Virus record (IMG/VR): IMGVR_UViG_3300025018_000223
Location: 1-45,145 of that record
Source: a virus
Lineage: Duplodnaviria; Caudoviricetes
DNA: 45,145 nucleotides
Direction: 5' to 3' (one strand)
A program made the position numbers and the translations under genes. The notes beneath the pieces were generated by a model that was given only the letters and a program-made list of their open reading frames with translations, made no database searches and was not told the DNA's origin. Positions 1 through 45,145 of the stretch are shown in pieces (the stretch's first letter is position 1; every line of letters begins with the position of its first letter).

Positions 1-122
1 ATCAACTTACGCGGGTTGTCCGCGTTCTCTGGAGATAGCACCCAACTAACAACCGCTGCATCCAGCAATGTGTCCTTCCAGATATTCTCACTAGCCTGCG
101 TAATCTTTGCCGAGTCGGTCAT
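1..122 (-). CDS. Phage hypothetical protein, runs off the window edge (MTDSAKITQASENIWKDTLLDAAVVSW...)
   Basis: ATG at 122 overlaps the TGA of the upstream gene (ATGA coupling); frame is open to position 1. Confidence 0.6.
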   Translation of the reverse strand, partial: MTDSAKITQASENIWKDTLLDAAVVSWVLSPENADNPRKL

Positions 123-415
123 GCTTCACCTCCAGCCTGTGCGAGTGCGGCGCGGACGGCAAGCACCGCGTAGGTTGTAACTACAAACCTTCCGTCCGCG
201 TGCAACACCATGCCGTCCTCAATCAGTCGGCACGCCGCCACTCGCCGCGCGTCGGCGAGTTCGGCGGCCAGATCATCCCGGCGCAGTGCGTTGTGGCAAC
301 TGTTGCACAATGGCCCGACCTCTGCACCCGGCGTCTTAAGATAAATTGAGTCGTCCGATCGTCCGGCTTTGTCAGTTGGTTCACCACATAGGTTGCAGTA
401 TTCGTACTTACTCAT
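119..415 (-). CDS. Small zinc-finger protein (CxxC...CxxC)
   Basis: MSKYEYCNLCGE...PLCNSCH; GGAG RBS before ATG 415, internal to the listed 161-aa ORF. Confidence 0.65.
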   Translation of the reverse strand: MSKYEYCNLCGEPTDKAGRSDDSIYLKTPGAEVGPLCNSCHNALRRDDLAAELADARRVAACRLIEDGMVLHADGRFVVTTYAVLAVRAALAQAGGEA

Positions 416-579
416 TGTTGTTCTCCAATCTCTTGCCTGCCCACCCCCACCGCGTCCCACACCTCTCGAAAATAAACGGAGCCTGCGAATGCACACTCGT
501 CTGGAGTCCACGTCGGTCTGTGTCCACCAGTCAGCCAGCACCAGATGCGCTCTGATAATCTTCCTGTGCAGTAAACCAT
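412..579 (-). CDS. Small hypothetical protein, 55 aa (MVYCTGRLSERIWCWLTGGH...)
   Basis: Translated by hand; GAGG upstream; stop overlaps the next ATG (ATGA). Confidence 0.45.
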   Translation of the reverse strand: MVYCTGRLSERIWCWLTGGHRPTWTPDECAFAGSVYFREVWDAVGVGRQEIGEQQ

Positions 580-588
580 CAGCCTCAC

Positions 589-1200
589 CTAGAACACCCC
601 CCACTGCTCGGCCATCGCGCGGGCGATTCCGGTGAATGTGCGTGACCTGATTCGTCCACGGTCAACATTACCCGGCAGATAATCGAGTGAGTAGCGGCGT
701 TTGCCTGTTGTGCGGTCGATGTGGACCGGCTCTTCAGGATCGACCAATCGAGTCGGTTTGAGTAGCGGCAGGTTTTTCAGCCAAAGGCAAGTTGCTTTTC
801 GTTCACGGTGTCCGAATTGCCAAGGGTGAATAATCTGATCTGGCCTGCGGAACCTCGTACTCATTACTCCCTTGGGATTTTCGATAGCGATGCGGGGAAT
901 GTCTGCGGACGCCAATTCCATAAAGAAGCGTTCTCCGTCCCCACATTGCTCCGCCGTTGCTCGATACCTGCCTCGGGTGGTCAACCGCGTACACGGCGGG
1001 AACGCAATCATCAAGTCCCAGTCGTCGCCGAGGTGCGCCAGCACATCGCCCGTGATGTGCTTCGGGTGTGACCTAGGCAAGATGTCGCATGACCACGCGT
1101 CGTGGCCCAGCGCGATGAACGCATCACGCACCACGCCAGACTCTTCACAAGCGAGCAGGACTCTCATCGCTTTCCGTTCTTCCGTTATTCGTTCACACAT
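589..1200 (-). CDS. Phage-type DNA cytosine-C5 methyltransferase-like protein
   Basis: MRVLLACEESG (motif I-like), FPPC (catalytic PC), IENP (motif VI-like); alternative start at 1167. Confidence 0.8.
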   Translation of the reverse strand: MCERITEERKAMRVLLACEESGVVRDAFIALGHDAWSCDILPRSHPKHITGDVLAHLGDDWDLMIAFPPCTRLTTRGRYRATAEQCGDGERFFMELASADIPRIAIENPKGVMSTRFRRPDQIIHPWQFGHRERKATCLWLKNLPLLKPTRLVDPEEPVHIDRTTGKRRYSLDYLPGNVDRGRIRSRTFTGIARAMAEQWGVF

Positions 1201-1852
1201 TATCGGCCTGCCTTTCGTTGAGGGCGAGGGGATGCCATGCCCAGACGTACATAGTGTCGTCTCCCCACTCTTCTCGGTACACCTCGTCGGCCGGAACCAT
1301 GACGATCAGGCCGAGTTCTTTCAGCGTGTCGAACTCCTCGCCGAATCCCTCGCTGACCGGGAACAGCCGTTCCATCGCCTTCCGCAGCCGGTCGTTCTCG
1401 GCCTCCACCCGGTCCACGTCAGCGATGGGCGCGGCGACCTTCTCGCGGCCGTCAGCAGAAGTAAGGGAACCCCGACCCGTCGGTGGGATGATGTGGGCCA
1501 TGAGGGCTACGGCTTGGCCCCCGTGGGGGGGTCGATCATCAATGAGACAGTCGATGGATTGGGCGTCGAGGAGGATGTTGAGGCTGGCAATGGCATGGCC
1601 AAGGTGGTGAACGCCACTGTCGGAGGCTACCTCCTCTCCATCGTACCACGCGAGGAGGTGACGAAGACACGCCTCGTAGTAGACGGAGGCTTGAACTTTC
1701 TTGTCTCTCCAGTTGTAGGCCCCATACTTCTCGGAGCCATTCCGATGGGCGAGGGCTTGGTGGACAAGAGCGACTGGAGGAATGAGACGGAGAGGCGCCT
1801 TGGTCCTTCCAATGGCGTCCTTTGGGTTAGCGTCATCAGAGATGGGGTTCAT
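1193..1852 (-). CDS. dATP/dGTP diphosphohydrolase domain (DUF5664-type) with a C-terminal extension
   Basis: NPKDAIG..K.PL.LIP, GSEKYGAYNWR, RHLLAWYDGEE...DSGVHHLGHA; ATG 1852 coupled to the upstream TGA. Confidence 0.85.
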   Translation of the reverse strand: MNPISDDANPKDAIGRTKAPLRLIPPVALVHQALAHRNGSEKYGAYNWRDKKVQASVYYEACLRHLLAWYDGEEVASDSGVHHLGHAIASLNILLDAQSIDCLIDDRPPHGGQAVALMAHIIPPTGRGSLTSADGREKVAAPIADVDRVEAENDRLRKAMERLFPVSEGFGEEFDTLKELGLIVMVPADEVYREEWGDDTMYVWAWHPLALNERQADNV

Positions 1853-2148
1853 AGTGGGGTTCCTCTCCGCTGGAGTTCCGCCTTGAAGGCACGGGACCAC
1901 TCCGCGACGGAGTTCCCGTTGATGAACTGCTCGTCCGATATGAACTCGTCGTTGAGTGGGTCGTAAACGCGACGGGTCGGGGCCTGCACAGCCAGCCACC
2001 CAATGCAGTTGCGGATGTGGGATACGGTCATGTCGCGGACTCGGAAGCGTTGGCCCCCGGCGGTGACCCATACCCAGTTCCAGAACCCGTGTGGTATATC
2101 ATACTTCTGAAGAATATCTCGGAGCAGTGGTAGTTGCTTGGTTCTCAT
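1849..2148 (-). CDS. Phage hypothetical protein (WVTAGG...RDMTVSHIRN)
   Basis: GGAG RBS, ATGA coupling at both ends, motif common in small phage proteins. Confidence 0.65.
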   Translation of the reverse strand: MRTKQLPLLRDILQKYDIPHGFWNWVWVTAGGQRFRVRDMTVSHIRNCIGWLAVQAPTRRVYDPLNDEFISDEQFINGNSVAEWSRAFKAELQRRGTPL

Positions 2149-2954
2149 GGCAGGTTCTCCGCAATAGAGGTTGGAGGAGTTAGGATGGTGGGTCGGTCGA
2201 TGGCGATTCGGCCTGTGATGGTCCCCACCATCAAGTCGAGGTGTTCGGTCACGGACTTCAGGTGCGAGGGCGAACGCCGTCGCAGGAGGAACGCGGGGTG
2301 GTAAGTGAACCACACCCGGAGGGGCGGGAACTTGGACGGGTCGGGGGGCTCAAGGATTGGGTCCAGAGGGGGGGCGTCCTTCTTAGGCTTGGGTGGATTG
2401 TAAGGCAGTAGGGTGCGGTACATCCCTTGACTCTTGAACGCATCGGTCATGGATGATACACCGAAGAAGTGGGTGGCTGCCTCAGCGCCACAGCAGAGGA
2501 CGTGGGCTTCGTCGTGGTGGCTAAGGATGTCGTGGATGTCGGCTAGGGAGAAGGGGAGGCAGAGCCGAGCGGCGGTCTTGTTGGGCGGCTTGTTCTGGTT
2601 GGTGTAGCACCGCACCGCATTGACGAGATAGACTGTGCCTAGATCCAGCAGTCGAGGGGTGGTGGACTCCAAGTAGACCCGGCGTAAGAGATGACCAGAC
2701 CGCCCGACGAGAGGGCGATTGTGCAGGTTTTCAATACCGCCGGGGTTGCGGACGGCAACGATGATGGCTCGTTGTGGATTGTGGTCATTGACTCGCTCCG
2801 TAGGGACGCAAACTGCGCCTCTAGGGCCGCAGTCAGCCCATAACGGACAGCGGCGGCAGGTAGGTTGGTTGGGGAACAGAATGGGTAGTGGCTGAGGGGG
2901 CCCCGACCCGTCGCGGTGGAGTGGGGGCACAGGCATCAGGGTTCTCGGTGGCAT
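2145..2954 (-). CDS. Uracil-DNA glycosylase family 4-like protein
   Basis: CRRCPL (Fe-S ligands), NPG..E...RPLVGRSG.LL, NAVRC, TYHPAFLLR; AGGAGG RBS before ATG 2954. Confidence 0.85.
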   Translation of the reverse strand: MPPRTLMPVPPLHRDGSGPPQPLPILFPNQPTCRRCPLWADCGPRGAVCVPTERVNDHNPQRAIIVAVRNPGGIENLHNRPLVGRSGHLLRRVYLESTTPRLLDLGTVYLVNAVRCYTNQNKPPNKTAARLCLPFSLADIHDILSHHDEAHVLCCGAEAATHFFGVSSMTDAFKSQGMYRTLLPYNPPKPKKDAPPLDPILEPPDPSKFPPLRVWFTYHPAFLLRRRSPSHLKSVTEHLDLMVGTITGRIAIDRPTILTPPTSIAENLP

Positions 2955-3087
2955 GGAGAACCTCCTCTCGGATTCGGTAGAGTTCGGTTGCGGTTTCGGG
3001 ACAACCTTCGGTGGCAAGAAGGTCGATGGCGTGATTGAGGATAGTGAGGGGGATGGGGATCAGGAGATCGGGGGGACTCATGGTCAT
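2833..3087 (-). CDS. Hypothetical protein
   Basis: ATG coupled to the upstream stop with a GGAAGGA RBS; 3' end overlaps the UDG gene. Confidence 0.45.
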   Translation of the reverse strand: MTMSPPDLLIPIPLTILNHAIDLLATEGCPETATELYRIREEVLHATENPDACAPTPPRRVGAPSATTHSVPQPTYLPPLSVMG

Positions 3088-3314
3088 TCCTTCCGCTTGA
3101 AGTGTTCGGGGGCGATGATGGCGAGGATCGTTTCGAGGACCGTGAGGCGGTTGCCTTGGTTCTTCTGTTGTTCTTGGAGTCGGTCTATGGTGGTGGTCAA
3201 GCGATCAACCACTCGGGTCATGTGATAGGTGGTGGCTTCGATGCGGGCCACTACATAGAACGCACCACCTGTAAGGGTTACGATGGTGATTACTTGGACG
3301 ACCCAGTCGGGCAC
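3084..3314 (-). CDS. Small membrane protein, holin-like (N-terminal TM plus coiled coil)
   Basis: Hydrophobic WVVQVITIVTLTGGAFYVVA followed by a heptad-like stretch ending RLTVLE; GAGGAG RBS, GTG start. Confidence 0.55.
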   Translation of the reverse strand: MPDWVVQVITIVTLTGGAFYVVARIEATTYHMTRVVDRLTTTIDRLQEQQKNQGNRLTVLETILAIIAPEHFKRKE

Positions 3315-3331
3315 GGGGGACTCCTCAAAGC

Positions 3332-3366
3332 GGTGGATATTTCTGCCGCCGGTTGATATTTCTGCC
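3332..3366. repeat. Tandem pair of GGT(G/T)GATATTTCTGCC
   Basis: Copies at 3332-3347 and 3351-3366; the second is identical to 13048-13063. Confidence 0.85.
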
Positions 3367-3368
3367 GG

Positions 3369-3938
3369 TCAAGGTTCTTTGTGGAACTGGGTGTGGGCAC
3401 GTTCTTCATCGAGAGCGAGTTGGATGTATTCCTGCTTGATGGCGGGGTCAGTAGTAACCATAGCCTTCGTGCGATAGGCATGGGTGCGGGTGGCGAATGC
3501 CTTATCAGCCCAGTCTACCCATGAGGATACCATGAGGCTATGCCGCTTGAGTAGCCAGAAGACAACCCCCAGCATACCCAACCCGACGGCGAGGAGTATG
3601 AGTTTCACACCCATCGGGATGGAGGAGAACCACGAGGTCTCGGAGGTCATGGCTAGGTTGGCGTCTTGGGCGGTGCCCGTCTGTGCTCGGGTGGTCTGTT
3701 GGGATTGGACAGGTTGAGTGATGGTGATAGTGCCCGGAGAGTCCCCCGACCCGTCAGAGGGTAGGGTGATAACCATGTCGGGGGGGTTGACCGTGGCTTC
3801 CCGAACCACGTCGGTGGTCGTCTCGGACTGGTTGGTTTCGAGTTGGCGTTTCTGGGTGGAGCCACCCGTCTCTGTGGGGATGAGGGACTGGCACCCCATG
3901 AGGAAGATTGTGGCGAGGATGGTAAGTGGGTATCTCAT
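3369..3938 (-). CDS. Lipoprotein with a C-proximal TM helix (unimolecular spanin-like)
   Basis: Signal peptide ending in lipobox LMGC; S/T/Q/P-rich linker; TM VKLILLAVGLGMLGVVFWLL followed by KRH. Confidence 0.6.
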   Translation of the reverse strand: MRYPLTILATIFLMGCQSLIPTETGGSTQKRQLETNQSETTTDVVREATVNPPDMVITLPSDGSGDSPGTITITQPVQSQQTTRAQTGTAQDANLAMTSETSWFSSIPMGVKLILLAVGLGMLGVVFWLLKRHSLMVSSWVDWADKAFATRTHAYRTKAMVTTDPAIKQEYIQLALDEERAHTQFHKEP

Positions 3939-3991
3939 GGGTAATTATAGCCTTGAGTTGGGGTAGCAGGCTGGCCAGACTTTGGGATTGG

Positions 3992-4783
3992 TCATGGGGT
4001 TTCTCCATACATGCGGAAGAGGTGGAGGTGGGCGTCCCACCGCCGGGGGCCACCGGGACGACCACGGGGGTCGATCTCTACGGTGAGGCAGGCTTGCCCC
4101 CAGAGGCTGGTGTCTTTACGGGCCATGTAGTCAGGCTTCATGTGGCGGAGGCAGCCTACGTTGGCATACCAGTAGGGGAGAGGGGTCCGCTTGGTGCGAA
4201 GGGCTTGGGTTACCGAGAGGGGTCGATGGGTATGGGCACTGATGAAGAGACCGCTGGGGTTCCCCAACTTGATGGACTGGGTTTCGTCGGAGGATAGACC
4301 ACACTCGAACCCGTGGGCAAAAGTTACCTGCCCCACACGGAAGACCCCCCGTTTGCGGCAGTATAGGTACTCGCAAGGAACTCTCCAATGGGTGGGGAGT
4401 TCACGGTTGACGACCTCTCCACCGGGAAGTGTATGGGGGGTCCGCCATGTGGTCAGGGTGCGTAGAAGTTTAGGAACCCGGTCGATGGCTTCTAGGTTAG
4501 CGTCATGGTTGCCGGGGAGAAAGACTAGGGAACATCCCCTAGGGGCTGTCTTGCGGATGGCCCCTAGGATGCGGTCGCTGATGCGGAACTCCTCCTCAAG
4601 GGTTACGGTGGATTCCTTGGCATCAGCCCACTTGGACGCAGCGATGGCTTCCATCTGGTCTCCAAGATGTACGATTGTGTGCGGTCGGTATTCCTTGATG
4701 CGGGCTAAGAGCCACTCGATGGCGGCGGGGTCGTGGTGCTGGGCATGAACACAACCGAACGTAAGAACACGGGTGGTTGGCAT
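3992..4783 (-). CDS. Calcineurin-like metallophosphoesterase
   Basis: GCVH (DxH variant), LGD, GNHD, AHG, AHTH motifs; AGGAG RBS. Confidence 0.85.
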   Translation of the reverse strand: MPTTRVLTFGCVHAQHHDPAAIEWLLARIKEYRPHTIVHLGDQMEAIAASKWADAKESTVTLEEEFRISDRILGAIRKTAPRGCSLVFLPGNHDANLEAIDRVPKLLRTLTTWRTPHTLPGGEVVNRELPTHWRVPCEYLYCRKRGVFRVGQVTFAHGFECGLSSDETQSIKLGNPSGLFISAHTHRPLSVTQALRTKRTPLPYWYANVGCLRHMKPDYMARKDTSLWGQACLTVEIDPRGRPGGPRRWDAHLHLFRMYGETP

Positions 4784-4851
4784 GGGATTCTCCTACTGGA
4801 AGTATAGGAGGGGAAGTTCCTTATAGCATCAACCACCCGTGGATTTAGGGG

Positions 4852-5130
4852 TTAGCCCCTTGCGGGAGAATCGTTGGTCTGGCTGACGGGTCGGGGAATC
4901 CAACGGCAAAGGGCACCAGCGGTGGCGATGTAGCCTCCCTCGCTGGGCTTGGGAACTCCCTTCAGGTAGGTTCTTACCTCGGTGTTTTGGGGGAAGATAC
5001 CCCCGTGGATTTCGAGGCAGGTGGCGGGACTCCCATCGAAGTATTGGGTCCGCCCCGTAATTTTGAGGAAGGGGATACCTGCCTCCTTTAGACGACGCAT
5101 GAGGTCTTTCTTGGCTTCATTCAGGGTCAT
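4852..5130 (-). CDS. Hypothetical protein (MTLNEAKKDL...)
   Basis: AAGGAG RBS before ATG 5130. Confidence 0.65.
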   Translation of the reverse strand: MTLNEAKKDLMRRLKEAGIPFLKITGRTQYFDGSPATCLEIHGGIFPQNTEVRTYLKGVPKPSEGGYIATAGALCRWIPRPVSQTNDSPARG

Positions 5131-5228
5131 GGGTACTCCTTCGGACGGGTCGGGGAAAACCCACCCACGCCTCCCCAACCCAACGAGGGAAGGGGAGGGT
5201 ATGGGGTGGGTGCGAGAAGAGACTGGGG

Positions 5229-6308
5229 TTAGGGTGCGGGGTAGGGTGCGGGGGGGAGAGTTTCGAGGGTGGTGCGGGATGCGATCACATGGCACCACGG
5301 GAGCAGCGACTCAACTCGGGAGCGACGCCACTCTTGCTTCACGTCATCGGAGGCGTAGGCCATATCGGGGGGTACGTCCGTAACGAGGACGTAGGGTCGG
5401 AGATGCTTGCCCGAGGCTCGGAGTAGGAGGGCAAGGCTGGGAAGATCGAGAGCCTTCCCTGAGATCAGGGTATCCTGCCCGTTCATGATGGCATTGATGT
5501 TCCCCCCCAGTTGGCGGAGCAGGCCCGGTGCTTGTTCTTCCGAGTAGGGGTGGAGTTCTGTGGGTTGGAGGTCACGAGCCATGAGAACGGGGGCGGCAAG
5601 CCCCCGGAGATAGAGTTCGATGGAGGTCTTGTTGCTGTAGAGGGTGCGTCCCTCCATGAGCATGGGGTGGTGTGTCTGTTGGTGGGTTATCCGTGCGAGT
5701 TCGTGGAGGTGGAAATCATCACCTAGAGAGACATGCCACCCTTGGCCCATATGGTCGAAGGACCACTGGAAGTCTTGGACGGGACCGAGGCACTCCCTCA
5801 GGTACTGTGTGGTGGGTGCAGCGGGGAAGTCCTCCATGTAAAGGAGATAGTCCAAGTTCTCGGCGGGGCATCCAAGGTAAGCCACCGGCCTCACGTCGGC
5901 GGTACCCACGGTTCCCCGAAGTTCTGTACGGAAGGTTTCTGCATAACTTGACGTAACCTTGTCGCCCGTTACGTCAGCCAAGCACAGCCTCATCTGGTCG
6001 AAGTCATAGAACTGACCTAAATCCACCCCCCCGGGGTTATGGAGCCACGAGGTGCTGGGGTATCCCTTGGAGTGGCAGAAGGCGAAATCGGAGTCCATGC
6101 TAAGGGCGAGAACGCGGAGACCCACGTTCTTGCCGTCGGACATTCGGAGGTACTGGGGATTGATGAAGCGAGTGTCTAACTCGTCGGGGTGCCCGGTGCG
6201 GGTAGCGATGAGGTTGTAGGGGTAGATTCGCCCCGGTTCCAAGGAGCCGAGGGGGGTTATGGATGGGTCTTCCCGCACTGGGTTCATTTCTCTGGTGATC
6301 GTTCTCAT
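5229..6308 (-). CDS. Hypothetical protein, 359 aa
   Basis: Long ORF, AAGGAG RBS, ATGA coupling. Confidence 0.75.
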   Translation of the reverse strand: MRTITREMNPVREDPSITPLGSLEPGRIYPYNLIATRTGHPDELDTRFINPQYLRMSDGKNVGLRVLALSMDSDFAFCHSKGYPSTSWLHNPGGVDLGQFYDFDQMRLCLADVTGDKVTSSYAETFRTELRGTVGTADVRPVAYLGCPAENLDYLLYMEDFPAAPTTQYLRECLGPVQDFQWSFDHMGQGWHVSLGDDFHLHELARITHQQTHHPMLMEGRTLYSNKTSIELYLRGLAAPVLMARDLQPTELHPYSEEQAPGLLRQLGGNINAIMNGQDTLISGKALDLPSLALLLRASGKHLRPYVLVTDVPPDMAYASDDVKQEWRRSRVESLLPWCHVIASRTTLETLPPAPYPAP

Positions 6309-6646
6309 TTAGGGTTCTCCTTCGGGGGGGTATTCTCGGAATAATGATGGTCCAACAACTTGGCCATGAGGGCCGTCTGGAGTTTGGAGTAGTCTAGGAG
6401 GAAGCCCGAGAGGCGTTCTTGGCGATCGCTCAGCGTACCGATCTCCCACATCAGGGTGCAGTAGAAGACCCCGGCCCATAGTAGGGTGGACAGCCACATG
6501 TTGAGAGGTGTGGGGTGAGACCCACAGGAGAGGGTCAGCCCGATAGCCAGTAGGAGCAGGACGTAGAAAACAATACGGCAGAGCCACAGTGTTGGATGGA
6601 AGGTGTCATACCACCGCGTGCAGGTGTTCGAGTTCCTCTTGGTCAT
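6305..6646 (-). CDS. Two-TM membrane protein
   Basis: Two hydrophobic segments; overlaps the end of the E1 gene; GGAG upstream. Confidence 0.65.
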   Translation of the reverse strand: MTKRNSNTCTRWYDTFHPTLWLCRIVFYVLLLLAIGLTLSCGSHPTPLNMWLSTLLWAGVFYCTLMWEIGTLSDRQERLSGFLLDYSKLQTALMAKLLDHHYSENTPPKENPK

Positions 6647-7466
6647 CGGTCTCTTCTCCTTCGGGGAGGGGGTTGGGTTGGAGGGTCATACACAGGAGGT
6701 CATAGACCCAATCACAGTCATCGGCAGTGATCTCGATGGGGGGAGTGGCGTCGAGGTAGCGATCCACGAGGGTCCAGCGGGAGATGGCGATGGATGCGGC
6801 AAGGGTGCTGCTGAAGAGGGTGGCTTGGTAGCCACAAGGGAGGGTAAGCCCTTCACTGTCGGGGAACCAGCGGCGCTCGTAGAACTCAAGGCGGTCCAGA
6901 GACTGGCCGGAGACGGCTCCGTCGGGGGTGCGGACGAATGGAGGGACCATCACGATGCGCCCCGTTTCGGCGGCTACTCGGCAGTCGATAAGGGTGCAGG
7001 AGGGCCATGCGTTGAGGATCGCCTTTGCACACTCCAATCGGGTACTCATGGCGTCTACACAGAGGAAGGCCACTGTGGGGTCGGGCACTAGATTGGACTC
7101 AGTAATCCTGTGGGTGGGGGTCTCAGGGGTGAAGGGCTGGGCAAAGACTCGGAGGTCTATGAGGGGGTTGAGGTCTTCAAGCGCCGGAACAAGGACATTG
7201 ATCTTGAGTTCCCCTATGCAACTCTCGTAGTTGTTCCCTACGCACCAACGCTCGGGGTATCCTTGGGAGCCGAGGTTGGTGGACGCCACGGTGTCGGGGT
7301 CGAAGATGGTGAGGTACTCAACCCCCATGCTGGCCAGTTGGAGGGCTAAGGGCCGGCCTACGCTTCCTACGCCAATAACTAGGGCGTGAGTTCGCGTTAG
7401 AGTTTTTTCTGAGAGCACCTTGGAGTAGCGTGCTATACGAGATTCGAGGGTCGTAGGTGTATGCAA
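6606..7466 (-). CDS. ThiF/MoeB/E1-family adenylyltransferase (E1-like activating enzyme)
   Basis: RIARYS, VIGVGSVG (GxGxxG), DPDTVASTNLGSQ, LCVD, IDCR, candidate catalytic Cys in LPCG; AAAGGAG RBS plus TTG at 7466 in frame. Confidence 0.92.
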   Translation of the reverse strand: MHTPTTLESRIARYSKVLSEKTLTRTHALVIGVGSVGRPLALQLASMGVEYLTIFDPDTVASTNLGSQGYPERWCVGNNYESCIGELKINVLVPALEDLNPLIDLRVFAQPFTPETPTHRITESNLVPDPTVAFLCVDAMSTRLECAKAILNAWPSCTLIDCRVAAETGRIVMVPPFVRTPDGAVSGQSLDRLEFYERRWFPDSEGLTLPCGYQATLFSSTLAASIAISRWTLVDRYLDATPPIEITADDCDWVYDLLCMTLQPNPLPEGEETDDQEELEHLHAVV

Positions 7467-7698
7467 GAGCGGTCTCCTTTCGGGTTGGGGGTTGGATGAC
7501 CACGAATTGTAGGTGGTCGGGGATGGGTGATGTTGGATGGAGTAGATGCTGGGTGTAGTCAAAGACGGTGCATGAGTAGACAACGACGGGTCGGGGCACT
7601 TTGAGGGTGTAGATAAGTTGGAGGGGAGTGCCACCAGACCAATCCATCCAACAACTGAGGGTGGGATCGTCTTGGCGAATAATCATTAGAGGGGGCAA
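7318..7698 (-). CDS. Hypothetical protein between JAB and E1
   Basis: AGGAGG RBS plus TTG at 7698; 3' 149 nt overlap the E1 gene in another frame. Confidence 0.5.
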   Translation of the reverse strand: MPPLMIIRQDDPTLSCWMDWSGGTPLQLIYTLKVPRPVVVYSCTVFDYTQHLLHPTSPIPDHLQFVVIQPPTRKETALAYTYDPRISYSTLLQGALRKNSNANSRPSYWRRKRRPALSPPTGQHGG

Positions 7699-7720
7699 GC
7701 GAACCTCCTAGGGTAGAGAG

Positions 7721-8920
7721 TTAGGCTTGGTCCCGGGTATTCGCGGGTACCACGAGGGTGCTGGTCTGGACTCGTTTACGACTCTTCTTCCTTGCCTTGC
7801 AGGAGCGGTCGCCAAGGTGGTTCAGTGTTGCGTCCGGGTAGAAGACACCCTCCTCGAACTTAGGGCCTAGCCAACGGGGATCGCTCATAGGGGTCCATGT
7901 TTTCTCCTGCCCGTGGTACTGGACGTAGAGACTGAAGTCCCGTAGAACGCCCTGAGCGTCTCGGTAGGTGTGTCGAAGGTGGTAGACGCCCGGTTCCCCG
8001 CTGGGCCGAGTATACCAGAGTCTGTAGACTGCGAGATGCTCCCCTTTCCCTTGGGGGTGTCGGAGGCAGATGAAGAAGGAGTTGTCTTTGAGGAAGAGGG
8101 GTGTGGGGAGTGGAATGTGAGGGATGTGGCGTCTCAGAAAATCTGAGAGTCTCTGGGAGTATCCCTCGATGGTGTGACTCACGGATCGTGTCTCCATGAA
8201 GAGAGGGATAGGGGCAGACCGAGCCTCCTCACCCGGTTCTCCCCTCCAGTAGTAGGTGGCGATGGGGGCATCTCCCTCGGAGGTTGAGTTCTGGTTATGG
8301 TTAGAGGGGAGAGCAAAAGTATCCGAGTCGTCAAGGTCGAGGAGGTCGCCACTCCATGAGGAGGGGACGAACCCGCGCCGGGTGTTCTGGGGGGCAGGTT
8401 CACTGATGTTCGCAAGGGCCTCAGCCCGCCATGCTTCGTTGGGAAGAGGAGCCGCCTCTATACAGGCCCATAGGGAGGGGGCTTGGAACTCGCAGTCAAT
8501 CTCTTGCCGGATTCCGAGACTATGCCGGAGGCTCAGGGTGAAGGAGGTCTCCCCTTCCCCATTGATGATGCCCATAAGGGCGTAGGAGAGGTGGCCGTAG
8601 AACTTCTCAAAGTCGGCGCGGTCAGTGCCACTAGGCGAAACTCCCATGTTTCGGGGATGGGTGTGCAGGAAGATGGTGGAGAATTGGGAGGGGGCTAAGC
8701 CCGCTTGGAGGGAGTCGATAAGGAAGTCCCGGTGGGACTCCGCGTTCACTTCGACGGAGGCGGCAGTGGCAATCTGCTTAGGCATGAATAACCGCTCGAT
8801 GTGGAGCGGCTTGTCCGGGGGGGTGATCCCCATGAAGAAAACTTCGGTGCTTAGGCGGAGAGCGTAGTGCCGCCACTGGAGGTAGACGAGTGGTTCGATG
8901 GTTACACGGGGTGGTTTCAT
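7721..8920 (-). CDS. JAB/MPN+ metallo-isopeptidase with a long C-terminal extension
   Basis: Catalytic Glu (STEVFF) and HTHP.....SPSGTD (HxH...S..D); TAAGGAG RBS before ATG 8920. Confidence 0.9.
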   Translation of the reverse strand: MKPPRVTIEPLVYLQWRHYALRLSTEVFFMGITPPDKPLHIERLFMPKQIATAASVEVNAESHRDFLIDSLQAGLAPSQFSTIFLHTHPRNMGVSPSGTDRADFEKFYGHLSYALMGIINGEGETSFTLSLRHSLGIRQEIDCEFQAPSLWACIEAAPLPNEAWRAEALANISEPAPQNTRRGFVPSSWSGDLLDLDDSDTFALPSNHNQNSTSEGDAPIATYYWRGEPGEEARSAPIPLFMETRSVSHTIEGYSQRLSDFLRRHIPHIPLPTPLFLKDNSFFICLRHPQGKGEHLAVYRLWYTRPSGEPGVYHLRHTYRDAQGVLRDFSLYVQYHGQEKTWTPMSDPRWLGPKFEEGVFYPDATLNHLGDRSCKARKKSRKRVQTSTLVVPANTRDQA

Positions 8921-8930
8921 GTGAGTCTCC

Positions 8931-10025
8931 TTAGATGAAGTCGTGGGGGTCTGTGGGCCACACCGAAGTGGCCTCCGAGGTAATAGTAATAGGACTGGGG
9001 GCCTGCTGAATGTAGTGTTCATACTCCCTGTAATCGAGGTGTAGATAGGGGGAGTTTTGGTTGTAGGTGTGAAGTCCCGAAACGACGAGGTCGATAGCCT
9101 CGGGGAGGAGTCCCTGCCGCAGTAGGTTGTGTAACACAAGGGGGAGAGGCCCCCAGCAGAAATCAAGAGGAGCCATCGCTAGAACGGCCCGGGTGTTGGA
9201 GTCAGTGTTGTGGGGGTGAACCGAGAAGAAATCGGGCCTCCCACTCACTCCCGACATGATGTTACAACGTGCGGGGTCCGCTGCTAGGTAGAAGAAGGGG
9301 TCGATGCCGTTATCCCGCCGTGGGCTTGGAGGATTGTCCATGAGGGTGGGAAGGAATATGTAGAAGTTACCAAGGTCAATTATCCCCTTCTCCACCCCAT
9401 GGTCATCGTGTATGGGGGCGTGTACGTTTCGGATGTGGATGAAGGGAACCTTGTTGGGGGAGGTTGCTTGTTGGATGGTGTATTTCTTATGCACCTCAAG
9501 CACCGAAGCGAGACACCCCTCGAACGAGATGCCCGAACCTTGGGACTCCTCCCAACCCAGCCGGAGATTCTTGTCGAGAGTCTCCATCTGGCTTTGGACT
9601 CCTTTGAGACACGATGGGGGGCAAGTGGCCCCCACATTCAACTGTTTCCGTAGATGAGAAGCCAAGTCTCGGATAGCGATCTCCACCTGAGCGACGTGGA
9701 ATCGGGTGGGGTATAGGTTTCGGGAAACCACCTTGCAATGGTTGTAGTAAGTGGCGGCGAGGAGGGGGAGTTGGTCGTGGGTATATGTCGTAACCCCGTG
9801 GGGGGGTAACGACCCGTTGAGTGAGGGTTCGATAAATACGAATCGAGGTATCCGAGGACAGGAGTATTCCTCTGGGAGGCCCCAAGCATAAAAGCGGGGG
9901 CGAATCGCCCCCGAACTAGCCCACGCCCCAAGGTCGTTGAGGTTGGGTATGGGTGGGTTGTTGAGGTCGGTATACTGGTTTACAAAGGTGCGACTACACC
10001 ACTGAAAGGCGTTTTGGGTGGGCAT
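8931..10025 (-). CDS. Prokaryotic E2-like (UBC-fold) protein
   Basis: C-terminal region has HPH followed by a Cys (FCWG), then helices ending TYNQNSPY; located between Ubl and JAB; GGAG RBS. Confidence 0.7.
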   Translation of the reverse strand: MPTQNAFQWCSRTFVNQYTDLNNPPIPNLNDLGAWASSGAIRPRFYAWGLPEEYSCPRIPRFVFIEPSLNGSLPPHGVTTYTHDQLPLLAATYYNHCKVVSRNLYPTRFHVAQVEIAIRDLASHLRKQLNVGATCPPSCLKGVQSQMETLDKNLRLGWEESQGSGISFEGCLASVLEVHKKYTIQQATSPNKVPFIHIRNVHAPIHDDHGVEKGIIDLGNFYIFLPTLMDNPPSPRRDNGIDPFFYLAADPARCNIMSGVSGRPDFFSVHPHNTDSNTRAVLAMAPLDFCWGPLPLVLHNLLRQGLLPEAIDLVVSGLHTYNQNSPYLHLDYREYEHYIQQAPSPITITSEATSVWPTDPHDFI

Positions 10026-10054
10026 TGGTTCTCTCCAAAGGGGGGGATGGGTAT

Positions 10055-10089
10055 AGAAAGAGACCGGCCCCCCGTTGAGGGAACCGGCC
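10055..10089 (-). terminator. Intrinsic terminator-like hairpin after the Ubl gene
   Basis: Minus strand: GGCCGGTTCCC, short loop, GGGGGCCGGTC (11-bp stem with G-U pairs), then TCTTTCT. Confidence 0.65.
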
Positions 10090-10101
10090 CCGGGCTAGGG
10101 T

Positions 10102-10353
10102 TTAGGCAACCTTCTGCTTGTTGGGCGTCGCGGAAACAAGGTCATTGGTCTGGAGCACCTGCCCCGGGGTGGCCTGCTGGCGATTGATCGAGATGAGCCA
10201 GTCAGGGTTATCGAGCCGCATCCCACTCAGGCAGGGGACGTAATCCCCCAACTGGTCAACGGTGGCTCCCGCCGGGAGGTCAATGACCTGCCGGAGACCC
10301 TCAGTGAGGGTGGAGACGAGAACAATCTGAACGGTGCTTTCACTACTGGACAT
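10102..10353 (-). CDS. Ubiquitin-like beta-grasp protein (ThiS/MoaD-like), 83 aa, C-terminus ...TPNKQKVA
   Basis: IDLPAGATVDQL, ISINRQQA, VLQTNDLVSATP pattern; AGAAAGG RBS before ATG 10353; first gene of the E2-JAB-E1 run. Confidence 0.85.
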   Translation of the reverse strand: MSSSESTVQIVLVSTLTEGLRQVIDLPAGATVDQLGDYVPCLSGMRLDNPDWLISINRQQATPGQVLQTNDLVSATPNKQKVA

Positions 10354-10497
10354 GATATACCTTTCTGACTCCCAAAGGGGGTCCGACCTGCCCCCAACGT
10401 AAGAAGCATCAGGCCGGGGGCGATACCTGATGCAGTAACAAAGCAGGAGCCGATCTTTCGATCGACCCCTACTGCGAGCGATACCCATCCCTTGGAG

Positions 10498-11634
10498 TCA
10501 GGGGGATGTGTTCGCCGCGTCCTCATCCCCAGAGGTATCTTGTTCGGAGAGGTTGCCCCGTCCAAAGAACAGCCGATAGTCGGGCCACTGGGGATCATCA
10601 CAGGGCCAAGAAGGTTGATCCCCCTCTGATAGATTGGGATCATTGGGGAAGAGGAGATTATAGACCCGCTGGAGCCTGTCATAGTTAGACAGGGAGACGC
10701 CAAGCACCTCAGCGAAGGAGGTAGCGATAACCGCACGGAACCGAGTGTGTAGGAACGTGTGGAGGTATTGATGACGGGTGCAATCCCCCAAAGGGCTATA
10801 GGGCGAGGTAGTCCAGTAGTAGTTACTTCGCGGATCAAGACTCCGAAGCATGGCTTCCTTCAGGCGGGGGAGAATGGGGTTTCCCAGCCGGTACTCGACA
10901 ACAAGGTACTGGACCCCTTCATGGAGTGTGGTTGGAGGCGGTGATACACCTAGACTGGGGAGCCACGGGAGGAACATGCTTGGGTAGTACGAAAAGGGGT
11001 GGGACGAGCGCCTCGTGCGGAGGGTGTAGGGGCTTCGCGTGAGGGCGGCTCGGAGCCGCTGGATGAGTTTTGTAACCAGAGGCCGAACGATATAGGTATA
11101 GTGGTTTTGGGCTTCCGTCTTGAGCCGGGAAACCATCTGTAGATGTTTTGGGGGGGGACCGTCCCTCCATATATCGCTCACGAGGTTCCAGTCATAGGAG
11201 AACCGAAGTGGCCGGATGTAGGAACTCGGGAGAAGAAAGGTCTTACCCTTGTTGGTGATGAGTGTGTAGCCACCAAGGGGCGTGATGCTTATGCCCGTGA
11301 TTCTTGCCAGTTCGGAGTAATACTCTGCGGTTCCCTCTGGGTGGGGGGTATCTCGGGGGCGGATGAGCCTCCAAGAGGATTCCCCACCGGGCACCCGAAA
11401 ACTACGGTGGTCGTTCGGACCCCCCTGAAGAGACAAGTGATAGGCGGAGGACCCACTGTGTGTGGGGTAATAGAGATATACGCTGCTATCCCCTTCGGGT
11501 TCGGTGCGTATCCAGAGACGCCCCTCCGCTTGGGGGGGTGGTTCGGATGGTGCTCGTCGAACATCGAGTGTCTCTTTGGGGGGAAGCGTAATGCACACAC
11601 GACCATCATGCTCTGAGAGTGGGTACGGTTCCAT
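10498..11634 (-). CDS. Hypothetical protein, 378 aa
   Basis: AAGGAG RBS before ATG 11634; long ORF. Confidence 0.7.
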   Translation of the reverse strand: MEPYPLSEHDGRVCITLPPKETLDVRRAPSEPPPQAEGRLWIRTEPEGDSSVYLYYPTHSGSSAYHLSLQGGPNDHRSFRVPGGESSWRLIRPRDTPHPEGTAEYYSELARITGISITPLGGYTLITNKGKTFLLPSSYIRPLRFSYDWNLVSDIWRDGPPPKHLQMVSRLKTEAQNHYTYIVRPLVTKLIQRLRAALTRSPYTLRTRRSSHPFSYYPSMFLPWLPSLGVSPPPTTLHEGVQYLVVEYRLGNPILPRLKEAMLRSLDPRSNYYWTTSPYSPLGDCTRHQYLHTFLHTRFRAVIATSFAEVLGVSLSNYDRLQRVYNLLFPNDPNLSEGDQPSWPCDDPQWPDYRLFFGRGNLSEQDTSGDEDAANTSP

Positions 11635-11757
11635 AAGGCAACTCCTTGGGATGGGAATAGAAACAAGACCGGGGTGTGGGATCGAACCACACACCAACCC
11701 CCCGGAGGTGGAGGGGGGTATACTACCGTTATACGACCCGGGCCGTGGAGGGGCATA

Positions 11758-12054
11758 TCAGCGACTACGGGCTGTGAGGTAGAGAATGGGTAGGGCCAAC
11801 AACACATTGGCGGGAGTAACTTCCTCGCCGATGAGGATGTTGTCAGCGATATCGCATAACCACTGCATGTAGACTCCGGGGTCGTTGAGTTCCCGGGCAT
11901 CTATCTCCGCAATACGGAGGTCAGTAGGTGCTGGCTCGAACTGAGAGTCTTCTATCTGCCCGTTATCGTACAGATACGAGTGGCTCCCGCCGGTTCCTTC
12001 GATGCACGGGGGTGTAATAACGACGTAGAGCCGTGGCCGAATGCTAGGTTTCAT
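11758..12054 (-). CDS. Hypothetical protein, 98 aa
   Basis: TAAGGAG RBS before ATG 12054. Confidence 0.7.
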   Translation of the reverse strand: MKPSIRPRLYVVITPPCIEGTGGSHSYLYDNGQIEDSQFEPAPTDLRIAEIDARELNDPGVYMQWLCDIADNILIGEEVTPANVLLALPILYLTARSR

Positions 12055-12092
12055 GGGTAACTCCTTACTAAGAAAGGGGGATGAGGATAGTA

Positions 12093-12127
12093 ACAAAGAC
12101 ACACGCCCCCATTTCTGGGAGCGTGTG
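12093..12127 (-). terminator. Intrinsic terminator-like hairpin
   Basis: Minus strand CACACGCTCCC-AGAAAT-GGGGGCGTGTG followed by TCTTTGTT. Confidence 0.65.
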
Positions 12128-12149
12128 GTTGGGTGTTTGATAATGCCTA

Positions 12150-12548
12150 GAGTTAGACCCTGCCGCCCCCCAAGGAGTGGCAGTGTTGAGCGAAAGGCGG
12201 TTCCCCCGACCCGTCCCCGTTAGAAGCGGGGGTCGCGGGGGAAGCAGGCGATCCGTTAGGAAAGCACAACCCTAGCGTAGGCCAATCCACTCACGCGGGG
12301 GACGGCGTACGATGCTAGGGTTCCGTAGGACAACAGGTGCTCCGAAGAGACCAAGCGACCACTACACACCCGAAGGTCAGTAGTGGGTTTATTGGGGGAC
12401 CCCAATTCGCTCCCGCCGACGATACCGAGTGGTACCCGCGTTATGGAGTAGTTGGGGGGCTGCATTGACCGCCGCTGGTAAGCGGCTCCGCCCTACGGAC
12501 GTTGCTCAATCGACTAGGCTCTAACCCCATCGTGTAGTGGGGTATTTA
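12150..12548 (+). ncRNA. Candidate large structured non-coding RNA (~400 nt, family unknown)
   Basis: More than 12 complementary helix pairs, including long-range closing stems and a pseudoknot; non-Watson-Crick positions read as G-U on the plus strand; no convincing ORF. Confidence 0.65.
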
Positions 12549-12549
12549 T

Positions 12550-12582
12550 GGGGGTGGGGGGGGGGGGGGGGGGGGGGGGGGG
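12550..12582 (+). repeat. Poly-G tract (G5-T-G27)
   Basis: Read directly from the sequence. Confidence 0.9.
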
Positions 12583-12995
12583 CGTGTGCCGCGAGGGGTT
12601 TTTTGCCCGACATCTAATTCTGCCCTAACAAACGCAGAAGTCTACCGAAAAACCGAAAATCGCGGGCGTTTTTTCGCAAGTCGAGCAATTGCAAGGGTTT
12701 GTGGGCGATAATTTTTGGCGAAGTGGGCCGAAATTATGCGATGTTCGGGTTTTGTTCGCCCTAACAGAATTGGGTATTTTTGGGGTGGGTCCGGGGCGCT
12801 GGTTGGGGTCCAGACGGGGTGTCCGCCGTGGAATGGTGGCCATCTAGGGAGTGAGCAGCGTACGGGCTGGATGGTATGGGAGCGCCCCGACCCGTCTAGG
12901 TGTTACGATTCATCTGTATTGGTGAATGGTTGGGGGTGGTTTAGGAACACGAAGGGGAACCCCGACCCGTCGTGGGGGGGTGTGGATGGGTCGGG

Positions 12996-13063
12996 GTTGG
13001 GTGGTTGATAGTTCTGCTGCGGGGCACGGGTTGGGGAAATGTTGGGTGGTTGATATTTCTGCC
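12996..13063. repeat. Direct repeat GTTGGGTGGTTGATA(G/T)TTCTGC x2, 45-bp spacing
   Basis: Copies at 12996-13017 and 13041-13062. Confidence 0.85.
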
Positions 13064-13167
13064 CCACGAGGGATGATTCTAAGGGCGGTTGGGTATCGCG
13101 TCGGGGAGGCCGATCGGGCGGGCAAGGGCGGGCGCGGGGTGGATCGACGGGGGCGGATGGGCGCATG

Positions 13168-13198
13168 AAAAAACCCGCCGGGGGTGAACCCGGCGGGT
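13168..13198 (-). terminator. Rho-independent terminator
   Basis: Perfect inverted repeat ACCCGCCGGG/CCCGGCGGGT plus an A-run (U-tract on minus), directly downstream of 13210-13638. Confidence 0.9.
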
Positions 13199-13209
13199 CG
13201 TGGGGCAGT

Positions 13210-13638
13210 CTACTTCTTGGGCTTGGGGACGACCTTAGACGCTGCGTCTATGAGCGCTTCCCAGCCTTCGCCCATTCCGGCCAGTCTCGCGGACAGGTCG
13301 CTGGGCGGATACCCAAGTGCCTCCAGTCTGGAGTAGACTTCGAGCGCGGTCAGTAGGGGCAACTGGATGGTCCCGGTTTTATCCTTGTACATCACGACGC
13401 CCCCGATGCGGACGTTGCCGTCTGTAAGGGTGAATGACAAGTTACCGTTCGCCGAGGGCTGGATCCAGAACATCGGTACGCCCTTATGGACGAGCAACAC
13501 TTGGCGCGCTGCCAAGCGGGCATCGGTGGGGGCGGCGGGGGTGCCCAAGCCCTTCAATCGACCCATAAGGGTTTGAAGGTCCGGGTCCGTGGCCGGGGCC
13601 GGGGCGGTCTTCACAACAGTTTTTCGAGCCAGTGCCAT
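13210..13638 (-). CDS. Hypothetical protein, monocistronic, 142 aa
   Basis: GGAG RBS and its own terminator. Confidence 0.8.
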   Translation of the reverse strand: MALARKTVVKTAPAPATDPDLQTLMGRLKGLGTPAAPTDARLAARQVLLVHKGVPMFWIQPSANGNLSFTLTDGNVRIGGVVMYKDKTGTIQLPLLTALEVYSRLEALGYPPSDLSARLAGMGEGWEALIDAASKVVPKPKK

Positions 13639-14274
13639 AACGTGAACTCCATTCGGTACACCTAGGTGTTAGGTTATCTACTCCGCCCATAGGTGTACCG
13701 TAGGGTGGGGGGAGTAGACGTATTCGGTTGAGAATGAGCGAATGTACGCCGGCGGAGGCTAGGGTAGCGGGCGAGGCCGGTCAAGTGGGAATAAGGGTAT
13801 GGAGCGCGAATAGGGTATTTACCCTAGGCAAGATAATATACATCCCTAACAGAAACCTAACATACCCCTACCCTAACAGAATCCTAACGGGCACGGGGGC
13901 CGGCAAGTGAGAGAGGGGGGCAGGGGGGGGGAACCCCCTTAGGGGGGCGGCACGCAGCGGGGGGGAACCGTAACACATTCAACAATTTCCCCCCAAAAAC
14001 CCAACAACTTCCTTCCAAAATCCCACCACACCCCCATCCCACCCCCAGAAACCATAGACAGCAACGTAAACTTCTTCACAACCACCCACCGGCCACCCAC
14101 CGGCCACCTTTCGACCCCTATAGGAAATATAGAACTTGGTCGTAAGTACCTTCACGTTGGTGTATATAACACACCCCCGCCTGTCCCTTTCAGCCTAAGG
14201 TATTCCCCTTAGGTAGTATCCCCTATATCTCTCTACAATCCGCCCAATCTTCATCCCTTTTCTGGTTCTCCCCC

Positions 14275-14303
14275 TTGACTTCCCCAAAACACCCCACTAA
14301 GAT
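14275..14303 (+). promoter_or_regulatory. Sigma70-like promoter
   Basis: TTGACT-17 bp-TAAGAT upstream of the plus-strand arm. Confidence 0.55.
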
Positions 14304-14460
14304 TACATCGGAGCGGTCCATCTCCTCTTCTTCTCTCTCTTTCTTAGGGGGCCAGCCAGCCCCGTAACAATGTTACGCTTCGTTCTGATTCTCCTATGTC
14401 TCGATGGGGCCCCAGACACCCCCGGGCGTGAAAAACTTACGATCAATTCCTATTTTTTCC

Positions 14461-14488
14461 TAGACTTCTACCCCGACCCGTCTATCAT
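14461..14488 (+). promoter_or_regulatory. Sigma70-like promoter with the 12-mer in its spacer, possibly giving a leaderless mRNA
   Basis: TAGACT-16 bp-TATCAT; CCCCGACCCGTC at 14471-14482; ATG at 14494 has no SD. Confidence 0.5.
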
Positions 14489-14493
14489 TAGGC

Positions 14494-15024
14494 ATGGAAA
14501 ACGACCCCAAAGCCCGTGCCCGAGCCACATCCAAGAAGTGGTACGCCAAGAACCGAGCCGCCATCCTCGCCAAGAAGAAGGCTCAGTACCTCTCTCGCCG
14601 TCTGGACCCCGCCCAGCAGCCCTTCCTCGAAGCCGAGAGGGCAGAAGCCCGCCTACGTGCCCTACAGCGTCTGGAGGCCGCTCAAGCCGGCCACGACGCC
14701 CTGTTGGCTAAGCGAGCCCACGACCGCCGTGAAGCCTACTACCGTGAGTTCTGGGACAAACGGGAGCGAGAGCATCCCGAGTGGCCCAACCGCACCGAGT
14801 ATGCCAAGTGGAGGGAGGAGACGGTTGCCTTCTACAAGGAGCACTACCCGGAACTCCCAGACCCCGGAGACCCCGGCTACCCGGACACCAACCCGGACCA
14901 CTCAAGCAAGGGCCTCCAAGGAGCCAATGCCCGATTCGAAGCCCGCCGCAAGTACCAGCGAGAGTATATGAGACGCTACCGGGCGAAGCAGAAATCCAAG
15001 CCCAAGCCTCCTACAATAGAGTAA
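14494..15024 (+). CDS. Basic helical protein, possibly nucleic-acid binding
   Basis: KKWYAKNRAAILAKKKAQY and KYQREYMRRYRAKQK segments. Confidence 0.7.
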   Translation: MENDPKARARATSKKWYAKNRAAILAKKKAQYLSRRLDPAQQPFLEAERAEARLRALQRLEAAQAGHDALLAKRAHDRREAYYREFWDKREREHPEWPNRTEYAKWREETVAFYKEHYPELPDPGDPGYPDTNPDHSSKGLQGANARFEARRKYQREYMRRYRAKQKSKPKPPTIE

Positions 15025-15059
15025 CCCCGAAGAACCCCTTTCTGATAGGAGGCCCCCCT

Positions 15060-15467
15060 GTGGCAGACGACACTAAACCCCTCCAGCCCGAACCCGGAAT
15101 GCCCCACCGCCTCACCTTTGGACAGTTGCCCGATGGCCGGCTTATCCCCTTGGACGGGTCGGGGTACGTCCTCTCTCCCCCCACCCAAGAACATGCCGGA
15201 CCCCCGCCGACGCCGCCCTCCATCGGTTGTCTCTCAGGCTACCCCACCCGAGTTGTGGTGGCCCTCCGCTTCGTGGACAAGTATCTCGACGCCGCCATCC
15301 CCACGGTCAATGAATCGGGCATCGTGGAGGGTTCCGCTTACGAGATGGACAACGATGAGTTGGCGACCCGCAACGCAGCACTCGAACTTCTCCGCAACTA
15401 CTTCTCCGGTGAAGTAAATTGCGGTGATTACCCTACGGTCGCCACTCCGGAACCGGAGTTCGGATAA
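15060..15467 (+). CDS. Hypothetical protein
   Basis: AGGAGG RBS plus GTG at 15060; stop coupled to the next ATG. Confidence 0.7.
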   Translation: MADDTKPLQPEPGMPHRLTFGQLPDGRLIPLDGSGYVLSPPTQEHAGPPPTPPSIGCLSGYPTRVVVALRFVDKYLDAAIPTVNESGIVEGSAYEMDNDELATRNAALELLRNYFSGEVNCGDYPTVATPEPEFG

Positions 15468-16174
15468 TGCCGGACCCCGGGCCCCATCCCATCGCCGCCA
15501 ACACGACTGCTGAGATGCCAGAACCCCTGACTCCCGAGCGGGAACTGGAAACTCACCACCTCCTCGCTGCCGGGAACCACGGGGATTTAGTGGCCCACGC
15601 GAAGAGAATCAAAGATCGAATGATGGAGAACCTCCTCAACTTCCACGCACCCCTCTCTCTCGCGGAGGCTCTCGCTCTCAATGACTACACCCTCCAAGAG
15701 GAGGTTGAACTGCTCGTTACCCTCGCCCGAAACACCGAAGACCCCAAGACCCAACTCTCCGCCTCCAAAACTCTTCGCGCTCTGACGCTAGACATTATGA
15801 AAAACTCAGGTATGATTGTTGATACGAGGATGCGGAGCCAAGCCACCGACGCCCACGGTAACGTTATAGAGGGGGAGCGCAGTCTCCGCTCGATCACATC
15901 CTCCTCCCACACCATGCTGTTGGAAGCCCAGAAAGGCGCCACCCATGCCGAAAGTCAAGAAAACCACGGAGAGGCCCCCGGAGAGTCCCGACTCGCCCAC
16001 TACATCAAAGAGCCCGACGATCCCAAAGCCCCCCGAGGTCTCTGTTCCACCCCCCTCGTCACCAGAGACCCCAGTTCGGATGACGCCCTTGGAGTTGGAG
16101 GAACTCTCGGAGGAACTCTCGAAGGAACTCCAGATTCATCTGACGCCCCCGCAGTACCAACGGGAAGTCCGTAA
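15467..16174 (+). CDS. Possible terminase small subunit
   Basis: Helical protein upstream of TerL; assignment is positional only. Confidence 0.4.
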   Translation: MPDPGPHPIAANTTAEMPEPLTPERELETHHLLAAGNHGDLVAHAKRIKDRMMENLLNFHAPLSLAEALALNDYTLQEEVELLVTLARNTEDPKTQLSASKTLRALTLDIMKNSGMIVDTRMRSQATDAHGNVIEGERSLRSITSSSHTMLLEAQKGATHAESQENHGEAPGESRLAHYIKEPDDPKAPRGLCSTPLVTRDPSSDDALGVGGTLGGTLEGTPDSSDAPAVPTGSP

Positions 16175-16502
16175 CTACGTCGAGCAGCAGGGGCCCTCCA
16201 TCAACCGACTGATCTACCTCTCCTTCGAGGGAGCCCTTCTCCCCAACCCCACCGAGGTGGTGGCCCGGATCGCTGAACACATCCAGATCGACGTAGGAGT
16301 TTGGGGCAGGGCCGCTGACCGCGTGTGCGCCAACCTTCTCGCTCTCCAGCCCGCCCTCAGTCCCGAAGTCCTCGCCCGTAAGGCGGTCACCGCGATGGCC
16401 GTGGGCAGCCTTATGCTCCTCCCCGCAGACCTCTACTCTCGGGGCGGCTACCACGGGCCTCAGCCCGAAACCCCCCACGCACCCCTCCACGGGTCGGGGT
16501 GA
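15945..16502 (+). CDS. Hypothetical protein
   Basis: AGAAAGG RBS; ends 3 nt before TerL; overlaps the previous ORF by 230 nt. Confidence 0.6.
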   Translation: MPKVKKTTERPPESPDSPTTSKSPTIPKPPEVSVPPPSSPETPVRMTPLELEELSEELSKELQIHLTPPQYQREVRNYVEQQGPSINRLIYLSFEGALLPNPTEVVARIAEHIQIDVGVWGRAADRVCANLLALQPALSPEVLARKAVTAMAVGSLMLLPADLYSRGGYHGPQPETPHAPLHGSG

Positions 16503-16505
16503 TCC

Positions 16506-18428
16506 ATGGCTAAAACGGGGGAAATCACCTACATCAAGGCCCCCCGCATCTTTGGGCCTGAAGATAACGCGCTCACACCCCTCCCTCCGGACTACGAGAG
16601 CCTGACCACGGAGGGGCAGCGGCTCGCCCGCGTGAACGCTTGCTCCATCTGGAGGGCCAAGAAGGCCAGACCCGAACATCTGGTCGCCTCGTGGCACTTC
16701 TTCACCCAATACTACCTGCACTGGGATGAAGCCCTGTTCTTCGAGTTATCTCCCGGCCAAGAGAAGCCTCTCCGCACACCTGACTTCCACCACTTGATCG
16801 TCCGTTCCCTCGCGGAGTGGGGCTCCACCGCCGCTGCCGCTCCCCGAGGGGGTGCAAAGTCCACCGTTGTTGACCAAGAAATCCTCCACATCATGTTCAC
16901 GACCTGCAACTTCAGTATGACGCTGATGCTCGCAGTGGGTCGCATGATCCAAAAGAGATTCTCGAAATATAAGTTCCAGATTCTTGAGAATCGACGGCTA
17001 CTCCAAGATTTCGGCCACCTCGCCCCATCCAAAGGTGAAAGCCCCTTTATGAATCAGGGGCTCTTTATCCTCCGCAACCGCGTAACCCTAGAAGGTATCC
17101 CGATGGATGGCCGCGCACGAGGCGCTCGTCCCGGTATCTTCTTCCTCGATGACCCCGAGTACGATCCCGAGGGGGCAGCCACCGACATGGCGATCATCCG
17201 TCGCCAGTTCGCTCGGACACTCTTCAAGGTTATCGTCCCCATGATGCGGCGAAACTGCCCCATCCAGTGGCTTGGCACCGTCATCAGCAAGCAGCACATG
17301 ATGTGGCTTGCGTGGTCGGGCCAAGACCCCCGCTTCGGATCGTGGCACCGCATCCTCCTCCCCGCCATCCTCGAATCCGGCGAGCCCCTGTGGCCCGAGT
17401 GGAAAGATACCGAGGAGATCGACCGCCTTCGACGCCAGATGGGTGACGCCGCTGTGGACGCCGAGTTCTTCAATATGCCCGGTGAGTCGGAGGGCAGCAC
17501 CTTCCACTTCGAGGATCGTCGCCACGTCGCCTACATTGACCAGACTGACTTCAACATGGAGGAGGGCGATCCGTGGAAGTCCAACGCGATCATCCTCCAG
17601 CCGGTATTCGACGGGTCGGGGAACCTCTCTGACACTCGCCGCCGCATCCCGGTAAAGGAGTGGCTTGGCGGGATGGCCCGCCGCTTCCTCTTTATTGATG
17701 CCGCTGTGACCACCACCGCCGAATCCGACTACACCGCCATCGTCGTTGTGGGTGTGGATGGAGACAACATCCTCTGGGTGCTTGACGCCCACATCGCCCG
17801 CATCAATCAGGAGACCCAGATCGACAAGTGCATCGAGATGGCTCTCAAGTGGAAGTGCCTCGCGGTGTGTGCCGAAGATGTCTCCATCCAGAAATCCCTG
17901 AATGAGCGGATCAGCACCCGGTTCATCCAAGAAGCCTATGAGACGGACGTGGTTCCCGCCGTCCTCCCCATCAAGCCGCCCTCCGGCTACACCAAGACAC
18001 AGCGAATCAGCGGGGCTCTCCGCTGGCGGTTCGACAACAATCTGATCCTTCTCCCCGGGTGGAAACGGTATGAGCCCTCCATCCAAGCCCTCATCCAGCA
18101 GATCGACGGATTCAACGACCAGATGGAGGGAGGGGGCCTGTCCTTTATTGATGGACTGGACGCCCTCGCCTACTGCCAACTCGTCATCCGGGGACGTGTT
18201 GCAGGTGAAGAACCTAGCCTTGTGCAGGGGAACCTGCCTACAATTATAGAGAAACTTGAACGTGGAGAGTATGTTGACGAGGCGGGGAACGATATTCGGC
18301 CTATGATCTTCAGTCTACCCAATGTTCCGAAGGCTCTGTTCGAGAAAGTCCTCCGAGACTCGGAGCCTGCAGAGTCTATCAACAATGACCCTATCTCTGG
18401 AGCCACCACCCATGAGTCAAGGTTCTGA
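16506..18428 (+). CDS. terL: Terminase large subunit
   Basis: Walker A APRGGAKST, Walker B IFFLDDPE, LGT coupling motif, nuclease acidic motifs FIDAA/SDYTA/DGLDALAY. Confidence 0.93.
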   Translation: MAKTGEITYIKAPRIFGPEDNALTPLPPDYESLTTEGQRLARVNACSIWRAKKARPEHLVASWHFFTQYYLHWDEALFFELSPGQEKPLRTPDFHHLIVRSLAEWGSTAAAAPRGGAKSTVVDQEILHIMFTTCNFSMTLMLAVGRMIQKRFSKYKFQILENRRLLQDFGHLAPSKGESPFMNQGLFILRNRVTLEGIPMDGRARGARPGIFFLDDPEYDPEGAATDMAIIRRQFARTLFKVIVPMMRRNCPIQWLGTVISKQHMMWLAWSGQDPRFGSWHRILLPAILESGEPLWPEWKDTEEIDRLRRQMGDAAVDAEFFNMPGESEGSTFHFEDRRHVAYIDQTDFNMEEGDPWKSNAIILQPVFDGSGNLSDTRRRIPVKEWLGGMARRFLFIDAAVTTTAESDYTAIVVVGVDGDNILWVLDAHIARINQETQIDKCIEMALKWKCLAVCAEDVSIQKSLNERISTRFIQEAYETDVVPAVLPIKPPSGYTKTQRISGALRWRFDNNLILLPGWKRYEPSIQALIQQIDGFNDQMEGGGLSFIDGLDALAYCQLVIRGRVAGEEPSLVQGNLPTIIEKLERGEYVDEAGNDIRPMIFSLPNVPKALFEKVLRDSEPAESINNDPISGATTHESRF

Positions 18429-18822
18429 CATCATTCTCGTCCTCCTCTTCGGTCTCACGTGTATCATTACCGTCCTGATTGCGGCCACCGTTATTGTATT
18501 CGTCCTCTGGTTACTCCTGACACCGATGGGTCGGGGTCTGGCGGGGAGGGGAGTTGAGCAGCCGCAAGGCGGTTCCTTCCCGGTGGCGACCCCGCCAGCC
18601 CTCCCATCGCCTGATGCAGAGGGGCCGTGGAAAGTATCTGATCTGCCCCCGGAGGTCTTCCAGCATGGGGACTTTGACTACGCGGGAACTCTCGCGGCGG
18701 AGCCGGTCGAGAATCTGGGGGGCGTTCGTGTGCCCACCGCCTACCGAGTCCCCCCCGTGGCGGGAACTGCGTCCGTAATGCCTTCATCCAAGGAGGGTGT
18801 CTTCGTAGACCCCAAGTTCTAA
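18412..18822 (+). CDS. Single-pass membrane protein between TerL and portal
   Basis: GGAG RBS; hydrophobic N-terminus of about 30 residues. Confidence 0.65.
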   Translation: MSQGSDIILVLLFGLTCIITVLIAATVIVFVLWLLLTPMGRGLAGRGVEQPQGGSFPVATPPALPSPDAEGPWKVSDLPPEVFQHGDFDYAGTLAAEPVENLGGVRVPTAYRVPPVAGTASVMPSSKEGVFVDPKF

Positions 18823-18831
18823 GGGAGTTCA

Positions 18832-20841
18832 ATGGCTACTGACACCAAACAAGCCTATCTCTTCCCACGGGACAAGAAAGCCCTCGCTGCGGCTCTCGCC
18901 ACAGTTCTCGAACTGGGCAAGACCAGTCTCCGAGGCCGCACCCTTGGTTGGTTGATCCACTACTTCTACCTGATGGGAATTAGGGACTTTCCCCTAATCA
19001 ACGCCACCACTGGGAGTGTCCGCATCAGTTGGGTAACCCGGGACCAACGACTCCCCTTCAAGTACCCCGGGGCTCTCAAGCAACATATGACGGAGATGGG
19101 CCGTCTCTTGCAGGTAGACGTGTCTCCTCTCGTTGAAGCCACCGCCGACGGGCTGACCGTCCTCCGAGACCGAGCCCTCGCCCAAGTAAGTCTTGACGCC
19201 CTGACTACAGAGTCCAATCGAGATAAAGTCAAGCAGCATATAACCAACCTGCTCCTGAACTTTGGGACTGCCGGTTTGAGCGCCTATGTCTACGGGTCGG
19301 CGGACACGGGCTATCACGCCGAACTGGAGGCCATTCCCCCGTGGGAACTTACACCCATCCCACACGCTCCGTTCTGCCTATCGCAGTTGCAGGGTCTCAG
19401 CCGGGATCGCTTTATCCCAATCTCTGACGCCATCGCCCGCTTCGGTAAGACGATCCTCTCCAAGAACTTCGACGAACTCGAATGCCTCCGCCTTCCCTAT
19501 GGGGAGTACCAAGACAGTGCTCTGGAGGATACGGGACTCGCAGCGACGGGGCTCAATCAACCCACGGTCGCCGCTGAACCAGCCAAGCAGCCGAAGGGCA
19601 CCCTCCGAGGTGAAATCGACGATGACCGCTCCATGCTCTACATGCATCTCCATGAGGTATGGTTGACGGGTCGGGGGGACGAACTTCGTCGCTACATTGT
19701 TCGCTCAGGTCTTGTCATCCTCAAGGATGAGGAGTTTCCCGAGGGTGCGGGGACCGCAGTGCCCATCCACATCAGCAGGTACGGGGACACCGGCAGTTTC
19801 TACGGGGCCTCCTATGCCGACTTGGTTGTGGGGCTAAACCGTGAAGCCGAGAAGAATATCCAGAACCTGTTGGAGAATGCTCGGAACCTCGACAAGTATG
19901 GATTCCTCGTGTTGCCTTCGGACATGGGGGCCCAGATGAAGATTCACTCTCAGGATCAGGGCAACGGGCTCCGCGTTATGTTCTGGCAGCCCAGCCAGTT
20001 CACCGAAAAGATGAGCCGTCCCCAGATTATCCAACCGGCGACCACCTCGAACTTCCCCGGCGATGTCGCCGCGTTCATCGTAGGCCAGTTGAACCAGATT
20101 ACGAAGGACACCAGCCTTACGTTGCCCGCCCGAACGGACAGCGCCAACGCCATCGGTATGATCGACGAGGCAAGCCGACGACCCATCACCCAAACCCTGA
20201 AGGGCTTGGCCTCACAGTTCGGTAACGTCTATCGTTACATTGTGATGCAGGCGACCGAGTTCTACGCCCAGAAGACTCCCGTGTTCCTCAGTGAGATCGA
20301 CGATAATCTGGCGGGCATCATCCTCAATCCCGCCAGCGGCCAAGTCCAGTTGGAGTTGGGATTCCAACCTAAGACTGAGGGGCTCCGCTTCACAATCCGT
20401 AGTTTCAACCCGAACGAGAAGGAACTCATCAAGAGGGAAATCTATCAGATGGTGCAGATGGGGATGGAAGACCCCGCCGCCGTCCGCTTCCTCAATCTCA
20501 AGTATAAGTTGAGGATGCCCTTTGCGGAGACGCCCGAGATCAACACTTATCGAACAACGATGCTCAACAACATCTTGTTGTTCAATGATGGGCAGACTCC
20601 CGGGCAGATCGTAGCCAGTGGTCTTGTAGATAGTCCGCGCATCGCCATGATGGGCGTTGCCAATTTTATGACAAGGCCCTTCTTCCGCTTCGCCTCCGTC
20701 GAGGTGCGCCAAGCATTCGAGAATCTCTACCAAGGATACCAGATGTCTCTGACGGTGCCTCGTATGCAGCCGCAGGGGCAGCCTATGCCCGAAGACATCA
20801 TGCAACGGGGCGAAGATAGTCAACAGCCCCAACCACAGTAA
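18832..20841 (+). CDS. Portal protein (podovirus-size)
   Basis: 669 aa, follows TerL, Q/P-rich C-terminus; assigned from position and size. Confidence 0.75.
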   Translation: MATDTKQAYLFPRDKKALAAALATVLELGKTSLRGRTLGWLIHYFYLMGIRDFPLINATTGSVRISWVTRDQRLPFKYPGALKQHMTEMGRLLQVDVSPLVEATADGLTVLRDRALAQVSLDALTTESNRDKVKQHITNLLLNFGTAGLSAYVYGSADTGYHAELEAIPPWELTPIPHAPFCLSQLQGLSRDRFIPISDAIARFGKTILSKNFDELECLRLPYGEYQDSALEDTGLAATGLNQPTVAAEPAKQPKGTLRGEIDDDRSMLYMHLHEVWLTGRGDELRRYIVRSGLVILKDEEFPEGAGTAVPIHISRYGDTGSFYGASYADLVVGLNREAEKNIQNLLENARNLDKYGFLVLPSDMGAQMKIHSQDQGNGLRVMFWQPSQFTEKMSRPQIIQPATTSNFPGDVAAFIVGQLNQITKDTSLTLPARTDSANAIGMIDEASRRPITQTLKGLASQFGNVYRYIVMQATEFYAQKTPVFLSEIDDNLAGIILNPASGQVQLELGFQPKTEGLRFTIRSFNPNEKELIKREIYQMVQMGMEDPAAVRFLNLKYKLRMPFAETPEINTYRTTMLNNILLFNDGQTPGQIVASGLVDSPRIAMMGVANFMTRPFFRFASVEVRQAFENLYQGYQMSLTVPRMQPQGQPMPEDIMQRGEDSQQPQPQ

Positions 20842-20866
20842 GCCTCATTGAGGCAGGAAGGCCACC

Positions 20867-21808
20867 ATGCCCACCGAAGAACTGAAGAACGATGAAGTGA
20901 GTCCCGCCCCCAAAGCCCCTGTGTCGGGGGACGACGGCACAACGTACCAGATCGTAACGGGTGACGGGAAGACCCGCTCTGTAACCTTGACCGAACTTAC
21001 TGAGTTGGCGACTAAGGCGGACTCCGCGATTGCCGCCGCCGAAGCAGCCAAGGGTTCGGTCGCCGAGTTCGAGAAGGTCAAGGGACACATTACGAAGGCG
21101 CTCCTCGAAAATGATATGGACGCCGCCGACGCGCTTATGGAAGCCGCCGGGCTCAGCGCCGAGTACCGGGCTCAGATGCGAGCCGCCATGAAGAACCAGA
21201 TTGAGCCTGCTCGCCTGCCCGACGAGGATGGCGGGGAGGAGGAGGAGGAGGAGGAGGAGACCGTGGATAAGAACCCCCCCAAGAAGGGAAAGAAATCAGC
21301 GGATGCGCCCAAGGTGGACGCCGAGGCCCGCAGGCAGGCGGCTGAGACCGCTGCTGAACTCCAGCAGTTCCGTAAGGAACGGAACACCCAGTTGTTCCAA
21401 CAATCTTTGGAGAGGGCGCTTGACTCACACGAACAGACTGCTACCATTCTAAAGCAGAAGGACGACGGGAAGAACCCGTGGCCGGAGTTTGTTCGGAAGT
21501 CCGCAACCTCTCGGTTGTTAGCCTTGGTCAGGTCGAAGGGTTTTGACCCTTCATCGCTTGACAGTCTTGCAGCGCAAGCCGTCAGGGAGACCGCGAACCA
21601 GATGGCGTCCTTCAGGGAAAGTCTCCAAGGCGAGCGCTCACAACCGAGCGTCGGACCTTCGGGGATACTACCGAACGCGGACTTCGAGTTTGCCGAACCC
21701 TTTGAGGGTAAGGTGCCGAACGTGGTGACGGACCCCGCCAAAAGTAAAGCCTATATCGCCAGTCTGCTGGCGAAGGAACTGGCGGGTGGGTCGGAAGCCT
21801 CGTTCTAG
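20867..21808 (+). CDS. Scaffolding protein
   Basis: Acidic, helical, poly-E tract; lies between portal and capsid genes. Confidence 0.65.
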   Translation: MPTEELKNDEVSPAPKAPVSGDDGTTYQIVTGDGKTRSVTLTELTELATKADSAIAAAEAAKGSVAEFEKVKGHITKALLENDMDAADALMEAAGLSAEYRAQMRAAMKNQIEPARLPDEDGGEEEEEEEETVDKNPPKKGKKSADAPKVDAEARRQAAETAAELQQFRKERNTQLFQQSLERALDSHEQTATILKQKDDGKNPWPEFVRKSATSRLLALVRSKGFDPSSLDSLAAQAVRETANQMASFRESLQGERSQPSVGPSGILPNADFEFAEPFEGKVPNVVTDPAKSKAYIASLLAKELAGGSEASF

Positions 21809-21903
21809 CCTTCTGCCCCCGGATCAGGACGACTCGAAGGCCGAAGTAGGGAGGACTAGCGTAAAGTAGCACTACGTCCCTTATGGGACAGAAAGGAACG
21901 GGT

Positions 21904-23328
21904 ATGTCAGCAACAATCATGTCTGCCCTTTCCGCAGTAGTCACGCAAGTTCTAGACCCGGGTGTGACTAACAACCTCCCGAACGTGGACCCTGCGTGGA
22001 AGCGAATCTCGCCAACCTCCAAGGGTGTGTCGGCCTCCAAGGTCGGTCGAGACTTCAAGGTTATCAAGACTTACAGCCACAGCGTCGCTGGTGTCAACCA
22101 GTTCGCCGCTCTCGCTGGCGATTCTGCATTCGATTCGGCGGGTAATGTCGGCGTCCGTAACTCCTTCGAGGCTTGGCCTCTGGCGACGGGCTCCATCCGT
22201 CCCGTCCCGTTTCAGGACGAGATCAGCCTTGTCCGCTTCAAGGGTATCCTGTCGATTGATCTCGACCTCGTTCGAGTCAATACCCTCAACGCGACCATCC
22301 TCGACTACATTCAGGATATGCTCCGTGGACACACGGTGGGCACCTGTATGGCGTGGACGGCTGGTTTCTACACCAACAACGACACCACCAAGGGTTTCTT
22401 CAAGGTTGGCACCGTTGATGGCGGGGCGACAGCCGCACTTGTCACCTTCACGGTGACGGAGGGCCGCATCTTCCGAGTTGCTAATGGCACTCGTGTTACC
22501 ATCTATGATGGCGTAACCTCTACTCCGCTCGCGGGCGAGGGCACGAACATCATGGTGATCGACAAGATCGACCCGCTCTCTAAGAAGGTCAGCATCCGGC
22601 GTCTGTCCGGCACCCAAGACCTCTCTAATCCGGCCGTTATCACCACGGGAGACACCATCGGACTCTACAGTTCGTATGGCCTCGCCATCAACGGCCTTGA
22701 GTCCTATCTCAAGACCAGTGGTTCTGTCCGTAACATTGCGCTCGCGGACCACCCCGAGTTCGCCAGCATGGCTGATACCTCGGGGGGCGCTATGAACCGC
22801 ACCAAGTTGCTCAAACAACTCGGTAAGTTCAATGACGCCTATAAGTTGTGGGGTATCAATATTGATACTCTGCTCACCACCCAAGGTGTGATGAACACCT
22901 TTATCTCCAACGACCTCGAAGCCCTCCTGTTCGAGTCGCGGGGACGCACGGTGGTTGGCCCCAAGGGCTTTGATGACGCAATGGAGTTCTTCTACGACGG
23001 ACGCCGATATGAGATCGTCGTCTCCCAGATGTGCGCCCACAACACCTGCTATGGGGTGAAGTTCGCGGAAGGCAACTGGGAACGGTATCTCCTGCCTGCG
23101 ATTCCCAAGGCGACGAAGGCTTCTGCCTCCTACAAGGGGCACACCCTCCCGCAGGAACTCTACTGGTGCAACACCGCCCTCGGTGGAAACACCATCTGGG
23201 CTCCGATCGTGGGCTCCAGCGGCGAATGGACGAACGGTGCTCAGGCCCCCTATGAGGCTGTTGGTCAGGTGGCCCCTAATCAGGTTCAGGGAATCATCTT
23301 CACCAACCTGACTGAGACCATCGCCTAG
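21904..23328 (+). CDS. Major capsid protein
   Basis: 474 aa, follows scaffold, GAAAGGA RBS, strongly biased codon use, hairpins downstream. Confidence 0.75.
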   Translation: MSATIMSALSAVVTQVLDPGVTNNLPNVDPAWKRISPTSKGVSASKVGRDFKVIKTYSHSVAGVNQFAALAGDSAFDSAGNVGVRNSFEAWPLATGSIRPVPFQDEISLVRFKGILSIDLDLVRVNTLNATILDYIQDMLRGHTVGTCMAWTAGFYTNNDTTKGFFKVGTVDGGATAALVTFTVTEGRIFRVANGTRVTIYDGVTSTPLAGEGTNIMVIDKIDPLSKKVSIRRLSGTQDLSNPAVITTGDTIGLYSSYGLAINGLESYLKTSGSVRNIALADHPEFASMADTSGGAMNRTKLLKQLGKFNDAYKLWGINIDTLLTTQGVMNTFISNDLEALLFESRGRTVVGPKGFDDAMEFFYDGRRYEIVVSQMCAHNTCYGVKFAEGNWERYLLPAIPKATKASASYKGHTLPQELYWCNTALGGNTIWAPIVGSSGEWTNGAQAPYEAVGQVAPNQVQGIIFTNLTETIA

Positions 23329-23370
23329 AAAAACTCTCTCCTCTCTACGAAGGGAGGTGATCCGATTCTG

Positions 23371-23413
23371 TAGCACAGGGGGCTGGGACTAGAAGTTCCG
23401 GCCCCCGCTGCTA
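23371..23413 (+). terminator. Long hairpin after the capsid gene, overlapping a CTATAAT -10-like box
   Basis: TAGCA..GGGGGCTGGGA / TTCCGGCCCCC..TGCTA; no clear U-tract. Confidence 0.45.
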
Positions 23414-23450
23414 TAATCTAGGGGGGATTTACCAACCCAAGGAATCAACG

Positions 23451-24014
23451 ATGAGTTCAGTCCACACACTCAGCGGCCACGAACTCCCCGTCGCCGGGAG
23501 GGTCGATCTACCCCTCGAACGGGGACTCCCCTACAACCCCGACCGACACCAAGTCACCGAGACGCTGTTCGCTCAGTGGGCGCAGCAGGAGTTCCTGAAC
23601 CCCGACCTGTTTACCTACCGGCACCTCGAAGCCAACTCGTGGATGCTCGCCCAGTGGCTTGATGATGGCCACAGTACGATGGTGGAAGTCTGGGGAACAG
23701 AACCGGGCACGGCCACCCAGCCTCTCGACCAACTGCTCCAGAATATGGACTTCGCCGAGGTCTCCCGCCGCATCAAGTTGGCTACCGCCGTCCGCTCCGA
23801 GGTAGCGAAACTGGCGCTCAACCGCAAGCGAGAGGAGGCCGCGCAGTTGGCTGCTGCGGACCTCATGGCTCTCGAAAAACGAGCCGAACTCGTCCGGTTC
23901 TTCCGCCACCAACTGGAGCGGGAAGGCCGGCCCAGCGATGCGAACGAAAAGTTCCTCCACGATCTTGCGGATGGGACTACTCCCTATCAACCCGCTTATG
24001 GAGCCATCCCCTAA
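23451..24014 (+). CDS. Hypothetical virion-module protein
   Basis: AAGGA RBS; coupled to the next gene. Confidence 0.7.
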   Translation: MSSVHTLSGHELPVAGRVDLPLERGLPYNPDRHQVTETLFAQWAQQEFLNPDLFTYRHLEANSWMLAQWLDDGHSTMVEVWGTEPGTATQPLDQLLQNMDFAEVSRRIKLATAVRSEVAKLALNRKREEAAQLAAADLMALEKRAELVRFFRHQLEREGRPSDANEKFLHDLADGTTPYQPAYGAIP

Positions 24015-24922
24015 TGCCCACCGGCGCTCTATCCGAAATTATTGACATCATCCGAGTGCGGACGGAATCCGTCATCAGCCAAGCCCTCTTCGCGCCCACC
24101 GCAACAGGCAACAACCGCCTTATCAGCACGACCATCCGGCCCGCGTGGGCCGAAGTCATCGCGGCGGTCTCTGGGACTGATCGGGAAATCCGCGTTCCCT
24201 TCAACATCACCTTTACCTCCGGCGTGACTCGCTATCCGGTCCCCCCCTACATCGGCTCCATCCGCGAACTCGTGCGGCTCAACGACGCGGGTCAAGTGAC
24301 CCAGTACCTCAACTCCTTCAACGATCGCAGCCCGGGGGGTTTCGTGTGGCGTTTGGAGCACCACACCCTCGTCCTCTCTTTCGACCCCATCAACTTCGAT
24401 AGCCAAGTCTGGACCCTTCGTTATATCCCCGGAGCCGATTTCCAGATGCACGAGGGACTCACCATCCCTGACACCAGCACTACCTTCCTCCTTAGCGCTG
24501 CGCCCACCCTTGGCACACTCGACACCCGGCCTAACGCCTACCTCGGAGCCCTCCTCCGCGTCCTCAACGACGCCAATGGCATCCTCCAAGAACGAGTTGT
24601 AACCGCCTACGACGCGGCGACCCGTATCTGCACCGTCGAAGCCTTCGACCCGGTTCTCAGTGGGGATGTCTCTTACGACATCCTCCCACCCCTCTACACC
24701 GAATCCCTAAAGAATGCGGTGGCTCTCACCGCCGCCCGCATGATGTGGACGCCAAGCGGTGCGGAAACCAAGTTCCGACGCCTTGGACTCGAAGCAGCCC
24801 AAGCCCTCGAAACCGCGTCCAAGGAACTCCATCAACTCAACGGAGTCCAGATGTTCAAGTTTGGCGAGGGCTCCTACGACGGACCCGTTTACTGGAACAA
24901 CAGCGGCTTCCCCGGCCACTAA
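24014..24922 (+). CDS. Head-tail adaptor-like protein
   Basis: Position after capsid; helical N-terminus followed by FTSGVTRYPVP-type beta segment typical of podovirus adaptors. Confidence 0.55.
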   Translation: MPTGALSEIIDIIRVRTESVISQALFAPTATGNNRLISTTIRPAWAEVIAAVSGTDREIRVPFNITFTSGVTRYPVPPYIGSIRELVRLNDAGQVTQYLNSFNDRSPGGFVWRLEHHTLVLSFDPINFDSQVWTLRYIPGADFQMHEGLTIPDTSTTFLLSAAPTLGTLDTRPNAYLGALLRVLNDANGILQERVVTAYDAATRICTVEAFDPVLSGDVSYDILPPLYTESLKNAVALTAARMMWTPSGAETKFRRLGLEAAQALETASKELHQLNGVQMFKFGEGSYDGPVYWNNSGFPGH

Positions 24923-24930
24923 GGAATCTC

Positions 24931-25410
24931 ATGCTCGTTCGAGGCCCCCGACCCGCCATTGACACCCTACTCCTCCACTCGAACTTCACCAAGGGTCGGT
25001 TGGTTGGTGGGCAGGGTCCGTGGGCTAATCCCCGCATGGACGCCCGCTTTCTGACTCGGCCCCTCGGCGGTATCGTCAACAACGGCCTCAGCGGCCTCGA
25101 TGGGTCGGGGTCTTCCTCCGCCTACGAAATCTCCGGCCCTGTCTATGGGGACTCCATCTCCAACATGTATGACACGAGCCTCGGGGACTTCGTGACCAAC
25201 CACCAAGAGGGGGACTTCAATCTTGAAGAAAACTTCTTCTTCTCCAACAACCAAGTGGGCGCTGTTCCCGCTCTCGTTCTCTCTGGTCTCTCCATCGACG
25301 GCGGCAACCTGATGGGAACCTTCACGCCCATGATCGTCCAGCAGACCTTCGGCGTCGTTACCACCCCGCTCCTCCCGCTCCACGAAGGACTCTGCACCAG
25401 CGATGCCTGA
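24931..25410 (+). CDS. Hypothetical virion protein
   Basis: AAGGA RBS before ATG 24931. Confidence 0.6.
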   Translation: MLVRGPRPAIDTLLLHSNFTKGRLVGGQGPWANPRMDARFLTRPLGGIVNNGLSGLDGSGSSSAYEISGPVYGDSISNMYDTSLGDFVTNHQEGDFNLEENFFFSNNQVGAVPALVLSGLSIDGGNLMGTFTPMIVQQTFGVVTTPLLPLHEGLCTSDA

Positions 25411-26473
25411 GCACATCCTCGCCAAAGATGGGAACTTCCTCTACAGGTGCCGCCACGACGCCCTCCTGTACCCCGGTCCACCCCGCACCTCCGAGGGCGA
25501 GCCCCCACCTCCACCTCCACCCCCACCAACGGGCGAGCGCATCCTAGCCGCAGGTCACTTCATCGGCCCCGACAACATCCGCCACCTTGCCCAATGGAAC
25601 GGCGATGCGTGGCAACCGCCCAATGGCGTGGACACTGAACTCGCTGAGGGTGATGTCATCAACGCCGTGGGTTCCGCCCAAGGCCACGTCCTTTTCTCGG
25701 TGGGGTTGGGCGATAGTTCGGGCTGGTCTCTCCGCACGATCAACTTACAAGGGCAGTGGTTAGAACTTGAGTTCTTCCCATTTGCTCCCCAATCACGACT
25801 ACCTCAAGCCATCTTCTCCTCCACTTACTACCCCGGAGGTCTCATCCTTGTAACAGGGGGGCCAAGCCACCCCATCAAGGTCTTTCTGTGGTATCCCGAT
25901 ACTGGGTTTACCTCTCTAGGGGGAATCCCCGAGGGCAACACTGTATGGGGCCATTGCGATTTCGATGGCTCGATCCTCCTAGGGGGTCCAAACGGACAAA
26001 TCTGGCGATACCGCATAGGTACGGAGACATGGGACTTGTGGGGATTCCCATACCTCCCCGGTATGTTTATGAGGGCCCTTGCTGTCCACGACGGATTCCT
26101 ATATGCCTCAGCCAACTCAACTGACCCCGACCCCGACGAGTTGCCCATTGTCGTATATGATGGGGGTTGGTCCAATATTAGTGGGGGGCACTCTTTCGCG
26201 TGGACCGGAGGCCGAGTCTTTCAAGGGTCGCTCTATCAGGCAGGTCAGGGGGCTGAACAAGGGGTCATTCTCAAGTATGAGGAGGGGAGCCTCTGGTCTA
26301 ATTACCGCACGGGGTGGGGGTTTATCCAAGTTAGCACCGCGCAACATATGTATCTTGCGGGGGACTTCGGAGCGCACCCGGGGGTGTGGATAGACGTTGG
26401 AGGTGGCTCAGAACCTACTCGGTTGGGTGAGCCCTCAGTAAACGGGGCGGTGATTCTTCACCCGGAGGCGTAA
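25403..26473 (+). CDS. Beta-propeller-like protein after a poly-Pro linker (possible receptor-binding or tail appendage)
   Basis: PPPPPPPP then repeated blades (LAQWNGDAW, WRY...TW, LAVHDGFLY, YLAGDF). Confidence 0.6.
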   Translation: MPEHILAKDGNFLYRCRHDALLYPGPPRTSEGEPPPPPPPPPTGERILAAGHFIGPDNIRHLAQWNGDAWQPPNGVDTELAEGDVINAVGSAQGHVLFSVGLGDSSGWSLRTINLQGQWLELEFFPFAPQSRLPQAIFSSTYYPGGLILVTGGPSHPIKVFLWYPDTGFTSLGGIPEGNTVWGHCDFDGSILLGGPNGQIWRYRIGTETWDLWGFPYLPGMFMRALAVHDGFLYASANSTDPDPDELPIVVYDGGWSNISGGHSFAWTGGRVFQGSLYQAGQGAEQGVILKYEEGSLWSNYRTGWGFIQVSTAQHMYLAGDFGAHPGVWIDVGGGSEPTRLGEPSVNGAVILHPEA

Positions 26474-29055
26474 TGGCGAACCAGATTGAGACATCGTGGG
26501 GATTCAATCCCGTGTTGCCCTCCGTGGATAAGCGGGTAGACCCGAGCGCTGTGGGCATTGGTTTGCTTACGAAGGGCGTAGGCGTCGATGTACGCACGAT
26601 GGGTAGTCTCCGCCTGATGCCCGGGTTCCGCCGACTTCGATCCCAGTCCTCCGGCGTTGATGAGGGCCTTACCGCCAATGGGCGTATCTTCCCCGACGCA
26701 GACGCTCTGGGCGTAGCCCACGACGCCACCGTGTTCCTCACGGTTACGGACTTCCGCCGATTCACCGTCGAGAAACTCTACAATAATGGCGGAACCCTCG
26801 AACCTTACAAGATCAGCGGCTTCTGGGTCCGGGGCACTACGGACGGAACCACCTCCGCCGAGATCAGTCTGCTCCAGTTCCACGACGGTCAAACCGATCT
26901 CTGGAACCAGTACGTCCTCGAAATAGGAACCGCTGGATCAGGGATCGCCACCGACCCCGCGTGGATCGCCGTCTTCGGCAACTTCCTCTACTACTGCCGT
27001 CAAGGCATTGATCCCCAAGTCTGGTACTGGGACACCAACAACGACACACCCGCCTTCGTCCTCAATACAATGGGTCCGGGTATCCCCATCCCCCGCGAAG
27101 TCCCCACCGTCATTGACCGGGACGGGTCGGGGGGTGTCCTCAAGGATGGCTCCTACCTGCTCGCCTACAGATATGCGAACAAGCACCGGTGGCAGTATAC
27201 CTCCATGTCGGACACCGTTGAGGTGCAGATTCCCCAAACCAACGATCCCGCCATTGTCACCGGCGTTCTCTCTTTCTCTGTCCACTGTTCTGCGGGCATC
27301 ATCATCAAGGGCTCCTCGACCGCTTCGTTCACCATCGAAACTGAGATTGATGGAGACGCCACCGGCGTTGGAGGCCGCATCCCCGGTTCTTGCATTGTAT
27401 CAATTCCCTTCAACTGGGGAGAGGACATCCTGCCGGTTGAGCGGCTCACAGGCACCCGTATCCTGATTACCGGGCCCACCGATCCTGAGTTCCGAACTGT
27501 CCAGATTTTCCGGAGCATTAGCGCCGAGAGCGTGGGCGCTTTCAATGGCGGTGTCCTCTATCTCGAACACGAGTTTGACATGCCTGAGGCCGTTACCAGC
27601 ACGGAGGGTCGTGACGAGAACGGGGCATGGGATCGGGGCCATGGCAAGTGGGAACGATGGGTCGGGGACGATGGATTGGACCCCGGTTATGAAGAAGCGC
27701 CCAATGACGAAGTTCTCGTCAGCATTGCGGACGCTCGCTATGACCCGGTTAGGGACGCGGTGGGAGCCCCGCCCAAGAGTGGAGTCGTGGCTGTCTTCGA
27801 CGAGACCACCTTTATGGTGGACCCCGGTGACGCTGAGGGCCGCACGCTAGCGGACATTCGGTGGAGTAGTCTGAGCAAGAGGGCTCCCGAATCCTTCCCC
27901 GAACTCGACCACTACCGATACACACCTCCGGACCCCGATGATGCAGTTCTCCGCTTTGTCCCTGTGGATAAGGTCATGGTGGGCTTCAGTGACACCCATA
28001 TGTACCAGATTGAGTTGGCGGCGGGGGGTATCCGTCTGGAACCCGTCCAAGGAAGTTTTGGGCCTGTGGACCACCGTGCGGTCGTGCCTGTGGGTGGCCG
28101 TGTGATTCTTGTTCACTCACTCGGGGCGGGTGAGGTCGATAGCCGTTCGATGGACCTTGCGAACATCGTCGCCCTCGACCGGCGAATCCAGAATGAGTGG
28201 GGCGACACCCTCGACGACGTTCGCCTCTGTTATGACGCCCGCTACGGCGGCGTCTATATCCTGAATACGGCAACCAGAGAGATGTCGGTGATCGGCGTAA
28301 ACAGCAACGCTATTGCCGAGGTCGAGGACGCGAACTTCGTGGCCTGCACCGAGGGGCTGCAACCCGACGATCCCACCCCCGGCCAGTCCGCCTTCTTCAT
28401 TACGGATAGAGGTCTTGTTGTCTACCCAGACGCCGCTCGGCAGAACGCCAAGGGCACCCTCATCGAACTTACAGGGACTACTAGTGGAACTCTCACTACT
28501 GGGTCGGGGGGTGTCACTCTTATAGACAGTGCGGCCACCTTCCACGACGACCCCGTGGATTGCATCGTCCACCTGTTTGACCCCGACCGCGTCGAGTATA
28601 CGGCTACGGTCATCGCACGGGTTTCCCCAACCACCCTCCAGTTGGAGGGAGCCCCCGCCGCGATGGCCGTGGGCTGGTCCTACGAACTGAGTCCAATCCC
28701 GTTCGATGTCCAGTTCTGGAAACTGGGGGAGTCAAACGACCCTCGGTCCCCGGATGACCGGATGAGGGTCCGCACCGCCACCGCCGTCAAAGTCCTGTTC
28801 GATGGACTGGGCGGGTCGGGGTTGGTCGGGGCCGTGGCCACCATAGGTCTCGTCAAGGGGTCCGCATCCGTAGTGTTTGACAGTAGTGGAGAAGTCTCTA
28901 TCGCGGAGACCGCCTATAATCTTCCAGTGGAAACGTCCTCGTATGGACCCCTGATCTTTCCCCGAGTCCGCATTGTTCGCTCAGATGTCCGGTTTGACCT
29001 TCTGAGTCTGCTGGTGGAGGGGCGAGTCGAGAGTACCTATATGACGGAGAGATAG
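26473..29055 (+). CDS. Tail nozzle/stabilisation-type structural protein, 860 aa
   Basis: Beta-rich, IRWS..PESFP motif; size and position typical of podovirus nozzles. Confidence 0.55.
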   Translation: MANQIETSWGFNPVLPSVDKRVDPSAVGIGLLTKGVGVDVRTMGSLRLMPGFRRLRSQSSGVDEGLTANGRIFPDADALGVAHDATVFLTVTDFRRFTVEKLYNNGGTLEPYKISGFWVRGTTDGTTSAEISLLQFHDGQTDLWNQYVLEIGTAGSGIATDPAWIAVFGNFLYYCRQGIDPQVWYWDTNNDTPAFVLNTMGPGIPIPREVPTVIDRDGSGGVLKDGSYLLAYRYANKHRWQYTSMSDTVEVQIPQTNDPAIVTGVLSFSVHCSAGIIIKGSSTASFTIETEIDGDATGVGGRIPGSCIVSIPFNWGEDILPVERLTGTRILITGPTDPEFRTVQIFRSISAESVGAFNGGVLYLEHEFDMPEAVTSTEGRDENGAWDRGHGKWERWVGDDGLDPGYEEAPNDEVLVSIADARYDPVRDAVGAPPKSGVVAVFDETTFMVDPGDAEGRTLADIRWSSLSKRAPESFPELDHYRYTPPDPDDAVLRFVPVDKVMVGFSDTHMYQIELAAGGIRLEPVQGSFGPVDHRAVVPVGGRVILVHSLGAGEVDSRSMDLANIVALDRRIQNEWGDTLDDVRLCYDARYGGVYILNTATREMSVIGVNSNAIAEVEDANFVACTEGLQPDDPTPGQSAFFITDRGLVVYPDAARQNAKGTLIELTGTTSGTLTTGSGGVTLIDSAATFHDDPVDCIVHLFDPDRVEYTATVIARVSPTTLQLEGAPAAMAVGWSYELSPIPFDVQFWKLGESNDPRSPDDRMRVRTATAVKVLFDGLGGSGLVGAVATIGLVKGSASVVFDSSGEVSIAETAYNLPVETSSYGPLIFPRVRIVRSDVRFDLLSLLVEGRVESTYMTER

Positions 29056-29058
29056 CCC

Positions 29059-30402
29059 ATGAGCCAGTTCAGCGGTTTTGAGACCCTCAGCCCCTACATG
29101 AGATTCAAGGGTAATGCCCTCCCCAGCGATATACTCGCCCAGTATTTTGGGGTGAACCCGGGTATCTTTGCAGGTACTTCGTTCCATGATTTTGCCGACG
29201 CCCAGAACTTCCTCGAAGGGAAGCCTAACGTCTCTTTCACGACCCCCCAGATGAGGGGGCCCGCCGGATCGAGGGGGCCCAACGGGGAGAAACTACCGCC
29301 CCTCACAATCCCCAGCCTCTTCTCTGCTGCTCTTCAGGATCGTGACAAGGCCCAAGCGTTGGCGGACAAGCAGTATGGTAAGAACGAAGGAGCCATTGAG
29401 GACTTCCGCAAGGGTGTCAACACGGCAGCGGACGTAATCAGTAAGAAGGCCGAAGAGAGCCAGACCTTCATGCGGGGCCAGATCGACACCACGGAGCAGC
29501 GGAACCTCGACGCCGTCGAGGGGGTCAACGCCCAATCGAAGAAGAACGTGGAGCAGGCCAAGATCGACGAGGCCAAGTACCTCGCTCGTGTGGACAAGAT
29601 GGTGGGCCGCACTGAATCTGATCTCGCCCGGTCCAAGAAGGAATACCAAGACGCCACAGCCCAAAGTATCCAGAATCAGAGGCGGGCAGCCGACATCGAC
29701 TTCGGTCGCCAGATGGAGCAACTGGAGGCGACGGGTCGGGGGGCCTCCTCAACCGAAGTTCAACAGTTGAAGGCTCAATACACCGAGAATCTTGGTATCA
29801 TTGCCTCTCGTGCGGGAGAAGCCTACAATAATGCTCTTGCCTCCTTGAACATGAGTCAGGATGAACAGATGCGGCAGATGCGAACGGCAGCCACGAGCAT
29901 GGCTTTCGGGGCGATGCAGCAGACGCAGGGAGCCCGCAGCGAACGGCTCCAGTCAATGGCGAGTATGGCTGGTCTGGTGGCAAGCATCGGCAGCACCGCC
30001 AACGAGCAGCGCGCTGCGGTTGAGTCAATGTACCTCCAAGCGGAAACTACGGCCCAGCAACTCCGGGTCAACGGCCTTGGCGCTGTGGCCGACCTCATTA
30101 TGCGGAACGTCCCCGTCTATCTTCCAATCAGCGGCGTTATCGCCCAAGTGCTGGCGATGAAGAACTCTATGTATACGGGGCAGGGCTGGGGAGCGATTAG
30201 TGGAGGTTCCCAAAACCAAGCGGGTCGGGGTGGCCTCCAGTTCAATCAACCGCCTAGCCAGCAGGAGCCAGAGGCCCCCGAAGGTAAGATGTCGAAGGAG
30301 GGAGAAATCCAGTTTGACCCGAATCTTGGCAGAGGGATGCCAGACCCGCTGCCCCTCCCCCTCCCTCGTCCGGTGAAAAAGAAGCCTCCCTACATGTCGT
30401 AA
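29059..30402 (+). CDS. Internal virion (ejection-type) protein
   Basis: A/Q/M-rich coiled coil; follows tail genes. Confidence 0.55.
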   Translation: MSQFSGFETLSPYMRFKGNALPSDILAQYFGVNPGIFAGTSFHDFADAQNFLEGKPNVSFTTPQMRGPAGSRGPNGEKLPPLTIPSLFSAALQDRDKAQALADKQYGKNEGAIEDFRKGVNTAADVISKKAEESQTFMRGQIDTTEQRNLDAVEGVNAQSKKNVEQAKIDEAKYLARVDKMVGRTESDLARSKKEYQDATAQSIQNQRRAADIDFGRQMEQLEATGRGASSTEVQQLKAQYTENLGIIASRAGEAYNNALASLNMSQDEQMRQMRTAATSMAFGAMQQTQGARSERLQSMASMAGLVASIGSTANEQRAAVESMYLQAETTAQQLRVNGLGAVADLIMRNVPVYLPISGVIAQVLAMKNSMYTGQGWGAISGGSQNQAGRGGLQFNQPPSQQEPEAPEGKMSKEGEIQFDPNLGRGMPDPLPLPLPRPVKKKPPYMS

Positions 30403-30411
30403 GGATAATCT

Positions 30412-32025
30412 ATGACCCAGTTGAACACTCGACAACTTGACATTATCAATCCCGCTTCCTTCTTCAGTGAGGGGGCTGGGCAGTTTATCAATACGGAGAA
30501 TCAGAAGCGGCAGATTGGCGCAGAGCAGGGGATGCAGGCTCGGCAACTGGAGGCTCAGAGAGCCGCGATGGACCTCCAATCCAAGGACGCGATGGACGCC
30601 CGAATGTATGATTGGCAGTCCACTCTCCAGAGGCAGCGGCATGAAGAGAAGATGAGTAAAGAGGCTCGGGACTTTGCCACGATGACAGAGGAGAAGTCTC
30701 GGGATGCCATGCTTCGCACGGCTCTCCTGTCTCAACAGTTGATGAATATGAGCGCCTCGCATGATGCGGACGCTGCTGCTCGGATTCAGCAGGAACTCGA
30801 CAGCCATACCCTGAAGTCCCGACAGGATAATCTTGCGGCCCAACAAGCCCTAGTATCACTAGTCGCCCTCCGGTCGGGTGCAAGCGAAATGGCAGCCAAG
30901 AAAGCCGCACAGCAGGTGGCGCGTGATCTAAAGACGAAGACCGCCGAGATCGAGGAACTCCAAAACACCGCCGATTCTTTTGCCCCAAAGGTGATTGAGG
31001 AAATCCTCAAACGATCCCCCGGCTTCACCCTGAAAGTAGACAAAGGATATTGGGGTCGGGGCGCACACTTTCTCAAAAGTGCTCTTGTCCATGATGTACC
31101 CGAGACGAGGCGAATGAATTGGCTGGACGACGTAGAGGCTATTGCGGCTAGAGCCAGCCACGATCTGAATTCAGGGAAAACCCGAGAAGAATTGATCCCC
31201 GACTTTGTAAGAAATATTCAGGATGACCTGAAAGTATTAGGGGTTGAGGGGCTTCCCGACGACCAGATTGGGAATCTGATTGGTCTAGAGGGCAAGGAAC
31301 TCGCTCGACGGTTGGATGGCATGAGGCGGGAAACCGAAACCCATAAAGCAATCTTCTCGACGCTAGGGGACGCCATGACCAGTCTCGCTCAGGCGGGGGG
31401 CGAGGGTGACGCCAGTAAGATCACGGGGGATATAACAAAAATCGTTGAGGTTCTAAAGGGCGAGACGCACCCCGCACAGGCGATGGATACACTCCAAAAG
31501 ATGGTGGAGAACCATGAGATTTCGGATCGGAGTGTCCGCACCTATCTTCACCTTATTCAGAGTGTCGCCACCAGTTTGCGGAGTACGGCGGGTTCAGACG
31601 ATGCGTTGGAGTACGCCGCGTCGCTGGGCCCGTTGGCGGCGCACGCCAGCGCCATCCTTGGAAGACTGGAGCCCACCAATGTTGATGTGAGCGATAAAGA
31701 AGAAGAGTACCGTAAACAGTTTACGTCCGAGGAGGTTACTAAGGCATTGGAGGGGACATCATTGGATGAGTCTCTGGGTAACCAGTTGGAGTCCTTGGGC
31801 TTTGGCGATCTCGCCAAGCAGTTACAGGCCGAGGGTTTGTCTCCCGCAGTAACAGATCAAGTGCGCCGGCGACTCTCCGATCAGGGCACTCAGCAGAATG
31901 TTGACTATGAGAATCAAAAGGCTCGGCTGGAAGCCGACGCCGTTCGGAACAAGACCCTGACGCCTCAAGAGATAAAGGCGGCGAGAAATCTGATTGACCA
32001 GTTGATGCAAGCGTATAAGGAGTAG
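30412..32025 (+). CDS. Internal virion (ejection-type) protein
   Basis: Helical coiled coil; AAGGA RBS. Confidence 0.55.
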   Translation: MTQLNTRQLDIINPASFFSEGAGQFINTENQKRQIGAEQGMQARQLEAQRAAMDLQSKDAMDARMYDWQSTLQRQRHEEKMSKEARDFATMTEEKSRDAMLRTALLSQQLMNMSASHDADAAARIQQELDSHTLKSRQDNLAAQQALVSLVALRSGASEMAAKKAAQQVARDLKTKTAEIEELQNTADSFAPKVIEEILKRSPGFTLKVDKGYWGRGAHFLKSALVHDVPETRRMNWLDDVEAIAARASHDLNSGKTREELIPDFVRNIQDDLKVLGVEGLPDDQIGNLIGLEGKELARRLDGMRRETETHKAIFSTLGDAMTSLAQAGGEGDASKITGDITKIVEVLKGETHPAQAMDTLQKMVENHEISDRSVRTYLHLIQSVATSLRSTAGSDDALEYAASLGPLAAHASAILGRLEPTNVDVSDKEEEYRKQFTSEEVTKALEGTSLDESLGNQLESLGFGDLAKQLQAEGLSPAVTDQVRRRLSDQGTQQNVDYENQKARLEADAVRNKTLTPQEIKAARNLIDQLMQAYKE

Positions 32026-32028
32026 AAA

Positions 32029-32595
32029 GTGCCTCTCAACCTTCTCTTTCTATTGATGAGCCTTCTGCCTCTCCTTGCAAAGGGGGGTAAGGTTCTTGGC
32101 GCTGTGGGTAAGGGCGCTCTCGCCGCCAACAAGACCGCGATGGCGGGCAAGGGTATCGCCCGGGGTATGAAGTATGGTAGAGCGGTGGCGGGTCATAACA
32201 TCAAGAAGAACGTCAAGTTCGGTCTAGGGGACGCCGCGAACCTCGGCATAACAGGTTTGGTCGGCGCGGAGATGTTGAAGGGGCCCCTCATTGAGCAACC
32301 GGAAGCGGAAGCCGCCGCCCTTGAGCAGCAGTACGGCGGGATGATTCAGGGAGACATGCTCAATCGTCAGTTGGCCTCGGAACAGGCAACGAGTCGGTTA
32401 CTCGATATCCCCGGCCAGATTTCGGACGCACAGCAAGCCAACCTGAACCCCTACGACGCGATCATGCGGGATAGTAATATTCAAGCAGCGGTCGAGGCCG
32501 CGATAGCCCAGCATCAAGAACTGTTGTCCAAGACGATCCAGCGGCCCGCGTCACCCTCGCTCATGGACATGTACCGCACCTACGGAGGTTCCTAA
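32029..32595 (+). CDS. Internal virion protein with a hydrophobic/amphipathic N-terminus
   Basis: GTG start; MPLNLLFLLMSLLPLLAKGGKVLG. Confidence 0.55.
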   Translation: MPLNLLFLLMSLLPLLAKGGKVLGAVGKGALAANKTAMAGKGIARGMKYGRAVAGHNIKKNVKFGLGDAANLGITGLVGAEMLKGPLIEQPEAEAAALEQQYGGMIQGDMLNRQLASEQATSRLLDIPGQISDAQQANLNPYDAIMRDSNIQAAVEAAIAQHQELLSKTIQRPASPSLMDMYRTYGGS

Positions 32596-33923
32596 TGCCC
32601 CCCGCTCTAAAGATGGTCGGTGGTCTCTTCAAGGCTGCCAAGAAGATCAAGAGGTCCGTGGTGCTCAACCAAGCCAAGTTCACCGCCCCCGCACTAAGGA
32701 AACGCGCCCTGAAGCGGGCGGAGCAACTCCTCACCTACGCCCACTCCCGTGAAGTCTACAAGAGCATGAGGGGCAAGATGTCTATGAAAGAGATCGAAGC
32801 CCTTGTGCGTCGGCACCCTGATTTCGAGGCGCAAACGAAGAACCTCGCAGACTACTGGATGGCCAACGGCACGGTTCCTACGTACCACGGTGTCCGTAAC
32901 ATGGCTCGGAAGCGTAGGGTCGTCAAGTCCGTCCAGCGCCGAGCCGAGAAATGGGCGGCTACCACTGAGGCTGCCAAGATCGAAAGCGATAAGCGGGCGG
33001 TTACAGAGGTGGATGCGATGTCCGCAGACTACGCGGAGGCCCAAGACGCCCTGAAGTCCCGCACCGAACTGGAAGAGGAATCCCGCCACACCATCTGGAA
33101 TACCCGCCAGATGCCCGAAGGGGGAAGGCTCGATACAACCGAAGGCCCGATGAATATCGGGGGCGGTTTCGTTCCCATGACGGGGGGTATGCCCGGCCGG
33201 GACGCGATTACGCCTCGCCCAGAGTTCCTAGCCCGAAAGGCCGAGATTCTGGAGAAGAAGGCTCTCGTTGATAAGTATCGCCGTGCCCGAGAGGTCCAGT
33301 CTGCTCTGGATCACTCGCTCGCTGAAGCGGGCCAGCAGCAGACACCTCTGCTGGAGAACTTCCTCGAAGAGACTGGTGGTGAAACCCCGGGTGACATCGC
33401 AGGTCTGATGATCCCCGCACCGAAACCAGTTCTTGACACGCTGGGCCAACACCTGCCTTCACGTCCGGGTGGACCTCTGCCGGGCAGCAGCCTGAAGAAC
33501 AAAACTCCCCCCAGTTATCTGCGGAAGTTTGGCCCTCAAGCCGCGATGCTAGCCGCCATCTTTGGGCTCGATCCTCTCATGCGACGGGTCGGGGAAGCAC
33601 AGGCAGCCCCGGGCAGGGTCCGGCAGCAGGGGCAGAATGCACTATCAACCCTTGGTTCAGGGTTGCCTTCCGAAGAAGAGTTGATCGGCCTGATGTCCCA
33701 GAATAGGGCACGGATGGCCGCAATGGACCCCCAAGTGGTTAGCCAGTTGATGGGCAATAGAGCCTCCACTTCGGGTGAGTTTGTAGTTGGTTCTCCGCAG
33801 GGCCCTGACATTCTCAATCAGGTAATCATGCGGTCGATGTTGAACGGTTCTGCGGCTGGCGGAGAAGGTCTCAGCCAGTTGGACCCCCAAGTTCTAAAGA
33901 TGCTTATGCAGGGAAGTAGGTAA
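32595..33923 (+). CDS. Internal virion (ejection-type) protein
   Basis: Coupled ORF, GGAGG RBS, basic amphipathic N-terminus. Confidence 0.55.
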   Translation: MPPALKMVGGLFKAAKKIKRSVVLNQAKFTAPALRKRALKRAEQLLTYAHSREVYKSMRGKMSMKEIEALVRRHPDFEAQTKNLADYWMANGTVPTYHGVRNMARKRRVVKSVQRRAEKWAATTEAAKIESDKRAVTEVDAMSADYAEAQDALKSRTELEEESRHTIWNTRQMPEGGRLDTTEGPMNIGGGFVPMTGGMPGRDAITPRPEFLARKAEILEKKALVDKYRRAREVQSALDHSLAEAGQQQTPLLENFLEETGGETPGDIAGLMIPAPKPVLDTLGQHLPSRPGGPLPGSSLKNKTPPSYLRKFGPQAAMLAAIFGLDPLMRRVGEAQAAPGRVRQQGQNALSTLGSGLPSEEELIGLMSQNRARMAAMDPQVVSQLMGNRASTSGEFVVGSPQGPDILNQVIMRSMLNGSAAGGEGLSQLDPQVLKMLMQGSR

Positions 33924-33925
33924 CA

Positions 33926-34321
33926 ATGGCATTACTGAATGTAACTCAGGTGGCGACCCGTCTTGTGGAGGCGACGAAGGGTAACATCTTCTTCACCGCT
34001 GACCGAGACTACTGGGTCAAGTCAATTAGAATCATCAAGTCGGGTGATTCGGCTGCAACTGAGATCATGGTCGAGAAACTCAACGACGGAGACGTGGCGG
34101 GAGCGGGCACAGACCTGCTGGCTGCGGCCCAAGACCTGTCCACCACCCCGGACAACCGGAAGGTGTACGACCAGACTCTTACTCCGACACTGGCCGAACG
34201 ACAGATTCTGGCGGGTCAGTCCCTCGGGACCAACACGGTGGGCGTAACGAACACCGTTGTCGGCGAGGTTCTCATCCAAGTGACGCTGGCCTCGACCTCG
34301 GACGCGGCTAAGGTTGGCTAA
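33926..34321 (+). CDS. Small beta-rich structural protein (possible decoration protein)
   Basis: 131 aa, T/V/A-rich. Confidence 0.5.
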   Translation: MALLNVTQVATRLVEATKGNIFFTADRDYWVKSIRIIKSGDSAATEIMVEKLNDGDVAGAGTDLLAAAQDLSTTPDNRKVYDQTLTPTLAERQILAGQSLGTNTVGVTNTVVGEVLIQVTLASTSDAAKVG

Positions 34322-34387
34322 ATCGAAGTAAATCGTGGTAACCCCCGGTAATCTCGCTATAATTGGGTAGCCACACCGGAGAAACCC

Positions 34388-37300
34388 ATGAGCCAATTCA
34401 ATAACCCCATGAACGTAGGGCCCTCCGCATCCGTTCCAGTGCGGAGGGTTACTGCGTTTGATCGACCTGCCATAGCCGGAGCCCGACTGCTGGACCTTGA
34501 TCCCCGGTCGGCCTTCTTGGCTATGGTCTCGCCCAACAGCCTTAGCCCCTCTCAGCGGGAGACGCTGGCGGATCAGGTGGGCCCCGGCAACGGGATTATG
34601 AAGGCAATCATGTCGGTTGCCACCAACCCTCTGTTCCTCGTGGGCGCATTACTCGCGTTCAAGCATCCTCTTCCCACTGCCGCTAACATCTTCAAGACGG
34701 CTAAGGGCTTTGGGGCCTATACCCGCAAGACCGCTCCCCTGTTTAGGTGGCTCAACTCCAGTTGGGACAATTATCGGGGCACCACAATTCCCCAACTAAT
34801 GCACCACTCTGCGATGCAGATTCAGTGGACAAACCACTTCCACATGACCCCCGTATCCCACGCTATCACCGCGTGGGAGAAAGCAATGGGCCGCAAGTTC
34901 GATGGAAGTGTGGAGAATATCCTCGTCCACGCGAAACTAGGAGGGCTGGATCGGGTCGTCACCCGCGATCTGAAGAAGGTCGTCACCAAGAGGGGAGCCA
35001 TCGTTGATATCAAGAGGATTCCCAAAACCTACCAACCTCTCTTCAAGCCCATCCAACTCGACCCCCTTGCCCAAAGAATCCACGACGTTATCCGGAAATC
35101 CTATGAGCAGCAGTGGGAGAACATGACCGATAATCCTCTCGCATTGGCTCAGGGCATCCGGTCGATGCGAAAGGGTGATCTTCGTATTGGAGACCCCGAC
35201 CGCGTATTCTTCGAGGGCCTGTTCGACGGAAATACCCTGAACTCCATATTGAAGGCGAAGCACCTTACCCTATCTAAACTTGAGAAGGTGCTTACAGAAT
35301 ACTTTGAGAAAGACCCTGCCTACCATCCTCGCTACCGGGTGGGTGGCGAGGACGCATTCGCCAACCGGGTGGCTCAGGCTCGGTCTGAAGGTAAGAATGG
35401 GGTCAACGCGGTCAAGGCGGTGATGGACGAGACCCTCGAAAGAGAACTCGTCAGGGCGGGAGTCGGCTCCAAGACTCGGGCCCGCGTCCGAGCGGCAGCC
35501 GCTCCTCACACCGCCAACCCCTCCCTCTATGCCCGGCAGAACACCACCCTGTGGGACAACTACGATCCTGAAGCCCTCGCTAGGGTCCGTGACCATCTCA
35601 TCGACAAAGACCTGCCCGAGCGGAACCGCCGTCGCATCACCCACATAAGAGAGGCGGGGAAGGATACTCACAGCACCCCCTTCACCATGAACGCTCAGAG
35701 GGCGTGGGAGGAATACACCAACCGAGCGGCAGTCACAAAAACCCTATACCTCGACCGGGTTCCTGACTGGATTGTGAAGATGAACAAGGAGTTGGCGGAC
35801 ACACCCAAAGTACCTCTCGAAGAGAATATGTCTATCGGAATGGCGTTTCGGGCCGAGTACGAAAGTATCCCGTCCGAAGCCCTACGCCGAGACCTAGCGG
35901 ACATATGGCTTCCCACGGTCAAGGGTCAACTCACTGTTCCCCAATTCAACCAACGACTATTCTGGTCCGGCATCAAGAAGCGTTTTGGCGAGGCGCTCGA
36001 CGGAGGTTCCCCCGACCCGTCTAAGCCAGCCGGGGTAATTGGGCCGCTGCTGCAAAAGACCTTGGGAGAGAAGGGGTACGAGAACTTTCGTCTTCACTTG
36101 GAGAAGGTGCCCCGGGGTCAGATAGGTACGAGTCTGGCGAGTTGGCTGTATACGGGCGCTCTGGGCCTGAGCCCCGGCGCGGCGTTCCAGAACATGTTTC
36201 AGACCTACTTGACCACCTCCCAGTTTCTTCCGTTCAAGCATGTGATGACGGGTCAACTGAAGGCGTTGAGTTCCCTGCGATCCTATGCAGCCGATCGACT
36301 GGGGGGAATGCCTAGTCGGGAGGCTGCGGGCCGCTCGTTCCAGTCTCTTATCAACATCGGGCAGGAACTAGACCCCCGGTTTACCCGAGGTCTTGCCGCC
36401 TCGCTGGAGGGTTCCTTCCAAGCAGGTCTGTCCTCCGTACAAGGGATCAAGTCTAAGGCCGAGCAACTACAGAACATCTCGATGGCTATGTTCACGACCT
36501 CGGAGCGTTTCGTTCGACTTACGGCTGCCTACGGGGCAGAGAGTTTTGCCGCCGCATCAGGCATAGCCACTGGTTCGTCGGAGTCCCTCAACTTCATCAA
36601 TCAAGTGGTCCAGCGGACCCAGTTCAGTGCGGGTGTGTCCAATATTCCTAGGGCACTCGTCAATCTACCCGCCCCCCTCAAGCAGTTCGTGAAGTTCCCC
36701 CTCAGTCTGGCGACTACTCTCACCTCGGCCAGTCCTTATGTGGGGGGTGGGGCTCCCCGTGCCCTCAGTGGCGGTCTTGGTAGGGCGCTCGTGGGGTCCA
36801 CGGCCATATTCGAGGCGGGTCGGGCCCTCTTCGACGTGGACACCGACCGGATGCTACTCTTCGGAGGACTTCCTCTCCCCGAACCAGATGGGCCCTTGGC
36901 CCCGTTCCCCTTTGTCCCCCCCGCCGTTGGTGCTGCGGCTTCCGGCGTCCAAGCCCTTGTGGGAGGAGACCCCACCCAACTGCGTTATGCCTTGACCCCT
37001 TTTATTCCCGGTGGAGTATCCCTAGCCAAGGTGGCTCCCTTTGCTGCCCCCGGGGTTGCCGAGCAGTTAGGGCTCGCCCACATCGACTGGAACAACCCTC
37101 TCAATGGACAGTTCCCCTACTATAGCCAGACAGGGGCACTCGTGGGTTACTTCAGTAAGGAGCAACTTGCACTCAAGGCGATGGGTCTCGATAACACCGG
37201 CACCCAACGAGAGGGTGACGTTCTCCACTATCTCACTGCACAGCGGGATAAGATCAGGGCGACTCGTCGGTCCTATGCGGAGGCGTTGTGGGCCAGTGAG

Positions 37301-37717
37301 TTTGATAAAGCCCAGAAGATCGAGCACGAGTGGGGTCGCAACTGGCCGGAGATGGGCCCCATCACGGTCTCCAAAACGGACTACCAGAATCTCCAGACTC
37401 GACTGACCATGACCCGCATGGAGCGAGCGATCCAGACGCTCCCGCCCGACCTCCGGCCCATATTCAGTGCGGCGGTCGCCGCAGGTCTAACTCCCCGATT
37501 CGCCGGGATGTTCGGCCTTGATGCCCAGATGCTGGGAGCCTCAGTCAGTAACCGAAACGCGGCCCGACCCCGTGGTCCGATAACCCAACAGCGGGGTCTC
37601 TACGGGGGAGGCGGGTCGGGGGTCAACCAACAGGCACCCCCCAGCGGAACACCCTTCGTAGGCTTCCGTGGGTTCCAATCCCCTATGGATACAACCGATC
37701 AGATTCCCCTCTACTGA
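34388..37717 (+). CDS. Large internal virion/ejection protein, 1109 aa
   Basis: Last and largest gene of the virion module; helical with G/A-rich hydrophobic segments; GGAG RBS and a CTATAAT box upstream. Confidence 0.6.
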   Translation: MSQFNNPMNVGPSASVPVRRVTAFDRPAIAGARLLDLDPRSAFLAMVSPNSLSPSQRETLADQVGPGNGIMKAIMSVATNPLFLVGALLAFKHPLPTAANIFKTAKGFGAYTRKTAPLFRWLNSSWDNYRGTTIPQLMHHSAMQIQWTNHFHMTPVSHAITAWEKAMGRKFDGSVENILVHAKLGGLDRVVTRDLKKVVTKRGAIVDIKRIPKTYQPLFKPIQLDPLAQRIHDVIRKSYEQQWENMTDNPLALAQGIRSMRKGDLRIGDPDRVFFEGLFDGNTLNSILKAKHLTLSKLEKVLTEYFEKDPAYHPRYRVGGEDAFANRVAQARSEGKNGVNAVKAVMDETLERELVRAGVGSKTRARVRAAAAPHTANPSLYARQNTTLWDNYDPEALARVRDHLIDKDLPERNRRRITHIREAGKDTHSTPFTMNAQRAWEEYTNRAAVTKTLYLDRVPDWIVKMNKELADTPKVPLEENMSIGMAFRAEYESIPSEALRRDLADIWLPTVKGQLTVPQFNQRLFWSGIKKRFGEALDGGSPDPSKPAGVIGPLLQKTLGEKGYENFRLHLEKVPRGQIGTSLASWLYTGALGLSPGAAFQNMFQTYLTTSQFLPFKHVMTGQLKALSSLRSYAADRLGGMPSREAAGRSFQSLINIGQELDPRFTRGLAASLEGSFQAGLSSVQGIKSKAEQLQNISMAMFTTSERFVRLTAAYGAESFAAASGIATGSSESLNFINQVVQRTQFSAGVSNIPRALVNLPAPLKQFVKFPLSLATTLTSASPYVGGGAPRALSGGLGRALVGSTAIFEAGRALFDVDTDRMLLFGGLPLPEPDGPLAPFPFVPPAVGAAASGVQALVGGDPTQLRYALTPFIPGGVSLAKVAPFAAPGVAEQLGLAHIDWNNPLNGQFPYYSQTGALVGYFSKEQLALKAMGLDNTGTQREGDVLHYLTAQRDKIRATRRSYAEALWASEFDKAQKIEHEWGRNWPEMGPITVSKTDYQNLQTRLTMTRMERAIQTLPPDLRPIFSAAVAAGLTPRFAGMFGLDAQMLGASVSNRNAARPRGPITQQRGLYGGGGSGVNQQAPPSGTPFVGFRGFQSPMDTTDQIPLY

Positions 37718-38409
37718 GCCTTCCGCCTCCGCCTCATCTCGGCCCGAAGCCGAAGCCTCTCTTCTCCTGTGATCCGAGGATCAATGAGAGGGTTGGGTAG
37801 GAACGGTCGCTGTATCTCTGGGACACCCTTCTGGAATCCGTAGGCCATCTCCGGTTGAACCTGCTTGGGCCACACCCCCCCCGCTTCCTTAGCCACCCAG
37901 TCTACCCCGCCCACTCCACCTTTCGTGCGGGACTTGAGAAGCACCGGCATCAGAGGGACACCTCTCTCCGCTAGCACTGTTGCTCTATGGCGACCCTCGT
38001 GGTCAAGTACCAACGCCAAGCCCTGCTCATCGTGAGTTACCCTAAGATAGGGTATGCCGTTGAGTTTCTTACCCGAGTCAAGCACCGCCCGGATGTTCGA
38101 CAGTTTCTTTTGGCTGGTTGAGTCAATGATCTGCGAAATCCCCGCGACCTTGTATTCCTTCTGGAGAGGAAAGGCTAGTTTGAGGAAGTCTTTGGGAGAC
38201 ATCCAGATGAGTTTCTCGTCAGAGTACGCTAGTCTTCGACTCGCTCGCCGGAGGGCTTCGTCGCTCCAATAGGAGCGTGGAGTCACAGCGGATTCACCCA
38301 TGAGTTTCGATCTAACAACGGTGCGGGCCGCTCCAAAGATACCCCGACCCGTCGCTGGTGTAATTACCTTCTTGACCGCCTTACCGAGGATACGGGGAAG
38401 TGGGGGCAT
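37711..38409 (-). CDS. ParB/Srx-like N-terminal domain protein
   Basis: IPYLRV....LVLDHEGRHRA..LAERG...MPV resembles the ParB GxxR motif. Confidence 0.7.
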   Translation of the reverse strand: MPPLPRILGKAVKKVITPATGRGIFGAARTVVRSKLMGESAVTPRSYWSDEALRRASRRLAYSDEKLIWMSPKDFLKLAFPLQKEYKVAGISQIIDSTSQKKLSNIRAVLDSGKKLNGIPYLRVTHDEQGLALVLDHEGRHRATVLAERGVPLMPVLLKSRTKGGVGGVDWVAKEAGGVWPKQVQPEMAYGFQKGVPEIQRPFLPNPLIDPRITGEERLRLRAEMRRRRKAQ

Positions 38410-38412
38410 AGG

Positions 38413-38790
38413 TTACCTCTGGCAGGGGGGATAGTCTTGGGCGATTTCGGGCCACTGTTCCCAAAGCACCTCGCAACCATGTGCGGCTTGCGGGTGGTAG
38501 GGGGAGCCATCCGGCCACGCAGCATAGGCAATCGCCGCCACGTTCTGCCCGATGATGATCCGCATGAGGGACTCGTTGTGGTCGGGGTTATCTCTGTCGA
38601 TGAGGTGGCCCAGCGACCGGCTGTCTTCGACGATCCGATCCACCAACTGATACTTAGTGAGGGGACCGGTGGACGGGTCGGGGGGATCGACAGCGAGGAC
38701 ACAAGGAACTATGACGAGAAGGAGAATCAGCCCGAGGCTGGCAACACCAAGAGCGGTGGCTTCTTTCCACGGGGGGGATTTCGACATCAT
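38413..38790 (-). CDS. Exported or membrane-anchored small protein
   Basis: AGGAG RBS; hydrophobic signal-like N-terminus; CTATAAT box upstream. Confidence 0.65.
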   Translation of the reverse strand: MMSKSPPWKEATALGVASLGLILLLVIVPCVLAVDPPDPSTGPLTKYQLVDRIVEDSRSLGHLIDRDNPDHNESLMRIIIGQNVAAIAYAAWPDGSPYHPQAAHGCEVLWEQWPEIAQDYPPCQR

Positions 38791-38813
38791 GGGGGTAGTT
38801 CTCCTATGGGGAA

Positions 38814-40004
38814 TTATAGGGGGGGTGCCCCGTTGAAGAAACCGATGGTGTTGAGAAATTGGGCGGTCTCGGGGTCGAACTGGACGTAGCCCTCCCCAAG
38901 GGGGTGGATCAGGTGGATGTGCTGCCACTGTTCAAGGATGGTCTCCACCCGATTCCTATCGGCTACTCCGCTTATGTGGTGAAGATTGGTCTGGGTGGCG
39001 CTGTGGTGGGGACTGTTCCAGAGGAGGTTCACCATGCGGCCCGTAGGCCCGTCCAGTGCGTCCCACGCGAGCCGCTGGGCAAACCGGATATCCGAGGGGT
39101 CCGGCTCACTGCGGAGGTCAAGATAGGCCCTCAGGGTGGCCGCAGTGCCCACAGTATTGACGAGGCGGTTGGCGGTGGGCACGTCCTGAAGAGTACCCTT
39201 GACGGCTCTCGAACGGAAGGCCATGACGGCATTGGCTAACCCGGATAGAGTCATCTGGAGGTCAGGGGACGGGTCGGGTAAACTCCCTATTTTGGGGAGA
39301 TGGGCCCACGCCCTCTCTACTTCTCGGGTGACGGTGAGGAGCAACTCCGACTCCCAGATGTGCTGGCCCCGCCCAAACTGGGCCACTCGGGTAGTCTCTT
39401 CGGATCGGCCTCGTAGGGTATGTGCCCTAGTTCTGCCAATGCGTATGGTGAAGAAGCGTTCGCCCATCTGGGTGAGGGACTCGGTGCGAACATCTAGTTC
39501 CTCAGTGCAGGCTAGCACCATCCCGAACTTGGCGTCGGCACTGATTTCGCCTACGGTGCCCGACGCCTTGACGAGCCGCCCGTCGAACACATCCCTCAAC
39601 TGGCCCAGCAGGTCTTCAACTTGGGACGTGCCCTTGTTCAGTTGGGTGGTGAAGTCCTCGAAGACCACCACCCTCCCATTCCACTTCTTGATAACGCTTG
39701 GGTCTTCCTCTTCTGTTCGTTCAGCCCCTTTCTCTCCCGGATCATAGGCGCTCAGGAGAGCATTGGCGGTAACCATACTTATTTTATGGTAGACGGGCAG
39801 CCCGGAAAATGCGTGGAGCATTACGTTCTTGCCCGTACCACTCGGTCCAATCAAGTAGAGCCACAACCTCTTGGGCAGGGCCTTGTAGGTAGCCGCGAGG
39901 AATACACAGGCGATGGCGTCGATGGCCCAGAGGTCGTCCGGGCGGAACGCTGTCAAGCGGGTATACGCATCCCTAATCGCTTGGAGGGGGGTCGGTTCGC
40001 TCAT
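38814..40004 (-). CDS. AAA+ ATPase, replicative helicase-like (MCM-related), possible C-terminal winged helix
   Basis: Walker A GPSGTGKN, Walker B VVVFEDF, LRDVFDG, arginine finger ERF; AAGGAG RBS. Confidence 0.75.
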   Translation of the reverse strand: MSEPTPLQAIRDAYTRLTAFRPDDLWAIDAIACVFLAATYKALPKRLWLYLIGPSGTGKNVMLHAFSGLPVYHKISMVTANALLSAYDPGEKGAERTEEEDPSVIKKWNGRVVVFEDFTTQLNKGTSQVEDLLGQLRDVFDGRLVKASGTVGEISADAKFGMVLACTEELDVRTESLTQMGERFFTIRIGRTRAHTLRGRSEETTRVAQFGRGQHIWESELLLTVTREVERAWAHLPKIGSLPDPSPDLQMTLSGLANAVMAFRSRAVKGTLQDVPTANRLVNTVGTAATLRAYLDLRSEPDPSDIRFAQRLAWDALDGPTGRMVNLLWNSPHHSATQTNLHHISGVADRNRVETILEQWQHIHLIHPLGEGYVQFDPETAQFLNTIGFFNGAPPL

Positions 40005-40590
40005 CCTGCAACTCCTTGACTCGGGGCATGAAGGAGGCGAACGCACCGAAATGCTCCGTGTCCCCGAACTTTACTAGACCACTATACGCCACGGTGCGCC
40101 CTGTTCTTATGAAAGGAAGATTGAAGTCGGGTGGGGTGTATCGGTCAAGTGCGTCGTAGAATTGTTTGGTGAGGTTGACATAGGTTGAGGGCCATCCCTT
40201 TACGCGGGTCGTCTTACCTTTGAGGGGGATCACGGCGCTGGTCGCGGGGTTTATGAAATAGACATCGGTGAGAGCGAGATAACCTGTGAATAGAGACATC
40301 AGCCCAGCCCACAAAATTAGAGTGGACCTGTTTACGAGATCAAGCGATCTCCGCATATCAAGGATGCACAGATGGGCGTGGGCGTAATAGGTGGCGTGGG
40401 GGTGTTCAGGCGGGAGTGTAGCGATCCCGTGATAGGTGGTGGGCCGATCACAATACACCTGAGAATCGAAGTCCGGGAAGTGTTTGAGTTTTGGTAGACG
40501 CAACTGCCCAAGACAGTAATTGTAATTGAAGTTGTATGACGCCTCGCTTCCAAGAAAGGGGGCGACGAATGTGGGTTCTGTGGAGCCCAT
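39973..40590 (-). CDS. Hypothetical protein
   Basis: GGGAGG RBS. Confidence 0.7.
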   Translation of the reverse strand: MGSTEPTFVAPFLGSEASYNFNYNYCLGQLRLPKLKHFPDFDSQVYCDRPTTYHGIATLPPEHPHATYYAHAHLCILDMRRSLDLVNRSTLILWAGLMSLFTGYLALTDVYFINPATSAVIPLKGKTTRVKGWPSTYVNLTKQFYDALDRYTPPDFNLPFIRTGRTVAYSGLVKFGDTEHFGAFASFMPRVKELQDERTDPPPSD

Positions 40591-40604
40591 AAGAACCTCC
40601 CTAA

Positions 40605-40640
40605 ACCTGATGGGGGGAGAACATCTCCCCCCTCTCAGGT
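40605..40640 (-). terminator. Intergenic hairpin (terminator or attenuator-like)
   Basis: ACCTGA-T-GGGGGGAGA-ACA-TCTCCCCCC-TC-TCAGGT, abutting the RBS of 39973-40590. Confidence 0.55.
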
Positions 40641-40647
40641 GAGCGTG

Positions 40648-41034
40648 TTAGTGATCTTTCCGCATGGGCCGGCGTGGCGCTGAGGCGGGGCCGCGCCTCT
40701 TCATATGGGTCTTGAACTTAGTGGCGGCGTGGAGTGGTTTCGTTGTGGGGGTGTGTCTCCAAACCTTGAGCACCCCATACTTACTATTCTGACCGGGTAG
40801 GGTCGCCCGTGTTCGGAAGTGGCTGGGGCCCCACGCCCGCTCGATCTGCTGGATTGCAAGTTGCATCAGAACACGAAATACCGAGAGACGGTGTTCCTTA
40901 TTCGTGTTGGGGCTAATGCGCTCGTAATCTTCCGACGTAAACTCCAACGCGACACACTCCCCGGGTTTCACGCTGGCCCACGGATACATTGGGACAATGA
41001 TGCGCGGGGTTACCGCTGATTTGCGCTTAGCCAT
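40648..41034 (-). CDS. Basic hypothetical protein, possibly DNA-binding
   Basis: YPWASVKPGEC motif, K/R-rich; start overlaps the GroES stop. Confidence 0.6.
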   Translation of the reverse strand: MAKRKSAVTPRIIVPMYPWASVKPGECVALEFTSEDYERISPNTNKEHRLSVFRVLMQLAIQQIERAWGPSHFRTRATLPGQNSKYGVLKVWRHTPTTKPLHAATKFKTHMKRRGPASAPRRPMRKDH

Positions 41035-41467
41035 GGGGTGGAAGGATGCAGAGCACATCCGCCTCCTTTAGAAGTTTGTAGGTCTGGGCCTCGAACGACA
41101 CGTCCTGCCCACTGTAAACGTTGAACACCACGCGGTCCCCGACCCGTAGTAGGGGTCGCTCCTTCAGGTCTTGGCCAGAGGCGGCGACAACCCCCGTATT
41201 CATGGGCTTCGTGGCGTCCGACGGGATGAAAATACCCTGCCGGCTTCGAGTCAGGGGTTTGTCCACAACGATCAGGATTCGGTCCCCCCGAGGGATGGGT
41301 TTATCCGTGGGGTAGGGTGTCTCGGACATAGCGGATTTCTCCATTTCAAGATGTAGGCTGGCAAGACTCGCTCCGGCTCCAAAGAAGGCAGCCTTCCACT
41401 CTTCGAGGAAGGCTTGGTCGATGGGGTCCACAGGGTCTGTTTGCGTAGTTTCAGCGATGGCTGGCAT
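41027..41467 (-). CDS. groES: Co-chaperonin GroES (core from ATG 41329; upstream ATG 41467 adds 46 aa)
   Basis: PRGDRILI, GIFIP, GVVAASG, VGDRVVF..YSG, LLKEADVLC. Confidence 0.88.
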   Translation of the reverse strand: MPAIAETTQTDPVDPIDQAFLEEWKAAFFGAGASLASLHLEMEKSAMSETPYPTDKPIPRGDRILIVVDKPLTRSRQGIFIPSDATKPMNTGVVAASGQDLKERPLLRVGDRVVFNVYSGQDVSFEAQTYKLLKEADVLCILPPHG

Positions 41468-41573
41468 CCGGACTCCTTTAGCGTGGGGGGTGTGCCTCAG
41501 TCGGGCAGGGACCCCCCACGACGGGTCGGGGTCATTGGATGGTGAAGAACGATTCTTCACCTAGGATGATAGG

Positions 41574-42089
41574 CTAGTGACTCGCGTCGGGCAACCGCTT
41601 GAGGATGTCCTTGTTGACATACTCAGTGCCCTTGTTGGTGTTTCGGCGGACCCGGACGCTGTATTGCCCGGTGTTGACGAGCGCCTCCGCTCGACGGAAC
41701 ATGTCTGAGGTGGTTGTCCATTCCGTGACGCGGCATCCGAGAAGTCCACAGATGAGGGTCTTGGTCCGGTCGAGGTCTTGGGTCTTGCGACTGCTGGACC
41801 CCTCACGATTCGTGAAGTAGCCGAGGCTGAAGGTTGCACCGTTGGCCGTGGCGTGGTCGTAGATGCGGACGATGGGCGTGATAACCACACACGGGTCGGG
41901 TTCCTCCGCTCCACCTTTGCCCGTCCGATAATTACCGTAAGTACCCAACCCCACGTTGAAGCCGGTGAGGATGACACTGTAGGTATCGTCTGGCGGATCG
42001 GTGAGGCCGGACCCCGCAGACTCCGCAAAGGCGTCCTCTTGTGCCGTGAGCAGGCTGAGGGCGCGTTCCATCGTGTTCTGGTCTGACAT
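41574..42089 (-). CDS. Single-stranded DNA-binding-like protein
   Basis: PPDDTYSVILT pattern, beta-rich, next to a recombination ATPase; AAAGGA RBS. Confidence 0.5.
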   Translation of the reverse strand: MSDQNTMERALSLLTAQEDAFAESAGSGLTDPPDDTYSVILTGFNVGLGTYGNYRTGKGGAEEPDPCVVITPIVRIYDHATANGATFSLGYFTNREGSSSRKTQDLDRTKTLICGLLGCRVTEWTTTSDMFRRAEALVNTGQYSVRVRRNTNKGTEYVNKDILKRLPDASH

Positions 42090-42133
42090 ATCAAGTTCCT
42101 TTCAGGAAGTGGTTTACCCCTACAAGGGGTGGT

Positions 42134-43126
42134 TTAGGAAGGGGAGATAGAAGCGAGAGCAGTATTATAGGCTGCTCGAAGGAGATCGAAGTTGCCGGGG
42201 GCAGGAAGTCGGGGATTTTCCGGATGCGAGGGCAGAATGATCTCGTCGGGCAGGGGGATGCGCTGCTTGAGCGTTTGGTTCCCCCGGTCATTCTCCCAGA
42301 AGCGAGCGTAGTGGATAGTGCGGGGCACTCGATCCTTGATCTCACGGATGAGGGCCCCCGACCCGTCCTTGATCGGGTTCCCGTTGCCGTCCTTACGGGG
42401 CTCCCCATAGATGATCTCGGTTTCGATACGGGAACCAACCCCACAAACATAGTCCACGAGACCCTTGATCTTGTGCCAGAACTTGGGCGGGATACTGTGG
42501 TTCAGACGGTAGGTAACTTTGTCCTGACCCCTCGCGTCGGTGGAGGTAATGGCCTCCTCGTAGAAGTAGCAGAACATGATGAAGCCATACCCCGCCCGAA
42601 TGATACGTCCGATAATGGGTTCTGCGTGTTCATAGACTTTTTGCCACCCGTAGCCCCCCGGGATATCGTCGATGGTCAGGATGTTAGCAGCCTGTTCGGC
42701 ATTGAACTGGGCCCGTTTGTCCCGAGCGTTTTGGACCACGAAGGTCTTGACCGATTCAAGGAAGGTGTCCACGGTATCAAGACAAACGAAGGTGGGTCGG
42801 GGTTTACCATCACGAGCAAGTTGTTCGAGGGTTTCGACCACCTCAACAAGTTGCCGGTAGTCCGAGGGGCCCTTGCAAAACTGGATAGCACTAGCGACAC
42901 TATTGGGGTTGTTGTCCTTGGAGCCATCGAAGTCAAGCCGCAGAACGTCGGAAGAGGTGGAGACGAGGCTGGTCTTGCCACTTCCCTGCACCCCCGGGAT
43001 CAGGATAGCCAGTTGGTTGAACTGTTTGGGGTTGAACCCCGTGACGGGGTGGAACTTACTGAAGGATGTCAGGAAGTTTGGGGTTGTTACCCGACCCGTT
43101 ACGGTTGTTTGTGCGTTGGGGGGCAT
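42134..43126 (-). CDS. AAA_24/Sak4-like P-loop ATPase (recombination/annealing)
   Basis: GVQGSGKTS, LDFDG, CLDTVD, GYGW, VDYV; AAGGAG RBS. Confidence 0.8.
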   Translation of the reverse strand: MPPNAQTTVTGRVTTPNFLTSFSKFHPVTGFNPKQFNQLAILIPGVQGSGKTSLVSTSSDVLRLDFDGSKDNNPNSVASAIQFCKGPSDYRQLVEVVETLEQLARDGKPRPTFVCLDTVDTFLESVKTFVVQNARDKRAQFNAEQAANILTIDDIPGGYGWQKVYEHAEPIIGRIIRAGYGFIMFCYFYEEAITSTDARGQDKVTYRLNHSIPPKFWHKIKGLVDYVCGVGSRIETEIIYGEPRKDGNGNPIKDGSGALIREIKDRVPRTIHYARFWENDRGNQTLKQRIPLPDEIILPSHPENPRLPAPGNFDLLRAAYNTALASISPS

Positions 43127-44331
43127 CAGAGTATCTCCTTGAGGGTTTCGTAGTCGCGGAAGACCCCAGCAGTATACTGACCGCTGGCGAGTAAGTCAGG
43201 CCACTTCTTGGGACCGTAGGCGTAGAATGGGTGAAGGTCGTGAAGTGCGTTTCCAAAGTGGTTAGCACACGATACACGCGGGAAGTTGTCTGGGTAGGGC
43301 GCTCGGGTGGCAAGGGAGTACGCCTCCCTCAGTTGGATCAGGAACTCGTGGGAGTATGTGGGTTCATAGAAGCGGAGGAAGGAGCAGAGGTAGGGATACT
43401 CATTCTTAGCCCGACGACCGGCTTCGAGATTGGTATACTCCTCTGTAGAGGTTAGCCAGCAGCGATACCGATGGAGGAACTCTTCTCGGGTCTCGTGCTG
43501 CTTCTGGCGGATACCCGGCTTCTGGATGATGTTGTGCCGGAAGCCCACCAATGGGTAGGGTAACCGGAGTAACCCCGCGTTGGCCTCCACGATGAGGCGG
43601 TAGAGCCTGACAGGGAACTCAAACGAGCAACTGGAGGCACGGATACGGGGGTCGGCGCCGGTGGACTTATGATCCTCGATCCAACACTCCTTGCGTCGGT
43701 GGTCCACAAGTAGGGCATCCACCCTACACACACAGGGGTGCTTTCCCACCTCGGTGGGTAGGTCGGCGGCGAGCAACTTCTCAACAGCCAAGACCTCTAT
43801 CTCAGGATACGCCTCATTGATAAGGGGCATCAACTCAACTGTCAGATGGCCCATACTGATGGCGAGGCTGGACTCCTTCTCCAAGTCTACCATATACTCC
43901 TCAAGTTTGATGCCCCCCGGGAGGACACCTGACTCAGTGGCTGCCTCCTCGGCCGCTCCGTAGAGGCGAGCAACCTCTGAGTCCACCGCTTTGTCTCCTG
44001 CTTGAAGTCTGGACGGGTCGGGGGCCTTCGATGGGGAGCGGTGAGCCGCCATCCACGTATGGTAGAGAGAACCAGTGTCGAGAGCCCCGATGGCCCGCAC
44101 CGTGTTGCGGACGATCCCTAGGCGGCAGCGCAGGTAGTAGTAAAAGGGGTCTTGGACGCCTTCCCGATAATCGGAGGCACGAATGGGGGGTTCAATGCTA
44201 TTGATTCCGTTGGCTTTGAGGAAGTCGAGTGCGTGGGGGCCCCTCTCATCCTCGGAGAGGGGATTGTCTAAGGGAGTGGCGTGGATTAGGGGTGCAAAAT
44301 GAGGCTTGGGTTCTTCAAGGATTTCCTTCAT
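43126..44331 (-). CDS. PD-(D/E)XK nuclease (RecB/Cas4-like phage exonuclease)
   Basis: ALDTGSLYH, AVEK, CRVDALL, IEDHKST; AGGAG RBS. Confidence 0.85.
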   Translation of the reverse strand: MKEILEEPKPHFAPLIHATPLDNPLSEDERGPHALDFLKANGINSIEPPIRASDYREGVQDPFYYYLRCRLGIVRNTVRAIGALDTGSLYHTWMAAHRSPSKAPDPSRLQAGDKAVDSEVARLYGAAEEAATESGVLPGGIKLEEYMVDLEKESSLAISMGHLTVELMPLINEAYPEIEVLAVEKLLAADLPTEVGKHPCVCRVDALLVDHRRKECWIEDHKSTGADPRIRASSCSFEFPVRLYRLIVEANAGLLRLPYPLVGFRHNIIQKPGIRQKQHETREEFLHRYRCWLTSTEEYTNLEAGRRAKNEYPYLCSFLRFYEPTYSHEFLIQLREAYSLATRAPYPDNFPRVSCANHFGNALHDLHPFYAYGPKKWPDLLASGQYTAGVFRDYETLKEIL

Positions 44332-44722
44332 CGAGTTTCTCCTGTAAGTTTTCGGGGAGGAATTGGCGGATAGCCTTACCGTGGTCAAGGGCGTACTTGG
44401 CTTCGGCGTTGACGCCCACGGATTCCTTCCAGCCGGGAAGCATGAGAATCCAGAGTTCGTCACAACGATTGATCCAATCTTCGTCTACCTCCTTCCAGTT
44501 TTCGTAAGTACCCCCCATGCCGTGGTGGAGCGCGAGTGGGTGGCTATGCACGATGGGACTAAAGACGTTGAACCGCCCTGACTGTAGGATGAGAGCGACG
44601 GCTCGGCAACACTCCGCGTAGCGGAATGCTCGCACGTCGTCCTCCTCATGGGAGTAGGGGGATGCCAGATAGATGAGACGCAAGGGGTGGCTCCTTGTGT
44701 AAGGGGTGAATCGAACTGTCAA
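44315..44722 (-). CDS. DUF1937 / nucleoside deoxyribosyltransferase-like protein
   Basis: IYLASPYSH, VFSPIVHSH, CDELWIL.LPGWKESVGVNAE; start codon uncertain. Confidence 0.8.
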   Translation of the reverse strand: MTVRFTPYTRSHPLRLIYLASPYSHEEDDVRAFRYAECCRAVALILQSGRFNVFSPIVHSHPLALHHGMGGTYENWKEVDEDWINRCDELWILMLPGWKESVGVNAEAKYALDHGKAIRQFLPENLQEKLDEGNP

Positions 44723-44735
44723 TACTTCGGTGAGA

Positions 44736-45145
44736 CTATAGGCGGAACAACCGTCCCCGCCTACGCTGACGACTATAATTCCCCAGTAAACTGCCGCCGC
44801 CTGCCACCGCGTCGATCTGGTCCGCGACATCGCTGGCGATCACCTGAGAGAATGCCAGCGTGGGGTGGATGCCGTCGATAGTGTTGGCGGTGACGTACGC
44901 CTCGGTATAGAGGTCGTAGAGGTTGACGAAGCACGCAACGCCACTGTTGCCGGTCGCCACGTCGAAGCAGGCGTCACGCTTGCCGCTGAGGTGGGTTCCG
45001 CCGGTGTTGTACGGCGCTACGAGGATGAACTTGACGGACGTGTATCCAGCGGCAAGTCCGTTGGTCGTATAGCGTGTGATGGCCGATTGCAGTTCGGTCT
45101 CGAAGTCGGCTTGGCTCATCGAGCCATCGTTCTGCCCATGCTCGA
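44736..45145 (-). CDS. SGNH/GDSL hydrolase-domain protein, 5' truncated by the window edge
   Basis: HGQND (block III, read upstream of the listed Met) and DGIHP (block V). Confidence 0.75.
   Translation of the reverse strand, partial: EHGQNDGSMSQADFETELQSAITRYTTNGLAAGYTSVKFILVAPYNTGGTHLSGKRDACFDVATGNSGVACFVNLYDLYTEAYVTANTIDGIHPTLAFSQVIASDVADQIDAVAGGGSLLGNYSRQRRRGRLFRL

Follow-up and report, generated by a model that had tools for sequence, protein, structure and literature searches.

An exact asymmetric 12-letter word spread through a groundwater phage genome, and its possible role in directional DNA replication

The window analyzed here is the whole stretch of 45,145 nucleotides of IMG/VR record IMGVR_UViG_3300025018_000223, from an uncultured groundwater phage. 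It contains the genes listed in Table 1 and a DNA methyltransferase gene, which is found in 3 of the 23 genomes that we clustered. Running through these genes, from 1470 to 44023 and on both strands, is an array of the word GACGGGTCGGGG, with 24 exact copies (14 on the plus strand and 10 on the minus strand) and 10 one-mismatch copies, or about one word per 1.3 kb. The consensus of the array is G-R-Y-GGGTCGGG-G, and the one-mismatch copies are invariant at positions 4-11.

Table 1. Genes and word copies of the window (exact, exact copy; 1-mm, one-mismatch copy; sense and antisense refer to the gene named or overlapped)
Feature	Position	Strand	Context
UDG-family gene	2145..3017	-	
Likely major capsid gene	21883..23328	+	word-free in window and all 23 genomes counted
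Stand-alone P-loop ATPase, likely helicase	38814..40004	-	
Candidate reader, 205-aa orphan	39973..40590	-	between SSB/GroES and helicase
SSB-like, Sak4-like annealase, exonuclease genes	41574..44463	-	recombination module common to lineage
Exact	1470..1481	-	sense, dATP/dGTP diphosphohydrolase gene, TGRG
Exact	1971..1982	+	antisense, ORF 1849-2148
Exact	2335..2346	+	antisense, UDG-family gene, PDPS
Exact	2901..2912	-	sense, UDG-family gene, DGSG
Exact	3744..3755	-	sense, ORF 3369-3938
Exact	4885..4896	+	antisense, ORF 4852-5130
Exact	5144..5155	+	intergenic; also in run X3
Exact	7585..7596	+	antisense, close to ThiF gene start
Exact	12204..12215	-	non-coding region separating arms
Exact	12885..12896	-	non-coding
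Back-to-back pair, inverted repeat	12960..12996		exact 12960 (-), 1-mm 12985 (+)
Exact	14471..14482	-	directly ahead of virion arm
Exact	15153..15164	+	sense, DGSG; also in run X3
1-mm	16488..16499	+	sense, end of ORF preceding TerL
Exact	17610..17621	+	TerL loop, DGSG
1-mm	18525..18536	+	sense
Exact	19665..19676	+	likely portal gene, TGRG
Back-to-back pair, 1-mm	24946..25110		24946 (-), 25099 (+); both in single gene
Exact	27121..27132	+	sense
1-mm	27656..27667	+	sense
1-mm	28810..28821	+	sense
Exact	29730..29741	+	sense; also in run X2
Exact	33583..33594	+	sense, RRVG
Exact	36010..36021	-	antisense, gene of 1109-aa virion-arm protein
1-mm	37610..37621	+	sense
Back-to-back exact copies	38342..38683		38342 (-), 38672 (+)
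1-mm	39268..39279	+	antisense, helicase gene
Back-to-back copies	41137..41531		41137 (-, 1-mm, GroES), 41520 (+, exact, intergenic)
Exact	42356..42367	-	sense, Sak4-like gene
Exact	44012..44023	+	antisense, exonuclease gene

The initial annotation had reported at least 24 exact copies, far above chance, and this holds: 100 dinucleotide shuffles give an expectation of 0.02 and a largest count of 1, and at up to one mismatch n=34 compares with 1.01 expected (largest 5 in the null). Thirteen of the 14 near-copies that it listed are recovered at up to two mismatches; the one at 28498 is not. Its view that selection acts on the DNA rather than on the protein is also borne out. Eighteen of the 24 exact copies lie within genes, in all frames and in both orientations (11 sense, 7 antisense), and six lie outside genes, where only 8% of the DNA is found. 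Under the codon-preserving null that it had suggested, in which synonymous codons are resampled and the proteins left unchanged, the enrichment persists: the expectation for the 49 curated genes is 0.25 (maximum 3 in 300 resamplings), and the exact copies counted there number 18. Exact GACGGGTCGGGG fills 18 of the 20 places permitted by the proteins, whereas shuffled words fill 0 of 26, and we therefore conclude that it is an asymmetric word selected as DNA and spread genome-wide. The TerL loop encoded at the 17610 copy is not preserved in TerL relatives at 47-70% identity. An assembly artefact, which had been raised as a possible refutation, is contradicted by a second IMG/VR record 99.9% identical to the window and by contigs from three other public runs, which span the sites at 5144, 15153, 16488, 17610 and 29730 with zero differences. 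A scan of viral contigs with a 14-mer returned mostly lone chance matches, and more than one exact 12-mer was present only in the near-identical L001 and in one unrelated phage of 37% GC.

Comparison of sequences indicates that bearing a word is a trait of the lineage, with most relatives having their own version. We compared 33 records of related phages, chosen in part by hand, of which 27 have their own purine-rich word, two a weak word and four none. These words are exact 9-15-mers, about 20 different ones in all; close relatives may differ by a single letter (TAGCGGGGAA vs TAGTGGGGAA), and genomes with a common word show turnover of sites between them. GTGG lies inside many of them, and one relative's word includes the Chi octamer GCTGGTGG, which in 28 of 33 cases is followed by a GG extension. 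We considered a G-Y-S primase triplet as a universal element and dropped it, as further words were found that do not contain one. The initial annotation had overlooked that the words differ between relatives while the spacing grammar is common to them. No close relative was found among GenBank phages, a literature search for the exact word gave one irrelevant match, and no description of the lineage or the pattern was found in open-licence PMC and bioRxiv articles.

The spacing of the words on each strand is more even than random in eight representatives (Fisher p 2e-5 and 4e-4), and this was replicated in nine later genomes (p 4e-7); within the window alone the evenness is not significant (p 0.17 and 0.81). 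Mean per-strand gaps in the lineage are 1.5-5.9 kb. Copies on opposite strands also tend to stand back to back. The window alone gives a gap ratio of 4.5 (p=0.0026); across the lineage there are 24 back-to-back pairs within 250 bp against 3 of the opposite arrangement (11.5 expected of each), and the later genomes, at a limit of 500 bp, give 41 against 16. G333, whose word is nearest to that of the window, has the reverse pairing (2 vs 6), and five genomes (G008, G012, G014, L120 and L126) show no back-to-back preference. The G-strand bias noted earlier in the virion arm is present, with 12 of 15 copies on the plus strand in 14.4-37.7 kb, but follows the genome strand and not transcription: across seven genomes the lean tracks genome strand and has the same direction whichever way the arm is transcribed (87:60 and 49:28). 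The likely major capsid gene, labeled from position and conservation as it has no family match, holds 0 words in 23 genomes against 21.4 expected.

Several genes bear on how such a word might be used. The longer homologues of the window's helicase include Toprim, Prim-Pol or NrS-1-type primase domains, with primase fusions in 7 of 11. Three unrelated helicase types occur with the same spacing grammar, and the helicase was therefore dropped as sole reader. Every one of the 23 clustered genomes has Sak4-like and exonuclease genes, and in relatives the UDG-family gene is fused to or adjoins a family A DNA polymerase, which is absent from the window contig. Scans of ORFs from eight genomes identified no initiator and no Pfam or PHROG primase domain. 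The four word-less relatives retain PolA and the recombination genes, including exonuclease and Sak4, and a Pfam scan of G027, the sole word-less genome so scanned, found no primase either, so the word appears to be dispensable for primase-less replication.

Four binders had been proposed for the word (37711-38409, 14494-15024, 13210-13638 and 40648-41034), none of which clusters with any relative's protein; by gene context, the 205-aa orphan is a better candidate. At the corresponding place, relatives with a word encode a beta-rich ORF that evolves fast, detected by profile in 20 of 25 word-bearing genomes and 0 of 4 word-less ones, and missing from word-bearing G011 and G339. Profiles link these post-SSB families neither to one another nor to the orphan, for which a word-index search gave no homologue and the Atlas no usable match. 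Post-SSB proteins drop to 31-56% identity while the word stays unchanged. One of these families, family A, has no PDB sequence match, and its predicted model (pLDDT 85) has no Foldseek match at E<=0.001; VIA ranks MraZ first, in a tie with FliM, but the similarity is weak (Z 4.0 over 104 aligned residues at rmsd 4.9, no match reaching Z 5), and the best fold matches also include B3 DNA-binding domains, again weakly. The reader may be a small beta-rich protein encoded after SSB, with the orphan as a positional candidate only. An excisionase-like ORF adjoining TerS was dropped as reader, since the window does not have it, nor do five further genomes with a word, whereas three genomes with a weak word or none do.

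Our preferred reading, to which we give a probability of roughly 0.4, is that the words are directional start or loading sites for phage DNA replication, likely read by a phage factor. Each copy would serve forks of one direction only, with a spacing of about 2-5 kb, and would be used either for priming or for loading of the helicase or polymerase; two copies in close back-to-back arrangement would form a small start site for both directions. The gp4 primase of T7 recognizes 5'-(G/T)2GTC-3' plus a 3' flank, with priming sites 1-6 kb apart and the first sites of the two lagging strands separated by 101 bp (PMC12839067). Like these sites, the word is asymmetric, lies on both strands and has kilobase spacing per strand, within the T7 range, and it contains 5'-GGGTC-3', a T7 priming pentamer; likewise, the NrS-1 primase-polymerase uses 5'-TTTGGTTA-3' and 5'-GTGG-3' (PMC8718748), the latter recurring in many relatives' words. 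Further support comes from the primase fusions among helicase homologues and from the distribution of the post-SSB ORF. Unlike the short primase sites, however, the lineage words are exact 9-15-mers forced into proteins, several do not contain the triplet, and there is no recognized primase. PolA and a stand-alone helicase are encoded in the lineage while no primase is recognized, so a long specific word may make up for this lack. The reading is weakened by the four word-less relatives with PolA, with no primase in G027, by the reverse pairing of G333 and the five genomes with no pairing, and by the three helicase types, the unlinked post-SSB families and the weak MraZ match.

A possible but doubtful alternative is a phage-private analogue of Chi, at which the exonuclease/Sak4 module or the ERCC4 nuclease stops, nicks or loads. 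This would limit resection from a break whichever way it proceeds and would seed replication that depends on recombination. The exonuclease and Sak4 genes are indeed universal in the genomes clustered, words on both strands with even spacing would fit randomly placed breaks, replication from invading ends needs no primase, and one word includes the Chi octamer. Yet that very word carries the GG extension, the four word-less genomes retain exonuclease and Sak4, and independent resection from two ends would not by itself predict back-to-back pairs.

We regard as improbable that the word is a programmed nick or base-modification mark in virion DNA, or a packaging or ejection signal. In tf/LUZ24-, T5- and phiKMV-like phages, programmed nicks lie at a strict asymmetric word that recurs along the genome, varies between clades and has no known function; tf and LUZ24-like phages have 8-14 copies of such a 9-mer (PMC3517423). 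The shunning of close head-to-head pairs would prevent converging nicks, and the window encodes a methyltransferase. However, the published nick sites all lie on one strand, unlike the 14 plus and 10 minus copies here, and the methyltransferase is rare in the lineage.

It also seems rather improbable that each phage clade copies a word of its host, be it Chi, KOPS or an uptake signal. In Neisseriaceae and Pasteurellaceae, DNA uptake sequences are features of the host chromosome, numbering hundreds to thousands in a competent host, and the phage words resemble them in length, in a density of about one per kb, in lying on both strands and within genes, and in having dialects and occasional inverted, hairpin-like pairs. 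The initial annotation had listed uptake sequences and Chi among its analogues, but none of the bacterial genomes searched (301 + 151), which need not include the true hosts, is enriched in the words: the 301, all from the phylum to which G027 belongs, have at most 17 copies each, and in the metagenome-assembled genome G026 all 21 copies of its word fall on its phage contig, with 0-1 copies in 150 other genomes. Host copying also sits poorly with close relatives one letter apart. Chi-rich phages are known, namely LLS and MD8, in which Chi lies on one strand, clustered near one end (PMC12315714). Our word resembles their Chi in being G-rich and asymmetric and in its density of about one per 1-2 kb, but it exceeds 8 nt, occupies both strands, is not end-clustered and differs between close phage clades; moreover, Chi-rich phages have no recombination module of their own, unlike this lineage.

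Similarly improbable is a coat of phage DNA-binding protein along the genome that blocks transcription, marks immunity or organizes the DNA. Stoperators of Cluster A mycobacteriophages are asymmetric 12-13-mers, more than 20 per 45-55 kb genome, with clade-specific variants, that sit in promoters and short intergenic spaces and follow the direction of transcription (PMC9283540). Copy number, genome-wide spread and clade-specific versions are alike here, the excess of exact copies in non-genic DNA and the weak MraZ and B3 matches fit, and a word-free capsid gene would be expected if a bound protein impedes heavy transcription, although the gap could also come from the translation cost of G-runs or proline codons. 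Against stoperator-type silencing, as had been suggested, the window copies are mostly genic and in either orientation to transcription, their strand lean ignores it, and no integrase or repressor match was found among 56 ORFs of this incomplete contig. That the array is an artefact, a neutral repeat or the outcome of biased codon or amino-acid usage is highly implausible: G-rich words do encode the common loop residues Gly, Pro and Ser, and 6 of 47 unrelated viral loci pass a modest word score, but codon-aware nulls, independent assemblies and the replicated spacing grammar contradict it.

Returning to directional replication sites, a broader version, which we hold tentatively and think unlikely in full, is that a widespread lineage of PolA phages with no recognizable primase starts synthesis at dozens of long lineage-specific words, tiled over both strands and paired back to back as mini-origins, that a new family of small, fast-evolving beta-barrel proteins encoded between SSB and helicase reads them, and that gain, change and loss of the word go along with those of its reader. 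An exact 9-15-letter word in essential proteins every 1-2 kb is in any case a strong and unexplained constraint on a phage genome, and about 20 words, four word-less relatives, a replicated grammar and candidate readers make it testable in this lineage. The replication reading, if true, would show DNA synthesis starting without a known primase, and a protein family that retargets across many asymmetric sites of 9-15 bp may be a DNA-binding scaffold of interest.

The array of a G-rich 12-mer in the window is real, strongly selected and lineage-wide. In its 45,145 bp (58% GC), which make up a complete virus record, the word GACGGGTCGGGG occurs in 24 exact copies (14 on the plus and 10 on the minus strand) where 0.02 would be expected, matching the initial annotation's claim of at least 24; at one mismatch or fewer there are 34 copies against 1.01 expected, and in the ten one-mismatch copies the change always falls at positions 1-3 or 12. 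Thirteen of the 14 near-copies claimed were found at two mismatches or fewer, while that at 28498 is absent. It is hardly credible that the word is an artefact, as contigs of the independent sequencing runs X2, X3 and X5 cover five word sites with zero differences (run X1, which may be the source sample, was left out). A second IMG/VR record aligns to the window over 15.7 kb at 99.9% identity.

We also show that selection acts on the DNA and not on the protein, as had been proposed. Coding sequence, curated by hand as 49 genes over 92% of the window, holds 18 exact copies, of which 11 are sense and 7 antisense and which together use all three frames, and the enrichment persists under a codon-preserving null, in which resampling of synonymous codons with the proteins fixed gave 0.25 expected copies and a maximum of 3 in 300 resamplings. 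The protein sequences allow the exact word at 20 places, 18 of them occupied, whereas twelve shuffled control words have 26 permitted places in total, none of which is used. That the word has 20 such places and a shuffled word about 2 implies changes in the proteins to make room for it. The TerL copy lies in a loop that is not conserved among TerL relatives of 47-70% identity.

Relatives were gathered through TerL (80 loci) and PolA (74 loci) scans, and 33 related records were fetched whole or nearly whole. A strong word of their own is present in 27 of the 33, which is not a frequency estimate, since ten records were chosen for a word at the locus and four for its absence; two carry a weak word (G329, G342) and four none (G027, G328, G330, G331). 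The lineage words include CAGTGGGGGT, GAGTGGGGG, TAGCGGGGAA, TAGTGGGGAA, GCTGGTGGGG, CTGCGGAGG, CTGCAGGGGC, CTGCTGAGGC, GCAGAGACAGG, GACTGGAAGGGG, CCTTGAGTGGGGG and TGACGGGGGACGGGG, mostly with 15-58 copies per near-whole genome, and have a common build, a short 5' part that contains pyrimidine followed by a purine-rich 3' tract; CCCCCACTG may be another word of apparently the same lineage. The scores of whole genomes with a word run from 1e-13 to 1e-73. In a control set of 47 unrelated viral loci, six reach 1e-9 or better, two of the six representing one phage selected for the window word. Where genomes have a word in common, some of their sites correspond by orthology and many do not, so what is maintained is the density of copies and not their position.

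Features of the window and of compared records (G and L numbers denote these records or loci)
Location	Strand	Feature	Observation
Window 589-2071 and 44315-44830	-	DNA methyltransferase, dATP/dGTP diphosphohydrolase and nucleoside deoxyribosyltransferase-like genes	Hint of nucleotide modification
Window 6606-10488	-	ThiF/E1 gene (Pfam 6.6e-17) adjoining two unknown ORFs and a JAB-like gene with a faint match (in G026, 1.4e-7)	May be a prokaryotic ubiquitin-like operon carried by the phage; further homologues of ThiF or JAB in G026, G329, G331, G334, G335, G337, G340
Window 12100-14400		Largely non-coding, between divergent arms	Clustered word copies, poly-G run near 12550-12583, GC-skew flip near 14 kb; candidate control region or genome end
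Window 34388-37717	+	1109-aa protein	Kept in 23/23 clustered genomes; Atlas neighbours are viral 'large polyvalent protein' clusters
Window 39973-40590		Orphan ORF after SSB, candidate reader of the word by position	No link to any post-SSB family
Window 1-1426 and 44800-45104		Window ends	85-97% look-alikes in X1 and other runs compared, at depth 150-2700 against about 43; either these genes also belong to a more abundant element or the window ends are mosaic
G337:C1:46403-49408		TerL of 1018 aa, matched in two pieces	Carries about 390 inserted aa, perhaps an intein
G252:C156:499-1287		Bacterial contig	Window 12-mer three times, about 390 bp apart; probably a repeat protein
L006 / G024, 29.6-42 kb		Unrelated phage (54.6 kb, 37% GC) without the lineage TerL	GGGTCGGG seven times, four of them as ACGGGTCGGG, all in this interval

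Recognised among the 56 window ORFs are TerL, DNA methyltransferase, dATP/dGTP diphosphohydrolase, UDG, metallophosphoesterase, ThiF, GroES, Sak4 and exonuclease; portal and capsid are putative labels, from position and conservation. In relatives a family A polymerase adjoins UDG or is fused to it; it is absent from the window contig, probably because the contig is incomplete, and whole relatives measure 50-59 kb. No primase domain came up in the ORFs scanned, a part of those in the window, G003, G004, G005, G008, G011, G026 and G027. D5-type helicases match primase-helicase profiles over the helicase part only; the window's likely helicase has stand-alone relatives of about 400 aa, and of its 11 longer homologues, 7 have Toprim, Prim-Pol or NrS-1-type domains. 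Within the lineage, stand-alone helicases of three unrelated types (D5/SF3, AAA_25 and the window's) replace one another (G000, G003-G005, G329, G330, G333-G337, G340), with no primase domain on any.

No gene cluster split word-bearing from word-less genomes by sequence. By position, the candidate reader of the word is a beta-rich ORF of 140-225 aa that follows SSB. SSB was located in 25 word-bearing genomes, the window among them, and the ORF belongs to one of three profile families in 20 of these (A in 7, B in 12, two weakly, D in 1), is placed by position only in three (window, G026, G338) and is missing in two (G011, G339). Both weak-word genomes have family D, and the ORF is absent from all four word-less genomes, the helicase directly following SSB in G027 and G330; a quick portal tree places these four on long branches of their own, within a region that it does not resolve. 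Families A, B and D showed no link to one another. The confidently predicted fold of family A (pLDDT 85, pTM 0.82) has two similar beta-rich halves, each closed by a helix. Foldseek gave no significant match to this model, and VIA placed MraZ best (Z 4.0, rmsd 4.9, 104 aligned), with FliM at 4.0, a B3-like domain at 3.5 and all rows below Z 5; a stretch that we take to be AbrB-like had been spotted by eye before the fold comparison. The MraZ/AbrB- or B3-like fold is a lead to the reader and not an identification. Family A (P0272-P0391) forms 168 clusters at 90% identity, most of those listed being of 145 aa, which suggests fast diversification.

The sites follow a strand grammar. Per-strand spacing is more even than random in eight representatives (Fisher p 1.9e-5 and 4.1e-4) and again in nine later-fetched genomes (p 4.3e-7), pooled values that overstate the evidence because related genomes are not independent; the window by itself falls short of significance (p 0.17, 0.81). 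Neighbours placed back-to-back, so that their G-rich strands face each other with the 5' ends, lie closer together than head-to-head neighbours in the window (ratio 4.5, p=0.0026). Within 250 bp, nine representatives have 24 back-to-back against 3 head-to-head pairs (11.5 expected each), and within 500 bp the nine later genomes have 41 against 16 (21.6 expected each). G333 is reversed, and G008, G012, G014, G335, G339, L120 and L126 show no excess. The distance within pairs is not fixed (8-250 bp), and neighbours on one strand less than 500 bp apart occur about half as often as expected (24 against 51.5; later set 23 against 43.5). In seven genomes the G-rich strand coincides more often with the TerL strand, whichever the transcription arm (87:60 and 49:28). 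Across 23 genomes, the likely capsid gene has no sites (21.4 expected), TerL 23 (27 expected) and portal 17 (27 expected).

Uptake sequences and KOPS are further systems for comparison. The word could be a phage-private Chi, which we consider unlikely. Virion nicks or packaging marks deserve less credence, and the word departs in at least one tested defining feature from nick sites (PMC3517423). A roadblock or organiser is a shade more doubtful, at least one tested defining feature of stoperators being missing (PMC9283540). Mimicry of the host is equally so. At least one of the defining features tested of Chi-rich phages is missing as well (PMC12315714). The window word reaches at most 17 copies per genome in 301 genomes from the phylum of Planctomycetaceae, which may not hold the host, and all 21 copies of the G026 word in its bin lie on the phage contig, with 0-1 in 150 other genomes; these counts favour a phage-private word among the bacterial genomes searched, the true host being possibly unsampled. 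TerL relatives turn up in MAGs labelled as Planctomycetaceae, Bacteroidota and Sericytochromatia, where they may be mis-binned. For priming sites (PMC12839067, PMC8718748), no cognate primase was recognised among the lineage ORFs scanned.

The open-licence literature searched yielded no description of the lineage's words, and the word is unexplained by the known families tested. For a site that depends on orientation, is required at regular intervals per strand, ignores transcription and is paired back-to-back, the best explanation is a machine that would travel along the DNA starting at the site; the event there may be priming, loading or nicking, with either strand as the template. We infer, with a probability of about 0.4, that the words may be sites for starting or loading replication and that a factor of the phage reads them.
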